Positions 1 to 64,000 of a DNA stretch of 64,000 bases are shown here, piece by piece. Under the pieces are notes generated by a model, which worked only from the letters and a program-made list of their open reading frames with translations, made no database searches and was not told where the DNA came from. Position 1 is the stretch's first letter, and every line of letters starts with the position of its first letter. The translations under genes were made by a program, and so were the position numbers. This DNA comes from Amphiscolops sp. MND2022. Its lineage: Eukaryota. The stretch lies in NCBI GenBank assembly GCA_964187785.1, contig OZ076412.1:46004001-46068000 (forward strand), written 5' to 3'.

Positions 1-1239
1 AGTAATAGCACAATACATATCAAGTTGCACATTCATTATACTGAACTCATTAGCAGAAGATAGATAACATTTCTGGATGTTGAGTTTGTTCAGATGTCAC
101 ATAAATCAGGGCAAAAGTGTACATGTACATCAGGATAACAGCAGCAGTAGCATTCTCAATCACCATAGAGCTACTAGCGGTGTTGGTGGGGCGGGCAGCG
201 TCATCGCCAGACTACTTCAACACTGCCCCCTTCACTTATTCATTATTAACAGAGTTCAAGAGAAAACCAATTCAATCAATATCCCAGATTCAAAGAGTGT
301 AGTATAGAACATGTCATGGGTTCATTTCACATAGGAAGTACAGTTCAGTACAGTTCACAGTGAAATCTCATTTCACTTCCACGAACAATGTACCAAGCTA
401 TATTTAGCCCTTGAAAGGCAACAGCAGCTGAATTGTCAGCCTTTTACCTTTGATGGTCATGTATGAATTTGTACGATTATTTCACTGCTCCATGCAGTGT
501 GTGTTGTCTGTCGTGGAAAGACAACAAAGGTGGTAGAAGTGGTCTTTTTCTAATGGAGAAAACTGATTCTCCTGCTTCAATTCCAGCGAGGGAATTGGCG
601 ATGGTGAAAAAAGTGTTCTGGTTTATGCTCCTTTTTGTGTGCAAAGGTGCTGCTCTTCACTCTAAGCATACATCATACATTGCATGTGCCATCAAAATGA
701 CTGCAGCTCCCATTCCTTCTTTCACTTTTGATGGTTTCTTCAGAGTCTGGTTTGTTTTTCAGAAACGCATGTAGCGTACGAAGGATAGCAGCAAGGGAGG
801 AGTGACGGTTGCAGCCAGCGGTGGTAATGGTACTTTCACTTTGGGTGCAACATCAACAACATGTGATCGTAGTAAAGTAAAATGGCGACACGTGAAATGT
901 GGAGGCGGTGGCGACAAAAGGTTTTATTGTTTTTTTTGGTAATATGAGCAAAAATAATTTCTTTTCATAACAAAATAAACGAAGCTCAAGGGTGCACCGG
1001 CGTTAGAAGGGTTTATCATTATATTGATTGACAGCTGTTTTTGGGCCTCCTTTATTCCATGCGATGGAAGAAACGTCTCCATTTTGATGATGGCTTAAGT
1101 ACCAATAGTTTTTCACAGGTGTTCTTTATGGCTGCCGTCGTAAACACCTTCTGGCAACCTGTCGCACACAAGAAGCATATCCAAGGTTGTTGTTCCTGAG
1201 AGTAAGCGAACCCAAAGAGCGGTGGGCAAGTTCAGTTAA

Positions 1240-1386
1240 TGACGTCACATGCCAATGACGTCATACATCAATGATGTCATCATATGCTCTCTTCTCTCAA
1301 TCAATGACGTCACACTTGAATGGTGTCACATCACGTCACAGCCGCCGGAAGTTTGATGAGAAGGTGGAAGTGACTGTGTGACGTAA
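1240..1386. promoter_or_regulatory. Cluster of CRE-like TGACGTCA palindromes
   Basis: Perfect TGACGTCA at 1240, 1256 and 1305. Variants TGATGTCA 1272, TGGTGTCA 1321, TCACGTCA 1331, TGACGTAA 1379. Confidence 0.45.
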
Positions 1387-2166
1387 CAGTGATGTTCGCG
1401 CACCAGGATTCCCAAAGTAGCACCCACTGGTAGTAAAAGAAATTTCTTTTAGTTGAAGGCGGAACGGAACCCGTTTGATGTTCCATCAGATCATTATCAT
1501 AAATATAACATTGTCAACATTTCTACACTAAGGCTAAACTAATTTGCTAACACAACGAGAATAAACAATGATAAGTATAACTAATTGACGAAACGGTATC
1601 ACTGATAATAATAACTTGCCAAAAGCTTCCAAACTTTCCCATATTTTCCCACCAAATTCGAGAAGCAAACAGTAATACGAGTAAGAGGAGAGCAAATCCA
1701 GGAACCGGATCAAGTTCCAGGGGCATAATTTTTGCGACGCAGACGGGTAAAAGTCAGCTGAAACCAGCAACAAGTCTTCAAAACGCGATGCTGTCTTCAA
1801 TCACCAGAAAGCCAGTATCGTATATTCTTCGAGATGTTGTTGAAAGTTTGATCTTCGAGAAACGAAATTCGAAAAGAGCAAAAAGCGGAAAACTTCGAGG
1901 AAACTATTTGATAGCCATTCTAAAGCGCTATTGCAGGAAGTACATGAAACGAAGATAGTTAACGAATAAACGAAACAAAACCGAAGATATAGGAAACTAT
2001 TTCAATGTTTGTTGAGAATCTAAGGAAGTTATTTCTTTTTTTTTGGTAGTTTTTCTAATGATAACTTAAGGATAACCAAACCAGTGGATGAAAAAGTGGC
2101 TGTAAGGAATAATAATGCCCATTATGGTTTCGAGGAGTTGAAAGATCGAATAGCTTCGAGCGACTT

Positions 2167-2863
2167 CTAAGTCGTCAAGTCTTTCGCATCGTCACTCAGC
2201 AATTTCGATGCCTTCAGAGTTTCCTCATTCCAGTCGTTCAGTTTGTTGCTAGTGCAATCGGTCAGAGGGTTCACGTCTTGAGATTGATCTTTGGAAGAGC
2301 CCTTGCAAGTAGCAGGCATTTCAAAATCCCCCTTTGCACGGTGCTTCCTGGCCAGCTCGAACTCGGACGCAATTTCCAGCTCCAATTGCTGTTTGCTAAC
2401 GTTCTCGAATCCAAATTCTTCGCCCTCTGCCGGCACGATTTGGCATCGATCAGCGAACGAGCTTCTGCTCTCACAGACAGAAGGAGCCAAATCAATGCTA
2501 AAACCATAACCGGAACTGAAAAGGCTTTCGTCATCACTTAGCTCGAACTGCTGTTGGTCTTTGGCCTTGTTCTCTTTTTCGCTACCATCGAAAATGTTTT
2601 TCAAACTATCAAGTCTTATTCCGGAGTCGCTGCAATTCTGGCGGAGGCCTTCGTCGTCATTGGCGGCGTCTATGAGCAGACCGACCACACCCGAAACATT
2701 GTCACCCCCGAATCCTGAGTCTTCCGTCCCCAGACGTTCTCGCTCCTCAGGAGACGAAGATCCTTCTTTCGATTCCGGGCAGAGCTGCATTTGATGCATA
2801 GTTTCGTTGTATGTGAACTTCCAACCTTCTCCTTGAATCGCTTTTGCTGCTCCAGAAACTTTC
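2167..2863 (-). CDS. MKNK: MNK-family kinase, terminal coding exon 7 (long low-complexity C-terminal tail)
   Basis: Acceptor tttcag|G at 2864-2866. Phase 2 matches exon 6 (AG+G=Arg), and the frame is open to the stop at 2167. Contains a LARKHR stretch resembling the MNK MAPK-docking motif. Assignment as the last exon rests on phase, not homology. Confidence 0.7.
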
Positions 2864-4279
2864 CTGAAAAACAAAACTTTCTTAAAAACTAAACTTTATT
2901 CACTTAATATAGAATAGCATCTTCGGAAAATCAAATTAAACCATTTCTAAGCTGCAAGTAGGTTTCTATGATGGAAGCTGTTCAAAAGAAATCCAACATA
3001 TCGAAACTTCATATATGTAGCTCTCAATTAAAATTTGGCTAAATGTAAACGAAACCAAGTTGACAAAGAAACCAAAAAGTGCTAAGTAATTTCAATGAGC
3101 AAAAACAATCTGTGCTGAAAGTTTATCAACAGTGCCTCAAAACGCTCCGGGAGAAGGAAAGCCAGTTTTATTATGAAACGAAAAACTTATTAGTAATGAA
3201 CGAAATTTTTTACTCAATTTTAGCTGTTCAAGTAACCACTGCCTAAGATTCTAAGATTACAACATTCTAATTTACAAAACTAGGTTGAATAAAGCGCTCA
3301 GACCTAAGTTTAACTTTTGCTAATCATACAAAAAACATTTCATACTATTTCTCACTTATTCAAATTTGGACATGGGACGTATTGGTGAACTATGGTTCTC
3401 TGCAACATGAAATGCTCGATTTTCTTCGATCTATATTTAAATTCTTGAGTTAAATGCTTGAAACGTTGCTAGAAGCAATTTTCTGCGTGCCAAGTGTTAA
3501 ATTCTGAAATGAAACATTTTATGATATGAGTATTTGGCTAACTGCCCAGAGATATTTATGAAAGTAGAGAACCTGGTGTAACTGTTGTTTTCTGTGTTTC
3601 CGAGAAAGAATGCATTAAAAGGGCTTGCCCGTTTCTTGCGAACTTCAGGAGTCTTCGTAGGTGGTCGGGACAGAATACTAGCATTTAGAATTGAGTTTTA
3701 AATTACGAGTGGCATGGAAAATAAGAATCGTGAAACTCTACTCCCGTACATTAGTAACTTCTGGAGTCTATAGAACCATTGACATTTCTCGTTCAGATTT
3801 CGAACAATGGAAATGAGTAATATGCACATTCCTAATGCTGGTTATACGAACGAGGTGGATTTGTTGATTCACGTTTGAGTTTTTGTGGAGCATTTGAGAA
3901 TCATAAAAACTAATTCACAGTTTTTTTTTCAAATGTGTGGGAGTCCTATCATTTTTTGGAGATAGTCACCGTTTGAAAAAAAAAAGAATATAACTGAGAC
4001 AAGCAAGACTCATGACAACAGCTCTTCAAAAATTCATTTGTGATAATTTGTTTTAGTTAACGTCCAAATTTCATGATGAATATCATGATTTACATTTTTA
4101 GTCGGCGTTTTCGAAGAAAATCCCGACTCTTACAGTGGCTAGTTTTTTTTTCGTCAGTTCAACGCGTACGTCCACTTTTTGTGCATTAATCCAATTAATG
4201 CACATTTACCAACTTTTACCATATGTACTTAGTACTTCATTTTCAACGCATCCAAAGCGTCAAACATGAGATAAAAAGC

Positions 4280-5112
4280 GTCCCCCCTTTTATACTTTTC
4301 GGCACTATGCGACTTACCAGAAACTTCGAAAAAAAAAATTCTCAATTTTTAGTTTTTTGAGAGTTTTTGTTGTTTTTTCTTAAAAGGGTCCCCAATTCAC
4401 CAATACTTTGACATTTTGAAGTCCTTCTGCTATTTTTGAGCCTTAGATATGGCGCCGACTTGGGCCGTTCCCGGCTTGTTCTCTCAAACGTTTTCTTCTA
4501 CAAATTAAAATTGCGGTTGTTAGTCGGCGCCTTTTCCCTTAAGGAAAAAAGCCCGACTATTATAGTGGGTAGTTTTTGGTCGGCGCCTTTTCCCTTAAGG
4601 AAAAAAGCCCGACTCTTACAGTGACTAGTTTTTTTTGTTTTTTTTTTCAGTTGACAATCTCACTCTGAGTGGTCCACTTTTCTTACAATCTTTGTTCACG
4701 TTTGTTCACATTTGTTCAACTAATTTTCTGAAAAGCAGATCGTGGGTTCGATTCTCGCACTAAACCACAAATTTTTTATGTTTCCAAAAGTAGATGCGAA
4801 ACCAAAGCTTTGTTTCGTTTCGTTTGATTTTTTTCGTTTTTTTTCGGCACTATGCGACTTTTTTTCGAAAATTTTCGGATTCTATCAATTGCATTTTTTT
4901 GAAGTTTTCGGTTTGTAAAAACGTTCAATGAGCCTGAATGGCCTCTTTTTGAGTTTTTCGGCATTGTGCGATTTTCTAAAAAAAATACTTTCGAAAAAAA
5001 AAAATTTTCAATATTTTTTTTGAAAAAAAATTTTCCAAATGTTTCCAATAGTTGTTCTTTGAATATTTTTGAGCCTTAGATATGGCGCCGACTTGAGACG
5101 ATCCCGTCTTGT
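4280..5112 (+). repeat. Dispersed interspersed repeat family (gagccttagatatggcgccgacttg..gttcccggcttgtt module)
   Basis: Module at 4438-4480 and ~5071-5112. Reverse-orientation copies near 32885, 33464-33545, 34030-34070, 34485-34525 and 36103. Internal 36-bp direct repeat at ~4523/4579. Boundaries approximate. Confidence 0.65.
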
Positions 5113-6415
5113 TTACAATCACAGAGTTCATTTTCTCATTTATCAAAAGTTGACGTTGAAACAACTTCGAGTTAATTGCAGTGACAATTATTTTATGATA
5201 TAATTTGGATTAATAATTTAATTTAACATCAAATTCATAATTTGGTAATTTAAAAAAATGAGCAAACAAAAAGGGGGAGCCATTTCCAAAGCTCGGAGTC
5301 TAGTATTTCATTCCACTTTTTCAGATGAAAAACCTTTTCACAAAACACTCTTTCTTGTGTTTGTGTTCCCGTTGCCCATTATCGCCGAAAAGGTTTTCTT
5401 GAAAAGCATATGCGATATAGAAAATGCTATTCTTTTGTAATTTATCAAAGAATCTTGACATGAAATCGGGAGAAAAGAAATTTATAAATAGAAATGATTA
5501 TCAATGATTAATTGTTTCAGCAATAAAAGTGGACTAATTTCGTCAAGATTTGTTCTTCATGCATGCACTTTTCAACATTTTCATTACCAGTCGTGCTTTT
5601 TTTGGAAATTTCGACTGAACTATCTACAGGTTGTTGAATAAAAGTATATCGGTTCTAAGTTTAACTATGTTCATCATTGATTGCAACAGTTCGAGAATTT
5701 TGAAACGAGTTACTGAAATCTTTAAAAAGTCCACTTTAATATACATATGACAACATTAGTAGATGAAACCTACTTATTATACTTGAAACGTGGTCTTGAT
5801 TTAAGTAGCAACTTGAAGTTAATTAAATTAAAGGCTTAATTTAGCATTGCTCCACAAACACTTGTCTCAAAAAAATATAGCTGCAACAGAATTTATTTTG
5901 GAAAGTTGGGGTTGAAAGCGTAAAAAATCAAGCCTCTGTAAAGTTTTCAACTGGATTTTGAAGTCAAAATGTTCTAAGAACGCAAAATTTTCATCGAAAT
6001 TAACGGCGTTGTTTCAAACTTTCATTACTTTTTAATCATCTTTAGTTTTCCGAGCATCTTTTTCGGAAAAAAAATCTCCCAGTGAAACCAATCTAAGCCC
6101 GATGCGAATTGACAAGACATGATTCGACGGCGAGCTGTGATAAAAACCATTAAAAATAGAATTTTTTATTTAAAAAAACGCGAGTATTTCAATTCGTTTA
6201 AAGAAGCTCTCTGATGATGATTCAGTGGCGCATTCTTCCCTACTGACTGATGCTTACGTCATCAACTTCCCTTCCTGTGGGATCGTCGCATTCAGCAGCA
6301 GCGACCGTACATACGATACAGTATGTAGGTAGTCTTTTGTCCTACCGCAATCGCTGCAACAGCATTCATGTTTACATGCCGTGACAAATGTGCATGTTTA
6401 CAGGAGATAACAAAC

Positions 6416-6733
6416 CTGATTCTAGGGGCACTGTTGTAGTTGAGAAGGGGGATTGGATTGGAGGCAACGAGACTGGCGGTTTTCAGCCAATCATGTTGCA
6501 ACACCTCAGCGGCAGTGAGTCGCTTGGAGATGTCTCGTTCCAGCACCCGCGTCACCAAGTCCTTGGCCTCGGGGGAGACGGCGTCCCAGTCCTCAGCCGG
6601 CAACACTAGCTGGTCCTCCCTTATAGCCTGCATCAACAGAGACTGGCACTCTATGCAACTGCGTCCATCTACCCATCCACAGTCGTAACCACAGCGCCCC
6701 ACAAATGGCGGGTAGCCACACAACATAATGTAC
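6416..6733 (-). CDS. MKNK: MNK-family kinase exon 6 (subdomains IX-XI)
   Basis: YIMLCGYPPFVGRCGYDCGW...VSPEAKDLVTRVL...RLTAAEVLQHDW, including the MNK-specific CGxDCGW insert. Acceptor tttag|G, donor AG|gtttgt, phases consistent. Confidence 0.92.
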
Positions 6734-7838
6734 CTAAACACATAATCACGATATAATTAAATTTTCAGGCCATATATCATATGTGGCATAGAAAATAACC
6801 TCTAAGCCACGTTTTCCCTCAAACTTCATACTCAAGATAGTTTCTTCCATTGATTTCTACGATGGAAAGATATTTTCGTACCATCGCATGTGTTTTTACG
6901 AGATGTTTGAATATTTGAATTTCGTTTCCGTAACATATGTTTCGATATAAAATCCTGAAGATTTTGTTGGAAAGTACCTAAAATAAATCATTTTTATGAA
7001 ATTTTGAGGCAAGTTTCGTAGAGTATTGACTATGGCTATGTTTAAGCCCTAAAAATATATTTATCGCTAAAATAATCAACGACGGAAAATATCTCGCTGC
7101 TCGGCGGGCGTCTTGTAGTTTACCAAGTTAAGCAAAGAAAATGCGGATATTTCGAAAAACTGTTGCGCTATATTTTCACTTTATCACCAGTCAGATGGGA
7201 TAGATAAACTTATATTCAACACTGGATTCTGCTCCAAATTTATTCGGGTATTTACGTCACGCTACAAAATAATGTCCAATTGTCAACATTTTGAAGACGT
7301 TCAGAAATTATCCATTTTGTTTGGATATTCCTTCCATCCCAAATGAGTACAAGAATTTATCCAGGACCATTTTCCTGAAAGAAATTAGGTCTATAGATGC
7401 ACCAAGGAAATTGTAAGAATTTCTAAATTTTTGCAGAGTGAAATCTTATCAAAATAATATTATAGCCATCACGTTTTCTCCGCCTTTCAAGAAACTCAAT
7501 TCGACATATCACCCACTCAGAAACGAGTACTTATGAAAAATACTTCAAAAATTCTAGTTGAGGCATAAAAATTCAAGTACAGCAAAATCGAACACGTATT
7601 TATATTTCAGTAGTATCAAGTTCATTAAATTACGCCAGTAATCCGGGTTGGCCCATCAAGTGTTTTCATGTTTTTCACGTTAACTTTTTTGCCGGATATC
7701 TAAGTGACAAAAGACAATTTCAACACAGAGGCCAAGCGGTGCTTCGCAACACATGACGAAGACATTATTTTAATATGCGTATATATATTATTTTAATCGC
7801 ATGCATATATATTCAACAGTTCAACTTTGTTCAATAAC

Positions 7839-7911
7839 GTCCCTATGGCACAGTGGTCAACACTTATGCCGTGCAATCATCGGGAGGTTGCAGGTTCGAA
7901 TCTCTCTGGGG
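7839..7911 (+). ncRNA. tRNA-derived head (SINE-like or pseudo-tRNA)
   Basis: A box TGGCACAGTGG (7846-7856) and B box GGTTCGAATC (7893-7902), followed by a T-run. Acceptor stem pairs poorly, so not called as a functional tRNA. Confidence 0.55.
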
Positions 7912-10140
7912 TTTTGGTTTTTGTCTAAAAGGCGCTCATTATGAAGTTGACTATTGTGGAAAAAAAAAACTTTCTTAGCTGGACTGCAATGCACATTGAC
8001 TTCGTCATGTGCAAAAACTTCAAAAAAAAACATTCAAAATTGTGAAATTGTGAAACTCTAAGAGTGGTATCAGCACGCTTTATCAAATAAAGAAATTGGG
8101 TAAGAAATTGGTATGTAAGCCATTTAAAGTATCAAAAAGCACTCAGGCATTTTTGATGCAGCGACTCAACGTTGTTCAAAGATGAAACAAACTATAAGTT
8201 TCTCAATCAAGATTCAAAACATCTTTTTCGTGTGTTTTGAATGATCACCAGAAAAAATAGTCAGGTATTTGGAAGTACTCTTCGAGAAAAGGGAACGTTT
8301 TCCACATTTTTGGAAAATCTCAATTATAAATGAAACATGAAAAGAACTTGCATGCAACAATTTGCAAACTCGTGGAAAAGAGGAAACCATTTTGAATGCA
8401 ATTTTGCAGGCCATGTGTTTTCAAAACAATTTGCATTTTGCAGATGCTTCGGCCGCGTTTGTTCATACTGTATTTAGTATTAAACTCAGGCCAACTCAAC
8501 TTTCCGCTCAGCTCACTGGTGATTTAATTGATATTCTATGTATGCATGGTGTAAAAAAACCAACGCTTAGCAAAATGACATGAAAAAAATAGTATGTTAC
8601 TGCCAGTATGATAGAAATGCAAGGAGAAGTGAAGTAAGAATGGAGAAAAAGAATACAGCATGTTTTATTTTTTGCAATGTCTACACTACATGAAGTGTTT
8701 CCTTTCCTTTTCCCTCCATTGTATTACTTCCACGCTGAACAATCATTTTTTATATCTCGCTGGTTAGACTTCTGCATACTGTTTAGCACAGTCGTATGAC
8801 ATAAGCGGTGGTGATCGCGTTCAATTGTGTCGGTGAAAAAGCAAGGGAGACATTAATTTCTTCGTGGAGCTGTAACAGCCGCTCGTAGACCACTCGGAAA
8901 GTACCGTTATTTTTTAAACGGCACAGCTTAATGACACCAATTCGTGTTGTGTTATGAATGAATTTGCGTCGCATTTTAACTGCATCATGGACATGATTTT
9001 TTTTCAGCATTAAAAAAATCAGCCTAGTATAGATACAAGCGGTGGAGTAAGTAAGCGTCACAATCAATCCGCCACGTGCTGGTTGCAAACTATCACATAG
9101 TAGTATTTAAAGATATAAAATGCAGTCATGTATTAGCCATGTAGAATGCTTAAATTTTGGCTGCATTTTCGGTTTTCTATAATGAGGTTCACTTTACGCA
9201 TTCATGAATTGCTTGTGAAGTTTAGAATCGTTGAAATGGTCGCAGAAACGAAAGACAACATTCCGAAGTGCTCAACAGTACGAAGGCATTTCTAGAGCAC
9301 ATGTTCGATCGCAAGACAGGGACATGTTCAGCACAATAGTCCAATTCAGAGCTTCGTTATCCAATAGAAATTGATCTCATTAAGTTCAAATTTGAGACCA
9401 GCAACCAACACAAAACGATAAAAGCCGAGCGACGGCGATTCGGCCGAGACAGCATTTGAAAAGAAGCTGGAATTGCTAGTAAATACGAAATTTCCAATAG
9501 AAATGCAGAGAAGTCCGCACGCCTCCAGAAAGCGCGTGACTTTTCTTTCTGACCACAATCCAGAAGTTGCAGCGTGAAAACGACCAAATCTCTGCAATGT
9601 GCCACGTTGCACGTACTACAGTACTTTAGTTTAGGGGGAGGAGTCAAAAGTAGAGAAGAAGTCACATGAAGAAAGTCACAACTGGCCAGATTAGCAGATT
9701 CAAAAGAACCGATAATTAAACATTGAAGCTGCTGATTTTATCTTGACAAGCGACACCATGATGAGGAAATCAGGTTTTTAAGCACCTTAAAGCTCCTCCT
9801 TTGCGGAGGTATCTAATTTTGGGCTCGAAAAGACATGATTCAAGTGAAACTAGCAAATCCTTGGTATCCAGGATCGGATTAAAAAAGTTAAAAGATTAAA
9901 ATATTTTTAGCATTTTCCATATCCTTAAAGACTAAATACATTTTAAAAACTGTATTCGGGTATACCTTATTTGTTGCATGAATATGTAAAGCCACATGAC
10001 AAGGCTTCTGAACGTTATCAAACTTAAAAACGGAAAACCTAACAACTATGTTTAACTCAATTTACAAACATCACTCAAACGTTGCTTCAGTAGCTTGTAT
10101 GAAAATTGAGGCCATGAAAATTGAGAATGGTTTCCACTTA

Positions 10141-10416
<276 letters not shown>

Positions 10417-11017
10417 TTAAACACATATTTGATATTCATAACGTGGCATGTTAACATGGAGTATCTTCGTAACATGCACTGAGTACATGTTAACATTGAG
10501 TACTTGACATTTATCTTAGCAAATGATCACATATCCAGATAAAAACTGTTTGAAATGGTAAGAATGTGCATTTATGAATCAAAAATATCAAGTTACAGTG
10601 AAAGAACTAGAGGCAAAAAAACTTGTTTGAAAACTGATTCAATTGATTCATTCAGCATATGACGAGCATCTGAAAGGAAACGACTGGAACTTTTGTCAGA
10701 AAACCGATCTTTAAATTTCTTAAAAAATGACATCTTTTTGTGCTATTTTTGATCAAACTTCTCTCATCTCTCCTTTTCGGTTATCATTTCTCAACAACAG
10801 TCAAAATTTTCCGGCATTGGACGTTGAAAAAATTGAAAAGAGTAATCCCCCCCCCCACACACAATCTTGAAGCAAACGTTAACTTTGCTTTTCTTCATGC
10901 TCATTGCCCAATTCGGAAAACAGTCTTTCATTGCTTATAGTTGAGGATAATGACCGGTTCGGCCGGTATCCGACTTCAATCAGTTCTACACGGTTGTCCT
11001 GCCGGACGGAAATTTTC

Positions 11018-11116
11018 TGTAAGAAAACTGTAGGGTTTGCATTCAGTTTCTTTTACATGGCGCCCAACGTGGGGCCATGTAAAAAAACTGAATGCAAACC
11101 CTACAGTTTTCTTACA
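11018..11116. mobile_element. 99-bp palindromic mini-element with TG..CA arms and a central tRNA-Lys(CUU) PBS
   Basis: 11018-11057 is the near-perfect reverse complement of 11078-11116. Centre 11058-11075 = TGGCGCCCAACGTGGGGC. Confidence 0.75.
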
Positions 11117-13319
11117 TTTTTCTTTCCGATGCACCTCTAGTGTTCAAGATAATTGCTAGGAACAAAGCAGCACCAACAACCGAAGTGCCTTTCAATGGGC
11201 GATGGCCATTCATGCGGTTCAGCTATCGCATTGTGAGTACTGAATGCGAGTGTCGATAAAAAGTTGTTTTAAAACAAAAGTCACGGTTTTAACACAACAA
11301 CCGTGTTCGTACCTATGGGAAGAGAACCTCTTCAATTCAATTACTTTTATTCTTGGTACCAAATGAGCCCTAATAATTGGCCATTTTACTCTTTGAACAC
11401 CTTGCTGCATTGTGAATAATTGCCTCCCCAAGCTGCTCCAAAGAAACTATGTGTAATTTTCTTGAACACGATCGAGCTTGTTCAAAGGTTAGGAAAGGTA
11501 AGCCTAAAAAGAGCCTGACAGTTCATTCGAGCTTGTTAAATATAATTGGTTCTACATCAAAAATCAGGATTTGCTGTTAAAGCGTAGAAAATTGAGGAGC
11601 GTATATGGATTTGGTGCTTAAAACTACATTTTGTACGCGATTGACAATTTTCATTATATCATATTAACCAAATGCACTTAAGCGTCACAAATGGATGCTG
11701 CATACACTTCTTGCAGAGAGCGTCTTGCTCATTGTATGAAGTCTTTCATAGTTTTTTCCACATCAACTTAAACAAGGTTAAGCGATTGACAAATGCTGTG
11801 ACAAGCAGTTTAATCTATAAATCAAACCATCAGTTTTCATCGAAAAATCAAAATTCAATTACTAGAAAAAGCGGGACAACAATGTTCACGTTATACTTAT
11901 CTCAAAATGGAGAAGATAAGTTCTTAAGGTTGCAAAATGCAGGCTTGAGTCGATTGTTAACATAGTGCGTTATTTATTATTCAAGGGCGTAAATTCTCCA
12001 TAGAAATCGTCAAAAACCACGTGATCCGAAGATCAAACAACAATCAAGTCAAAACGTTCTATTGCCTGCTATGAATGAAATTCACACACCCAACATCAAA
12101 GTCTGCATCTTATTCAGCTCATTGCCGACCGATAGCGCAGTAAACCCTATCGCTTTCAACTTCATCAACCTACAATTATTTATATAAAGCGGTATCAAAA
12201 GCCACCAGGCATGATAGAAGGGACTAAATTCGTCAAAATTCTTGGAGCTCGGACAAAACAACAAATCAGGAGGCACTTTTTCTGTCATATTCAATCACAT
12301 TAAATTCATTGCGAATGCTTCTGACCTCCAAAATTTTAGACGTATCTTGCTTCCGTTGAACCAGAGCCCAATCTAATTCAATTGCTATAATGTTACGTGC
12401 ATAACAAACACTTCCGTAATAACCTTGCCCCTCCCTCCATCTCAGACTGTATGTAATTCACTGTTATATCCACGGGGCCGAAACGATAGAACATGGAGGA
12501 TTCATGTCGAAAGCATGTAACATTTACAACAAGGATTAATTCCTAATCATGTTCATTGCAGTACCAATGTCCGCTAGAGAAATTCCTTTTCTGTCCTTAT
12601 TCGCTCCCAGCAGGAGCCCGACATAAGCCTTTACAAGGAACATTGTTAATACAGTGCAGGGAGGAATAATAAAGCCTATATTGAACAAGAAAGCTGTGGG
12701 CATTTGACATAGTAATGATTCATAAAACATACGCTAGGATCTACAGCAATCTAAAGACAAACATAAATCCTTAGTTCACGACAGGACAAAAGTTGGAAAC
12801 GAAACTGAATCGTAAATAAATCATGAACTGAAGCGAAACGCCAATCGTTAATACCTTTCCAAACTGAACCAAAAAGTAGTAAATTGCGTCAACAACTTCT
12901 CTTCTCTAGGGACAAACACAGCGAGCGGATTCCCTTTAAAGCCCTACATTTGTCCACTTCCAACAGGCCATTAAAAGAAAGACACAACATAAATCGCTTC
13001 CCCCATTGACATGTATTTCAATTAGAACTATATTTAATGTGATATGACAAATCCAATTGTCGCGTTATGACTAACGCTTTAACAAACATAATTAGGTGCT
13101 AAAGTGCAGTTTATATTTAATTAACAAATAAAGAAACAAACATGAACTAGAACTAACGTTTGTTTATGGGGGAGAAAGTTGTAGATGAAGATGGCGGCCA
13201 TAAGGCGGCGGCCATAACGATGGTAATAATGATGATGAAGTACTGTGACGAGAAAGGAATTGCACAAGTGAAGAATTCTATATTATACCGCGTATATTTG
13301 AAATATGAAACCAACTATG

Positions 13320-13386
13320 ATTGGTGAAAGATAAGCCATGCCTGCTACGCAGCGCACGATAAGAAATGCTTGGCTGTATATATACG
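13320..13386 (+). promoter_or_regulatory. Putative LTR U3 promoter (reverse CCAAT box and TATA)
   Basis: ATTGG at 13320-13324 and TATATATA at ~13378, followed by a long pyrimidine tract. The same motifs occur in the 3' LTR. Confidence 0.5.
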
Positions 13387-13834
13387 GCCAACGCAGGCGA
13401 GGAGATTCACACACTTATTGAAAGGGACAGAGCTTAAACTTAAAAGCTCTCGTTTCTCTTCACTTCTCTTCCACTTCTCTCCCCTCACCCCTGCTCTTCT
13501 TTCTTACTTTACCCCCTTTCCTCTCCCTTTACTATTATCTTCCCCTTCAGACTTAGAAAGTCTATTTCTCGCCTTCACATTTCAATTCCGATTGCTATTT
13601 AACTCAACAAAACTTCTTGCTTAATAACTCAGATCCAATAATTCTCTTTTAATCATACCCTTGCATCTTAGAATATTTCTCCACTCATCCTTGATTTAAC
13701 TTCAACTTCCAGAACCAATCTTCCCTTACAAGAAATTTCTAACTTAGAAATTTCTCTTCAATTTCGTCTCCGGTTTGGTGAGTCTGACTATTTGGACCTT
13801 TCAGTAGAGATTTCACTCTCTCTGAGACTTTAAC

Positions 13835-14010
13835 TTAGACTATTTTCCGCTGATTTCAATTCTGCGGTTGACAAAATCTTAGAATATTTTCCGCTGATTT
13901 CAATTCTGCGGTTGACAAAATCTTAGATTATTTTCCGCTGATTTCAATTCGGCGGTTGACAAAATCTTACCTTAGACTATTTTCCGCTGATTTCAATTCT
14001 GCGGTTGACC
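13835..14010 (+). repeat. Four tandem 44-bp units inside the LTR (also at ~30168-30343)
   Basis: TTAGACTATTTTCCGCTGATTTCAATTCTGCGGTTGACAAAATC starting at 13835, 13879, 13923 and 13972. Confidence 0.92.
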
Positions 14011-14676
14011 AAACTATAGCTTAGACTATTCTTATTAGAACTAAATTTCTATGAGGTTGAAGTTACATAAACTCACATAAGAAAAGGGATGATTGAAGTT
14101 TTAAAGTGTCTTATTATGAAAAAGTCTTAATGCTATTCAACTTTCTACTGAATAGAGACATCTAAATCAAAACTCTTCCGTTTAAAATAGTACGGATTTG
14201 TAAATTTTGTTTGAGAAAAAGATTTCCGAAGAAAAAGGGAAATTCTTATTATTTGCAAATAGTTTCATTTTCATAAATGATAAATTGTAAAAGTTATATT
14301 ACTTCTTCTTGTAAAGTGAAGTTGTGATCTTTTATAATCTGAGATTTGTAACAATTGAAAGAAATATGGCTATGTCCAGAAGTTGTTCACTTTCAATATT
14401 CTCAACTCATTCGTAATTAAACATATTTATCCACCATACATTTTCAGTAAACGGGAAGCTCATTTACAAACACCGCCTTGCGCGACTCACGCAATTTCTT
14501 TTGTTCGCACGTACACGCAAGGCACCCCTTTATCAGTAAGTTGCTAATTTATTTGTTGGGACTTATACTTGTTAAATCAATAACAGAACCGTCGCGAGAT
14601 AGTACCTTGTAAAATGCAAACAAGGACTTGACAGATTAAAACTAATAAACAAATTTCACCCATGCGTGCGACAAAC

Positions 14677-14694
14677 TGGTGCGACCAGTGAGGC
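14677..14694 (+). promoter_or_regulatory. Primer-binding site (tRNA-Ile(UAU)-like)
   Basis: TGGTGCGACCAGTGAGGC starts 3 nt after the LTR end, and TGG complements the tRNA CCA. tRNA identity is from recalled similarity to TGGTGCTCCAGGTGAGGC. Confidence 0.8.
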
Positions 14695-15710
14695 TACTTT
14701 TTCTCTTGTAATAGAGAAGTAAATGAGCTATCTGTTAGAATCCCTACTCTCAGAAGTAAGGGTTACTTACTTATTTCTCTTAACATTACTTCTAATTTTC
14801 TTCTTTCTCCTACTGCCTCAATATGTGGCTTCTCTAATCTATATAAATCGTAAAACTGCTAGTAAATACTCTAACAGAATCTCTCCAGCCTAACAGCTTT
14901 GGGAAGAGTTTATGCACTACTCTCTTTCTTTCAATCCCCAAAACCATTTGTTAGAAATGATTTACCTTTACGAAAATACTATGAGATTACCATCAGTCCT
15001 AAACAAGAATGAAACTGACTCTATACGCTTTATTTAAAGGCACAGTTGGGAAATTCACTCTAGTCCGGACGGACACAAATTAAGTAAAAGCCCGCCTAGG
15101 TCTCCTCGGAGGCTGTTTGAAGGCCGTGAGCCCAGTGGGTATCTTGGAACCTATGTAGCATTCCGAGTGGGAAACCTAGTATTCTAGTGATAGTACCCAA
15201 GTGATTGCATGATAGTGATCTGGGCCCCACGCACTTAATCCTAAAGACGAGAGTAACTCCCTCTGTGAACTAGCCGTAGTTATTTTCCTAAAGTTAAAGA
15301 AAGGCTCAAAGAGCGGATGAAAGACCTAGTGGACTGACTGTACTCTTCATAGGTTTTCTTTGGGTTAACTCGGAGGATTGGTATACCCCGAACTACCCTT
15401 TTTACGATAATCTCAACACTACTGGGATTTGTAAGTATCCCCTAAACTGTGGAATCAGAGTACGAAATATAGGAAATGAGCCTAACTTCGACCGAGAAGT
15501 GCTATTTTCATTTTTGCTAGCAGCGTATTAAGGATTTTATGATTTGTCAGACCTGTCTAATAATTATCACTATTAGAATCATAGTACAAACAATTTTTAC
15601 TTTAACTCTTTGCTGTTATTCTCAAAAGCCAAGAGTATCATACCTCATAGAGTCTTTGGCTTATTGTTCTTTGCTTCATCTTCTATCCTTTATAATCTCA
15701 ATAGCTCACA

Positions 15711-17165
15711 ATGGCTGCGCAAAATTACTTGGCTTATCCAGACCTCGGCAGAGACCAATTCACAGGAACAGACCCAGATCAAGATCCTGAACAATTTATA
15801 CAGCTAATTGAAAAGAAGTTCCGTTTCTCTCATGGTGATACCCCAGCAAACGGAGCAGCACTTGACGACTACAACTTCAGGAGAAAATCCTACTTTGCTA
15901 CACTACTAAGAGGACCAGCAGCGGAGTGGTTCGAGACAAGTATCACAGACGCTAACACCTGGCAAGAAATCAGAGAAAGGTTCATCACAAGATTCGCAGA
16001 TGGCCGAAACAAATCCAGACACAGAATGGAAGCAGAGCATGTCACCAGAAGAGATGGAGAAGAGATAAAGAATTTTCTACACAGAATCAAAATTGTTGTG
16101 GGGAAAGGCTGGCCAGATGATCTTGCCGGCGTCGCACAAAACGACAGAAACGCAGAAAGAGCAGCACAAGACCGACAAAGAAGACAAAGGTGCATCGACT
16201 ACTCACTGAGAGGCCTAAGACCTCCAAAACTGAGAGAAAAGGCACACGAATATTTAATGGATCACCCGAATGCAACCTGGGAACAATTCTCCCAAGCTGT
16301 AATAAACAAAGACCTCTCCTACACGGTAACTACCGCCCTAACTGGCGGAGAATCACATTCAGACCCACTCATACAAGAAATGCGAGACGACCTGAAGGGA
16401 ATCAAACTACAAATCAAAGAACAGATGAATAACACAATCAACGCAGTAGAGAAAACTGTAGACCCTAATGCTACAGGTCGAAGAATGGCCACACGATTCT
16501 GTGGCTACTGCCGAACAAATGGGCACACACCTAACTGGTGCAGAAAGAAGATGAGAGATGAAGAAGTGAAGAAGGTTCAAAACGAAGCTAACCCAGAAAG
16601 AAGAATAACATTCACCAACGACTACAACAAAAGAACTGGACCTGAACATGGCTCTAGATTTCAACCAAGATTGCCAGATTCAGAAATCAGAAAACATATG
16701 GCTGTGGCACATCAACTAGCACTGGCTGGAGCTATGCAGTCAAACCCTGCCTGGAATCAATACGATAGACCACAAAGAAAAAATTTCAACCCAGAACGCC
16801 GACCTACGAATACAAGAGTCAATCCTGGTAACCAAAGATTTTCACAAGAAGGGAGAAGACCCTTCCTAAACAATTCTAACAACTCCAGAAGTGTTTCCCC
16901 TGGACCCCAAAGAGCAAGATCTCCGTTCAACTTCAACAGAGACCAGTCTAGCTCCTTTAATCGCAACATACAACCTCTTCCACCAAGAAATAACTCAGTT
17001 TTTCAAAGACCACTAGACAGAAACGAAAGACCCAACACTCCAACTCAATCTTACGAGCAAAGATTCCCAAAAACTAATGACATAGGAAGATCCAACACAG
17101 TACAGTTCTTAGAAACCGACTACTCGGTGAACTCTATTGCCGATTTCCGCCCTTTAAACTACTAA
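15711..17165 (+). CDS. gag: Gag (capsid-like domain, CCHC zinc knuckle, basic N/R-rich tail)
   Basis: 484-aa ORF with LLRGPAAEWF..W.EIRERFITRF retrotransposon-gag motif and CGYCRTNGHTPNWC = CX2CX4HX4C. Confidence 0.95.
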   Translation: MAAQNYLAYPDLGRDQFTGTDPDQDPEQFIQLIEKKFRFSHGDTPANGAALDDYNFRRKSYFATLLRGPAAEWFETSITDANTWQEIRERFITRFADGRNKSRHRMEAEHVTRRDGEEIKNFLHRIKIVVGKGWPDDLAGVAQNDRNAERAAQDRQRRQRCIDYSLRGLRPPKLREKAHEYLMDHPNATWEQFSQAVINKDLSYTVTTALTGGESHSDPLIQEMRDDLKGIKLQIKEQMNNTINAVEKTVDPNATGRRMATRFCGYCRTNGHTPNWCRKKMRDEEVKKVQNEANPERRITFTNDYNKRTGPEHGSRFQPRLPDSEIRKHMAVAHQLALAGAMQSNPAWNQYDRPQRKNFNPERRPTNTRVNPGNQRFSQEGRRPFLNNSNNSRSVSPGPQRARSPFNFNRDQSSSFNRNIQPLPPRNNSVFQRPLDRNERPNTPTQSYEQRFPKTNDIGRSNTVQFLETDYSVNSIADFRPLNY

Positions 17166-17242
17166 GGTCTCCGAAAAATAGAAATAGCAGCAGTGCCCCT
17201 CTAAAATTTAGTCTTAATCTTTATTATTTTGCTGCCGGAGAC
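17150..17242 (+). promoter_or_regulatory. -1 programmed ribosomal frameshift signal
   Basis: In-phase C CCU UUA and U UUA AAC heptamers just before the gag stop. Stem GTCTCCG(17167-73)/CGGAGAC(17236-42) with inner GCAGCA/TGCTGC. The -1 frame is open into the protease. Confidence 0.85.
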
Positions 17243-20200
17243 TCACAAAAAGATAGTGGCTTAGAAATCGAATTTCTACTAGACACTGGGGCAACATCTT
17301 CAATCATCAACTACAGGACCTTTAGAGAACTTTGCCGGTTTCAACAAGACCTAGAACTTAGTAGAAGCAATAACACAACACGGAACTACTCTGGGCAGAT
17401 CATCCCTATGATGGGATACATCACCCTCAAACTCTACTACGATTCCGATGGACAACATAACTTCCCATTAACAGTCTGGATAACAGAGATGAAAACCCAA
17501 AACCTCCTTGGAATGAATTTCTGCCAAGAACAAGTTAACAAAATACACTTTGATCTTCCTGGCATAGAACTCAAAAGACTTATAAATACTTTCTGCTATG
17601 GTAGCCTACAACTCAACAAATGTTACCCCTATATATCACAAATTCTCTCAGTCAGAATTCCTCACTCAATGTATATCGAACCAAAGACGACAAGATGTTA
17701 CAAATTCGCACCAGAAAACACTAATAACTCATTTCCTCCTGGATCTACGTTCCTACCGAACAGGAAGGCAGTTTCTACTGGACTTAACTTCATAAATGTC
17801 CTCTGCACACGATTTGAGAAGACTTTACCAATCGTCATGGAAAACAACAAAAACCATACAATCACCTTAGTAAAAGGAACTATCGGATACTCAATGCTTG
17901 ACGTATTAGACCAAGAAATTCCGAAATACCAAATTAGAAACCCGACAGAACTCGCATATGCTATCCTAAACGAAAACGAAGAATACAACGACTGTTTCCT
18001 ATTACACTCTACCATTCCTTCACAAGATATGAACGATTGCCTCAGAATAGAAGGAGGAAACTCGAAAACAATACTCAGCAGACCAGACCCTATCATCATC
18101 TTCGTCCCGGCCGACCTAAAGCCAGCCAAAGGCTTCTCAAAAGAAATCCTAACGAAAATACCTTCACTTAAGGATACATGCGCAAAACAGAAACCACAGA
18201 AAGGAGAAACCATACCCTACTGGGACGAAACTCTGAAACGATTTATATATGTTCTGATTACGAAAGCAAAATCAAAAGACAAGATTGACCCACAATTACT
18301 AGTTCAATCTCTCGAAACTCTAAAAGCACACGCCAAAATGAGCGGCATCAAAACTATATCCATGCTACGGGAAGCCTCAGAGCTAGAAGACTTCCAATGG
18401 CAAGACGTCACTCAACTCATTCAAGACGTATTTGCATACTCAGAAATACAACTCCGAATTTATACAAGAAACGAACTAGATGTCTATGCCATGACTACAA
18501 GAGGAGACCCCGAATACGTACTAGAAGATGAGATACAACAATTTTCCGAGCAATTTCATCTCAAACATAGAGAGTTGGAGACAGACTTCACGAGCGACGC
18601 AAAGTCCTGTCAACCACCCTGCGATGAGCAATTTAAAATCTTCAGGCCAAAAGAAGACAACGAACGGCTGATCGAGTACTACCTTCAGTATCAAAATAAG
18701 GAAGCAGTGCGATACATTAAAGAATTCGACTTTCGCTACTCAGACCTCACAGACGAAGAACTGGTTCTCCTAATAGACTTACTAATGGACGCAAGAGATG
18801 TATACTCCCAACACAAATTTGACGTAGGGAAAACCAGACAAAAATTTAACATTAAACTAGAACCTGGAGCAATTCTAAAGAGACAGAGACCCAGCAAAGT
18901 ACCACTTCACCTACGAGAAAAGCTAGAGAAACTACTCACACAACTCAAAGACGCTGACATCATCAGAGAAATGGGCGACGATGAAGAAATGGGATCCTTA
19001 TTTGTGAATCCTATTATACTACAACCAAAACATGACTATGTCAAGCTGATCATAGATGCGAGATATCTAAACTCGGTGACAGATCTAACAAATTATTCCT
19101 GGCCCTTAGAACCGATCCAAACCATAATGACACTAATAAATGGAAACATCTTCTCAGTAAGTGATCTCTCCTGTGCATTTCACCAAGTCCCATTAGACGA
19201 GCCCACGCAAAAACTCACCAGCTTCATCATTGGCGGAAAACAATACACCTTCACCAGGGGATTCTATGGACTCAAGGGATTACCAAGCTTCTTTAGTAGA
19301 ATGATGACTATCCACTTCGAACCCCTCATCAAAAGGAAACAGGCAATTACATACATCGACGACACGTTGATGCAAGCCAAAAACAAACAAGAAATGTTCA
19401 CGGTAATTCAAGAATACCATAACTTACTGCGGAAAGCCGGACTCAAGGCAGCACCAGATAAGACACTCTTCTTCTTAAGGAAAGTCAAGTTTTTGGGACA
19501 CGTGATAGCAGCCGAAGGAATACAACCCGTCGCAAAACGAGTAAAAGACCTACACAATCTCAAATCACCAAAGACCAAAACCGAAGTGAAAAGCTTCTTA
19601 GGAGCTTTGGGCTTCTATAGCTGCTACATCAAGAATCTTCATGTCGATAGTCGACCTTTTTACGAACTCACCAAGAAAGATACAAATTTTTGCTGGAACC
19701 AAGAACACGAAGACCTTTTCCAGGAAATAAAGAAAAGAATTACCGAAGACACAGTGCTCGCAATACCCTCGACAAAATACCCCTTTCACATACACGTCGA
19801 CTCGTCAAACGTTGGGACAGGATGTATCCTCATCCAACAATTCCCAGAAGGGAAACGGATCATTTCCTTCAACTCAAGAGTTTTCGCAAAGGAAGAACAA
19901 AAGATGTCCACACTACACAGAGAATTATGTGGCATAGTCTCAGCTCTTCAGACGTATGAACACTACATCATCGGATCTCCCTTCCCCATCTACCTATACT
20001 GCGATCACAAGCCGATTCTTTATCTCTGGGGAAGAAAGGGACAAATTTCACCCCGTTTTTTCAGGTACCAAGTAATTATATCTAAATTCCCGAACCTCAA
20101 GATAATTTGGACTCCAGGAAGCAACCTAGCCTTCCCTGATATACTCAGTCGAAACGTCTCCATCGAGGAACACAAGAAACATCAACTCAGTCACAAAGTC

Positions 20201-22663
20201 ATCCCAACTGACATACACTTTTTCGACGAACATGGAACCCAAGTACACTACAAAATCAAACACGAAGAAAATGAAGAGTCATCCAAGAACGACTTTTACC
20301 CCATCTTGTACGAGAAGGGAAAAGAACGGAAAGTACTTCATCTCCAAAATGATGGGAATAACTTCAAGGTTAACTCTATCTACGAGGAACCTAACCTGCC
20401 GAAAGTAGAGTCAGCACAGAGTTGCCTCGACGCTGGAAGAGAACTTGGAAAATTCGAAGAACTAAGAATCAGGTCAGGAACACGGGATAGCACTTCGGAT
20501 TTATCACAAAACACTTACAGCTCCATCAACAGTGATACGGATGACGAAGCCCTCACAGACAATCAGAGTCAAGAAATAAACGAGACCAACTACGAGCTCA
20601 ACACAGAAGATCCCATCGCACGTAACCCAAGTCTTCCCAAAAACGCGAAGGCAATAGAACACCTCGATCTACCTACAAATTCAACTGAAAAACAAAAGAC
20701 ACCAACACAGGAACTTGTCAGACAACTTGATAAACTATCCAAAGAAGTAGAACTAAACGTTACAACGATCTTACAAGAACAAATAAATGACCCGGTACTC
20801 AGCGTGGTCCGACAATGGGTAAGAACAGGAAACAAACCCGAACCAAAATCACCAGAGTTACAACACTCAAAAGGCCTCATGCGTTACTTTCAGGAATTCG
20901 ACAGATTATCTATAGAAGGCCAAGGAAACCTCCTTTGTTATAACGAGCCAACTGATGACCCAACAGACGAGAATCTGAGAATCTGTCTACCTCTCTCTCT
21001 ATTTTTAGCTTGCTTTCGTATGGGACATTACAACGACCTCGGCGGCCACATGGGAGCAGAAAAGACCTTCCTCAATGCTAAGAGATTTTACTACTGGCCA
21101 GGGATGCACAACTGGATCTGTGCCCTCACACAAGATTGTGTTAGCTGCCAATCTAACAAATCCAAACAACGGAGAAACAACGAAGTCCCACTGGAAGACT
21201 GCGAAACCGAAACTCAAGTATTCAGAACCATCCACATTGATCACAAAGGACCACTCAATCCTCCCAGTCGTGGAAATTCACATTGCCTTCTGATCATCGA
21301 CGCCTTCTCACGTTACCTGATGGCATACCCAGTCAGAGACACAGGAGCACAATCTACAATCAATGCGATGGAAAAATGGATTATGCACTATGGCATCCCT
21401 CAATCTATCGTACATGATAGAGGAACAGCTTTCGTGAACACTGAATTCGTCAATTGGACTAAAGAGTTTGGCATTACACTTCGACCAAGAACCGCACACT
21501 CACCCTGGACAAATGGCAAAGTAGAAACTCAAAATCAACACATTGCAAGATACTGGAGAAACTTCCTAAACGAATCAGGAAACAACTGGGCCCAACTAGC
21601 TGCCAAATTTGCATTCGCCCACAACACAAGCGTCAACTACACGACTGGAAAGACCCCCTACGAGATAGTGTTTTGCAATAAACCACAGATACCTATGAGT
21701 CTGAAGCTGGGACTCTACAGGAACAAAAACAAGAACTGCAAATCACAATTCTGTCAAGGATTACCTCCTCATTGCCATAGCGAAAACCAAGTCAAAAACG
21801 AACTACTAAATGGACTATTACGACCACAACTATCACAAAGCTTATTGGAACGAGAAACAGCCTTCAAAAAGGTCTACTCATCCACATATGAAAAGTGCAG
21901 AAAACAAACAGCTCAATCACACACCTACAGGAACAGATTTAAACTTGGGAACCACCTCAACATTGGACAAAAGGTTCTGCTAGAGAACCATCGAAAAGAC
22001 CTCTCCAAAAGCCAAAAACTCCAACAACTGCGACTAGGACCCTTTACGGTTACCAAACGAATTACAAATACAACTTACCAAATAATGGAAGATCAAAACC
22101 CCGAGAATCTCCGAACTGTACATAGGAACCATCTAATAGAATACTTCCCTAAAGAAGAAACACTCCCCCCTCTTATCGAAGAATACACTACTCCCCACCG
22201 TGGAGACACGGATTTTTATAACAATCTTGTCAAAGGAAGAATTGAACAACTTAATGTTTCAGGACCACAAAAACTCGGAGACCTCTGCATATTGCCAGTA
22301 CGGAATCAACAAAACCAAATACTTGCCCGCAAAAGAACGCAAACCCCCCAGAGCACAGACTCTGGTATCATCTCTCCAGAAAATCAGTTGTTGTCAACTC
22401 CCAAGACTCCCGATCAGCCTTCGACATCACATCCTCAAAACGCAGCAACCCCTATCCTGACGTTAACTCAACGTCAACCAACTCCAGCACCCCCAACTAA
22501 CACCCCGGCATCGTCTACCAAGTCAACGACTCCCTTGCAAGAGTTACGAAAGGCTGTTGCCCGCCAAATAGAGAGAAATCCACGTTATCAGCGAGCACAA
22601 CCCAATCAACCAGCACGACAGTCCATACTTCGTGAAAGGACTAGAATTGGTTACAAAGAATAA
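17159..22663 (+). CDS. pol: Pol: aspartic protease - dUTPase-like region - macrodomain - RT - RNase H - integrase
   Basis: FLLDTGATSSII upstream of the tracked ATG in the same frame. YIDD RT motif; DSS..ELCGI..CDHKP..DILSR RNase H; H-H-C-C plus IHIDH/VHDRG/KVE integrase; GPF motif. No internal stops. Confidence 0.97.
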   Translation, partial: LLRSPKNRNSSSAPLKFSLNLYYFAAGDSQKDSGLEIEFLLDTGATSSIINYRTFRELCRFQQDLELSRSNNTTRNYSGQIIPMMGYITLKLYYDSDGQHNFPLTVWITEMKTQNLLGMNFCQEQVNKIHFDLPGIELKRLINTFCYGSLQLNKCYPYISQILSVRIPHSMYIEPKTTRCYKFAPENTNNSFPPGSTFLPNRKAVSTGLNFINVLCTRFEKTLPIVMENNKNHTITLVKGTIGYSMLDVLDQEIPKYQIRNPTELAYAILNENEEYNDCFLLHSTIPSQDMNDCLRIEGGNSKTILSRPDPIIIFVPADLKPAKGFSKEILTKIPSLKDTCAKQKPQKGETIPYWDETLKRFIYVLITKAKSKDKIDPQLLVQSLETLKAHAKMSGIKTISMLREASELEDFQWQDVTQLIQDVFAYSEIQLRIYTRNELDVYAMTTRGDPEYVLEDEIQQFSEQFHLKHRELETDFTSDAKSCQPPCDEQFKIFRPKEDNERLIEYYLQYQNKEAVRYIKEFDFRYSDLTDEELVLLIDLLMDARDVYSQHKFDVGKTRQKFNIKLEPGAILKRQRPSKVPLHLREKLEKLLTQLKDADIIREMGDDEEMGSLFVNPIILQPKHDYVKLIIDARYLNSVTDLTNYSWPLEPIQTIMTLINGNIFSVSDLSCAFHQVPLDEPTQKLTSFIIGGKQYTFTRGFYGLKGLPSFFSRMMTIHFEPLIKRKQAITYIDDTLMQAKNKQEMFTVIQEYHNLLRKAGLKAAPDKTLFFLRKVKFLGHVIAAEGIQPVAKRVKDLHNLKSPKTKTEVKSFLGALGFYSCYIKNLHVDSRPFYELTKKDTNFCWNQEHEDLFQEIKKRITEDTVLAIPSTKYPFHIHVDSSNVGTGCILIQQFPEGKRIISFNSRVFAKEEQKMSTLHRELCGIVSALQTYEHYIIGSPFPIYLYCDHKPILYLWGRKGQISPRFFRYQVIISKFPNLKIIWTPGSNLAFPDILSRNVSIEEHKKHQLSHKVIPTDIHFFDEHGTQVHYKIKHEENEESSKNDFYPILYEKGKERKVLHLQNDGNNFKVNSIYEEPNLPKVESAQSCLDAGRELGKFEELRIRSGTRDSTSDLSQNTYSSINSDTDDEALTDNQSQEINETNYELNTEDPIARNPSLPKNAKAIEHLDLPTNSTEKQKTPTQELVRQLDKLSKEVELNVTTILQEQINDPVLSVVRQWVRTGNKPEPKSPELQHSKGLMRYFQEFDRLSIEGQGNLLCYNEPTDDPTDENLRICLPLSLFLACFRMGHYNDLGGHMGAEKTFLNAKRFYYWPGMHNWICALTQDCVSCQSNKSKQRRNNEVPLEDCETETQVFRTIHIDHKGPLNPPSRGNSHCLLIIDAFSRYLMAYPVRDTGAQSTINAMEKWIMHYGIPQSIVHDRGTAFVNTEFVNWTKEFGITLRPRTAHSPWTNGKVETQNQHIARYWRNFLNESGNNWAQLAAKFAFAHNTSVNYTTGKTPYEIVFCNKPQIPMSLKLGLYRNKNKNCKSQFCQGLPPHCHSENQVKNELLNGLLRPQLSQSLLERETAFKKVYSSTYEKCRKQTAQSHTYRNRFKLGNHLNIGQKVLLENHRKDLSKSQKLQQLRLGPFTVTKRITNTTYQIMEDQNPENLRTVHRNHLIEYFPKEETLPPLIEEYTTPHRGDTDFYNNLVKGRIEQLNVSGPQKLGDLCILPVRNQQNQILARKRTQTPQSTDSGIISPENQLLSTPKTPDQPSTSHPQNAATPILTLTQRQPTPAPPTNTPASSTKSTTPLQELRKAVARQIERNPRYQRAQPNQPARQSILRERTRIGYKE

Positions 22664-22670
22664 CCTTACT

Positions 22671-23052
22671 ATGCCGTGCCATAAAGTCTATCTAAACTTG
22701 CCTTGGCAAGTCCCGCGAGAACTCCAGTCCTTAGGAATTTTGCAGGTTACGATTACTAAAATCTACTGGACCTACAAAAACAGTTAGAATTTGTTTCTAC
22801 TCCAACGACCCAGATCCTAGCCCACATAAACAACCTACGCCTAGAAAATCTAACCTTCATATACACCCAGAATCACCTACTTTCGCCCGCTTATATCAAC
22901 ACTTAGCCTATTATGCCGTCACCCACCATGACCCTATCCTAGAGGAACTACTATCCTACATGCCTACCCTGATACCTGACCTACAACCTTCATTACCTAA
23001 CACACAAAAAGACTTATTCTGCTGTTCTACTATCTCCTCGCCTAGCTCCTAG
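22671..23052 (+). pseudogene. Accessory ORF A, split by a 1-nt frameshift
   Basis: ATG at 22671 gives 38 aa. The +1 frame is open 22735-23052 (105 codons, checked manually). Removing one A from the A5 run at 22776-22780 gives one ~126-aa ORF. Confidence 0.55.
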
Positions 23053-23220
23053 CCGGATATTACCGCTTATTCGAAAAATATTATCTTTATTATTATTATT
23101 ATTATTATTAGACTTTTTATCTATACAAATTGTGCAACCCCGAGAAGGAACTTACGAAAAGCAGCAAACACAAAAGCGTAGAAAAATAAAGTATTTCCTG
23201 GAGATGAGAGGCAATAATGC

Positions 23221-23916
23221 CTACTCAACCTCCAGGAAACCTCCCTTCTCTGCAAGTCGCCGCAGCTGAGCCGCCCGCTCCCCCATTGTCCACAATGAAT
23301 AGAGGCGGGTCCACTGACCCCTCTCAAAACTAGTCAGCTGCGAGTAGCCACTTATGTAGGCTCGCAGCTGGAAGACGACTATTTCGCCGAGAGAGGACAG
23401 GAGAGTCTGCTCCCAACGGGCCCCCCAGTTAGCCCGCAAGAAACTAGTTAGAGCATTTGGACCGGGAGGCCCAGAAACAGAAAACCCGGGGGTACCCTGA
23501 AGGGAACTAGTTAATGAAGCCCAGTTTTCTAGGCGGTCGATATCCCTATGGGTAAATAAACCCATAAAACTTTGATCCCCCGGGCTCTCCAAAACACCCT
23601 GCGAGATGGTAGAGGGAGCTTGCGGAAAAGGGCCACTAGTCCTCGGGGCCACAAACGCCACAAAAGACCCACCCCCAGAGGTCCCTGCCTGAGAACCTGA
23701 TGACGAGGGAGCAGAAGAACTGGTGCGCGCTCCGCTCGACGAGGACGGCCCAGCTGACGACGACGATTGTGGCGGCAAAGAGGTAGCGGCAGTGCCCGAC
23801 ACAGACCCTGGAGCAGTAGTCTCCTCATCGGTCGAGGATTCTTCGTAATAGTCGCTATAGTTGTTGTTGTTGTTGTTGCTCATCCCTAAATACAAATTTG
23901 ATTTACTTAAAGTCAT
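23221..23916 (-). CDS. Antisense accessory ORF (S/G-rich N-terminus, helical W-rich C-terminus)
   Basis: 231-aa ORF in a GC-rich island that contrasts with the A/C-rich element. Minus-strand AATAAA at ~23087-23092 downstream of the stop. Confidence 0.7.
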   Translation of the reverse strand: MTLSKSNLYLGMSNNNNNNYSDYYEESSTDEETTAPGSVSGTAATSLPPQSSSSAGPSSSSGARTSSSAPSSSGSQAGTSGGGSFVAFVAPRTSGPFPQAPSTISQGVLESPGDQSFMGLFTHRDIDRLENWASLTSSLQGTPGFSVSGPPGPNALTSFLRANWGARWEQTLLSSLGEIVVFQLRAYISGYSQLTSFERGQWTRLYSLWTMGERAAQLRRLAEKGGFLEVE

Positions 23917-24157
23917 GCAAAATGTTTATAATTATTGATTGAAGTCAACCATATATGTATCACTATTCAACTTAGTCATCAGATATAAAATATAATATCC
24001 TACCCGGACATTTGTCTAGTTTACTACGACGACTCATGAAGTCGTAATCCTCTCTCCTCTACAAACACCCCCAAAAACGCAATGAAATAACTGATGATTC
24101 CATTCTCAGATTTGCTATGTTTGATGCACACACGCCACAAGGCATAACAGCTCACTG

Positions 24158-24379
24158 ATGATCATAATATTCAAAATTGACAACAGACTTTCCCAGATAA
24201 CTGATATTCAGAAGGAACCCTCAACACAGAACATAATCATACAAGCCTACGCAATCGCAGAAGAAGAGAGTGAAACCTACACGTGTGTGCCAGCATCACC
24301 TATCTACCCACTACTGGAGAGTCTACTATATAATAACACACCTACCGAAGTCTTCACAAGAGCCAAGTCAGTCCTTTAA
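24158..24379 (+). CDS. Accessory ORF B (73 aa), unknown function
   Basis: ATG overlaps an upstream TGA (TGATG). Stop overlaps the next start (TAATG). Confidence 0.65.
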   Translation: MIIIFKIDNRLSQITDIQKEPSTQNIIIQAYAIAEEESETYTCVPASPIYPLLESLLYNNTPTEVFTRAKSVL

Positions 24380-24774
24380 TGTCCTCTCCCGCAGTTGCCG
24401 TATTTCGAGGAAATAAGTACTACTTCCACACTCAATTTCAACCTCCGGTTCCTTGGAAACCTATACAACTCACGGGTGAATACGAAATACAGTCAATCTT
24501 TTACGAGATCACTACCTCGGCGATACAAGTCCGTATACTCACACCAGAAGACAAAGAAGCACTAGTCCTCTTCCCTATTCACTTCGGGTCCAAGGAATAC
24601 GCCTACCTATTCCTATCGTTCCAACAATACATACTCCAACACCCCGCTGTCCTTAAAGACAAGGCTTTCGACGACTTGGTTTATTTTATGGATATCACCC
24701 TAGTAACTAACCCCTTTGAAGAAGAGGTTAGAATCAAATATCTTCACACCCTAGTTGAGACCTATGATGTTTAA
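24379..24774 (+). CDS. Accessory ORF C (131 aa), unknown function
   Basis: TAATG-coupled ATG, element-like codon usage, stop overlapping the start region of ORF D. Confidence 0.75.
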   Translation: MSSPAVAVFRGNKYYFHTQFQPPVPWKPIQLTGEYEIQSIFYEITTSAIQVRILTPEDKEALVLFPIHFGSKEYAYLFLSFQQYILQHPAVLKDKAFDDLVYFMDITLVTNPFEEEVRIKYLHTLVETYDV

Positions 24775-25108
24775 AATACAACTCAAATTCCTCTGGCGTC
24801 ACCCGGAAACAAACACACTTCTTGAGATCCTCTCTATAGCCTGGAAAGAGAGCGCCCCCGCACTTCAGATTGAACTCCACAGCCTCCGACCACATCAAAC
24901 GGGACATTGGCTCATCCCTGTCGCAACAGACTCGACAGAAGCAGCAGATCTTGCGAAGGCGCTAACCGACTACAGGGAGATCGCTTACTTAGATCACGTT
25001 CACCCTCTGACCCTTCATCTCCTCAGCAAGCTAATCGATTTCCTCGACGCTCAGAGACGTAACAAACGCTCTCCCAGTCTAAAATCAATCAGTGATAACT
25101 ACAGCTGA
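24764..25108 (+). CDS. Accessory ORF D (~114 aa), unknown function
   Basis: ATGATG at 24764 overlaps the end of ORF C. The track's 24755 start is a TTG. Confidence 0.72.
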   Translation: MMFKIQLKFLWRHPETNTLLEILSIAWKESAPALQIELHSLRPHQTGHWLIPVATDSTEAADLAKALTDYREIAYLDHVHPLTLHLLSKLIDFLDAQRRNKRSPSLKSISDNYS

Positions 25109-25166
25109 ACCTTCACAGATGGTTGAAGTTAGTTTCTTTTACTATTTTTCTTCAGGCACTCTTTGA

Positions 25167-25588
25167 ATAGTAGTGAGGTTACTACTATAAAATTTTAACC
25201 TCCGCTTAGTGTCGTGCCAGCTAAGCTGCCGGTTTGATATTACGGCTTGCCTTTTTACGGCCTTATTTCAGGATCCATAACATTAAACTAAACTAAAAGA
25301 CAAATAAACTTCTCCTTCTCTTAGGTACGTGTGAACAGTAGTGAGGTTACTACTATAAAATTTTAACCTCCGCTTAGTGTTGTACCAGCTAAGCTGCCGG
25401 TTTGATATTACGGCTTGCCTTTTTACGGCCTTACTCCGAAACCTATACTTTAAACAAAAAACAACAATCTTTCCATAAGGCACTTTCCAATAGTAGTGAG
25501 GTTACTACTATAAAATTTTAACCTCCGCTTAGTGTCGTGCCAGCTAAGCTGCCGGTTTGATATTACGGCTTGCCTTTTTACGGCCTTA
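25167..25588 (+). ncRNA. Three near-identical 99-nt structured units separated by unrelated 69- and 56-nt spacers
   Basis: Copies at 25167-25265, 25335-25433 and 25490-25588. Stems and a pseudoknot were predicted by eye. The repeat is certain; an RNA function is inferred. Confidence 0.7.
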
Positions 25589-25656
25589 CCGTGGATCCAC
25601 ATATCTATAAAAAACATTTTTCCTGATTGATTGTCAAAGACTGAAGAATTTCAAAA

Positions 25657-27804
25657 ATGAAATTATTTTACTTACTCTTTTTATGCGCCCATTACGCGCC
25701 CGTTGTGATATTACAACGTCCAACGCCAAACCTCGCTAGCGTTGCTAAAAAACTGCGAGTAACTCATTTCGACTGCGGCGAAATGACCCAAAATAAACTC
25801 TACGCATTGAATCAAGTTGAACAATGCAATGTGGCACCTGAAAACTTAGAGGTAAGTCGTGCGAGCGTAACGTTATACACTAAACATTTCCGCCGCACTA
25901 TCAACGCCACTATGTGCCGTGTGAAACATCAGAGTGAAGAATGGCATTGTGGTTATCACGACCACTCCAGTATGTCAATCCTACACGACGGAATCACCAG
26001 CGATCTTTCCCTGTCACCCGAAACCTGCAAGGCAATGGGTGAAGGCAAAGAAGTCATAATCCATGGACAACCCCTCAAATTTAAGAAAGGAGTGAAACAA
26101 GTACAGACGAGAAACGCCAAATACGGAAAGAGTTGGGACGGTGTACGCGACCCAGATACCCGAAATGAATGCAAGACAGGTGGCTGGATCAAAAGAGAAA
26201 CATTCGAATCTCACATCCAAGATGCTGAATTATCAGTAAAAACTCGAGATGGAAAAGTCCTGACTCCGTTTCAGATGGTCCTTCCCTGCCCCTTAGAACA
26301 ACTAGGTTGCGAAACGACGTCACTGGACCCATACGCCTACACATGGGCGGAGCCCGATAATTGCGTGCTTGCAGTACATAGGAAAGAAATCGTGAACATG
26401 ATCAAACACGGATCTAACTACTATATTGTAAGCGGCAACGACTCCACTACCAAATTTTTATTCGAAGTCTACAACAGACCACAAAAGTATTGCAACAAAC
26501 CAGACGATGTATACCCGACCAACTACGAATCCCTGTACGTTTCAATCCAACTTGGTGGCTTCGACATGACGTCCGGCAGACGACTAGGCATCTCCATGGG
26601 AGAGACATCTAAACTACAATATTATTCACCCGAAGATGGTTCTGGTAATGGCCGACTCCACCTCTTTCGAGGCCCGAGCGACCCCAACCCTAATACACCT
26701 CATTACCTCAACATGGATTACGAGTTACACCAAGGGACAAAGCTTGATTATCTCTTCTTTGAGAGCACTCGTCTCCTCGAAGCTTCAGAAATCCAGCTCC
26801 TCAAAGCACAATGCGAACAAGAAAGAACTCAAATCCTTACTATTTTGATGCTATCAATGGAAAATCCTCGCCTCGCCGGATACATGCTCACGGGAAATCG
26901 CTCAATGTTCCTGAACACAGATGGCAGCCTCGCTTGGCTCTACCACTGTCCGGAATCCCACTCACCTCTTCACACGATGAACCGATGCTACGACCGCATA
27001 CCCATCTTCTACAAAGGAGTGGTTGCCTTCGTGGACCCAATCACCCGACAGACCTATCCTAACGCGAACGCCCAAAATTGCAGCGATCGCATTAAGAACC
27101 TCTTTCAATTGGATATGGAAGACAAAGACTCCTGGTTTACCCTCACTCCTTCACCCGAACATCGCGACCGACCTGCTATCTTCGGACCCAAAGACATACA
27201 ACCAATGATTACTAGATCCTTCCCTGGTTCACAAGACGCGGGAATGTATACGCCTAAACAACTCTCAGAATTTTGGGACAACATCCTCATCAGCGCAGCG
27301 TCTCGCAACGCCCTCCAGAAGTTCTCACGAGAGCTCATCACACCCTCAATGGCCCATAGTGGACCTGAATCTTTCGCGTATTATGCACCCCGTACAGATT
27401 TTTATGTTGACGGCATGATCTCACCCGATTACTTCAAAAATCAGTTCCTTGAAACATTTGGAAGTATATCTTACGTACTAGAACTCTGCGGCGCGTATTT
27501 TGGCGCCTTTCTTTTCATTAAGTTCGTAATAGATATCACGGTACTCGTCTTCCGATACTTTGAACTTCGTCACCTCACAGGTAATACACTGAGCTTCACT
27601 AAAACATTGCTCAGTGCTTCGTACAATCTTTTCTTTACTTCAGTCTTAACTTCTGTATTCACCCCGCGGGCCCCTTACGAGGATAGCGTTGAAGATAAAA
27701 ACGCGAAAACTGAAGATAATGGAAAAGAAGTAGAACTCCAAGCACTGAAGAATAAGGAAGAATCACTTTATCCCTCAGTACAGAGCTTCGTAGCTCCAAT
27801 ATAA
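25657..27804 (+). CDS. env: Envelope glycoprotein, class III fusion (chuvirus G / herpes gB-like) family
   Basis: 715 aa with signal peptide and C-terminal TM segment. Cys pattern HFDC..QVEQC, CRV..HCGYHDH, CEQER..L, LYHC, CYDRIP..FVDPITR..NC matches the recalled chuvirus-like glycoprotein pattern. Confidence 0.88.
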   Translation: MKLFYLLFLCAHYAPVVILQRPTPNLASVAKKLRVTHFDCGEMTQNKLYALNQVEQCNVAPENLEVSRASVTLYTKHFRRTINATMCRVKHQSEEWHCGYHDHSSMSILHDGITSDLSLSPETCKAMGEGKEVIIHGQPLKFKKGVKQVQTRNAKYGKSWDGVRDPDTRNECKTGGWIKRETFESHIQDAELSVKTRDGKVLTPFQMVLPCPLEQLGCETTSLDPYAYTWAEPDNCVLAVHRKEIVNMIKHGSNYYIVSGNDSTTKFLFEVYNRPQKYCNKPDDVYPTNYESLYVSIQLGGFDMTSGRRLGISMGETSKLQYYSPEDGSGNGRLHLFRGPSDPNPNTPHYLNMDYELHQGTKLDYLFFESTRLLEASEIQLLKAQCEQERTQILTILMLSMENPRLAGYMLTGNRSMFLNTDGSLAWLYHCPESHSPLHTMNRCYDRIPIFYKGVVAFVDPITRQTYPNANAQNCSDRIKNLFQLDMEDKDSWFTLTPSPEHRDRPAIFGPKDIQPMITRSFPGSQDAGMYTPKQLSEFWDNILISAASRNALQKFSRELITPSMAHSGPESFAYYAPRTDFYVDGMISPDYFKNQFLETFGSISYVLELCGAYFGAFLFIKFVIDITVLVFRYFELRHLTGNTLSFTKTLLSASYNLFFTSVLTSVFTPRAPYEDSVEDKNAKTEDNGKEVELQALKNKEESLYPSVQSFVAPI

Positions 27805-27850
27805 AGCCAAAAACATTTTCAAGTTCATTCATTCATTAGTTTACTTTTAG

Positions 27851-28432
27851 AATCTAGAACCACTATTCGACCTACCAAGCCTGGACGACGATACCCTGGA
27901 TCCTATCCCAGAAAGTGACCTAGAAATCGAACCCCTATCTCCTTCAGACTTTTTGACACCAGACTCGTCTACAACAATTACCTTCCTTCCCGACCCCCCC
28001 GACTCAACGGTCCCATCATCACCCTCAAAATCTCCAACTCCAACCTTCACACCAACGCCATCCGACCAACTCCCCTTTCCTTTGTCATTCACAGGAGACA
28101 TACCACCAATCCCGTCAACACAACATCCTCCTAGATTTGGTGGAAAGGACATCAGAAGAACCACACCACAAAAACACTATCATGAATGGAACAACGAGAT
28201 AGCCGATGAAGCACCCTTACATAACCAACATAAAAGGGAATACTTCACTAGAAAAGCCAGATACGTTAAAAAACCTAGGTTTAACGCAAACCTAAAGTAT
28301 TCTCTACTCCCACAGTTTTCAACCTGGAAAATCGTCTTTTGGGACAACAAAAGACAAGAATACACTATTGAGAACCCTGCACTGAAGGGACAGCGGCTGA
28401 CAGTTCCCTTAAGATCCATATCTGCACAATGA
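27851..28432 (+). CDS. ATG-less accessory exon (acidic, P/S/T-rich, then basic), probably spliced
   Basis: Frame opens immediately after ttcattcattagtttacttttag| and is open for 193 codons. Stop overlaps the next ATG (ATGA). Confidence 0.7.
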   Translation, partial: NLEPLFDLPSLDDDTLDPIPESDLEIEPLSPSDFLTPDSSTTITFLPDPPDSTVPSSPSKSPTPTFTPTPSDQLPFPLSFTGDIPPIPSTQHPPRFGGKDIRRTTPQKHYHEWNNEIADEAPLHNQHKREYFTRKARYVKKPRFNANLKYSLLPQFSTWKIVFWDNKRQEYTIENPALKGQRLTVPLRSISAQ

Positions 28433-29367
28433 GCAAAAAATTAAACCCAAATGCCACCCCCTTCATCCCAAAACACAAACCCTACCTACCGATCCCTAAC
28501 CCCGACTGGCCACCTATGCCTGAAGAAAACGATCAAGAAGAACATGCAAACCTCGAAGGAGTGGAAAGACTAAATATGTGGATTAGTGAATGGGAGAAAT
28601 CAACTAGTACCTATAACCAGGGAACAAAAAGCACACCGCTTCGAAAGTCCTTCCCTTTAACGGACATTAATCAACCCCAAAAGAAGTTAGAAAACCGAAT
28701 CAAACTGCTATGTACCTCAATCGAAGAGGCACGAGATAAACGTCAACAATTGGAAGTCACTATCTTCGATTTGCGAGCGACAATCAAACACCAAAGCTCC
28801 CTCCTCAGCAGAGCGAGCCAGATTGAAGCGAACGGTAAAGATTTTATCACTTGGCAAGTTTCCGCCTTCTCCACACTTTACCGAAAAGCAAGGACCTCTC
28901 CAGACGATCCCTTTCACAACATCAAAAACAGCTTCGCGAGCCCTATTTACCCAACATACCTATCAGGCTGCAAAATTTCCTTCAGAATATTCCCTTACGG
29001 GATAAACATCTTCCGTGGGACCCACTCTTCTATTAGCTGTGAACTTCATTATAGCGACTTCACTCACCCACAAACATGGCCCTTTGATAAAACAGTAGAA
29101 GTCGAAATACTTGATCAGAAGGACGAAGGCAACAAGTGGTCCACACTTTTCCCAATCAACCCCCACAACCACGAAGATACCCTTCACAATCTCTACACGC
29201 ACCCGAACCTCCTCAAAGAAGACTTCATCCCTCATACGAAGTTACTTGTCAACTTCAGAGAAGCATTCCTAAACAATGACTCTATAATATTTAGAATCAA
29301 ATTTAAGGAACCTTCCCCTCAGTCACTCGCGCTACATAACTCCCCCTTCTTTCAGTCTGACCCATAA
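28429..29367 (+). CDS. PAM2 motif + coiled coil + TRAF-C/MATH domain protein
   Basis: LNPNATPFIP at the N-terminus. ITWQV, SPIY, GTHSS, WPF, ILDQ and FLNNDSIIFRI match TRAF-C motifs. No RING or zinc fingers. Confidence 0.87.
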   Translation: MSKKLNPNATPFIPKHKPYLPIPNPDWPPMPEENDQEEHANLEGVERLNMWISEWEKSTSTYNQGTKSTPLRKSFPLTDINQPQKKLENRIKLLCTSIEEARDKRQQLEVTIFDLRATIKHQSSLLSRASQIEANGKDFITWQVSAFSTLYRKARTSPDDPFHNIKNSFASPIYPTYLSGCKISFRIFPYGINIFRGTHSSISCELHYSDFTHPQTWPFDKTVEVEILDQKDEGNKWSTLFPINPHNHEDTLHNLYTHPNLLKEDFIPHTKLLVNFREAFLNNDSIIFRIKFKEPSPQSLALHNSPFFQSDP

Positions 29368-29392
29368 CTCATTTATTTTCTTTCATCCTGCC

Positions 29393-29403
29393 AGGGGGGT
29401 GAG
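29393..29403 (+). promoter_or_regulatory. Polypurine tract
   Basis: AGGGGGGTGAG, 1 nt before the 3' LTR TG. Confidence 0.85.
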
Positions 29404-29404
29404 C

Positions 29405-31006
29405 TGTCGCGTTATGACTAACGCTTTAACAAACATAATTAGGTGCTAAAGTGCAGTTTATATTTAATTAACAAATAAAGAAACAAACATGAACTAGAAC
29501 TAACGTTTGTTTATGGGGGAGAAAGTTGTAGATGAAGATGGCGGCCATAACGATGGTAATAATGATGATGAAGTACTGTGACGAGAAAGGAATTGCACAA
29601 GTGAAGAATTCTATATTATACCGCGTATATTTGAAATATGAAACCAACTATGATTGGTGAAAGATAAGCCATGCCTGCTACGCAGCGCACGATAAGAAAT
29701 GCTTGGCTGTATATATACGGCCAACGCAGGCGAGGAGATTCACACACTTATTGAAAGGGACAGAGCTTAAACTTAAAAGCTCTCGTTTCTCTTCACTTCT
29801 CTTCCACTTCTCTCCCCTCACCCCTGCTCTTCTTTCTTACTTTACCCCCTTTCCTCTCCCTTTACTATTATCTTCCCCTTCAGACTTAGAAAGTCTATTT
29901 CTCGCCTTCACATTTCAATTCCGATTGCTATTTAACTCAACAAAACTTCTTGCTTAATAACTCAGATCCAATAATTCTCTTTTAATCATACCCTTGCATC
30001 TTAGAATATTTCTCCACTCATCCTTGATTTAACTTCAACTTCCAGAACCAATCTTCCCTTACAAGAAATTTCTAACTTAGAAATTTCTCTTCAATTTCGT
30101 CTCCGGTTTGGTGAGTCTGACTATTTGGACCTTTCAGTAGAGATTTCACTCTCTCTGAGACTTTAACTTAGACTATTTTCCGCTGATTTCAATTCTGCGG
30201 TTGACAAAATCTTAGAATATTTTCCGCTGATTTCAATTCTGCGGTTGACAAAATCTTAGATTATTTTCCGCTGATTTCAATTCGGCGGTTGACAAAATCT
30301 TACCTTAGACTATTTTCCGCTGATTTCAATTCTGCGGTTGACCAAACTATAGCTTAGACTATTCTTATTAGAACTAAATTTCTATGAGGTTGAAGTTACA
30401 TAAACTCACATAAGAAAAGGGATGATTGAAGTTTTAAAGTGTCTTATTATGAAAAAGTCTTAATGCTATTCAACTTTCTACTGAATAGAGACATCTAAAT
30501 CAAAACTCTTCCGTTTAAAATAGTACGGATTTGTAAATTTTGTTTGAGAAAAAGATTTCCGAAGAAAAAGGGAAATTCTTATTATTTGCAAATAGTTTCA
30601 TTTTCATAAATGATAAATTGTAAAAGTTATATTACTTCTTCTTGTAAAGTGAAGTTGTGATCTTTATTAATCTGAGATTTGTAACAATTGAAAGAAATAT
30701 GGCTATGTCCAGAAGTTGTTCACTTTCAATATTCTCAACTCATTCGTAATTAAACATATTTATCCACCATACATTTTCAGTAAACGGGAAGCTCATTTAC
30801 AAACACCGCCTTGCGCGACTCACGCAATTTCTTTTGTTCGCACGTACACGCAAGGCACCCCTTTATCAGTAAGTTGCTAATTTATTTGTTGGGACTTATA
30901 CTTGTTAAATCAATAACAGAACCGTCGCGAGATAGTACCTTGTAAAATGCAAACAAGGACTTGACAGATTAAAACTAATAAACAAATTTCACCCATGCGT
31001 GCGACA
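29405..31006 (+). repeat. 3' LTR (1602 bp)
   Basis: Starts TGTCGC right after the PPT and ends GCGACA, followed by the TSD CAAT. Confidence 0.97.
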
Positions 31007-32068
31007 CAATGCATGTCAAAGAACGATATTACAATTATAGCACAAATAAAATTCACTTTGCAATATTCTGATTGCAACATAGGCGGCATACATTTTTGAA
31101 ATTCTAAAAGATTTTCAATTTCTATCAGCATAGCTGAGAATCAGTTTTCAGTGAATGAACAACTTCCGAAGTGTGATGTCAAATCACAAACACATTTAGA
31201 ACCGCAGCTGACACTGCAGCAGGTTTGAGACGTTGTTTCAATTCGTTCACGTGATTGAACTTTAGGTCTAGCTCATACTGTACTGTACATTCACACTGTT
31301 AGAACTTTATCTTTTTGATTTGAGCTGAAGCTTATCTGGCGAAGCTTGGAAACAAACTAGACCTTGGGAATTCATTGGCAACAATTAATAATGGTGGAAA
31401 TAGGCATAACTTTACAGACTGATGAATATCAGCGGAGCCGAAGATAATCGAAGTCCCTTTGTAGAATATAAATCAAGCGGTCAGCTGATTGGTTCATTAG
31501 GTAAAGATAACCATGTTGGCCTTACAAACAAAAAGAGGTCATGTCAAACAACGAGATTGAGCATGCCGAATATCTGCAAAAATTTAGAACCCTCGATTTG
31601 ATTGCTATTTGAACTGGACACTTCACAAGTTGAAGCTCATTTGACACTGAATAGCAGCTGTGAACAAATCAGGGAGAAAGCAAGAATTGCATGGCTAAAA
31701 CTTAGTTCGAAACGCGGCCTTTGGAAAGTTATAAGTTCAAAAACATCATTGCTTCAAAACTCTTAATTCGAAGTTGGTCTTGTTTCTGAGCGCTCCAAAA
31801 CAACTCAATTGCTTGAAATAGCAAAAATCAAACTGAAATATCATGAAAACCATAAATACGGAAATTCATCAACTACAAAAGCTTCTTAGAACTCTGTAGA
31901 GTCACCCTACAGTATTTGTGAGCACAAGCACCAAAAATTGCGTTGTCAGAAGACTAGCATTGCAGTTTAAAAGGGCTGGATACCATGAATGCTTGTTGCT
32001 TACCGTGTCGTCAGTGACGTTGCATGTTTATTGGGCGATGAATTGAACTGATAAACTTAGCAACATAC

Positions 32069-32205
32069 CCTTTGAATGGAGAAAGGTGAGAGCGGTCGCA
32101 ATATCCCTCGTCACCAGACTAGCTTCTCTCTCCGCAAATCTTCCGTGCATCGATATATGGTCCAGAAGAGGTCCGCCATTGATTTTCTCGAATATGAGAA
32201 AGAAA
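32069..32205 (-). CDS. MKNK: MNK-family kinase exon 4 (absent from the ORF track)
   Basis: Manual translation FFLIFEKINGGPLLDHISMHGRFAEREASLVTRDIATALTFLHSKG. Acceptor tttcag|T, donor G|gtatgt. Its 137 nt bridge phase 2 to phase 1 exactly. Confidence 0.92.
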
Positions 32206-33816
32206 CTGAAACATGGAAATCAACAAAGACTAATTTGATTAGATTTTTAAATTCTGTAAAACCAATCTTGGTTTCTTTTTTTTTCACATCCTAATTTGGA
32301 TCCCCAAGCAGTTTCGGTAATAACTTCAAGAAAAATGACCCGATCAACTTCGTATCTTCCGTATCATTGTAATGACTATTTCAGCGCATTACTCAAACAA
32401 GCTAAGACGTCATAAACATATTCACATTGCTTGATTGACAATCAGTGAACTCAAACTCTGCCTCGGTTTAACAACAAAGATAACTGTGAATCGTCAGATG
32501 ACATTAATACATGAAACATTGCAAGAGGAAATTTCCATTGTTGAATGATATTACGTAACTCTATTCAAGGTTAAAGTCTAGACTATATGGACTACTGATG
32601 CGCTCATATCGAAGTCGATCGCTCATATATTAACGGTAACAGTCTTAATTCTTCGGATGTCAAATGAAGTCCGCTTTACGGCTCACATGTATATGTGACG
32701 CTTTCAATCGGTATATATAGGTACTGTGCAAATTCATAAACATTGTTTCTCCTATTATAAGCAATGATCTTAACCTAGGACACCCACTCAACTTTTATAG
32801 TTCGCTCTAGTAATGAATACGGCGTTAAAGTCATTTCACGGCAAAAAGAGCGGCCTTGTGGAAGAAAGATGAGTCAACTATCAACAAGCCGGAAACGGTC
32901 CAGGCCGGAGCCCCGCTCAAAGTTCACAGAAACCAAGTTTTTTTTAAAGATGCAGAGACACTATTGTTAGAATTTTATCAAATTTACAGAGCCAGAAAAT
33001 ACCCGAAGAGACACCCATAAGACTCAAAAACCACTTTCTTCCCAACTGGAACCATAAAAAAACTGAACTTATCCAAAATTTAATTTTCTTAAGAAGTCTC
33101 GTAGTGAAAGGAGCTTTACGCTCACCAAATGCTTTTTTAGGCCGAGCACATTTATGAAAGTAAAGGGTACCCTTTGCCCAAATGAATATTTTTCGAAGTC
33201 GCACAGTTCTAAAATACAGTACATCATTTCGACAATTATTGAAGAAACTATTATCAGTTCCCCAGGACCAAAAAAAACGTCAAAAGTTCGGATATAGCTT
33301 AGTGGGACAAATGGGAGCGGAATTAGGAAAGAACGGAATACTCTCGAATTTCCGCTTCCTCCTTAGTAAAAACGCATTTTACTTCCTATATAACGTCAAA
33401 AAATCGGGTATAGCGTGGTGGGTCAAATGGCAGCTCTTTTTTAAGCACCAGGATATTAAATAACAAGCCGGAACGGCATAAGTTGGCGCCATACCTAAGG
33501 CTCAACAAGCCGGGAACGGCCGAAGTCGGCGCCATATCTAACGCTCAAAAATAGCAAAAGGACTTCAAAGTGTCAAGTATTCTCTTCTACAGTACCCGCA
33601 TTAGGAAAAAATTGAAAAAATCCGATTTGTTTCGAATTTTTTTGGTCTCCCGTATGTCGCATAGTGTTGAAAAATGTAAAAGGGGGTCTTTGGGAGTTTT
33701 TGAACATACATTCTTTTGCAACATAGAAAAAAAATGAAGGGGGACCCTTTGGAGACATTTAAAAAAATTGCGAAAAAAGGTCTCACCAAGCCGAAATTAC
33801 ATGCACAAAAAAATTG

Positions 33817-33897
33817 GTCAAGGGTGAGACTCGAACCCACGTCCTTCTGCTTGGCAGACTTCAACAACTATCCTAATTAACCTCTATGCTAAGTGGC
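33817..33897 (-). ncRNA. tRNA-derived segment inside a dispersed repeat
   Basis: A box TAGCATAGAGG and B box GGTTCGAGTC on the minus strand. A related T-arm fragment lies at ~4735-4765. Confidence 0.45.
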
Positions 33898-36533
33898 AGT
33901 AAAAGTTACAAGTGTGGCAGTTAGTGGACGCAGCTTATAAAGCTTATGAAATCTGTCACTTTGTTGGTCTTAAAAAAAGAAAAGTCACTGCTATAGTCTG
34001 CGTTTTCTACGAAAAGCGCCGACTAACAAGACGGGAACGTCTAAAGTCGGCGCTACATCTAAGGCTCAAAAAGCGCAAAACATTTTTTGGAAAAACTGAA
34101 ATTTTTGAAAATTTTCATTTTTTCGGAAAATGTCGCATAGTGCCGAAAAATGCAAAGGGGGCTTTGGGCTTTATTAAAATATATTCTGTTGTGGGGGACT
34201 CTTTTGAGACATTAAAAAATTTCGAAAAAGTCGCACAATGCCGAAAAAAAGTCGAAAGGGGGACCCTTTAGTCTCGTTTTTGTAGGTTACGTTAAAAAGT
34301 AAAAAATAAAAGGGGGACCCTTTTGCACTAATTTCCGCTCACCGGACAAGGCCTTAGTAGTTTTAGTAGCTTCTATTGTAAGAAAAATGGACCAATCAGA
34401 GTGAGATTGTAGTCTGACGAAAAAAAACTAGCCACTGTAATAGTCGGGCTCTTTTCACTAGAATAGCGCCGACTAACAAAACAAAACAAGCCGGGGACGA
34501 CCCAAGTCAAGGCCATATCTAAGGTTCCGGAAAAAGTTTACTGTCAATATGTACCAGCATCCTTAGATTTTGGGGGCAACTTAAAAATTCACAAAAAGGT
34601 GCCATTCCGATTAAATTTTGCAGTTTCTAACAGCTGTATTTTTAGTTGCTGAAATTGAAAACTTTTAAAACAATTTCGTGACAATTTTTCTGATATTTGC
34701 GACAGTTTTCAAGATATTTGGATTTGACTTTGACTATTTTAAGTAAAAAAAAGTTGCAACATTTTGGAACGTTGCTGTATTTACCGAGCAGATTTTTGAG
34801 TAACAGGTTATTTTTTCAAGACACCTACTGTTAACTAGAGCTTACGCAGAAATATCAATAACAAGCTTTAACATTTATCCAATATATAATTTGAGAGAGA
34901 AGAACAGTGTTTTAAAATGGTCAGCAATAAATCTACACCTTGTTCATTAAAAGTTTTGTTCAGTCGGTTTTTGTCGGTCGTGAGAACTCATTGAATTATT
35001 CTGAGGGCATTGATTTTCCAAAAATTTCTAAAAGACTGAAAGTGAGCAAAACTATTTTTCCTACGGCATTTTATCAGAAAAGCTCATCCTCATGGCAACG
35101 CCTATATGTACAAGCATGTACAAAATACATTTAAGAGCTCTGATTTTAATCAAAGAGTCACTTAAAGCGTACAATTATAATTATAATTATTTTAACCAAA
35201 TCCGGTTAAAGTGTAACATATCATGTGACGGTATTTTCGGCGTGTTGAGTTGAAGATACTGAAAGTTCGTTGTCTTTAACAATGGATGATTTTTTGGCCA
35301 GTATATGAGTGACTTGAAATTCAATAATACTTGTAGTAAAAACGAATCTTGCTTCAAGAGTTCTTTTTAAGATGTAAAACACTCGACACAGACAATCTCT
35401 ATAGAGGCTTTTTCGAACTTTGTAATTTTAGTAACTACTTACCTTTGGGTAAAACTGATGATTTTTTGGGAAGTTAATGATGTCGAATATATTCAGCTTT
35501 CACAAAAACTTCAATTAAAGGTAGTGACGATCATTTCTATGACAAAAATCCTGTCTTTCGCTAAAATGATACCGGAAAAATTGTTTACTGATTTAATCTA
35601 TTCTTTGATCAAGAAATCGTTCAATGTTGAGGTCTTTTTAACAAATTTAAAGTGACAAGAAGCAAGGCTGTGAAGGAACAATTCAAGTCTGAAAATTCAA
35701 AATCGTCACCATAAATAGCAAGTTTTGCATTGTTTAGGCTGCCTGTGACCTTTTGCTCCACTGTCATGAGATGTAAATAACCCATTTTGACCCACCAATT
35801 CAATGAAAAATCTCAAAAGTCATCACATTGCTGAAATCTCATTGCATCGCAGCGCTTGAAATATTTTTGGATAAGTAAACCAATACATTAAAATCAGGGC
35901 TTATGTAGAGACTCTCCATCAGTGTAGACTTGATGTAGGGAGTTGTTAGACTTGTAGGTAGGGACTTATGTAGAGTATACCATCAAAATAATTTGTATTT
36001 GTTTATATTGCCGAAATTATAGATTGTTAAATTGAATTATTCTTTAGTTTTATTTTAAACTAATTCATAATTATGACCATCACTGATTGAGGGCAATGAA
36101 AAACAAGCCGGGAACGTCAGCGCCCCGCTCCACCCAGAAGAACCAAAAACGCTTTTTGCCAGCCGAAAACTTTTAAGGGGCGTAGCTTTTGACCAAATTA
36201 TTTTTTTCCAAAAAAAAGTGCTATGCCGAAAAAAAACGTAGGCGTAGGTCTTTTCAGTCCACAATTATTGGAACGCTCATCAGTTCCACAGGACCAAAAA
36301 ATAACCAGAGATAGCCCTTGAGACTCGGAAAATGGTTCCCTTAAAGGAAAACCTCAAAAAAAACTCGAAGTAACTTTTATATAGCTCAATACGGAGGCTC
36401 GTTAGTTTTATGGGAAGGCTTTCCAAAAATTCAATTTAGATTCAAACAGCAACCCTATGCTGACTTTTTTGTGTTTATTTGCTCCACGTTTTTAGCAACA
36501 TCATATGTTGACGTGTTGAACAAGCAGACATAC

Positions 36534-36699
36534 CTGTGATCTTCCTCAATGAAATCCACAAGTTGCACGATGTTGGGGTGATCTTTGCACTGGTGTAGGA
36601 TTTCGATCTCGTTGAACAGTCTTGAGCGACTGTGGCCTTTCTTGTCTATGATCTTCACTGCAAACTCCTCTTCGTCTTCCTCCTCGCCTTCGCCACCAC
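36534..36699 (-). CDS. MKNK: MNK-family kinase exon 3 (VAIK-equivalent lysine, helix C)
   Basis: EFAVKIIDKKGHSRSRLFNEIEILHQCKDHPNIVQLVDFIEED. Acceptor cttcag|GT, donor AG|gtatgt. Confidence 0.93.
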
Positions 36700-37061
36700 C
36701 TGAAGAGTAGAACCGCGTTCAACTTGTTTGTTCCGCCGTTTCAGATCGAAGAAAACATTCGAAATTTTTGTCAAAGCATCATTGGTTTAAACTTTTGAAG
36801 CATCGGGACATCATTATAATTTCGTTCAAAATAATGTACTGATAGAACTATTCAAAAATAGCAGAACACAGTATGAAGACAGTGACATTAGAAACTGGAT
36901 AAATATTTCATTCATTCAAGTACATAATCACGAAAATTCAGCATTATCTGGTAATTCTGTAGAAGACACCTAAGAGCCAGTTTCTAAAAACTCCACTTAC
37001 AAAGTCTCAAAAAAGCTTCTGACAAAAAGGTCGCACATTTGCTGCTGCGAGCAGTACCTAC

Positions 37062-37298
37062 CAGTCACTTCAGCAGAGAGCAGCTTCGGGGGGCTCTTTC
37101 TTCTGTCTCGATCGCCGCCCTGGGTGCCACCTCCAGGACCCTCCTCAGTTGGGGAATCGAGGGTCCCGATCAGGGAACTGCTGAGAGATTTGTCCTTGTG
37201 TGACTTGGAGTCACTTCCAGCTTTCAAAGAACTACACGTGTACACACTTCCATAGGACCCACAACCAAGAAAGGGGTCTCCCGTATACTTGTAACTAT
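37062..37298 (-). CDS. MKNK: MNK-family kinase exon 2 (Gly-rich loop plus low-complexity insert)
   Basis: DSYKYTGDPFLGCGSYGSVYTC. Acceptor tttcag|AT, donor G|gtaggt. 237 nt, preserving phase 1. Confidence 0.85.
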
Positions 37299-37961
37299 CT
37301 GAAAACAACGGAAAAATCAGTGATTATGGCATTCTGTAACATCCTTGCGGAGAAACTATCTATATATTTACAGGATAAGATTTTACAGCATACCGGATAT
37401 TTCGGAGATTTTACAGCCGGAGCCGGATATTACTTCTTGAAACATACACAGTTTTTTGCAAATACTTTTTCCATGACCGGGAAAGATTTCTTCCGCAATA
37501 TTTTTGCAATTAGCCCAATTTGATAAAATTAGACCAGCTGATGAATACCGTAAATGTTGACCAATTAAATAAATGTTAACATTTCTGTTTTATGCAGTAT
37601 TATCCGCAACGCAGGTGTTGCTCATTACCAATGAAAATAATATTTAAGTTTGTCTTTGTGCGCCCTCGGGCAACAAATTAATTTAACTCAATTCAATTCA
37701 AAATTGATTTTTTTCTCAGATCAATGGAAGATCAGAACAACAGAAACGGGGCAATTAATCTGCTAATCATTCAACGACGCCGTTGATTAAACATTTTAAT
37801 TCATTGAAACTGAAAACATTTTTATCAACATTGTTAAGTTTGAAAAATCGGGTCACTTTTTCCTACCCGCATACAGGATATTTGATAATTTTCCGAATAC
37901 TAGATACCAGAATCCGATAGAACTCTAAATGTGAGTATACACAGTATGCGAGTGAACTCAC

Positions 37962-38187
37962 CAGAGAACCTAGGTTGAGACAAACTCTCAGAGAGTCGTT
38001 TGCGTCTGGACTTGCGCTTCTTGCTCCGGACCACTGGTGCATCCACGCTGTGGCTCAAACTGTGGATAGTGTCCTCGTCAAACTGGAATGTAGTGTCCAG
38101 ACCGTCACTCGCGTTGCCCCCTCCACTCCTGGGACTCTCCTCGTCCCCTCGCGATCGTGGGGTGAGCACGGTCTCCGAGTCCCCCAT
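37962..38187 (-). CDS. MKNK: MNK-family kinase exon 1 (polybasic eIF4G/importin-binding region)
   Basis: ATG 5 nt after a ttttag acceptor. Encodes KKRKSRRKR then RFS. Donor G|gtgagt. Joined CDS is 2055 nt (684 aa) with all phases consistent. Confidence 0.8.
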
Positions 38188-40076
38188 TAATGCTAAAACA
38201 CACGACACCATTGTTCACCTATGCCCACTTTTTGTAGCAGCTTGAGCCAAAATGTTTTGTTTTCAGTTTTTTTTCTAAAATTACATTCTGAAAAAAAAAC
38301 AAATGAGGTTTTACCATATTCGTCGCATTTCTGCTGTTAATAATACCTTGTTCTGAAAAACTTTAGTCTGCAAAAACATTTGAATCTTGAGGAAAAACAC
38401 ATAACGGCAAGGTTTAATGTTAACACTGTTTCAAACACATGATACAAACAAGACCAACCTTTTTTACACGACACCCCAAATAACGTCACCCTTTTCTTCT
38501 TTCGTGATTATCACAACAAACTGGAGGACAGCTCTTTCCAACTCCTTTTCAACTCTGATCTCGATCTTGATATTCCCTTTTTGTCTTGTTAATCTTCCCA
38601 GTGACACTCCTGCAGCTACTACCAATGCTTCTTCTACTGCCGCAACAGTTGCGGTGGCTGCAGTGGTGACTACAGCTTCTGCTATCTGAGAGTCCCGAGT
38701 TCAAGACTGGGGCGGGTCCCGATTCTGCTCTGGTTGGTGAGTGTTGTGTCGAGGGCCTCACGCAACTCGGATGGTAATGGAAGCAGAGTGGAGTGATGGT
38801 AAGTTTGTGATATGAGATGGTACCGAGGGCGATGCTGGTCGTGCTTGCAACGGTGATGGTGGTGGCGGCGGTGGAAGTTTGGAAGATATAGTCCTGTAGG
38901 TTTGCTTTCGCCAGGTTTACCACATTTTAAGGCGTGTTTGAGGAATGAAAAGGTTTGATGATGAAAACAAGGCAAAAAGCTGTGCTTGTCGTTACAACAG
39001 GTGCGGATGCTTCTTCTGATCGAAGCTGATGAGGTCGAGATAAGATTGATACTCGAATATTGCTGTACCCTGAAACATGAATAAGATCAAGCAATACGTT
39101 TCAACTCCAAAATAACCTCCTTACCCATTCGAAACAATTCCCATGAAAACTAACGCTAGTTTTACATGCTATTTCCAGTTCGACTAGGTCAAAAAATCAA
39201 GAAGAAAAAACACGAAGTATTGGATTTGAATTTTCCGTTGAATTCGGATCCGTTTTTATAAAATTACATTTCAAGTTCAATCAGGTAGAAATTTTTCACA
39301 TCTCTAAAAATTTGATTTCTTCAGGAAAAATACCTTCGTGATCGAAATCAACTGACAGTGATCATCCGATCTACAATTGGGGTCCTAATAACCCGTCCAC
39401 TAGGAAATTTAACCCCTAGTTAGCGACAGAAAACATGCATTTCCTGTATGTATACGCAAACAACACTGTAAAATAACGGGGATGCAACGTTGGCGGTCAG
39501 CGTAGACACGCAAGGAAGTAGTTTCATCACTAACTGAAGATCGGTTTCACCCACCGGAGGGGAGGGCGTGAAGGAAGGAAGGAGAACCGGGTGAAAGAAG
39601 AACCTGCATGGAAGAACATGAAATAATGGGATGGGCGAAATCTACCTGGTGGTGGTGCCGGTATTTCGGCGGTTGTGCTTGCTGGTCCGGGTGCTGGATG
39701 TGCCCGCACACAATCTAGGCTGCCCAGGCCACTCGCTCTCTTGGGAGGAGGCTTCGCTGCTACTGATTCTCACTCGCGACCTCACCAATTCGAACTCTAT
39801 TATGACCAGCTGAAACAACCAACACTCGCTTCATTCACCCAATGAACGGCGGCGATACCAAATAAATGAAATAAATGCAGCAGCAGCACAGATAAACGAG
39901 ATCATTTGTTTATTTGATCACGAAGATACTATATCGATCGGTTGCAACGCGAAATAATTATACCCGAAACGGACAGAAAAATAGGCTAATTCTGCAAATA
40001 TTCCCAGTTGTGTATGTGCGATTCAACTTCATTGATACACAAATTTAACGCAGCTTGGCCAGATAGTTGTAAGGTA

Positions 40077-40239
40077 CAGTAAACCCTCGATTATCCACCA
40101 ACTTTGGTCATCCGCCACAAATCTACCGGGACATTTTGCTATAACACCCGTTTCTAAGCTCCCTTGATCAACCGCCACTCTCACTTATCCGCCATAATTC
40201 TGGCTGGACCGATGGTGGCGGATAATCGAGGGTTTACTG
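40077..40239. mobile_element. Tc1/mariner-type MITE (163 bp)
   Basis: Perfect 20-bp TIR CAGTAAACCCTCGATTATCC / GGATAATCGAGGGTTTACTG with TA on both sides. Confidence 0.92.
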
Positions 40240-41919
40240 TACTCAACATTGGTGTAAGTTTCATTTCCTTAATTCTAAGCAGAATTTGACAATGTCTTCA
40301 ATCACTTAGGTTGACAACAAGTATTTCAAATTCCACACTTTTTAGTTCGATGTGATTTTCAAGTAAGGGTTCGGTTCTAACCTTGAATCGTAACTAATTA
40401 GTCTGCAAACTACCGCCCAAGTTTTCCTCCGTGGCACCCTTCCCTGATTTGTGTTGTAGTAGTAACAATTTGCTGAAACATACATCCATTGATGAGAGCA
40501 CTCTAGAACCGGCGGCGGCGAATCAATCGAAAGTTAGACCAATTATCCTGTAAGTGTTTGATCGCGAATTTCCAAAATATGCACAGCAAATATGTGGAAT
40601 AGTCGCACAAAAGGGTCACAGGAAGATCACACCCGAACAACTCAATGTCACGAGACTACGTTCCACTGCCGAAACAAACGACCCAAACTTTTCGGCTGCA
40701 ACTTCTGCAAGCTTTTCTTAAATGTTTGGCTCGCTCTATCGCTTTGTTTTATTTGCACTTCATGTCAAGAGAACATGATATCACGATACGTAAATATTAC
40801 CATTGAAATCAACATTTTATGTCCAGAAAAAACAGCATTCTTCAATCCGTATTATTGATGCCACCTCGACCTAATTTCAAGCAATGATCGACTAGACTAA
40901 CTCGAGTAACCAATTCACAGGGGATTCGACGAACTGGTTCTCCAACGGTACCATCTTGGATACAGAATCATGGATACTACTTCAAGAATATGGTCCTTCG
41001 GAATAGTTAGTCGACAGCGTTAGATTTGACGCAGCGCAATGGCACTGAAAATTATTTGCAGCGGAGTGGAATTGAGAACTTCTTTTGGCGCAATGGGGTT
41101 GGGAAAAAATTATTGCGACGCAATCAGGCTTGGACTCAAGGTGACGCATCTTTCTGACAAAGTCGGACTAGAATTAATTTCGGCGCAATGAGGCCACGAA
41201 CTGAAATTCGACGCAATCCAACGGAAGTTTTTGGCGCAATAATTTTTCCGGCGCAATTGGACTACGAACTCATTTCTGACCAAATGCGATTGAAAACATT
41301 TTTTTCGGGAATCGAATTAGAAACTGAATTCGGCGCAAAGAGACTGAATTTGTTTTCGGATTAATGAGGCCAAAAATGCATTACTGTCAAGGTGCCAAAA
41401 ATGCTTTGGACCATGTGTTCAATTTCCCCACCCCCCAGTTGCGAATTACCCCCCAAGACCTAACCAGAGAGCACATTTTGTTCGTGAATAAAAATATTTA
41501 CCTAATAAGTGAAAATTATATGAATTTCAATACTTAGAGGATTGTCTCTACAACTGTTTTAAGACTTCAGGCAAAAAAATTACCCTAATTTTTTGATATT
41601 ATTGTCCAAAATCAGAAATTCACGCTTGGAACAAGCTAAAATTGTATAAATTTGTCCCTATTTCAACCCAAATTTTCTCCATGATAAAATCAAATGAGCA
41701 ACTTTTAATTGACAGTGTAATGGATAAGAGTATGACGACATCAATTACTTTATTGGACCAAAAGTTCAACGCAAACCATGTCAACATAATGGTATTTGAA
41801 CCTTGCATCTTATTTCCCCCTGCGGCCAGCTTGGGGGGGGGGGACAGGGGGCTGAACACATGGTCCAATGCTTTTTCGGAATAATGAATCCAGAATGCAT
41901 ATATGGAGTAAGGCGAACA

Positions 41920-42147
41920 GAAATGCATTTTTTGAGTAATAGGACCAAAAATGCATTTTCGAATTACGGGACCAAAATGCATTTTTGGAGTAATGGCACC
42001 AAAAACTAATTTTTGGAGTAATGAAACCAAAACTAGTTTTTGGACTGATGAGACCAAAAAAACCTTCATTTTCAAAGTAATGGGGCTGAAAATGAATTTT
42101 CAGAGTAAAGACCCAAAAAATTGCATTTTTGGAGTAATGGGACAAAG
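41920..42147. repeat. Degenerate ~27-bp minisatellite
   Basis: Recurrent ttttggagtaatgggaccaaaaatgca-like units. Confidence 0.8.
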
Positions 42148-42642
42148 ATTTCAGCATAACTAACATTTCTGTTCTTTTGCCCTCAGTGGAAAAGTAATAA
42201 CGTGGGTGCGAGCCTGTGTTGGCGAGGTTTTTTACATAGATGTAAAGTAAGAAACAAAACTGCTGTAATCTTCAGTAATTCATTCACATTTTGTGTGCTA
42301 TCTTGAACTGTAATTTCAAATCGTATGATCTAACATGAAGTGAATAAAATTTGCAAGTCACTGCTGCATGAAACGAGTTGAAGAAAGCGATTAGCCGAAA
42401 GATACGAAAGGTCAACAGAAGAAATCGTCTTTCGTTTGCTAAAGTCGAAAGTAAAATTCGGCCAATTGAAACAACTGTTACGTAACAGATCGTGAAATTT
42501 CTAACAATCGACAAGCGACGGCATGTGACTAGAACAGATTTGATTGGTTGTTTAAGTAAAGTATAATTCCAGTAGACGGTCAAGTCACGACTACTACAGA
42601 GGCGATTGCTATTCTTTCTCATGCGTTCAATCCTAGGGGCGC

Positions 42643-42793
42643 GAATAACGTCTAAAGGAATAACGTCTAAAAGGTGTTCCGGGAATAACGTCTAAAGGAA
42701 TAACGTCTAAATTCAATGTATTAAGATTGGGAATGAGCATGACTGAGTTGAGCATGACTTGGCTTTAGACGTTATTCCTTAGACGTTATTCCT
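42643..42793. repeat. Foldback repeat of 15-bp GAATAACGTCTAAAG subunits
   Basis: Four direct copies on the left and two inverted copies on the right. Confidence 0.8.
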
Positions 42794-44740
42794 GCTCCCC
42801 GTTCAATCCCCGTATTCAGCTACAGTTAAAACATTTCTCCTGCATGAATTTTTCAATTCATTTTTTGAATAACCTACGGACGAATTGGAGGAACATCACT
42901 GAATGAAAGTAGCATTCAACGGGAAACAGACACAGGAAAACGAAGTTACGCTCAAAATTCCTACATGCAATTTTGTTGCGCTGGAGAAATTTTAAATCTT
43001 ACATGTTATCTCTTCCCATTGCCACATATTTCAAAGCCGGTCTTATAATTTGCTAACAATTAAAAGACCCATCATCTGACCATGTGTCTTATCCCCCCAG
43101 ATGCACCTTGTTTCTTATCCCCCAACATAAAAGCAACTTTTAAGCTTAAAAAACTTCTTGGGCGAATGCAAGAGATTGATATGGCTATAAATACAGGACT
43201 TAAAGAATTGTCTATAGTTGTTTCGACGCTTGAAGCAAAAAATATCCGGATTTTTCTTGATGTTTTTCTGACAAAAAAGCGAAAATTCACCATTGACACA
43301 AGCTAAAATTTTATAGGAAAGCCTCTATTATAACGCAAATTTATCAATTATTTAATTTGTCCAACATTTCAGCGCAAACGATGTCGACATAATGGTATTT
43401 GTACCCTGTAATTATAATTAACGCTAACAATTAAATTATAGTTAGTAAGACTCACTCAATGAATGGTTGGAAATAATTCCGGTATATGTATTCGGATTGG
43501 GTAAAGATTTAATACCAACGTATTTGTGATGATGATCCAAATGTTTAGAATCTTAATTTTTTAATCAAAATGTGTCTGTGAGAAGACTCTTCAAAATTTT
43601 TGAGCTTTTCCACCAAATAGCAAACATTCATTTCAAAATCGACGGGTGCATTTTAATCAAACGCAGTTTTTCTACTTCGGAGTTTTGAAAAAGAAAACCA
43701 ATAATTTGAAATAAACGAAAATTGAAATTATTTCATGTGAATTCACAATACTATGTCTTTATTTTCCAGCTACAAAATACTTGAACAAGTATTTGCTCAC
43801 CCTGGATTGAACTGGATTTTTTTTCAGAAATTTTAGAAAGTTGAAACGCTACATTTCTATGTTTAAGTTGAACATGCCGGAAACGGGCCAAGTCACAAAA
43901 GTGTACCAGGGTGTACTTATAGTACTGAAAACTAAAGCTTTACATTAGACGCAAATTATGTGAAATTTTGGGGAAAAATTGATAACGTTATACGAGAAAT
44001 GAATACGTTATATCCGAACTTTGAAAACGTTTTATCCGAATTTATGTACGTGTTTGATGTTATGCATGTTCGAAAGCGCCGAGAAATTTCTAGGTAAAAA
44101 GCTTCAAAGTGCCGAAAAAATCAAAATTAAAAACACCAAGGTAGCCAAAGGGGGGACCCTTGGTATGTTTGCGAGGTTCCAGAACGTTTTGTAGGTCCGT
44201 AGTTCACTTGTCTGCAAGTTGAAAAAAATGAACATATTTCAAAGAAATTTATAATATCTGTCACTTCGTCGGTCTTGAAAAAAGAAGTAAAGCTATACTA
44301 AAGTCTGCACTTTCTACGAAAGGGCTCACTAAAAAAGACTGTATGAATACTAAGAGGACAATTTTGAAGACAATCTTATTTTTCGAGGATAACATTGAAA
44401 TTCTAACGCTTTTTTTAAATAAACCAATTTTTGCTACCCAACAGATGAAATTGAGTCCGAGTTCGGAATAACAAATGGTTTTGAAAAAAAAATCCTGTTT
44501 AAAATGTTTCAAACATTAAAATTTTTTGCTTAACGTCTGGTTCGGAAATGTTGGAGTCCTGTACTCCGGGTCAAAAATCACGATAGTCGGAGTGTTTTCG
44601 TGTGGCTCGTTTGGTTCAGATCTGATGAGTCTTGGGGTGTCCCTTCGAAAGAAGCCACTTCGATTTCAGTGAGGTACCTTCTGTGCTCTATCTTTCTGGC
44701 GTGCTCAGTGTCTCTTGTTCTGGTGTCGTAACCTAGCTTG

Positions 44741-45273
44741 CTATTTTGAGAATTTACAGAACTCTCCCCTCCGAATCCATTTTAGGCAGTTTTTTGTTCT
44801 TTTCCGGGTAATTTCGGCTTCAGGATTCCTGTGTACGTCCACCTTTGTGGTAACTCTGTTATCTTGCATCCCTAGACAATTGTGAAGGGTCAGGAGAACT
44901 CTCTCAGGTATTGCAGAGTTTATAGCTTGTAGAATCTGGGAATCAAGGTCCATTTTGATTCCATCTAGTTTTTTTGACATCTGGCTAGCAATTTCAGAAT
45001 TCCTCAATCTAGATGTTTCTACGGTTTTCTCGCAGTTTTCCTTGCTATTTGTATTCAATAAAGACCTCAAATCCTCTCCAATAGGGATCACGTTACTGTG
45101 TAGCTCATCAGACCCTGAGTTCACTTCTATTTCCCTATAATCCTGATGATTCTGATATTCGTCCCTTATATTCGGACCTTACCCAGCATAGCATCCATGT
45201 TCTCTAAGTCGGACATTACGTCCGGCTGTCTAGAACGATTTTCCTCGGCTTTCTGCTTTCTAGTAGAAGGCAT
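44741..45273 (-). pseudogene. Degenerate ORF fragment, probably repeat-derived (MPSTRKQKA... start)
   Basis: ATG at 45273 with an early stop; a shifted frame continues as the 127-aa ORF with coiled-coil character. Origin not established. Confidence 0.3.
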
Positions 45274-46599
45274 CGCGAAATACAGTCTCTGTATCAAGAA
45301 TATTTTAGTTGATTGTATCAAAAGCGACAGTTATCGGCAATGATTGTATCAAGTTTGTAGCGTCATATGGTACTGATGAACGAAAAAAAATTGATCCCAC
45401 ACTTTAAGGGTGTCTGCTATTTTTACCCCAGTCACCGTGACCAGCGGGAAACTGCAGGCCATGAAACTATAAACAGAGGCACCCTAGACTGATGTAATAC
45501 TGCTCTTTATAGGTTGTTATCAAATATAAATGACGCATACTACGTCAGATTAGTAGAAAAAACAGAATTTTTATTGAAATTGTTACCTAATTCACATGCA
45601 GCTAAGTAGAACATTACACGTTTATTTAATGGTGAGCAACGACATCAAGTACTGAAAGAGTGTACATCCGATGGCTACTGATTGCAGCGTATGGACGCTG
45701 AGTCCTTCTGGCTATAGCATAAAGGAACATGGTAGGGAGTGTTCACGTTGGTTGATGAGAAGTAGGACGGCGCGTTGACCAGTCTAGAGGCGTGGACCAG
45801 TTGTATGCGTTTCCTCGTTGTCGGTTAACTGCAACATTTACATGCTATTTTTGTAGCAGCTTTATACATTAAATAGCAATGGCACTTGTTTACAAGTTTC
45901 ACTGAAGGCACTTTTCTTGGTTATATAAACGCATAAAGTATTCACTTGTAAAAGAAAATATGCTAAAAATAATGGACAACTGTTCACAGTTTTATGTTGT
46001 AGCCGAATAGACCTATGGCCTATGAGTGTAAATTGGGAGTACGTCTGGCCGCCGGTTTGTATTTTCTCCTTTGGGGAGATCTGATAGGCATTTCCGTCGC
46101 AGGAGGTAGCCTGCGACATCTAGATTACCCGTTCCCTGAGTTCTGGATACTAGAGTCGAATATTAGGCCTTGACAGTTGAAATCGAGCGAGCTGGGGTTT
46201 TTGCCACCCGGTTCTGACGTTTGATGTGCTTTTTTCCGGAAGCGTCCGTCTTATCCATGCAAACCAGTTCCTGTGTTGTTTGATTTCTTCTCAAAAACAT
46301 GAATTAGTTTCCTGATTAGTTTCAGCTTGTCTCAATTATGCGCGTTAGTTACCGTGTGATTAGTTACAGATCTGGCTGTTTATAATTTATCGGGAATGGA
46401 AGCTCTCTAATTTTCTCTAGAGGAGTCATCTCTAATTTTCTCTAGAGGAGTCACTATAACAATTGAAAGGGGTTTTTACGTACTTCTTTTGGACACTTCC
46501 TCGTCTGTTATATTATTAGATGGACCTAACTACCATTCAATAAATATAAACGTCTCTTATGTATGCCCTGCTTAATTTTTTATGTTCGTAAAAAGGATA

Positions 46600-47315
46600 G
46601 CATGTTGCTCATCACAGTGTTTGGTTCTCTTGTTCTTCACCTTGTGTGTGGAGTAGTTTTCATTACGTTTAACGCCAAGTCCAATGGTTTAACAATGGCT
46701 CTCCATTTGTTGGTTTCCAAACGTTGTTTATAAGTTTTTCTTTCGGGGAGTGTGAATGTACAGTGTGCGGTTTTATGCAGGATGAAATGGCGTTGGCAAA
46801 ACTCTCTGATGACTCTCGGGACACCGTTCGATTGAATGTATTGTTCAAGGTGCTTTACAGTTGTTTTTCTGTCAGTTCAGTTAAATAGACTTGCAACTGC
46901 GCATTTACTATACCGGCCAATGGAAAGTATGTTTTGAAATTGATAACACCACGATCCGATTTGTGATTAGCCCAATTAACTTCAACTGGAGTCCTTCGTT
47001 CGGTGCGGTTGAAGGTGTCAAAATACCTCATTCCATTTCCATTTTCGGTAAATTGTATTATTGTTGTTACCCGAAAATCTACATGGGTTGCATATTTCGC
47101 TTTTGTACTGGAAGTCTAGATTAGACCACCAGAAGTGCCTCGGATTCCTTGAATTTTTGATATTGACAGGCTGGCCATTGTGCAACAATGAAAAAAACTT
47201 GGTTCGCCGGTTGACAGGTACTTCGATTCGGTCTTCAAAGAACACCAGATTGTATCTACAGGACAATTTCTTTTCAAGCAGACGGTACTCGTTCGGGATT
47301 AACCCGTGCTGTTTC
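46600..47315 (-). pseudogene. Gypsy integrase relic
   Basis: RIEVP..LLHNGQP..FWWSNL..CNPC zinc-finger remnant, then YIQSNGVPR and ALNVMKTTPH. Many stops and frameshifts. Confidence 0.7.
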
Positions 47316-47565
47316 TAATAATAATAATAATAATAATTGAATTTATCAGGGTGCGCTGTATATATAAGCATCATATAAAATTATAAACATAAAAGTGCAA
47401 ACATAAAATAATTTAGCCCCTGAAAAGGCTTCCTATAAGCACTTAGGCTTTTCAAGAGGAAACCTTTTGAAATGATTTTTTTGTGTTTTTTCAGTTTTTT
47501 TTGTGTGTGTGTGGTAGAGATTTGACATTTAATTAACCGTTTCAATCTATCCAGCTGAAAAAATT

Positions 47566-50379
47566 CTAATTGCATATAAGATCAATCAAGTCACCATTTC
47601 CAAAAATGTAGAGATCTGCAATTTGGTGGTAGTAATTTTGAAAACAGTTTTCGTCCATTTCGCATATCAGTTCGTCTGTAAATAAAACACCCCACTTGCG
47701 CAATGCATTGATGAGTATGATTGCCCGAGAATCTAGCCTATCATTTTCTCCTGTGCGATTCCATATATTTAGACTACCATTTCTTGTTTGTCTATTTTGC
47801 GTTCCAATGCAAAGACTTTTGAAACCATTTCGTATCTGATTAAGGGAAAATTTGAAGATTTCATAAACATGATACTCAAACACTGTTCTAATTTTTAATT
47901 CGTTGAATTTTTCAGTAACACTAGTTCTGGTTGGAAGCCTTAAAGCTATCCTCATTAGTTTTTTTTGTAATAAGAAAATTTTTAGCAATTTAGTTTTTGG
48001 GCCCAAGCCATACAGAAGCACGCCATACTGAACCAGAGGTGATATAAACGATCGAATATATTGTACTAACTGTTTTTCGTTCAACGTTGCCCTTAATTTG
48101 TACAAGATTCCGCTTTGTTGCGCCAATTTGGCAATAACATGATTAATGTGCTCTTGGAAGTTCAATTTTTTATCGAAATGTATACCCAAGTATTTATAAC
48201 TCTCACAAGAGGAAACTTCATGATCCCCAATAAAAATGTTCGGATACTTCACAGATTTCTTCTCAAAAACGACAAACTTTGTTTCCGTGTAATTACAATC
48301 CAAGCGATTCATTTCTGTCCAATTTTGGAACAAAGTTTTATCATCAGACTTTGTATTTAGCTTTTCGATCATAACTGTATCATCCGCATACTTTATTATT
48401 TTACTCTGCCATTTTTCATCGGCGCCCAAATCATTAATATAAACAAGAAATAAGAGAGGGCCAAGTATAGATCCCTGTGGGACTCCACGTTTTATTAATT
48501 TCATGGATGAGCATTTATCCTCAATTTTCACATACTGACACCTATTCGTTAAGTAACTCGTTAGGAGTTTATGAGAAACTCCTCTGATACCGATTCGATT
48601 CAATTTATTCAACAGAACGCTGTGATCAACTGCATCAAAAGCTTTCCTGAAATCAATAAAAACAGAGTTCGTTTTAATTTTGGACCTCCAATTTGCTTCT
48701 ATTTCTTTAAAAAGTGATGTTGCGGCTTGGATAGAATCTTTCTTTTTTCTGAACCCATATTGATTTTCCGAAAGAATTCCAAATTTTTCAAAATAGTTCA
48801 TCAATCTTCTGTGTATTACCTTCTCGAAGAGCTTTGATAAATTACCCAGAATAGAAATCGGCCTGTAATTGGAAGCTAAACTTGTTGCACCAGCTTTAAA
48901 AATTGGTATTACTTTAGCAATTTTCATACTTTGAGGAAACACTCCTGCATATATGCAATTGTTGAAAGCAGTTTTTAGATAAGGACTAACAATTCGGGAA
49001 GCTTTCTTTAATACGGCGACCTCAATGCAATCCATGCCAACAGATTTTTTGTTTTTCAATGTGCAAATGTGTTTCGAAACTTCAGCCTCAGTAACTGGGC
49101 GCATGAATATTGATTGCGGTTGTTCAACCTGCTGACTTTTAAAACGATGAGTTAATATTGTGTCTGAGGTATCAGCAGCAGTTATGAAATAATTATTAAA
49201 ATCTTCTGCAGATAAATCACATTTTGCTACTTGATTCAAAGTGCCTTTCACCTTTTTTATGTATCTGAAAAATTCTCTCGAATTATTGCGGTCAATTCTA
49301 GATTGAACTTCATTCCGCTTTGCGTTTTTAATTTCCATATTGACTTCATTTCTTTTTTTCCTGTACTTCTCGTAATCAACAGATGATTTTGTTTTTAACC
49401 ATAAATGATAATGTTTATCTCTATTTGCTATGTGCCTCTTAATACAATTTGTTATCCAAGACTTTTTGGGTTCATGGCGTTTCACTTGCTTGGTTGGGAA
49501 ATATTTGTCAGTTGAATCTTTGATTACATGCGCGATCTCTTCTAGATATGATTCGGCATCTGAATCTTGTTCATTAAGTTTACCCAACGAATGATTCAAG
49601 AAGAAAAGGAGTTTTTCACAGTAAAAAGAGTCTTCTAATTTCTTGAGTGATCGATATTCAAAGATGTTTTCCGCAATTTCATAAAAAATTTCGAAAGACA
49701 GTTCTAAGCTGTAATGGTCAGAGAATGTTGTTTTTTTAATCTGCGTTAGTTGCACCGGAATATTGCTGTATATGGAGTCTATGCAAGTACTAGATGTAGC
49801 AGTTTCTCTTGTAGGTTGTCGCAAGCTAACCAATTCCAACCCTTGGGCTGTCATCAAATTTTCTAACGTTATCCGTGCTGCAAGGTTTTCGTTTAACAAA
49901 TCAATATTGAAGTCTCCACAAGCTATCTGCATACCTTCACCATTTTTATCCAATACTTCTTCAACATGGTCCAGATACTGACTTCTATTCCTCGACGGTT
50001 CACAATAGAAACAAGAAACTATTATTTTCTTTTTCTTTTTGAAGTCACTAATTTTTACAGATAATGACTCGTAGGCTTCATCCGTGTGAAGTAATTCAGC
50101 TTCCAGGTCCGATGTAACATAAATTGCTACACCTCCACCTCGTTTGCGGTTTCTGGTGCTAGCGAAAGGTCTTTGGTATCCTTCGAGACAATACAGTCCT
50201 GCTTCATTTTCGTTTTTCCACCATGTTTCGGTTAATGCGATTACGGACGGCTTTGTTTGTGCAACCAATATTTCAAGATCTTCTAAATTTGCAGATACTG
50301 ATCTTATATTATTATACAGAAAAGTCAACCCCTCTACCACACGTTTTTTAAAGTTTTTATTTGAATGTTCTGTCAGCAT
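47566..50379 (-). CDS. LINE ORF2 (APE endonuclease + RT)
   Basis: LTETW, GGGVAIY, GDFN and SDH (APE); NYRPIS, FIDFRKAFD, GVPQGSILGP, YADD and YLG (RT). 937 aa uninterrupted. Confidence 0.97.
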   Translation of the reverse strand: MLTEHSNKNFKKRVVEGLTFLYNNIRSVSANLEDLEILVAQTKPSVIALTETWWKNENEAGLYCLEGYQRPFASTRNRKRGGGVAIYVTSDLEAELLHTDEAYESLSVKISDFKKKKKIIVSCFYCEPSRNRSQYLDHVEEVLDKNGEGMQIACGDFNIDLLNENLAARITLENLMTAQGLELVSLRQPTRETATSSTCIDSIYSNIPVQLTQIKKTTFSDHYSLELSFEIFYEIAENIFEYRSLKKLEDSFYCEKLLFFLNHSLGKLNEQDSDAESYLEEIAHVIKDSTDKYFPTKQVKRHEPKKSWITNCIKRHIANRDKHYHLWLKTKSSVDYEKYRKKRNEVNMEIKNAKRNEVQSRIDRNNSREFFRYIKKVKGTLNQVAKCDLSAEDFNNYFITAADTSDTILTHRFKSQQVEQPQSIFMRPVTEAEVSKHICTLKNKKSVGMDCIEVAVLKKASRIVSPYLKTAFNNCIYAGVFPQSMKIAKVIPIFKAGATSLASNYRPISILGNLSKLFEKVIHRRLMNYFEKFGILSENQYGFRKKKDSIQAATSLFKEIEANWRSKIKTNSVFIDFRKAFDAVDHSVLLNKLNRIGIRGVSHKLLTSYLTNRCQYVKIEDKCSSMKLIKRGVPQGSILGPLLFLVYINDLGADEKWQSKIIKYADDTVMIEKLNTKSDDKTLFQNWTEMNRLDCNYTETKFVVFEKKSVKYPNIFIGDHEVSSCESYKYLGIHFDKKLNFQEHINHVIAKLAQQSGILYKLRATLNEKQLVQYIRSFISPLVQYGVLLYGLGPKTKLLKIFLLQKKLMRIALRLPTRTSVTEKFNELKIRTVFEYHVYEIFKFSLNQIRNGFKSLCIGTQNRQTRNGSLNIWNRTGENDRLDSRAIILINALRKWGVLFTDELICEMDENCFQNYYHQIADLYIFGNGDLIDLICN

Positions 50380-50461
50380 TAATTGCAGTCAAATGTGTTT
50401 TTTTAAGGTTTGTTTTTGCATTTGCGTTTCGTCAGCGTTACATTGTTATTTCTATATTTTT

Positions 50462-51301
50462 TTAGGACATTTGACCGCAATTTGATGACGTTTGTTCATC
50501 TATTTCTGGTTGAACAGTTCCAAGACAAAGTGCTTTTAGAGTTGCCATCCCTTCTGCATCTGGTGAGCTTCGTATTCGTTTCAGTGCACTTTTTAGTTGC
50601 AACTCCATACCGGACTTTTTGGGTGCAGGAGTAGAAAACACAGTTGCTGATTTGGCAGGCTCCAATTGTTTCTTTTTCACAGCACAATGTTTGATATCTT
50701 CAACTGCTTGTACGCTTTTTACCACCACTGACTTGAAGGTATTATCCTCATTTTTCATAAAGACTTTCACATTGCAATTTTGGGTTGTTGTTATTAGACC
50801 GAAATCGTCAGCTTTCTGCTTGATAGACCTTTGTTGGGGTGGAAGCCTCTCCTTCATGTAGATTGGTTTTCGATTGATTGGATTTAGCGCTCTTGCCAAC
50901 CATGATTTACGGCCAAAAATCTCGTTTTTTTGATTGAAATATATAAATTTCACTATAATTGCAGGGGGATAGTTGCTATTTTTCCAGGGGCCCAGAAAAT
51001 GGCAGGCCTTGAAATCCGATGGGTGGGCGGAAAAGCTCAGAAATCGTCGAAAAAAGTCACATACCTGTAGTTCCAGTTGTTCAAAATTCGGATTGAGCGG
51101 GGCATTCTCAATTATGATGCAGTCTTTGGAGGAATAAACCTCACACTCGTTAACCCTTACCTCCAGATCCGATACCCGGTTCTCCAAAGATAGTATTTTC
51201 TCGTCCTTAATAGATAATTGCTCCAATAGATGTGATAATAAGGATCGTAAATTGGAATTTTCAATGTTCTGTAATGCATTTTCGACATTAAGTTCAGACA
51301 T
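50462..51301 (-). CDS. LINE ORF1 (coiled coil + RRM-type)
   Basis: Heptad LENRVSDLEVRV, then CIIIEN, ACHFLG, PPAIIVKF and IYMKERL. Located directly upstream of ORF2. Confidence 0.88.
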   Translation of the reverse strand: MSELNVENALQNIENSNLRSLLSHLLEQLSIKDEKILSLENRVSDLEVRVNECEVYSSKDCIIIENAPLNPNFEQLELQVCDFFRRFLSFSAHPSDFKACHFLGPWKNSNYPPAIIVKFIYFNQKNEIFGRKSWLARALNPINRKPIYMKERLPPQQRSIKQKADDFGLITTTQNCNVKVFMKNEDNTFKSVVVKSVQAVEDIKHCAVKKKQLEPAKSATVFSTPAPKKSGMELQLKSALKRIRSSPDAEGMATLKALCLGTVQPEIDEQTSSNCGQMS

Positions 51302-51672
51302 ATTTGAGCGGTCAATGTTTTAATTTCACCAAGAATAAGAACTATTACGTAACAATGAAGCTAAACGAACGCGACCGTTTTCTAGCTATGCATGTTTCTC
51401 TCAGGGCTCACCAGGCTCTTCAATAACTAAGGGTCGTTCGTTGTCTTCGTCAACAGTAGCTGTGAAAAGGTGCAACTCCTTTCTGTTTCTAGGACACAGT
51501 TCCGCGGACAGGAAATTTCTCTTGCTCTAACAGGTCACTCCAATAAACAATACGATCACGTATTTTCCCCGATGCCACGGAAAAATTAAAACTCAGTGAC
51601 TTTTTTTGATTTTTTACATGAGGGAAGGGGGTTTTACAGGTAGGTCAGAGGATATTCCACTACCCAGCGTTC

Positions 51673-51890
51673 GACATCTTGAATATCTTGCCAAGATCTC
51701 AGGAAAATCTTGAATTCTTGAATATCTTGGAAAGATGTTAGGTTTTGTCTTGACATCTTGAATTTCTTGGTAAAATCTTGGATTTCATCTTGGATATCTT
51801 GACAAGATCGTGGATCTTGGAAATCTTGGTAAGATCTTGGATCTTGAATATCTTGGCGAGATCTTGGATTTTGTCTTGACACCTTGAATA
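51673..51890. repeat. ATCTTGRAT-based minisatellite
   Basis: Dense degenerate 9/27-bp repeats. Confidence 0.8.
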
Positions 51891-52784
51891 TCTACGAATC
51901 TCCCTCCGCCTAAAAATAAAGACATCGTTCAGTTTTTGGAAGCGTTGCTTGCAGAAGAACTACATGTTCGGCAAATATTTTGTTGACGTTTTCTTGTTCA
52001 GTTTCCCAAACTGTCACTTGGTGTAGTTTCAAATTTGGGTGTCTCTTTTCCGGATACAATTATTGTTTTCTCGAAAATTTCCGAGACTAGACACTAGCAA
52101 AATTATTGAACTTTATTTCAGTTCAATTTTTGTTGTGATTACGAGTGCGTACTGAAAAAGTCAGATATTTTGTTCGGCAGTAAGTATAAGCGTGAGATTT
52201 AAATTTCTCAAGCAGCCGACAACAATTCGTTTCTCGTGCGATGGAACGAGCGAGTGGTAATTATGCTTTCGTACGCCGAGTTATTGCGGTGGAATGAACG
52301 AGTGTGAATTATTTGTTCGCCGAGAGCTTCGCCTGCATTCAAATGCGAATGCGAAACATCGTCTACGCTTAGTAGTTATATTTTCGTTAGTCCGAGAAGA
52401 ATTAAAGGCGGTGTAAACTGGTAGTGATTAATTATATGTTATATAAATGATTAAGGTATGCTTCTATTAATGAACATGAAACCCTAAAAGCAACAACACT
52501 GTGCCCCGCAATGGCCTATTTTGTTATTACGTCCCTCAAATCACGAAGTTTTTTGTCTGCCAGTGTGAAAAGTCCTGGCCTTTAAAAGGTAGTTGAAATA
52601 CTTCGATTTATGGAAAAATACAAAAGCTTTTGCTTTTCCGGACTGTTTAGGCTGTCCTTTCTCTTCGTTTTGAGCACTTTCTGAGGTGAAATTTTATCAG
52701 ATGGCCTTTACGCGAATTGTTGTGACATCAACACAAATTTAGGTGTCTAGAAACACAAATTAGTAAATACCGTCGTCATTTGTC

Positions 52785-54477
52785 TGTACGGTATTTACTG
52801 CAGGGATCACGAAGCAGTTTTCGTCGATATCGGTTGCCTTTTCGATTTTGCCCACTTTTTCAAATTTTAAAATCTCACTGTTTACTGCCAGCTGTAAGGT
52901 AACGTGAAAGTCCGGCTGTCGACACGCCCCTGCGGCTCGAATAGCTGTACCTTCCTCTGATTGAGAGATAACTTGTTGAGTAAAGGTCGCCAATAAAGTT
53001 TTAATCGCGTTTATCTCAGTTTGTAAGTGGACGATTTGGTGAGGACCTTCTGCTTGAGAAGACGAATTTCTTTCGTCACGATGAGGTTCAGATGAATTTG
53101 AGTCAGAATCTACGTTTGCAGTTTTGATCTGTTCAGAGCTCCTCAACAATAGGCATTGGAGTTTTCCTTTTCACTGTGAGTGTTAGATTAGTTTTCATGG
53201 AAAGAGCAGTTTTAACTGAATCATTTTTTTGTACGGTATTTACTGCAGGGCTCACGAAGCAGTTTTCGTCGGTATCCGTTGCCTTTTCGCAATTGCCTGC
53301 TTTTTCAAATTTTAATAACTCACTGTCTCCTGCCAGCTGTAAGTTAACGTGAAAGTCTGGCTGTCGACACGCCCCTGCGGCTCGAATAGCTGTACTTTCC
53401 TCTGATTGAGAGATAACTTATTGAGTAAAGGTCGCCAATAAAGTTTTAATCGCGTTTATTTCAGTTTGTAAATTGACGATTTGGTGAGGACCTTCTTCTT
53501 GAGAAGACGAATTTCTTTCGTCACGATGAGGTTCAGATGAATTTGAGTAAGAATCTACGTTTGCAGTTTTGATCTGTTCAGAGCTCCTCCACAGTAGGCA
53601 TTGGAGTTTTCCTTTTCACTGTGAGTGTTAGATTAGTTTTCATGGAAAGAGCAGTTTTAACTGAATCATTTTTGTGTACGGTATTTACTGCAGGGCTCAC
53701 GAAGCAGTTTTCGTCGGTATCCGTTGCCTTTTCGCAATTGCCTGCTTTTTCAAATTTTAATAACTCACTGTCTGCTGCCAGCTGTAAGGTAACGTGAAAG
53801 TCTGGCTGTCGACACGCTCCTGCGGCTCGAATACTTGTACCTTCCTCTGATTGAGAGATAACTTATTGAGTAAAGGTCGCCAATAAAGTTTTAATCGCGT
53901 TTATTTCAGTTTGTAAATTGACGATTTGGTGAGGACCTTCTTCTTGAGAAGACGAATTTTTTTCGTCACGATGAGGTTCAGATGAATTTGAGTCAGAATC
54001 TACGTTTGCAGTTTTGATCTGTTCAGAGCTCCTCCACAATAGGCATTGGAGTTTTCCTTTTCACTGTGAGTGTTAGATTAGTTTTCATGGAAAGAGCAGT
54101 TTTAACTGAATCATATTTGTGTACGGTATTTACTGCAGGGCTCACGAAGCAGTTTTCGTCGGTATCCGTTGCCTTTTCGCAATTGCCTGCTTTTTCAAAT
54201 TTTAATAAATCACTGTCTGCTGCCAGCTGTAAGGTAACGTGAAAGTCTGGCTGTCGACACGCCCCTGCGGCTCGAATAGCTGTACCTTCCTCTGATTGAG
54301 AGATAACTTATTGAGTAAAGGTCGCCAATAAAGTTTTAATCGCGTTTATTTCAGATTGTAAATTGACGATTTGTTGAGGACCTTCTTCTTGAGAAGACGA
54401 ATTTCTTTCGTCACGATGAGTTTCAGATGAATTTGAGTCAGAATCTACGTTTGCAGTTTTGATCTGTTCAGAGCTCA
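52785..54477 (-). repeat. ~3.8 tandem copies of a 445-bp unit containing a Gypsy RT fragment
   Basis: Anchor gtacggtatttactg at 52786, 53231, 53676 and 54121. Minus strand reads VSPAVNTVQKNDSVKTAL...MPIVEEL. Confidence 0.9.
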
Positions 54478-55930
54478 TGTGTAGGTGGCTTCTCGATGAA
54501 TTTTCAAAGAAAGACGGATTTCATTGATGAATTACCCACTTCGAAGTTGTCGAGGAAGAACTACGCTCATATGATTCAGAAACGAAGAAATTTTATAGTT
54601 TTCAGAATTGAAATAAAACTTGATGAAATAGGTGAGAGTCGAATTTTGTTAGGCAAGCTACTGGTTAGTACGAAAGCTAATCAAGTTAATGAGCACCTTC
54701 AGAGCTACTGGTGTCGCGTCTAAATTCCAACCTTGTAACCTACATGTGACTACGCAGTTATCGTACTTTCCACATCATCGCTTGGCTGGTATATTGGGGT
54801 GGTGATTATCACCCGTTTTAACTCACCAACTTCAATAGTAAAGTATCGTACTATACTGCATTTGTATAATTTGGCGGAATTATAATGCTCATACTTCACT
54901 GAGAATGAAATGGTGAAAGCGCAAGTTACTTTATTAATGTCTGATGGATTTACGATGTTTAATAGCACTTGTGATGAATTTATGATGAACTGCGTAATTA
55001 GAAATAGTGAAGAATAATTTCTGGATGTGTGAATATTTGGTGAGGAATTTTGAAAAAAATGGATAGTGCCTTCTAGTCTTAGAGGCATTGACTTAGTCCC
55101 CTAAATTTTATCCATTTTCAATCAATGGCATTGAAGTAACTGTGAATTCATCCATTTCTCGTCAGAGACCATCAATGCGTTGAAACACTGATGACTGCAT
55201 GTAATTGAACACTAGCACTTTACTGAATTGAACGACGCGCGATCAGGGGCTCAAGTTTATAATAGGTATAATAATATATGAGTAGTATATGTGCGAGCTG
55301 ATCAGGTTTAAGACCCACATGTTTTGAGATAGGCTATAGCGAGCCGACTCGAGCCCAGAGCCGAGAAGGGTCTTCCACCCTCACGACTCGCTTGGGCTTG
55401 ATTTTTTTCGTATCGTGCTCGATTCTGATTTACTGACGACTCGAGTCGTGCTGCCGACTCGAGTCGCGCTCGATTCTGATTGCCTGACGACTTGACTCAG
55501 TGTATAAAGGTATGAAGCCGAGTGATTGTCAATGTATAAAGATGTGCTCAATGTATAAAGATAGGGAATAGCTTCGGCCATGTTTTAAGATAGGGTATAG
55601 GATTTTCGGCATTGTGCGACATTTTCGGCACTGTGAGACTTTGGGTAAAAAATGATTTTTTGCTGGGACCGGCCGCCCGCGGGAATAATTTTACCCGCCC
55701 CCGCAATATTTCATCCGCCTGCGGAATATTTTACCCCCCACCGCAAACATTTATCCGCCACGGGAATAATTTATCCGCCACGGGAATAATTTATCCGCCA
55801 AAGAGGTTGAGCTAATTACTTGACTACTGTGTACAGGAAAAAATAATGTTTAAATAGAAAAAATTTCATAATATTTTGTATAAATGTACTACAATCACAT
55901 GTATAAGCTGCACTTTACAATAAGCATGAG

Positions 55931-56319
55931 TTACATATAATTACTAATAAAAGAGAGTACATTAACATCGTGAACTCCTGTCAGTTGCTCTTGCTGGAAC
56001 TTGAAGAGATGAAAAGCTGAATATATGGCATAGAATCCGCACACGCTGGGATGTGACTGCAACAATACTGGAACCATCTTTTGGTAGCTTGCTTGAGAAG
56101 TTTGCATGATCCACCGAGAGAGTCTGCAAAATACAATTGCTGTTTAAATTTGGCAATTATTACCCTGTGCTCGCCAGACATGTAACTCGGTTCAGTATTG
56201 ACAATGACAAATGTATCATTTGGAAGCACAGGGACACGATCAGAAGGAATTGAGCCGAGGTGCCGATACTTGAGGAGAGGAATACGATCAATAATCTGTC
56301 GCAATGCAATGCCTTCCAT
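55931..56319 (-). pseudogene. Polinton/adintovirus adenain-like cysteine protease, frameshifted
   Basis: VIVNT...GEH, YFADSLG, and QSHPSVCG in a shifted frame. Confidence 0.85.
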
Positions 56320-56320
56320 A

Positions 56321-57642
56321 TTAGGTACTTTTACCGACAACACCAAACTTGTCAACTGCAACCGATGACATTCGTTCACCCAAAATAATGACTTCTGTTA
56401 CAATTTCGAGCGCTTCATTGAAGTTGAGTTCCAGTCCCAATGGTTCGCCAATCAATTCCGGATAGTGGCAATGTTCAGTAGCGTTTTGATTGATGTCAAA
56501 TCAAACACGAGCAGAAAGTGATCCTTGAAATTGTCAATCGGGATTGACGGTATATCGTCATGAAAGTTCATTGCTTTCATTGTTGTAACACAGAGACGGC
56601 AATTATCGGACGTGTCATAGTCAACAACAGATTGACCGCCGCGTAGTATTCTAATGTGTCTCAATCCAAACTGTTGATACCAGTATGGATTTTCAGTTAA
56701 GGAACCCGTAAAGGCAGAATTTGTGTTCATTGCTATGGCGATACGTCGGATCGGTGCATTGTTGAAAATGTTTTCTTGTATAAAGTGATTCTGTCGGGCG
56801 GGAATGATAAAAGTCTTGGCAAGTGTTTCCAAGTAGTTATATTCTACTGGACTGTTTGCTAGCATATCCATTCGCTTCTTGTGATAATCGTCTTCGAGTG
56901 GAATACGGCGATTATAAAGCGAACAATCCACAATTCCAAGGCTAACGTTAGGATTGTCACTAATCATGTGAAAATTGGGTCGAGCTCTAATTAGTCGTAT
57001 TCTAACTTTCATGTTTGGGTACAATAGCTCTGAAGTGGTGAAAAAATCGACACCCAATTTACCATACAGCATAAATCCGTCAGGTCTGGGGAACATTTTC
57101 ATTCTCCTTGAAAAGAATGGATCCTCCAAGGGGTTATCCATAGCGTCTTCTGGATTTGCTTCAAAGTCATAACCTTCACAATGTAGTACTCCCTTGTATT
57201 CAGAGATGGGTCCTTTGAAATTGGTAGAATTGTAAGATTTTTGAGCATAAAGTCCATTTAAATAGTAAATTTGCTGATTGTTTATATAAACTTCCACATT
57301 GGAGAAAATGGAGTGCATAATGTTGTTCACATGGGTAATTAAGGGAACCTCGTTGTCGTCGGCGGCATCAGCCTTTTTATCTTCTGCTTAATTGTGTGCC
57401 TTTTTGGTTTCTTTTTGGTACGAATCAAATCCACTATGCTTCACCAATTTGAGTACTAGAGACAAATACGTTTCACGCCAATCAGTGTAGTTGTTGCGAT
57501 CAGTTTGAAATTCAAACTCGATACTGTTTTCATCCAATGACGTTGTAGGATAAATTTGTTGTTCATGCGACGAAAGTACGTCATCGACAACTGGGACTTC
57601 ACCGCCAACACTGCCAGAAACGATTTGGTTTTGTGCATTCAT
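56321..57642 (-). pseudogene. Polinton major capsid protein (hexon-like), disrupted
   Basis: IYPTTSLDENSIEFEF, NNIMHSIFSNVEVYIN, KLGVDFF..LYPNMKVRIRL, IFNNAPIRRIAIAM and LLVFDLTS. Stops and frameshifts split the ORF. Confidence 0.85.
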
Positions 57643-57644
57643 GT

Positions 57645-58005
57645 TTAGCGTGAAATGTTTGTGAAAATGTCTCTGCGCGAACGGTTGTTTATGTTGGTGG
57701 ATTTTGTAGGAATGAATCTGCGCGTTCTCTTGCTATCGCCACCTAGTTGTTTTCTCAACGTCTTTTTGCCAACACTTGGTACAGCCGATTTTAAATATTT
57801 CTTTCCACTAATTATTTCTGCCATTTCAGGTACAGCATATTCCAACAAGTCAGCTTCAACTCTTCGTGCAGCTGGGACGATAAATTTTTTAAACAAAAGG
57901 AACTGCGGTTCTCCCAATACCTTGAGCAAGTGCTCCAAATAATCTTCCTCGTTGTCTTGTCACTCCTCTATAATACGGTAGTTCAAGTTCTCTTGAGGCA
58001 ACCAT
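57645..58005 (-). pseudogene. Polinton small basic core-like protein (copies at 59996 and 62347)
   Basis: R/G-rich start LPYYRG..QRGR, then KKFIVPAARRVGADLL and a basic C-terminus. Frameshifted. Confidence 0.65.
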
Positions 58006-58023
58006 CTCGCACAGTGTTTATTG

Positions 58024-58827
58024 TTAGTAATGAATGTCGGAAACTTTGCTAAACAATAGCACAAGACGTGTGATTCCAACAGAGACAATTGGAATCTTTT
58101 AACCCGAGGTGTCCCTCAGATCAATATGTATACTATGAAAGGAATTTTTCATTAGGCGACGAAATTGAAGGTTACTAAACGTTTGGTAATTCATGTATTG
58201 TCCAGTAGTGATTACGTCTCCGGATTTCAGCTTGGAAATGAAAGGGAAGCAACGCAACAGGGGAGCTTTTGTGTCTCCAACAATGTTGTACTCCACAATA
58301 TCAGTGTAAATCATTAGCGAATGAATACGAACAATATCGTACGCAAACTTTGGCTCATAAGGTCCCTTACCTCGCATCAAAATCCCCTTGTCGTCTCCAA
58401 CATCGCCACCAAATTTATTTCCCAAGTTTGTACTGAAAATGACTAGGCTAGAGTCGTCACTAATGAGTGAAAGTTCAATTTCCTGTGTGCGACGAGATAC
58501 TTTACCAGTAATGCAATTTTCGTTGTGATTGTTTCTCTCTTGTATAAGCAAATTCATTGCTCCAACAATGTCGGGTACGGAAGAATACAGCCCAGGTTCC
58601 AAGTAATAGGCTGTTGTCGTTTTGGAGTAAATTGCGTCATAAAATAGAAATTTCCCATCTGTAACATTCTGGTACATTGAAGGGTAGGAAATTTCCGAAA
58701 TTGCAACCTCCCATTGACCTTCCAAATTGACTTGATCTTGCAAAAAGTTTGTAACTGAACTAAGTGTATTGTCAGGAAACAATTCAGATGACGCATTAGA
58801 GACCAACTCTATTGTAAAGGAATCCAT
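58024..58827 (-). pseudogene. Polinton minor capsid protein (penton-like), premature stop (copies at 60450 and 62801)
   Basis: MDSFTIELVSNAS..FPDNTLSSF.NFL...LEGQWEVAISEISYP, YTDIVEYNIVGDTKAPLLR and IHIDLRD. A TAA at 58099 precedes a native-like tail ending at 58024. Confidence 0.87.
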
Positions 58828-59740
58828 AACTGAATGACTCTAATCAACTCCTCTTCATAAAACTTGCCTTTGATAACTTCGCCTTGTTCATCTTGTATAT
58901 TATATGTGGGTGGTTTGCGTGTAGCAAGTGCAACAATTTTAACAATTTCGTTTGTAAATTGCGGCTCGTATCCTTTTCTGAACAGTAAATTTTGCTTGGA
59001 AATTCGGACGCGGTATCCAACGTGGAACTTTGGTTTGCTAAAGTCTCTGATTGGTTTACTGTATAGCTCAGACATAAAGTCAGAGTTTTAAACAATGCTC
59101 GGCTTCATATTTATTGATCTATTCCTTCTCGTATTCAGCGTTGTAACAAATTGAGGCAACTTGTGAATATACTTGTATTCATAGCCTTCAATGTAGCGAT
59201 ACAAAACATTTTTCAACGAACGAATAGCTCTCTCGGCGAAAGCTGCCTTTGTTTCACTCATTGTTGAATAAATCTGTATTCCTTCTCTGCTGCAAAACTT
59301 TTCAAATTCACCAGCAAATTCTTATCACTTGTCAACTCAAATCTTTTGTGGTGTTTTCCGCTTTGTAATCATTTGTGCAAAGGCTTTAAGTGCCTCCTTA
59401 GAGTCCTTTGTTTTCAATCCTCTCACGTCTATTGTTTTGTCAAACACGTCATGGCGAACTAGCAAGTACTTTATTCCTGTTATCCTTTGCCAGTTTATCA
59501 ACATATGCCAAGTCCATACACCAAATTTCATTCTAGTATCTAGCAAACGTTCTCATACGTCTAAACTTGCGTGTTGCAAGTGTAAAATTTGGTTTAAGAG
59601 CCTTTCGAATGTAAAAACTGTCTAACCTTGGAAACTTGTAGCTTGCTAGCTTTTGCCATATTTCGCACAGAGCCATATGCTGCAGGACCAAGTGTATATA
59701 ATCTTTGAATCTTTTGTCGCTCAGATTTTGAAAGGGATCC
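58809..59740 (-). pseudogene. Polinton retroviral-like integrase, frameshifted (copies at ~61160 and ~63511)
   Basis: IKYLLVRHDVF, PQKI, AFAERAIRSLK, KF.VG.RVRISK..FRKGY, TYNIQD..GKFYEEEL. Confidence 0.87.
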
Positions 59741-62700
59741 AGTTTCCTCTCTCTTTTGCTTTGGCATTCTGATTGAGAACTATACCAAGAGAAATGTCGG
59801 CTGCGTCCAGTAAAGTAAAGTATATGTCGGGTACGTCAGCGTTCTTTCTACGCAAATGAAATTCAAACTCGATACTGTTTTCATCCAATGACGTTGTAGG
59901 ATAAATTTGTTGTTCATGCGACGAAAGTACGTCATCGACAACTGGGCCTTCACCGCCAACACTGCCAGAAACGATTTGGTTTTGTGCATTCATGTTTAGC
60001 GTGAAATGTTTGTGAAAATGTCTCTGCGCGAACGGTTGTTTATGTTGGTGGATTTTGTAGGAATGAATCTGCGCGTTCTCTTGCTACCGCCACCTAGTTG
60101 TTTTCTCAACGTCTTTTTGCCAACACTTGGTGCAGCCGATTTTAAATATTTCTTTCCACTAATTATTTCTGCCATTTCAGGTACAGCATATTCCAACAAG
60201 TCAGCTCCAACTCTTCGTGCAGCTGGGACGATAAATTTTTTAAACAAAAGGAACTGCGGTTCTCCCAATACCTTGAGCAAGTGCTCCAAATAATCTTCCG
60301 CGTTGTCTTGTCACTCCTCTATAATACGGTAGTTCAAGTTCTCTTGAGGCAACCATCTCGCACAGTGTTTATTGTTAGTAATGCATGTCGGAAACTTTGC
60401 TAAACAATAGCACAAGACGTGTGATTCCAACAGAGACAATTGGAATCTTTTAACCCGAGGTGTCCCTCAGATCAATATGTATACTATGAAAGGAATTTTT
60501 CATTAGGCGACGAAATTGAAGGTTACTAATGGTTTGGTAATTCATGTATTGTCCAGTAGTGATTACGTCTCCGGATTTCAGCTTGGAAATGAAAGGGAAG
60601 CAACGCAACAGGGGAGCTTTTGTGTCTCCAACAATGTTGTACTCCACAATATCAGTGTAAATCATTAGCGAATGAATACGAACAATATCGTACGCAAACT
60701 TTGGCTCATAAGGTCCCTTACCTCGCATCATAATCCCCTTGTCGTCTCCAACATCGCCACCAAATTTATTTCCCAAGTTTGTACTGAAAATGACTAGGCT
60801 AGAGTCGTCACTAATGAGTGAAAGTTCAATTTCCTGTGTGCGACGAGATACTTTACCAGTAATGCAATTTTCGTTGTGATTGTTTCTCTCTTGTATAAGC
60901 AAATTCATTGCTCCAACAATGTCGGGTACGGAAGAATACAGCCCAGGTTCCAAGTAATAGGCTGTTGTCGTTTTGGAGTAAATTGCGTCATAAAATAGAA
61001 ATTTCCCATCTGTAACATTCTGGTACATTGAAGGGTAGGAAATTTCCGAAATTGCAACCTCCCATTGACCTTCCAAATTGACTTGATCTTTCAAAAAGTT
61101 TGTAAATGAACTAAGTGTATTGTCAGGAAACAATTCAGATGACGCATTAGAGACCAACTCTATTGTAAAGGAATCCATAACTGAATGACTCTAATCAACT
61201 CCTCTTCATAAAACTTGCCTTTGATAACTTCGCTTTGTTCATCTTGTATATTATATGTGGGTGGTTTGCGTGTAGCAAGTGCAACAATTTTAAAAATTTC
61301 GTTTGTAAATTGCGGCTCGTATCCTTTTCTGAACAGTAAATTTTGCTTGGAAATTCGGACGCGGTATCCAACGTGGAACTTTGGTTTGCTAAAGTCTCTG
61401 ATTGGTTTACTGTATAGCTCAGACATAAAGTCAGAGTTTTAAACAATGCTCGGCTTCATATTTATTGATCTATTCCTTCTCGTATTCAGCGTTGTAACAA
61501 ATTGAGGCGACTTGAGAATATACTTGTATCCATAGCCTTCAATGTAGCGATACAAAACATTTTTCAACGAACGAATAGCTCTCTCGGGGAATGCTGCCTT
61601 TGTTTCACTCATTGTTGAATAAATCTGTATTCCTTCTCTGCTGCAAAACTTTTCAAATTCACCAGCAAATTCTTATCACTTGTCAACTCAAATCTTTTGT
61701 GGTGTTTTCCGCTTTGTAATCATTTGCGCAAAGGCTTTAAGTGCCTCCTTAGAGTCCTTTGTTTTCAATCCTCTCACGTCTATTGTTTTGTCAAACACGT
61801 CATGGCGAACTAGCAAGTACTTTATTCCTGTTATCCTTTGCCAGTTTATCAACATATGCCAAGTCCATACACCAAATTTCATTCTAGTATCTAGCAAACG
61901 TTCTCATACGTCTAAACTTGCGTGTTGCAAGTGTAAAATTTGGTTTAAGAGCCTTTCGAATGTTAAAACTGTCTAACCTTGGAAACTTGTAGCTTGCTAG
62001 CTTTTGCCATATTTCGCACAGAGCCATATGCTGCAGGACCAAGTGTATATAATCTTTGAATCTTTTGTCGCTCAGATTTTGAAAGGGATCCAGTTTCCTC
62101 TCTCTTTTGCTTTGGCATTCTGATTGAGAACTATACCAAGAGAAATGTCGGCTGCGTCCAGTAAAGTAAAGTATATGTCGGGTACGTCAGCGTTCTTTCT
62201 ACGCAAATGAAATTCAAACTCGATACTGTTTTCATCCAATGACGTTGTAGGATAAATTTGTTGTTCATGCGACGAAAGTACGTCATCGACAACTGGGCCT
62301 TCACCGCCAACACTGCCAGAAACGATTTGGTTTTGTGCATTCATGTTTAGCGTGAAATGTTTGTGAAAATGTCTCTGCGCGAACGGTTGTTTATGTTGGT
62401 GGATTTTGTAGGAATGAATCTGCGCGTTCTCTTGCTACCGCCACCTAGTTGTTTTCTCAACGTCTTTTTGCCAACACTTGGTGCAGCCGATTTTAAATAT
62501 TTCTTTCCACTAATTATTTCTGCCATTTCAGGTACAGCATATTCCAACAAGTCAGCTCCAACTCTTCGTGCAGCTGGGACGATAAATTTTTTAAACAAAA
62601 GGAACTGCGGTTCTCCCAATACCTTGAGCAAGTGCTCCAAATAATCTTCCGCGTTGTCTTGTCACTCCTCTATAATACGGTAGTTCAAGTTCTCTTGAGG

Positions 62701-64000
62701 CAACCATCTCGCACAGTGTTTATTGTTAGTAATGCATGTCGGAAACTTTGCTAAACAATAGCACAAGACGTGTGATTCCAACAGAGACAATTGGAATCTT
62801 TTAACCCGAGGTGTCCCTCAGATCAATATGTATACTATGAAAGGAATTTTTCATTAGGCGACGAAATTGAAGGTTACTAATGGTTTGGTAATTCATGTAT
62901 TGTCCAGTAGTGATTACGTCTCCGGATTTCAGCTTGGAAATGAAAGGGAAGCAACGCAACAGGGGAGCTTTTGTGTCTCCAACAATGTTGTACTCCACAA
63001 TATCAGTGTAAATCATTAGCGAATGAATACGAACAATATCGTACGCAAACTTTGGCTCATAAGGTCCCTTACCTCGCATCATAATCCCCTTGTCGTCTCC
63101 AACATCGCCACCAAATTTATTTCCCAAGTTTGTACTGAAAATGACTAGGCTAGAGTCGTCACTAATGAGTGAAAGTTCAATTTCCTGTGTGCGACGAGAT
63201 ACTTTACCAGTAATGCAATTTTCGTTGTGATTGTTTCTCTCTTGTATAAGCAAATTCATTGCTCCAACAATGTCGGGTACGGAAGAATACAGCCCAGGTT
63301 CCAAGTAATAGGCTGTTGTCGTTTTGGAGTAAATTGCGTCATAAAATAGAAATTTCCCATCTGTAACATTCTGGTACATTGAAGGGTAGGAAATTTCCGA
63401 AATTGCAACCTCCCATTGACCTTCCAAATTGACTTGATCTTTCAAAAAGTTTGTAAATGAACTAAGTGTATTGTCAGGAAACAATTCAGATGACGCATTA
63501 GAGACCAACTCTATTGTAAAGGAATCCATAACTGAATGACTCTAATCAACTCCTCTTCATAAAACTTGCCTTTGATAACTTCGCTTTGTTCATCTTGTAT
63601 ATTATATGTGGGTGGTTTGCGTGTAGCAAGTGCAACAATTTTAAAAATTTCGTTTGTAAATTGCGGCTCGTATCCTTTTCTGAACAGTAAATTTTGCTTG
63701 GAAATTCGGACGCGGTATCCAACGTGGAACTTTGGTTTGCTAAAGTCTCTGATTGGTTTACTGTATAGCTCAGACATAAAGTCAGAGTTTTAAACAATGC
63801 TCGGCTTCATATTTATTGATCTATTCCTTCTCGTATTCAGCGTTGTAACAAATTGAGGCGACTTGAGAATATACTTGTATCCATAGCCTTCAATGTAGCG
63901 ATACAAAACATTTTTCAACGAACGAATAGCTCTCTCGGGGAATGCTGCCTTTGTTTCACTCATTGTTGAATAAATCTGTATTCCTTCTCTGCTGCAAAAC

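Follow-up and report, generated by a model that had tools for sequence, protein, structure and literature searches.

The DNA analysed here is a stretch of 64,000 nucleotides from Amphiscolops sp. MND2022 (GCA_964187785.1, OZ076412.1:46004001-46068000), referred to below as the window, in which a first-pass annotation had described a virus-like 18-kb Gypsy element carrying a set of additional open reading frames (ORFs) next to gag, pol and env. The locus raises the question of whether these extra ORFs are genes of one element and, if they are, whether their products act on the host or serve the replication of the element itself.

Structure and copies of the element

Positions 13058-31006 of the window form a single LTR element of 17,949 bp, with the following boundaries and cis-acting parts (strand in brackets).

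13054-13057 (unstranded): left target-site duplication, CAAT; right copy at 31007-31010
13058-14673 (+): 5' LTR, 1616 nt, TG..CA ends, 44-nt tandem array at 13834-14013
14677-14694 (+): primer-binding site (PBS), 18 nt, begins TGG, 3 nt past the 5' LTR
14674-15710 (+): leader, ~1 kb, with two small ORFs (14723-14893 and 15539-15790)
29393-29404 (+): polypurine tract (PPT), 12 nt, adjoining the 3' LTR
29405-31006 (+): 3' LTR, 1602 nt

All the parts expected from the earlier description of an 18-kb Gypsy element were found. The two LTRs share 1600 matches over 1602 positions (2 mismatches and one 14-nt indel), their ends are TG..CA, and the 4-bp CAAT duplication is present on both flanks. The first 10 nt of the PBS recur exactly in the relatives L002 to L005. 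The two leader ORFs are candidates only, being seen in the closest relative alone, with dN/dS of 0.2-0.3 over few sites.

The exact Env protein is encoded on three contigs whose DNA is ~99% identical and whose flanks are unrelated, so that at least three near-identical copies reside at different loci; together with the near-identical LTRs and the target duplication, these copies support the proposal that the element was recently active. An env cluster at 90% identity contains 128 member sequences. The family consists of elements of 18-20 kb, diverging down to 55% Pol identity, and includes four diverged subfamilies with near-identical LTRs in each; L002, L003 and L004 have the same gene order as the window, and each has its own near-identical LTR pair. 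Two independent assemblies of the window locus differ solely by three small indels. The region is an endogenous retrovirus-like element of Ty3/gypsy (Metaviridae) type, complete and young in evolutionary terms, which is inserted in antisense orientation, probably into the intron of an animal protein-kinase gene.

Gag, Pol and the macrodomain

The gag, pol and env genes, described earlier as uninterrupted, are open frames in the window (15711-17165, pol to 22663, and 25657-27804). The first two contain the features listed here.

15711-17165 (+): gag, 484 aa, capsid-like Retrotrans_gag domain and one CCHC knuckle; dN/dS 0.06
17153-17159 (+): slippery heptamer U_UUA_AAC in the gag frame, 3 nt ahead of the gag stop
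17081-22663 (+): pol, with protease, macrodomain, reverse transcriptase (RT), RNase H, bridge, integrase and a variable C-terminal tail; dN/dS 0.05
about 17258-17527 (+): protease, D-T-G motif upstream of the first pol ATG (17408)
about 18080-18469 (+): TARG1/OARD1-like macrodomain, between protease and RT; dN/dS 0.055
about 19133-19507 (+): RT
19694-20089 (+): RNase H
20090-21001 (+): bridge, N-terminal part conserved
21002-22135 (+): integrase

From 17081 onwards, pol can be read in the -1 frame relative to gag, and the overlap holds the UUUAAAC heptamer; genomic RNA starting from the 5' LTR would thus yield Gag and, via -1 frameshifting at this heptamer, Gag-Pol. Gag and Pol gave Pfam matches to Retrotrans_gag, RVT_1, RT_RNaseH_2, Integrase_H2C2, rve and SH3_Tf2-1, and the nearest Pol matches outside the element's own family are gypsy-type pols, 24-29% identical. 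The LTRs with TG..CA ends, the target duplication, the PBS and PPT, the protease-RT-RNase H-integrase order and the Ty3-type domains place the element, by structure and domain content, in the Ty3/gypsy group.

The first-pass annotation had also pointed to ADP-ribosylation, and a macrodomain was indeed located inside Pol. Its match to Pfam Macro is weak; as a single sequence it matches PDB 4j5r with an E value of 1.3e-10, and a profile built from four elements reaches 6e-27 over chain residues 20-145 of 146. The aligned Lys and Asp positions correspond to the catalytic residues of human TARG1. The Lys position is invariant in all four elements; at the Asp position, L002 and L003 keep the Asp, and the window and L004 have Glu. 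In view of this substitution, the macrodomain of the window element may bind ADP-ribose rather than hydrolyse it. Since its nearest relative is the cellular TARG1 type, the sequence comparison suggests capture from a host.

Env and the triplicated unit upstream of it

25109-25600 (+): triplicated unit just 5' of env, three ~100-nt cores with variable spacers
25167-25264, 25335-25431 and 25490-25587 (+): the cores, with TATAAAA in each
25657-27804 (+): env, 715 aa, signal-like N-terminus, 16 Cys, one transmembrane segment; dN/dS 0.03

Env matches PF24664 with an E value of 4.5e-33 and, in Foldseek searches with a predicted model, chuvirus glycoproteins (E 6e-18) and herpesvirus gB (E 9e-8), both with a probability of 1.0. 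The TM-scores are low because the model itself is poor (pLDDT 55.7, poor outside residues 60-320). By these matches, Env is a class III fusion protein closest to the two groups. No furin motif was found in its 715 residues. Among relatives, env is 56-60% and pol 55-63% identical, so that env evolves jointly with pol.

The unit upstream of env had been described as triplicated and structured. The triplication stands, and the cores are 89-94% identical to those of L004, as against 56% for the spacers; the structure is weak, with a fold z of about -2. The unit would be an internal promoter or enhancer for env, as in the Oikopleura elements Tor3b/4b, which have an internal promoter for env expression between pol and env (Henriet et al. 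2015, PMC4402516). It might instead act as a folded RNA in export, packaging or translation, a reading that we hold to be possible but the weaker of the two: each core contains several short inverted repeats, and L003 has, at the same place, a different 3 x 76-nt repeat that folds well (z -4.1), but the window cores reach only -0.4 to -2.1 on the sense strand with the minus strand no worse (-2.9), and the near-identity of the unit copies leaves no covariation by which a folded RNA could be tested. Against a folded RNA also stand the TATAAAA in every core, the Tor precedent, and L002, in which no repeat is found at this position.

Accessory genes

Seven accessory ORFs lie between pol and env and downstream of env.

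22671-23052 (+): ORF-A (post-pol), 128 aa where intact, one frameshift in the window version
23221-23916 (-): ORF-AS, 231 aa, Ser/Pro/Gly/Ala/Thr-rich N-terminal half, conserved C-terminal half
24158-24379 (+): ORF-B, 73 aa, its stop sharing one base with the ORF-C start; dN/dS 0.04
24379-24774 (+): ORF-C, 131 aa; dN/dS 0.06; 31% identical to L002 (E 9e-15)
24764-25108 (+): ORF-D, 114 aa from ATG, 11-nt overlap with the ORF-C end; dN/dS 0.08
27826-27850 (+): splice-acceptor-like tract, pyrimidine-rich, ending TTTAG, invariant in 4/4 elements
27851-28432 (+): ORF-E, ATG-less, 193 codons; acidic/Pro-rich N-terminal half, basic stretch, conserved C-terminal domain of ~75 aa
28429-29367 (+): ORF-F, 312 aa; PAM2-like motif, coiled coil, TRAF-C/MATH; start overlapping the ORF-E stop (ATGA)
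28429-28473 (+): N-terminal PAM2-like motif of ORF-F
about 28720-29301 (+): coiled coil and TRAF-C/MATH domain of ORF-F

The four small sense ORFs reported earlier are all present, but the window copy of the post-pol ORF-A is frameshifted; a second public assembly of this locus has it unbroken, as do sister elements, with dN/dS of 0.05 between the intact L001 and L004 versions and 42% identity to L002. The reported antisense ORF, here ORF-AS, is intact in the window, L004 and L002 (tblastn to L002, E 1e-22), and its frame has the lowest pN/pS of the six in a six-frame control. At the position of ORF-B, L002 has an ORF of the same length that matches it marginally (19% identity, E 0.005). ORF-D is 33% identical to its L002 counterpart (E 9e-20) and is possibly a distant paralogue of ORF-C, judging from an hhalign match between the two (E 1.5e-4, probability 52%). 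A tblastn search gave no match to ORFs A to D or AS in L003.

The ATG-less ORF was likewise recovered, behind an acceptor-like tract that ends exactly where ORF-E begins. No ATG occurs in ORF-E of the window, L004 or L002; its C-terminal domain is 47-54% identical in L002 and L003 and occurs twice in L005. No conserved splice donor was found among the compared elements, the sole strong donor, at env codon 65, being kept in the closest relative only.

As for the proposed PAM2-TRAF gene, the TRAF part of ORF-F is supported by Pfam (MATH_2, 2.4e-9; TRAF-mep_MATH, 2.6e-8) and by PDB matches to TRAF5, TRAF4 and TRAF2 (to 3e-6) that begin in the coiled coil at residues 98-131, but the PAM2 match (18.0 bits, E 0.0022) lies below the curated cut-off of 20. 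The residues of this 12-residue motif are retained in L004 and L002 as in the window, amid unalignable flanks, but L003 lacks it. ORF-F has neither RING nor TRAF zinc fingers, PAM2 being the only Pfam match in residues 1-130; by its domain content, it is a TRAF-domain-only protein and not a canonical TRAF.

Retention of the accessory ORFs in sister and cousin copies had been set beforehand as one of two tests on which the proposal could fail, and they are retained. Against L004, a relative at 92% Pol identity, all genes have dN/dS of 0.03-0.15, the accessory ORFs 0.04-0.15 at dS of 0.5 to >2, and six of the seven have significant protein matches (29-54% identity) in L002, at 63% Pol identity. 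Because they are either kept in relatives at 55-63% Pol identity or show such low dN/dS against the 92% relative, the seven accessory ORFs are, on this comparative evidence, real genes under purifying selection. That they are unused passengers, either pieces of host genes or ORFs arisen by chance in a C/A-rich strand, is a reading already largely refuted, and we give it very little credence. The plus strand is strongly skewed (A 34%, T 22%, G 17%), a composition under which long chance ORFs are likely on the opposite strand; one antisense ORF within pol (17698-18213) owes its apparent conservation solely to that of pol, and ORFs A, AS, B, C, D and E have no Pfam or PDB match. Neither chance nor disuse, however, accounts for the low dN/dS at such dS, for the correct frame winning the six-frame control, for protein-level matches with E values of 1e-11 to 1e-26 in relatives at 63% Pol identity, or for the retention of the ORFs in three independent ~99% copies, even those with a broken pol. 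Least probable of all is that the 3-kb pol-env interval is foreign to the element, as a nested mobile element or an assembly chimera: it is unusually long, contains an opposite-strand gene, and DNA similarity to L004 falls sharply across it, but it has no internal LTRs or terminal repeats, homologous ORFs occur in the same order in L004 and L002, L003 too has a long pol-env interval, the two independent assemblies agree apart from their small indels, and the same layout is found at three further loci.

Comparison with known systems

Envelope-bearing Ty3/gypsy elements with a gB-type env are an already described group, the "ancient errantiviruses" (eLife 2026, PMC13524379), which have three ORFs, a bridge region with a "Mini" domain following RNase H, and an Env with a gB-like fold, signal peptide and transmembrane anchor for which a furin site is not required; TRAF, MATH and accessory genes are unmentioned there. 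The present family shares with them the gag-pol-env order, a tRNA PBS, a class III Env with a signal peptide and one transmembrane segment, intact gag, pol and env in one LTR element, and multiple near-identical copies, and differs in its size of 18-20 kb, its seven conserved extra ORFs (one antisense) and its Pol macrodomain. The planarian Burro/GYPSM1 elements are giant gypsy-like elements with host-like domains, among them MATH_TRAF_C (in a separate accessory ORF in Dugesia), BIR, BCL2-like and ankyrin domains, and a mononegavirus-like fusion glycoprotein; Burro encodes one polyprotein of ~5000 aa, in which env lies between gag and pol and a dUTPase separates protease from RT (Arkhipova & Yushenova 2019, PMC6431247). 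The window element resembles Burro as an oversized gypsy-type element with a TRAF-C domain, an extra enzyme domain between protease and RT, and a fusion glycoprotein, but it has separate genes 3' of pol, the gag-pol-env order, and a macrodomain instead of a dUTPase. Other env-bearing LTR elements of invertebrate or tunicate hosts are Tor, whose Env is furin-cleaved (PMC4402516), unlike that of the window, and mosquito retrotransposons with a captured chuvirus glycoprotein of Jingchuvirales type (PMC7642597, PMC10084718); compared by description, neither has a reported accessory set of this kind.

In layout, the element resembles the complex retroviruses (deltaretroviruses, lentiviruses and spumaviruses), with accessory genes in the pol-env and env-LTR intervals, an antisense gene, -1 frameshifting, and a putative ATG-less 3' coding exon behind a splice-acceptor-like site. 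Complex retroviruses express their accessory genes from multiply spliced RNAs. Its Gag, Pol and integrase are of the Ty3/gypsy type, its Env is class III and not class I, and the accessory proteins have no resemblance to retroviral ones by Pfam or PDB; membership in Retroviridae was rejected, and the likeness is one of layout only, a functional analogy. Errantivirus sensu stricto (insect gypsy, ZAM and Idefix, with an F-type Env, furin site and fusion peptide) was also rejected, given a class III Env with no furin motif. Like the macrodomains of positive-strand RNA viruses, that of the window is embedded in a replicase polyprotein, although the carrier here is a reverse-transcribing element; its similarity to human OARD1 spans nearly the whole domain, from which it differs in the Asp to Glu change. 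No published family with the same gene set was found in the literature searched. The candidate new lineage of the first-pass annotation is therefore upheld as to its gene set, but not as to the gB-type env (PMC13524379) or TRAF-C in gypsy elements (PMC6431247), both already known; what is notable is the macrodomain inside Pol together with the retrovirus-like accessory set.

Proposed expression and function

The genes downstream of pol would probably be expressed from subgenomic RNAs. ORF-B/C/D and ORF-E/F could each be read as a chain by termination-reinitiation at overlapping stop and start codons, ORF-E being reached by splicing onto the conserved acceptor-like site, and ORF-AS would require a separate antisense promoter, located in the 240-nt gap towards ORF-B. 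ORF-E, with its basic stretch and small conserved domain, is a candidate regulator.

There is a lesser but real chance that the accessory proteins serve the element's own replication and not host defence. PAM2 would then recruit poly(A)-binding protein for translation or packaging of the element RNA, the TRAF domain would, as a trimeric adaptor, engage Env tails or take part in particle assembly, the targets of the macrodomain would be the element's own proteins or nucleic acids, and ORF-E would help to export or process RNA. The conservation of the accessory ORFs fits this reading equally; PAM2 is retained while its surroundings diverge, and the ORF-E domain is the most widely kept accessory domain, its double occurrence in the more distant L005 being as expected of a core replication helper; RNA regulators of this sort are needed by complex retroviruses. 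On the other side, the best-known role of TRAF domains and macrodomains in viruses is to counter innate immunity, and in the cousins L005 and L006, which retain gag-pol-env, the macrodomain was not found and the TRAF ORF is missing, so neither is needed for the basic cycle.

We consider it likely, as the best explanation of the whole, that the locus is a complete young Ty3/gypsy element with a frameshifted Gag-Pol, subgenomic accessory expression, and a macrodomain and TRAF protein directed at host defence. From its gene content we infer, as the first-pass annotation did, that it may be potentially infectious and host-modulating. ORF-F, which is without the RING and zinc-finger effector part, would be a decoy or adaptor in TRAF-dependent signalling, tied by its PAM2 motif to poly(A)-binding protein, and the Pol macrodomain, by binding or removing ADP-ribose, may blunt PARP-type antiviral marking as RNA-virus macrodomains do.

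Results

Structure and insertion site of the element

The gypsy-type element in the window is 17,949 bp in total, and its LTRs (delimited by direct-repeat search and pairwise alignment), genes and repeat unit are arranged as follows:

13058-14673, 5' LTR, 1616 nt
15711-17165, gag, encoding a capsid-like Retrotrans_gag domain and one CCHC knuckle
17081 onward, open pol frame
22671-23052 (+), ORF-A
23221-23916 (-), ORF-AS
24158-24379 (+), ORF-B
24379-24774 (+), ORF-C
24764-25108 (+), ORF-D
25109-25600 (+), triplicated unit with cores at 25167-25264, 25335-25431 and 25490-25587
25657-27804 (+), env
27851-28432 (+), ORF-E, a candidate exon
28429-29367 (+), ORF-F, a candidate PAM2-TRAF gene
29405-31006, 3' LTR, 1602 nt

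Both LTRs start with TG and end with CA, and their pairwise alignment contains 1600 matches, 2 mismatches and one 14-nt indel. The four bases CAAT are found on each side of the element, an 18-nt primer-binding site starting with TGG is located 3 nt past the 5' LTR, and a 12-nt purine run directly adjoins the 3' LTR, which bears out the first-pass annotation of an 18-kb element with intact LTRs, target-site duplication, primer-binding site and polypurine tract. No tRNA genes were found in any fetched locus, and no tRNA/Rfam matches in the 64-kb window. The plus strand of the element is strongly A- and C-rich, and the flanks differ in this respect. Each LTR also contains a 44-nt tandem array (13834-14013 and 30167-30346; 4 copies, 91% matches), possibly an enhancer-type repeat in U3.

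A protein-kinase exon is present in the upstream flank (6292-6741, minus strand; Pkinase C-lobe, Pfam E 3.4e-8). Downstream, at 36997-37308 on the same strand, a glycine-loop-like motif was recognised by eye in a stretch without Pfam match, and this could be an N-terminal kinase exon of the same host gene. Since the exon and its possible partner flank the element, it is probably inserted in an intron of that gene, in antisense orientation. Other features of the window are a LINE-like non-LTR retrotransposon (47566-51301, minus strand) with an open 937-aa ORF2 (AP endonuclease and RT) and a 279-aa ORF upstream, three tandem copies (58099-63529, minus strand; period 2351 nt) of an open 242-aa ORF with no Pfam match, and a further 292-aa ORF at 56452-57330.

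Core genes

The last 85 nt of gag also belong to the open pol frame, which lies at -1 relative to gag, and both the motif and the domain of the protease precede the first ATG of pol; with this arrangement, Pol can only be produced by frameshifting, as part of Gag-Pol. Slippery sites follow the well-known X_XXY_YYZ rule. Because the heptamer U_UUA_AAC, in the gag frame at 17153-17159 and 3 nt ahead of the gag stop, fits this rule, we infer that it is the slippery site. Pol has Pfam matches to RT, RNase H, an integrase zinc finger, the integrase core and a Tf2-type SH3 domain. A candidate ADP-ribosyltransferase in the bridge between RNase H and integrase was rejected as low-complexity noise (a lone match, E 0.04, in a variable acidic linker).

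The 715-aa Env ORF matches PF24664 (E 4.5e-33); its product has a signal-like N-terminus, a single transmembrane segment and 16 cysteines, and lacks a furin motif. In an AlphaFold model built from 24 family members, mean pLDDT is low (55.7) and only residues 60-320 are reliable. Foldseek searches with this model nonetheless gave matches to herpesvirus gB (E 9e-8, probability 1.0) and to chuvirus and related glycoproteins (E 6e-18). Together with the sequence features, this makes Env a class III, "gB-type" glycoprotein.

A Pol search found the family in ENA assemblies only, and three relatives, L004, L002 and L003 (Pol 92%, 63% and 55% identical, respectively), were taken with their surroundings. 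In all three, the element is bounded by a separate pair of LTRs with 99-100% identity over the compared pieces, and its length is accordingly put at about 18-20 kb. The core genes, compared with those of L004, show dS of 0.6-0.9 and dN/dS of 0.03-0.06.

A macrodomain within Pol

The protease and RT domains of gypsy-type Pols are usually separated by a short spacer, far below the gap of about 400 residues present here. This gap contains a TARG1/OARD1-type macrodomain (E 1.3e-10 in a PDB sequence search), and with a profile of four elements the match rises to E 6e-27 and covers nearly the whole human domain. Its dN/dS of 0.055 against L004 indicates purifying selection. The insertion is found in the window element, L004, L002 and L003, and is missing in the more distant cousins L005 and L006, where the rest of Pol aligns; the macrodomain was therefore gained within the lineage of the first four.

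A HMMER search with this four-element profile, covering 1.84 billion representative proteins, detected a TARG1-like macrodomain in five further gypsy-type Pols (P0225, P0320, P0259, P0323 and P0287, the last encoded at L012:1152-6107), all from public metagenomes. The domain is located in the RNase H-integrase gap in three of the five and past the integrase in the other two, one of which continues into a Tpt1/KptA RNA 2'-phosphotransferase domain. Since these positions differ from that in the window element, macrodomain capture by retroelement Pols seems to be recurrent. Macrodomains are a known counter-defence of RNA viruses against PARP enzymes; a literature search found no paper on a macrodomain in the Pol of an LTR retroelement.

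Accessory genes

The accessory ORFs are conserved in the relatives. Against L004, dN/dS is 0.05 for ORF-A, 0.04 for ORF-B and 0.06 for ORF-C, and is 0.08 for ORF-D, 0.04 for ORF-E, 0.15 for ORF-F and 0.12 for ORF-AS, the last four values being rough because dS is saturated. Protein identity to L002 is 42% for ORF-A, 31% for ORF-C, 33% for ORF-D, 54% for the C-terminal domain of ORF-E, 29% for ORF-F and 30-36% (E 1e-22) for ORF-AS. The dN/dS comparison with sister copies that had been proposed as a check thus gave 0.04-0.15 for all seven ORFs. In L003, ORF-E and ORF-F are kept; its pol-env interval contains other small ORFs, none tied to the window ORFs by tblastn. About 11 copies of a 61-nt unit are also found in that interval (L003:18211-18873), with no counterpart in the window. 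Neither Pfam nor the PDB sequences contain a significant match to ORFs A, AS, B, C, D or E. ORFs in the leader have homologues in the closest relative and none beyond, and are unsupported as genes.

The genes are tightly packed: the stop of ORF-B and the start of ORF-C have one base in common, ORF-C and ORF-D overlap by 11 nt, and the overlap of ORF-E and ORF-F is ATGA. ORF-C and ORF-D, which match each other in hhalign (E 1.5e-4), may be old duplicates. For the antisense ORF, a six-frame control on the nucleotide alignment gave the lowest pN/pS (0.39) in its own frame, 0.58 in the frame with shared wobble positions and 0.85-1.7 in the remaining frames, which answers the worry that long ORFs arise by chance on the A-poor minus strand; together with the match to L002, this supports the antisense ORF seen in the sequence as a gene. 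A 170-nt AT-rich spacer, where ORF-A and ORF-AS converge, contains a (TAT)n run (23079-23110) and one AATAAA per strand (23086 and 23185), possibly the poly(A) signals of two convergent transcripts.

ORF-E and ORF-F

ORF-E lacks an ATG in the window element, L004 and L002, and its frame opens right past a pyrimidine-rich tract ending in TTTAG that is invariant in all four elements and looks like a 3' splice site, in agreement with its earlier description as an ATG-less exon. A model in which env codons 1-65 are spliced to ORF-E has a perfect in-phase donor in the window element and L004; this donor is missing in L002 and L003, and the model is not supported. No conserved splice donor was found in the element leaders. 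No accessory module is better conserved than the C-terminal domain of ORF-E (about 75 residues). This domain occurs twice (10278-10520 and 11595-11822) in L005, from NCBI assembly GCA_013332775.1, within two ORFs of about 290 aa past env; L005 has no macrodomain and no MATH match. An AlphaFold model of the domain from its single sequence was unusable (pLDDT 51).

Residues of about 98-291 of ORF-F match the coiled coil and TRAF-C domain of TRAF2, TRAF4 and TRAF5, and no RING or zinc finger was found in the ORF. Its first 15 residues match PAM2 at 18 bits, slightly below the Pfam cut-off, and the PAM2 positions are retained in the window element, L004 and L002, where the surrounding sequence has diverged beyond alignment. 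Of the PAM2-TRAF gene proposed earlier, the TRAF part is borne out and the PAM2 part is a candidate motif.

The triplicated unit before env

The three cores, about 100 nt each, are nearly identical among themselves and contain TATAAAA in every case. They are 89-94% identical to the L004 cores, against 56% for the spacers, and by this comparison the cores are constrained. L003 carries an unrelated 3 x 76-nt repeat at the corresponding place, and L002 has no repeat there. The first-pass annotation had described a triplicated structured unit, and a folded RNA element is possible; the triplication holds, but predicted folding of the cores is unremarkable (sense-strand z -0.4 to -2.1). Our preferred reading is a promoter or enhancer inside the element that would serve env and the genes beyond it, by analogy with Oikopleura Tor3b/4b, in which an internal promoter has been demonstrated (PMC4402516). 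Bacterial-type promoter and terminator scans of the unit were uninformative, the organism being eukaryotic.

Copies of the element

Three contigs from one sample, one of them the window locus, code for an identical Env protein. The other two copies are 98.9% and 99.1% identical in DNA to the window element and have unrelated flanks, so that the suggested search for further genomic copies yielded two more loci. One of these copies has a pol divided into two ORFs, and the other a shorter ORF-F. Over 18437-39353 the window and a second public assembly (ENA) of its locus, L001/L010, show no substitutions and are distinguished by three indels of 5, 3 and 14 nt, with the window having the shorter form each time. 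The indels, located one each in ORF-A, the AT-rich spacer and the 3' LTR, could reflect different haplotypes or differences in how repetitive tracts were assembled. As a result, ORF-A has one frameshift in the window version and is intact in L001/L010. Every other gene in the window copy has an open frame, including the gag, pol and env annotated as uninterrupted.

Discussion

The general kind of element described here is already known. Ty3/gypsy elements that encode an Env of the F or gB type have been reported across Metazoa (PMC13524379, with no mention of accessory genes, TRAF or MATH), and in mosquitoes a chuvirus-type glycoprotein has been captured by retrotransposons (PMC7642597, PMC10084718). 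Planarian Burro elements carry MATH_TRAF_C, BIR, BCL2-like and dUTPase domains (PMC6431247), and extra ORFs are known in rotifer LTR elements (PMC5408684). The complex metavirus lineage put forward as new is therefore new in its particular gene set and not in kind: within the literature searched, the novelty is a deeply conserved combination of Pol macrodomain, PAM2-TRAF protein, antisense gene, ATG-less exon and overlapping chains of small ORFs. In the cousins L006-L008, contigs from Tara Oceans marine metagenomes, chains of 75-141-aa ORFs are found on either side of gag-pol-env. L006 (Pol 50% and Env 40% identical) has abutting ORFs at 1995-3124, before gag, and at 12063-14060, after env, and the last ORF of the Tara Oceans cousin chain has a faint RING-finger match. 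These chains suggest that gene-rich elements form a wider clade with marine hosts.

The standard account of LTR retrotransposons gives them two or three genes, and genomes rich in accessory genes ("complex" genomes) are seen as characteristic of a few vertebrate retrovirus genera. The gypsy-type family described here has retained seven extra genes under purifying selection over deep divergence, which means that such complexity arose outside Retroviridae. The functions of the accessory proteins, where assigned, are drawn from homology. The boldest reading, which we hold to be possible rather than probable, is that a lineage of Metaviridae, apparently in marine animals, has independently acquired a "complex retrovirus" lifestyle, with spliced and antisense accessory genes, an anti-ADP-ribosylation macrodomain in Pol, a TRAF decoy that lacks a RING domain and is anchored to poly(A)-binding protein, and recurrent macrodomain capture.

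With its TRAF and PAM2 matches and no RING, the compact ORF-F protein is a candidate to interfere with TRAF signalling in an immune system of invertebrate grade. The Pol macrodomain is the sharpest point, and together with the macrodomains in unrelated gypsy-type Pols it points to ADP-ribosylation as a battleground between hosts and retroelements. On the boldest reading, ADP-ribosylation would be a defence that hosts use generally against retroelements and that has gone unrecognised so far.

Follow-up and report, generated by a model that had tools for sequence, protein, structure and literature searches.

The window, a 64,000-nucleotide stretch of the genome of Amphiscolops sp. MND2022 (contig OZ076412.1, positions 46,004,001 to 46,068,000), contains an intact and young LTR retroelement at 13058-31006 (Table 1). 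Its two LTRs are 99.0% identical over 1616 columns, with 2 mismatches and one 14-base gap, and a 4-bp target-site duplication, CAAT, is found at both ends. The LTRs and the target-site duplication, a gag gene, the order protease, reverse transcriptase (RT), RNase H and integrase, and an env-like ORF show that it is an env-bearing Ty3/gypsy element. The pol ORF (17081-22663) has 1860 codons without a stop and encodes these enzymes in gypsy order, and the best PDB match of its RT region was the Ty3 RT (4ol8, E = 2.6e-29). The two closest protein clusters have 108 and 36 members, and no relative was found in the viral contigs that were searched. Pol is probably made by -1 frameshifting as a Gag-Pol protein that enters the particle. 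Since the macrodomain described below lies in frame in pol, and since gag and pol are linked by the slippery site TTTAAAC for -1 frameshifting, its packaging with Pol, as suggested in a preliminary description of this DNA, is plausible.

Table 1. Features of the Ty3/gypsy element, in window coordinates.
Feature	Position	Strand	Basis
5' LTR (TG...CA)	13058..14673	+	LTR comparison
PBS-like sequence starting TGG, 3 bases 3' of the 5' LTR	14677..14693	+	sequence
gag ORF	15711..17165	+	PF03732 Retrotrans_gag, E 2e-06
TTTAAAC slippery heptamer, immediately 5' of the gag stop; pol is read in the -1 frame	17153..17159	+	sequence; frameshifting inferred
Aspartic protease (LLDTGA), Pol residues 60-149	17258..17527	+	PF13975, E 1.4e-05, under the curated cut-off
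Unnamed beta-rich domain, Pol 170-305	17588..17995	+	no Pfam match; low-confidence model
TARG1/OARD1-class macrodomain with eroded ADP-ribose pocket, Pol 316-463	18026..18469	+	sequence and structure matches
Loop 1: IFVP at the TARG1 His32-Cys33-Ile34-Ser35 positions	18098..18109	+	alignment
Lys at the catalytic Lys84 position, kept	18263..18265	+	alignment
Glu at the Gly123 position, pyrophosphate loop	18380..18382	+	alignment
Glu at the catalytic Asp125 position	18386..18388	+	alignment
VYAM, candidate protease cleavage site at the junction of macrodomain and pre-RT region	18482..18493	+	motif likeness
Reverse transcriptase (YIDD) and RNase H	19133..20089	+	PF00078, E 1.2e-18; PF17919; PF17917
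Integrase zinc finger and core	21002..21505	+	PF17921, PF00665
env-like fusion glycoprotein ORF	25657..27804	+	PF24664 viral fusion glycoprotein, E 4.5e-33
Accessory ORF: TRAF/MATH domain and N-terminal PAM2-like motif	28429..29367	+	profile matches
3' LTR	29405..31006	+	LTR comparison

The accessory ORF matches PF22486 (E = 2.4e-09), PF21355 (E = 2.6e-08) and TRAF5 (E = 3.3e-06), and its PAM2-like motif matches PF07145 at E = 0.002, under the cut-off; a captured immune-adaptor domain is present inside the same LTR element. The TRAF domain and the env-bearing gypsy type point to an animal host. Further ORFs of the element lack a convincing Pfam match (23221-23925 on the minus strand; 24337-24774, 24755-25108 and 27851-28432 on the plus strand). 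A 150-base repeat occurs three times at 25117-25589, just upstream of the env-like ORF, and 44-base tandem repeats lie within both LTRs (13790-14067 and 30123-30400).

The preliminary description, made from the letters alone, had recognized a TARG1/OARD1-like macrodomain in Pol. The stretch 18038-18469 (+) translates stop-free to the residues quoted there, and a phmmer search of the PDB with a 161-residue piece (P0002) found human TARG1/C6orf130 at E = 1.1e-11, with the next, unrelated match at E = 0.59. An AlphaFold model for which a 92-row alignment was supplied had a pLDDT of 88-98 across the macrodomain (folding of the single sequence reached a pLDDT of 46 and was set aside), and the domain boundaries follow the residues aligned in the structural comparison (152-299 of the model). 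The top Foldseek match of this model was TARG1 (4j5s, E = 1.1e-11, rmsd 1.9), and VIA also placed TARG1 at the top (Z = 19.9, rmsd 2.1, 142 aligned residues), followed by DarG (Z = 17.5). Model, Foldseek and VIA agree on an alpha/beta/alpha macro fold, and the closest solved sequence and the closest solved structure are both TARG1, which assigns the domain to the TARG1/OARD1 class by descent. The proposed identity is thus borne out by sequence and by predicted structure. The profile evidence was divided: the Pfam Macro profile (PF01661) did not match this copy even with E values of up to 1 allowed, but it matched 66 of the 92 aligned homologues, and the first Atlas match of the macrodomain (0.92) carries Macro on 37% of its members. 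The missing Pfam match is what could be expected if a single dead copy had simply decayed, or if the likeness were due to chance. Such an explanation is extremely improbable in view of the open 1860-codon pol, the 99% identical LTRs with their target-site duplication, the presence of the same loops in 22/22 copies, the clusters of 108 and 36 members, and the E value of 1e-11 and Z of 19.9 to TARG1.

The macrodomain had been placed between protease and RT. It does lie in frame before RT, but it does not directly follow the protease: the gap of ~135 aa is an unnamed domain (Pol 170-305). This domain is also present in Pols that lack the macrodomain, with 22-32% identity when the protease is included, and by this comparison it is older than the macrodomain insertion. 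It has no match in Pfam, no dUTPase family was among the 25 families listed of 35, and the pLDDT of the model is below 60 there. A dUTPase-like look by eye, from a motif likeness, found no support in these results. In the Atlas it matches unnamed eukaryotic clusters with scores of 0.90-0.91. On the other side of the macrodomain, release from RT could possibly occur at the VYAM motif, a candidate protease site by likeness to gypsy sites; similar motifs are found in 27 sister proteins and are not kept in P0308, P0310 and P0315.

Residues are numbered as in human TARG1 by alignment to the PDB chain (offset 6), and Thr83, Lys84, Pro118, Gly123 and Asp125 agree with the literature. The domain keeps Lys84, Thr83 and Gly43. 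Compared to TARG1, Leu has replaced Pro118, Ala has replaced Gly121, and Glu stands at the Ile120, Gly123 and Asp125 positions, while in loop 1 the His32, Cys33, Ser35 and Met40 positions have become Ile, Phe, Pro and Pro, respectively; the adenine loop of this group of elements has a 3-residue insertion compared to TARG1. The kept catalytic Lys, the Asp125 to Glu change and the replacement of IGCG by EASE, with a Glu of EASE at the Gly123 position, were read correctly in the preliminary description. A second altered loop reported there, AKG in place of GAG, is mostly ordinary variation: at the Ala42 site, Lys occurs more often than any other residue (62 of 128 rows), and Gly43, found in 109 of 128 rows, is present here too, so that we rejected AKG as an aberrant loop. 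From the alignment, the true loop-1 change sits at the His32, Cys33 and Ser35 positions and at Met40.

The Glu at the Gly123 position was present in 22/22 lineage copies that cover the loop, these being a subset of 30 lineage proteins (15 listed from each of the clusters of 108 and 36 members). Among other homologues (the best 150 of 207 library matches, own lineage removed), Gly123 was kept in 133 of 145 domain rows and Glu occurred in none. In the excerpts of PMC6397177 that we used, loops of TARG1 are assigned to ribose and pyrophosphate binding, and a TARG1 pattern is defined, TKx(30,35)Px[IL]GxGxD. The present domain fails this pattern, which 31 of 57 listed sister proteins and 92 of the best 150 of 207 matches pass. 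Regarding the features of an active TARG1-type hydrolase, Lys84 is present, and Asp125, the pattern and the His32/Cys33/Ser35 loop are not. Judged by its residues, the domain is TARG1-class by descent, yet it fails the sequence tests for an active TARG1 hydrolase.

In human TARG1, the laboratory mutant G123E does not bind ADP-ribose, is inactive, is stabler than the wild type and still binds RNA, according to excerpts of PMC5928194. From this result, the present lineage naturally carries the standard binding-dead change; unlike in the laboratory mutant, the change is fixed in a multi-copy family and is joined by further pocket changes. By analogy with G123E, the domain most likely neither binds nor hydrolyzes ADP-ribose. 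The pseudo-enzyme reading of the preliminary description therefore stands by inference, through the Glu at Gly123 and the failed TARG1 pattern. The decoy proposed next to it, in which the domain would bind ADP-ribose and shield modified targets from host readers without hydrolysis, fits the kept fold and Gly43 and a change at Asp125 that would impair turnover. However, the binding residues were hit first (Gly121, Gly123, Pro118 and Ser35), G123E removes binding in TARG1 in the same excerpts, and an ADP-ribose sponge requires a pocket that here appears blocked, so that the decoy is poorly supported and very unlikely.

In order to place these changes among related elements, the upstream domain together with the macrodomain was used as a query, giving 204 matches. 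The best 120 were examined; after removal of 7 proteins of the own lineage, 57 of 113 cover the catalytic sites. Most of these 57 listed sisters have the canonical residues: Lys84 in 54, Gly123 in 52 and Asp125 in 56, and His32, Cys33 and Ser35 in 55, 54 and 55, respectively. All 24 sister proteins that were checked have the domain in the same part of Pol, and many of them align from the protease onward. These sister families, with an intact-looking TARG1 pocket at the same Pol position, probably still erase ADP-ribose. The preliminary description had overlooked this intact-looking pocket, because of which the idea of counter-defence would fit the sister families best.

In a tree of 65 domain rows, five eroded rows formed one clade (support 100/99) with a stem of 0.79, nested in a clade of retroelement macrodomains (96/95) that has intact members. 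A search with the RT region gave 28 long Pols, or 29 rows with the present one, of which 10 have a macrodomain before RT, 9 continue from the upstream domain to RT with no macrodomain in between, and the remaining 10 are ambiguous or lack coverage of the region. When 27 of these rows were placed in a quick tree of RT/RNase H (P0327 and P0328 were too short and were left out), all ten carriers fell in one 12-row clade (SH-aLRT 96), and all nine macro-less Pols lay outside it. The distance from protease to YxDD is 692 residues here versus 523-525 in P0312 and P0313. Since the carriers fall in one clade and this distance differs, tree and alignment indicate a single macrodomain insertion of ~170 aa. 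No deletion of the domain was seen within the carrier clade, in which 10/10 members covering the region keep it. Erosion took different forms: in P0308 the Gly43 and Gly121 positions are Lys and Glu, and in P0315 the Asp125 position is His. All four eroded lineages (P0001, P0005, P0308 and P0315), which are 19-45% identical, have preserved Lys84, and three of them have lost Thr83. By their residues, versions that look intact and versions that look pocket-dead coexist in sister families.

Tree and alignment show that the ancestor of a Ty3/gypsy clade acquired an ADP-ribosyl hydrolase domain of the TARG1 class in a single in-frame insertion, directly upstream of RT. We propose that translation as Gag-Pol via -1 frameshifting would bring it into the particle, and that sister families with the full pocket would still erase ADP-ribose. 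In the present lineage the pocket was remodelled (Glu at Gly123; Gly121, Pro118, His32, Cys33 and Ser35 lost; Asp125 to Glu), and, as in human G123E, ADP-ribose would be neither bound nor hydrolyzed. The domain would have been retained mainly as a stable fold, which Gag-Pol has to maintain in the stretch from the protease region to RT. With a probability of roughly one half, it is a pseudo-macrodomain without ADP-ribose binding that is kept mainly as a folded Gag-Pol module. We place most weight here because relatives manage without the domain and because lineages eroded different residues: nine related Pols lack it, so the wider group does not need a macrodomain, and P0308 and P0315 lost the pocket at different sites. 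The preserved fold (pLDDT 88-98) and the G123E mutant, stabler than the wild type while inactive and without ADP-ribose binding (PMC5928194, excerpts), also argue for a folded module. On the other hand, the mutant was made in a protein that shares only about 25% identity with the present domain. Pure scaffolding does not predict that Lys84 is kept in four eroded lineages with Thr83 lost in three, and for a mere passenger it is odd that 10/10 carrier-clade Pols covering the region keep the domain while relatives lack it.

The rate of change was compared between the domain and its flanks. The present lineage and the sister group A, which is intact, share 36% identity in the domain and 65% and 60% in its flanks; between the intact groups A and B, the domain is 41% identical and the flanks 56% and 45%. 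Since the domain reaches only 36% with flanks of 60-65%, while A and B have 41% with more distant flanks, the domain was sped up in the present lineage. In seven of eight protein-level comparisons among its subfamilies, the domain had distances of 0.09-0.10, RT of 0.03-0.04 and the RNase H-integrase spacer of 0.53-0.59; these comparisons involve non-independent rows, and the spacer serves as a rough neutral yardstick. The eighth comparison, with P0004, gave 0.12 for the domain, 0.21 for the spacer and 0.016 for RT. Substitutions in the domain among subfamilies were mostly conservative, and no indels were seen in the long copies. By these distances, the domain diverged fast and then stayed conserved, about 5x slower than the spacer.

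A burst of change followed by conservation also fits a new role, and a repurposed pseudo-enzyme, whose dead pocket leaves an ADP-ribose-independent role in binding particle RNA or cDNA or a host protein, ranks second, as a less likely alternative to the folded module. TARG1 G123E still binds RNA (PMC5928194, excerpts), SUD macrodomains bind G-quadruplexes and not ADP-ribose (PMC2674928, excerpts), and an SUD-Paip1 complex was among the structural matches of our model. In addition, 17 derived residues, the new loop 1 included, are common to P0005 at only 45% identity. However, the invariant 9-residue loop is no more conserved than the domain average allows, and such a loop is expected often at 9% divergence. 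The domain is basic (net charge +4, pI 9.0), but the charge is inside the range of the intact sisters (-4 to +8). The RNA-binding residues of TARG1 are K50, R86 and R126, according to excerpts of bioRxiv 10.64898/2026.03.31.715305, and of these positions one is still basic here, one is Thr and one is Asp, which speaks against RNA binding through the TARG1 surface.

The preserved lysine is the basis of a further explanation, an enzyme of altered specificity, as the preliminary description had also suggested, or a covalent trap, in which Lys84 would attack a sugar C1 and Glu125 would resolve the adduct slowly or never; the sugar would belong to an abasic site or a similar lesion, or to a nucleic acid carrying ADP-ribose. 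In TARG1, a lysyl intermediate is resolved by Asp125, according to excerpts of PMC6397177 and bioRxiv 10.64898/2026.03.31.715305. The change from Asp125 to Glu is conservative and common to P0005, and Lys84 has been kept in P0001, P0005, P0308 and P0315 across 19-45% identity. Nevertheless, an acidic residue at Gly123 (Glu or Asp) is expected to obstruct the pyrophosphate site if G123E is a guide (PMC5928194, excerpts), the ribose-contacting positions His32, Cys33 and Ser35 are changed, the kept lysine may be structural, and His at Asp125 in P0315 and Lys at Gly43 in P0308 indicate no new shared active site. We consider a trap or altered enzyme unlikely, though less so than the decoy.

Macro/Appr-1 domains are annotated in some retroelements. 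Compared to human TARG1/OARD1/C6orf130 (4j5r, 4j5s, 2lgr), the present domain has the same fold with ~25% identity, Thr83-Lys84, Gly43 and the same order of strands and helices, but it lies inside a retroelement Pol, with the His32, Cys33, Ser35, Met40, Pro118, Gly121, Gly123 and Asp125 positions changed. The DarG macrodomain (5m3i, 5m3e) belongs to the same macro branch (Z = 17.5), but it is an active bacterial antitoxin with 15-19% identity. Two elements of the finding were already known, as far as the excerpts of PMC4977317 and PMC2674928 go: macro-domain ORFs in fish endogenous retroviruses and pocket-dead viral macrodomains. Fish epsilon-like endogenous retroviruses carry macro-domain ORFs (Basta et al. 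2009, cited in PMC4977317) and are, like the present element, LTR retroelements that captured a macrodomain; compared by description only, theirs are additional ORFs, whereas ours is an in-frame insertion in a Ty3/gypsy Pol with an eroded pocket. SARS-CoV SUD-N and SUD-M and the IBV Beaudette X domain (PMC2674928, excerpts) are likewise macrodomains of viral polyproteins in which residues of the glycine loop are gone and ADP-ribose is no longer bound. They differ in belonging to another macro class and to RNA viruses, and SUD has demonstrated new ligands. The env-carrying Ty3/gypsy 'errantiviruses' (PMC13524379, excerpts) have the same LTR-gag-pol-env layout and a recent multi-copy expansion, and the present element differs from them in carrying several extra ORFs. 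In the main text of PMC13524379 there is no occurrence of 'macro' or 'ADP', and its supplements could bear on this point. In our literature search, which covered mainly papers outside subscription journals and Repbase notes, mostly at the level of listings, none pointed to a TARG1-like domain in a gypsy Pol.

The carrier clade and its relatives provide a natural matched set at one polyprotein position, with intact, partly eroded and pocket-dead TARG1 domains and relatives without the domain. This series makes it testable whether ADP-ribosylation restricts LTR retrotransposons outside vertebrates, and what a macrodomain does after the loss of its pocket. Should the domain be no more than a folded passenger, the finding would be a neat example of how an enzyme was captured and eroded, and its interest would be modest. 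A broader scenario, which we offer as speculation, is that TARG1-class erasers were repeatedly captured against an ADP-ribosylation-based invertebrate defence directed at retrotransposon RNA, cDNA or proteins. In the carrier clade, they would then have been converted several times to a pocket-dead, Lys84-keeping module with a new job, as a binder of nucleic acid or host protein or as a covalent trap, and the TRAF/MATH protein would be part of a small captured counter-immunity kit.

Other gypsy Pols have TARG1-like domains too, at different places, from which capture seems to recur. The domain follows RNase H in P0135 and P0116, lies directly 3' of the protease in P0146 and stands at the end of a gag-like protein in P0136; in the domain tree, the P0146 and P0136 domains branch separately. 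P0135 and P0037 each have an intact domain and, after it, a second domain with a weak match (E = 7e-06 and 5e-09), and P0105 has a strongly eroded TARG1-like domain. The domains of P0135, P0116, P0037 and P0105 may correspond to the 'pseudo' bridge domains in the excerpts of PMC13524379. P0139, a gypsy-type Pol of 1651 aa, has a C-terminal macrodomain and then a Tpt1/KptA domain (PF01885, E = 3e-06), and could possibly combine an ADP-ribose writer and eraser in one retroelement protein.

Elsewhere in the window, a LINE element lies at 47566-51319 (-), with a 940-codon endonuclease-RT ORF and a 285-codon ORF before it, and a 445-base tandem repeat is present in four copies at 52776-54410. A 2351-base tandem repeat at 56452-63541 (-) contains a 246-codon ORF three times and adjoins a 311-codon ORF, without a Pfam match. 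The 246- and 311-codon ORFs look like Polinton-type capsid genes.

What the first reader, a model, noticed from the sequence alone, without database searches (positions are those of the whole stretch)
25154..25588. Triplicated 99-nt pseudoknot-capable RNA unit with unique spacers directly upstream of env
Seen: three copies differ at only ~3 positions while the 69- and 56-nt spacers are unrelated A-rich sequence. Each unit has an 8-bp hairpin ATAGTAGT/ACTACTAT whose 6-nt loop GAGGTT is fully complementary to AACCTC after an AAAATTTT linker (H-type pseudoknot). A second hairpin GCTTAG/CTAAGC has the copy-2 changes in its loop, and a T-arm-like GCCG-GTTTGATATTA-CGGC is followed by a T5 run. A short AGGYA 7-8 nt upstream of each copy can pair with TGCCT near the 3' end (C>T in copy 2 keeps a G-U pair), closing the unit around a variable 7-8-nt segment. 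That AG|G also follows a pyrimidine tract in all three copies, like a 3' splice site. Inference: an undescribed cis-acting or processed RNA, such as an Xrn1-resistant element, self-cleaving ribozyme, Pol III small-RNA cassette (cf. BLV/foamy virus miRNA clusters), or IRES/splice cassette for env.
Basis: partly seen in the sequence, partly recalled or inferred. Interest (0 to 1): 0.88.

Follow-up and report, generated by a model that had tools for sequence, protein, structure and literature searches.

The report
Pseudoknotted RNA repeats before coral retroelement env
Three near-identical ~110-base repeats just upstream of the envelope gene of a coral retrovirus-like element fold into a conserved pseudoknotted RNA that matches no catalogued RNA family and probably helps decide how the envelope message is spliced, exported or translated.

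Summary
Units lie at 25155-25265, 25324-25433 and 25479-25588, inside an intact-looking 17.9 kb env-carrying Ty3/gypsy element (LTRs 13058-14673 and 29405-31006, TSD CAAT). The host is probably a stony coral.

Nine more units occur in seven related elements, always between a small ORF pair and env. Across the 12 units, 93% of proposed pairs hold and 10 pairs change on both sides. The loop-to-downstream helix (the pseudoknot) is 98.5% paired, with 5 of 6 pairs covarying. G-U pairs place the fold on the + (mRNA) strand. The units are more conserved than env (91% against 70% to the nearest relative).

A better one pairs GGCAC upstream with GUGCC in the middle hairpin loop, and copy 2 carries the compensating double change.

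Rfam and ARAGORN find nothing. Stems are too short for miRNAs.

The cassette starts 20-30 nt after a conserved ATG-GTN-GAR|GT mini-exon. This probably splices over the cassette and env to a Met-less ORF that opens exactly at an acceptor after env. No ATG lies between the mini-exon and the env ATG.

Best reading (inference, about 0.4): a protein-binding cis element in the env leader / retained intron, comparable to RRE, CTE or DR elements. Function is untested.

The parts
13058..14673 (+). 5' LTR of the host element (TG...CA ends, 4-bp target duplication CAAT outside)
   Evidence: Self-BLAST: 99.0% identity to 29405-31006. Ends and TSD read.
25119..25127 (+). Conserved mini-exon ATG GTT GAA, followed by a 5' splice-site-like GTTAGT at 25128-25133. 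If unspliced it opens a 15-codon short ORF whose stop ends at 25166, directly before the first stem of unit 1.
   Evidence: Same ATG-GTN-GAR|GTNAG in L003, L005, L006, L010, L012, varying at third codon positions only; L002 keeps ATG and the donor with different codons.
25155..25265 (+). Unit 1. GGCAC 25155-25159. P1 25167-25174 with 25181-25188. Loop strand GAGGTT 25175-25180, pairing with AACCTC 25197-25202 across linker 25189-25196. Middle hairpin 25204-25209 with 25221-25226, loop holding GTGCC at 25214-25218. 3' hairpin GCCG 25228-25231 with CGGC 25243-25246. T5 run 25252-25256. Tail ends at 25265.
   Evidence: Coordinates. Pair counts. GGCAC/GTGCC pairing.
25324..25433 (+). Unit 2, same anatomy. 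It carries GGTAC (25324-25328) together with GTACC (25382-25386), a compensating double change, plus ACAGTAGT in the first stem.
25479..25588 (+). Unit 3, identical to unit 1 over the core.
25128..25656 (+). ATG-free stretch from the donor to the env start. It holds the three units and the A-rich spacers 25266-25323 and 25434-25478.
   Evidence: 0 ATG against 8.8 expected (mononucleotide shuffles) or 4.5 (dinucleotide-aware). Control regions of the same element show observed = expected.
25657..27804 (+). env, 715 aa, open throughout.
   Evidence: Pfam PF24664 Monjiviricetes_fusion, E 4.5e-33. 280 relatives found.
27851..28432 (+). ORF-X: 193 codons with no Met. Its frame opens at the first base after a strong acceptor (pyrimidine tract then TTTTAG ending at 27850). 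It is the presumed second exon joined to the mini-exon. Its stop overlaps the ATG of the next ORF.
   Evidence: same layout in L002, L003, L005, L006. Conserved basic C-terminal ~70 aa.
28429..29367 (+). MATH/TRAF-like domain ORF (312 aa) carried by the element.
   Evidence: Pfam PF22486 E 2.4e-9, PF21355 E 2.6e-8. Also present in L005, L006, L007, L010, L013, L014.
29405..31006 (+). 3' LTR.

Best explanation
**What is shown.** Each unit is a selected, + strand structured RNA module with these parts:
- a short first hairpin whose loop pairs with a 6-nt strand downstream of an A/U-rich linker (an H-type pseudoknot);
- a middle hairpin of free sequence;
- a small GC-clamped 3' hairpin with an invariant loop, followed by a U-rich tract.

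In most units a GGCAC upstream can pair with GUGCC in the middle hairpin loop, giving a second pseudoknot.

**Where it sits (inferred from signals shared by relatives).** The cassette lies 20-30 nt downstream of an alternative 5' splice site. That site carries a start codon (Met-Val-Glu) and probably splices over the cassette and env to a Met-less accessory ORF. On this model the units are present in genomic RNA and in env mRNA, where they form an ATG-free leader that ribosomes must cross. They are absent from the fully spliced accessory mRNA.

**How it most likely works (inference, untested).** The units form a multi-copy platform for an RNA-binding protein, from the host or the element. That protein would set the fate of the RNA left unspliced at this donor, by holding back the donor and/or licensing export and use of the intron-retaining env and genomic RNAs. 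This is the logic of retroviral RRE, CTE and DR elements. Copy number would tune the strength of the effect.
For: **Structure**
- 12 units, 24 pairs, 93.4% of cells paired; 10 pairs change on both sides. 0 of 500 shuffles reach the observed covariation score, and slid controls drop to 20-58% paired (similar on the MAFFT alignment).
- Pseudoknot helix: 98.5% paired, 5 of 6 pairs covary. Examples are GAGGTT/AACCTC, GAGATT/AATCTC, GAAGCT/AGCTTC, GGAGCT/AGCTCC and GTAGCG/TGCTAC.
- The middle hairpin forms in all 12 units with different sequences.
- G-U pairs occur only in the + sense.
- Window copy 2 has GGTAC together with GTACC.

**Selection**
- The unit is 91% identical to L002 unit C, against 70% for env and 67% for the upstream ORF. 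It is 83% identical to L003, against 65% for env.
- The linker between GGCAC and the first stem, and the spacers, vary freely.

**Context**
- The mini-exon and donor are conserved in 7 loci.
- A Met-less ORF opens exactly at an acceptor after env in 5 loci.
- There are 0 ATG between the mini-exon and the env ATG in 6 of 7 loci.
- Copy number varies from 1 to 3. Related lineages carry other tandem hairpin modules in the same place.
Against: - No transcript data exist. The splice model rests on sequence signals alone.
- No binding protein has been identified. ORF-X has no Pfam hit and its model was poor (pLDDT 50).
- The first hairpin never varies, so covariation neither supports nor refutes it.
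- The second pseudoknot rests on one compensating event and is missing from L002 units A and B.
- Thermodynamic support is weak: z = -1.3 for one unit. The MFE also picks a different middle/3' fold that covariation does not back.
- Strong acceptor-like sites lie both before and after units, so env mRNAs lacking the cassette are possible.
- In L007, L013 and L014 the donor-like motif lies after the modules, so the retained-intron logic is not universal in the family.
Confidence: 0.4

Rival explanations
1. Translation control of env. The units act in the env mRNA leader as a calibrated barrier or spacer for ribosomes. These ribosomes would either leak past the weak mini-exon ATG or resume scanning after the short ORF, then start at the env ATG. 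A shunt of the pararetrovirus type or an IRES would be variants of this idea.
For: - The leader is ATG-free up to env.
- A conserved short ORF (5-15 codons) ends shortly before the structured cassette. In the window its stop abuts the first stem.
- The mini-exon ATG has a weak -3 context and the env ATG a strong one (read).
- Pararetroviruses, relatives of Ty3/gypsy elements, use a short ORF plus a stable structure for shunting (established knowledge).
Against: - A shunted or IRES-driven region has no need to be ATG-free.
- The distance from the last unit to the env ATG varies from about 15 to 110 nt.
- Sequence-invariant loops and pseudoknots are more than a mere stability element needs.
- No Rfam IRES family matches.
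Confidence: 0.2
2. Packaging or dimerisation signal. The units would mark RNAs that keep the env intron (the genomic RNA) for Gag binding.
For: - The units are present only in RNA unspliced at the local donor (inferred).
- They are multi-copy hairpins with invariant loops.
- The linker TAAAATTTTA is self-complementary (read).
Against: - env mRNA would carry the signal too.
- Packaging signals usually lie in the 5' leader.
- The palindrome is absent from class 2 units.
Confidence: 0.1
3. Processed RNA. Each unit is an exoribonuclease-resistant structure or a new self-cleaving ribozyme that creates a subgenomic RNA end upstream of env.
For: - The units are tandem copies with a double-pseudoknot topology.
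- A 5' strand pairs into a downstream loop, which recalls xrRNAs (resemblance from knowledge, not tested).
- Ribozymes are common in retroelements.
Against: - No hit to any Rfam ribozyme or xrRNA family at E <= 10.
- The product would be uncapped, yet the stretch to the env ATG is ATG-free as in a scanned leader.
- The 5' strand is 13 to more than 160 nt from the first stem in different elements, and is missing in two units.
Confidence: 0.1
4. Pol III small-RNA cassette. Each unit is its own transcript, ended by the T run.
For: - A run of at least four T lies within 12 nt after the 3' hairpin in all 12 units.
- A TATA-like TTTATAAAAAT lies about 26 nt before the unit in L003, L005, L006 and L011.
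- A-box-like and B-box-like strings can be seen by eye.
Against: - The window and L002 units have no TATA.
- The TATA-like string is altered in L010 and L012.
- The B-box-like loop is replaced in class 2 units.
- Stems of at most 8 bp exclude miRNA precursors. ARAGORN finds nothing.
- An exact-pattern scan of JGI metagenomes found only two copies, both in the same pre-env context. This is not a dispersed small-RNA gene or SINE.
- Spacer ATG avoidance is unexplained on this reading.
Confidence: 0.07
5. Recent neutral tandem duplication with no function.
For: - The three window copies are nearly identical.
- The LTRs are 99% alike, so the insertion is young.
Against: - The unit is present in 8 loci from three samples, with compensatory changes.
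- It is more conserved than the coding sequence.
- The spacers decayed while the units did not.
Confidence: 0.02

Closest known systems
Rev response element (RRE) of lentiviruses, and like elements of other complex retroviruses
   Same: - A structured, multi-site RNA placed in the region that is an intron for the fully spliced accessory mRNAs but is kept in env and genomic RNA.
- The element also encodes small accessory ORFs reached by splicing. One of them borrows its start codon from a mini-exon just before env, much as tax/rex mRNAs of deltaretroviruses do (established knowledge).
   Different: - There is no sequence or Rfam likeness.
- The units lie upstream of env, not inside it.
- They are discrete repeated pseudoknotted modules rather than one branched domain.
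- No Rev-like protein has been shown.
- The host element is a Ty3/gypsy element of a cnidarian.
Direct repeat (DR) elements of Rous sarcoma virus and the constitutive transport element (CTE) of simian type D retroviruses
   Same: - They are ~100-nt structured RNA units present in more than one copy with unrelated sequence between them.
- They act in cis on unspliced RNA.
- More copies give more effect (established knowledge).
   Different: - DR and CTE elements lie downstream of env.
- They are stem-loops with internal loops, not pseudoknots.
- Binding to export factors is not testable here.
Short ORF plus stable structure in pararetrovirus pregenomic leaders (ribosome shunt)
   Same: A short ORF ends just before a strongly structured region, and the next long ORF starts soon after it.
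   Different: - Shunted leaders are full of ATGs, whereas this one has none.
- The structure here is modular and sequence-constrained.
Tandem xrRNAs of flavivirus 3' UTRs
   Same: - They are duplicated structured units with spacers.
- A 5' strand pairs with an internal loop, and a hairpin loop pairs downstream.
   Different: - No Rfam match.
- The helix order differs.
- The position is ahead of a coding ORF that appears to need cap-dependent scanning.

Membership tests
H-type RNA pseudoknot (structural class) | A hairpin loop pairs with a strand outside the hairpin, and the pairing is maintained in evolution. | tested here: met
   Helix 9-14 with 31-36 of alignment A5: 98.5% paired, 5 of 6 pairs with changes on both sides.
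H-type RNA pseudoknot (structural class) | The enclosing hairpin stem itself is real. | tested here: inconclusive
   Six core pairs are invariant in all 12 units, so they say nothing either way. Class 2 units lack one 3' base and can use a shifted register with an upstream AG.
   ARAGORN: 0 genes in the window. No Rfam match.
Pol III type 2 gene | Conserved internal A and B boxes. | tested here: not met
   Only partial matches by eye. The B-box-like loop is replaced in class 2 units.
Pol III type 2 gene | A T run after the unit. | tested here: met
   A run of at least four T lies within 12 nt in all 12 units. It can equally be read as a pyrimidine tract.
Retroviral Pol III miRNA cluster (BLV / foamy virus type) | Hairpins with stems of about 20 bp that can yield ~22-nt RNAs. 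| tested here: not met
   The longest stem is 8 bp.
Known self-cleaving ribozymes (hammerhead, HDV-like, twister, twister-sister, pistol, hatchet) | A match to the family's covariance model. | tested here: not met
   cmscan of 24900-25800 at E <= 10 returned only one chance hit, DUF805b, 11 bits against a 35.6-bit gathering threshold.
Known xrRNA and IRES families in Rfam | A match to the family's covariance model. | tested here: not met
xrRNA (functional class) | The structure halts a 5'-3' exonuclease at a defined end. | not testable with these tools
   No transcript-end data are available.
RRE / CTE / DR-type post-transcriptional element | The element lies in RNA kept by genomic and env transcripts and removed from fully spliced mRNA. 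| tested here: inconclusive
   This fits the inferred donor at 25128 and acceptor at 27850, which are shared by 5 loci. No transcript evidence exists.
RRE / CTE / DR-type post-transcriptional element | The element is bound by an export adaptor or a viral RNA-binding protein. | not testable with these tools
   ORF-X has a conserved basic C-terminal region, but no family hit and a poor model.
   It is present before all three window copies. Relatives read TG|GCAC at that position.

The most novel reading that the evidence does not exclude
A cnidarian Ty3/gypsy env-carrying element runs a 'complex retrovirus' programme. An alternative splice over env would yield an accessory protein (ORF-X, possibly together with the MATH-domain protein). 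That protein would bind the repeated pseudoknot units to release env and genomic RNAs. This would be a Rev/RRE-like axis that arose outside vertebrate retroviruses. The different module types seen in sister lineages would reflect co-evolution with that protein.
Probability: 0.15. Interest if true: 0.85.

Novelty: new variant of a known kind. Interest (0 to 1): 0.62.

Why it matters
Env-carrying Ty3/gypsy elements of non-insect animals were catalogued only recently (eLife 2026, PMC13524379). That survey does not contain the words splicing, tandem repeat or pseudoknot.

This locus offers three things:
- an RNA family, backed by covariation, that is absent from Rfam;
- sequence evidence for alternative splicing around env, with a borrowed start codon;
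- a leader that looks shaped for scanning ribosomes.

If the units are a binding platform that governs intron-retaining RNA, then the regulatory logic thought typical of complex vertebrate retroviruses is older or more easily evolved than assumed. The motif is also a compact natural double-pseudoknot candidate for structural study.

Tried and rejected
- Model R1 was built with my mistyped columns for the 3' hairpin. I used it only to detect copies. R2 is the correct model.

**Searches that found nothing**
- Rfam at gathering threshold on the whole window, and at E <= 10 on the region: nothing.
- ARAGORN: nothing.
- Exact-pattern scans: IMG/VR 0 and GTDB genomes 0. An env search of IMG/VR also gave 0.
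- PDB sequence searches with the two small upstream ORFs and env: no hits.
- Searches for the assembly accessions to name the host: nothing. Cluster look-ups gave no names.

**Leads that did not pan out**
- L004, L007, L008, L009, L013 and L014 hold no unit. L008 is 5'-truncated, starting just after the cassette, and L009 is rearranged.
- MFE folding gives weak z-scores and an alternative middle/3' fold without covariation support.
- The mini-exon ATG joined to acceptor-like sites near the units always runs into an early stop, so it does not extend env (read).
- The P4-like hairpin inside the env signal region (25697-25716) is found in the window only, so it is probably chance.
- The ORF-X homologue search found 2 proteins. 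The AlphaFold model was poor, so I ran no fold search.
- A possible third pairing between the A/U linker and the 3' hairpin loop was considered and dropped as AU-rich chance.

Full report
**1. The observation**

The window holds three direct copies of a ~100-nt unit just upstream of a long ORF.
- Counting a conserved GGCAC/GGTAC that lies 7-8 nt ahead of the first stem, the units span 25155-25265, 25324-25433 and 25479-25588.
- Copies 1 and 3 are identical over the core. Copy 2 differs at three core positions and at one position in the upstream pentamer.
- The short linker between the pentamer and the first stem differs at most positions among the copies.
- The spacers are only marginally alike (34/57, z = 1.9).

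The pattern is therefore of islands held constant inside a duplicated block whose other parts drifted.

**2. Surroundings**

The units lie inside a 17.9 kb LTR element.
- The LTRs are 13058-14673 and 29405-31006, 99% identical, with TG..CA ends and a CAAT target duplication.
- A tRNA-type primer-binding site follows the 5' LTR.
- It encodes gag (15711-17165) and pol with RT, RNase H and integrase in Ty3/gypsy order (17408-22663).
- Next come two small overlapping ORFs (24379-24774 and about 24764-25108), then env (25657-27804, Pfam viral fusion glycoprotein PF24664) and a MATH/TRAF-like ORF (28429-29367).
- All these ORFs are open. I saw no breaks in them.

On the host:
- The env protein comes from an ENA metagenome assembly.
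- The two JGI contigs that carry the unit come from a Cyphastrea coral metagenome.
- The host is therefore most likely a stony coral.
- Elements of this kind were surveyed recently as 'ancient errantiviruses' (PMC13524379). That paper does not contain the words splicing, tandem repeat or pseudoknot.

**3. Relatives and structure**

I fetched loci around env relatives and scanned JGI metagenomes with a pattern. This yielded nine more units.
- L002 has three abutting units (env 75% identical).
- L003 and L011 have one each; these belong to class 1.
- L005, L006, L010 and L012 have one each; these belong to class 2, which has a different linker and 3' loop.

Pair counts on the model-fitted alignment A5:
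- 93.4% of cells pair.
- 10 of 24 pairs change on both sides.
- No shuffle out of 500 reaches the observed covariation score.
- Sliding the partners drops pairing to 20-58%.

The MAFFT alignment, which was not fitted to any structure, gives nearly the same picture.

Support for each helix:

| Helix | Support |
|---|---|
| Loop-to-downstream (pseudoknot) | 98.5% paired, 5 of 6 pairs covary |
| Middle hairpin | Forms in all 12 units with quite different sequences |
| 3' hairpin | One compensating G-C to A-U change |
| First hairpin | Invariant, so covariation is silent on it. Class 2 units lack one base of its 3' strand and can pair in a shifted register with an upstream AG. That register leaves three unpaired bases before the loop strand, a geometry that suits a pseudoknot better. 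|

G-U pairs occur in the sense orientation only, so the folded strand is the mRNA strand.

- Instead GGCAC can pair with GUGCC in the middle hairpin loop in 10 of 12 units.
- Window copy 2 has GGTAC with GTACC. Two of its four differences are thus the two sides of one pair.
- By my rough estimate such a coincidence has a chance of about 1%. It is still a single event.

Energy-based folding alone is unimpressive (z = -1.3). It also proposes a different middle/3' fold. The case rests on comparative evidence.

**4. Selection**
- Unit C of L002 is 91% identical to the window unit, while env is 70% and the upstream ORF region 67% identical.
- For L003 the figures are 83% against 65%.
- A recent neutral duplication is excluded.

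**5. Known families**
- Rfam gives nothing at gathering threshold, and only one chance hit at E <= 10.
- ARAGORN gives nothing.
- Stems of at most 8 bp exclude miRNA precursors.
- The T run after each unit is universal.
- The TATA-like string ahead of some units is not universal, and the B-box-like loop is not conserved between classes.
- The unit is not a dispersed gene. The pattern occurs only twice in the JGI collection, both times before env, and nowhere in IMG/VR or GTDB genomes.

**6. Context that bears on mechanism**

*Mini-exon and donor.*
- A conserved ATG-GTN-GAR|GTNAG lies after the stop of the small upstream ORF and 20-30 nt before the first GGCAC (window 25119-25133).
- Among six loci it varies only at third codon positions, and a seventh keeps the ATG and the donor.
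- This is the pattern of a start codon, two codons and a 5' splice site.

*Acceptor and Met-less ORF.*
- Directly after the env stop there is a strong acceptor in the window, L002, L003, L005 and L006.
- A 193-236-codon ORF opens at its first downstream base, and that ORF holds no methionine at all.
- A phase-0 junction would give Met-Val-Glu plus this ORF (ORF-X).
- Its C-terminal ~70 residues are conserved and basic. Its stop overlaps the ATG of the MATH ORF.

I infer an intron that runs from 25128 to 27850 and contains the cassette and env. It would be used for the accessory mRNA and retained in env and genomic RNA. This is inference from signals shared by relatives, and no transcript data were available.

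*ATG depletion.*
- Between the mini-exon ATG and the env ATG there is no ATG in the window.
- The expected number is 8.8 by shuffling or 4.5 by a dinucleotide-aware estimate.
- There is also none in L002, L003, L005, L006 and L012, and one in L010.
- Other non-coding parts of the same element have as many ATGs as expected.
- The loci are related, so these tests are not independent.
- The signal still points to a leader that scanning ribosomes cross to reach env.
- The mini-exon ATG has a weak context and the env ATG a strong one.

*Sister lineages.*
- L007, L013 and L014 have no unit.
- They carry other tandem, covarying hairpin modules in the same pre-env place.
- The class 1/2 relatives also carry one to four copies of a further hairpin ahead of the unit.
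- Modular, fast-changing structured repeats are thus a family trait of this region.

**7. Reading**

*Shown:*
- a selected, sense-strand RNA module, pseudoknot-capable and repeated;
- its fixed place between a conserved donor-like mini-exon and env.

*Inferred:*
- It is part of the env leader and of a retained intron.
- It is a protein-binding platform that governs the RNA left unspliced at that donor. It could do so by splice restraint, export licence or both, in the manner of RRE, CTE or DR elements. I put this at about 0.4.

*Rivals and rough weights:*

| Rival | Weight |
|---|---|
| Translation control in the leader | 0.2 |
| Packaging signal | 0.1 |
| Processed RNA (xrRNA or new ribozyme); hard to square with a scanned leader | 0.1 |
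| Pol III unit | 0.07 |
| Neutral duplication | 0.02 |

**8. Verdict**

Its anatomy needs one correction (the closing helix).

It is a new RNA family in a known kind of element, probably doing a known kind of job by a new architecture. Function remains untested.

Noticed in passing
window 27851-28432, with 25119-25133: ORF-X is 193 codons long with no Met, and opens exactly at a strong acceptor after env. A conserved ATG-GTN-GAR|GT mini-exon lies before the cassette. Together they suggest a splice over env that lends a start codon. The same layout occurs in L002, L003, L005 and L006.
   Followed up: partly
window 24764-24774 and 28426-28432: There are two overlapping stop/start junctions. The ORF-B ATG lies a few bases before the ORF-A stop, and the ORF-X stop overlaps the MATH ORF ATG (AATGA). 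This is the layout of termination-reinitiation coupling, and it is also seen in L002 and L003.
   Followed up: no
window 23221-23916, minus strand: A 231-aa serine-rich antisense ORF lies between pol and the small ORFs. Antisense ORFs are called at the same relative place in L003, L005, L006 and L007. It has no Pfam hit.
   Followed up: no
window 28429-29367: A MATH/TRAF-like domain ORF, with a weak PAM2-like N-terminus, is carried inside the element. It is conserved in at least six relatives, so it looks like a captured host domain.
   Followed up: partly
window 24079-24119: A 41-nt non-coding block is 90-95% identical in L003, L005, L006 and L010, whose env genes are only ~55% identical at protein level. 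It ends in TTCTCAG followed by a conserved ATG. It may be a shared splice acceptor.
   Followed up: partly
L003 2735-2805; L005 2795-2880; L006 2690-2850; L010 3800-3895: One to four copies of a further hairpin lie between GGCAC and the unit. It has an outer stem, a bulge, a CCGG-type inner stem and a TTTTAGT loop, and its stems covary. It is followed by TTTATAAAAAT and a CGACGTCG or CCACGTGG palindrome.
   Followed up: partly
L007 2700-2900; L013 3390-3600; L014 2940-3680: Sister lineages without the unit carry other tandem hairpin modules in the same pre-env region. An example is GCTAG-TGGTG-CTAGC alongside GCTGG-TGGTG-CCAGC. Several are preceded by a pyrimidine tract plus CAG|G.
   Followed up: no
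window 14685-14697 versus L002 3873-3886: The sequence just inside the primer-binding site (AGTGAGGCTACT) matches the first-stem/loop part of L002 unit B over 12 nt, and the window units with one mismatch. It could be chance.
   Followed up: no
window 13790-14067 and 30123-30400: Five tandem copies of a 44-49-nt repeat lie inside each LTR.
   Followed up: no
window 47569-50388 (minus strand), 52776-54476, 57506-64000: Three features lie outside the element: a LINE-type ORF (endonuclease plus RT), a 445-bp tandem array, and a 2351-bp tandem array that reaches the window end.
   Followed up: no
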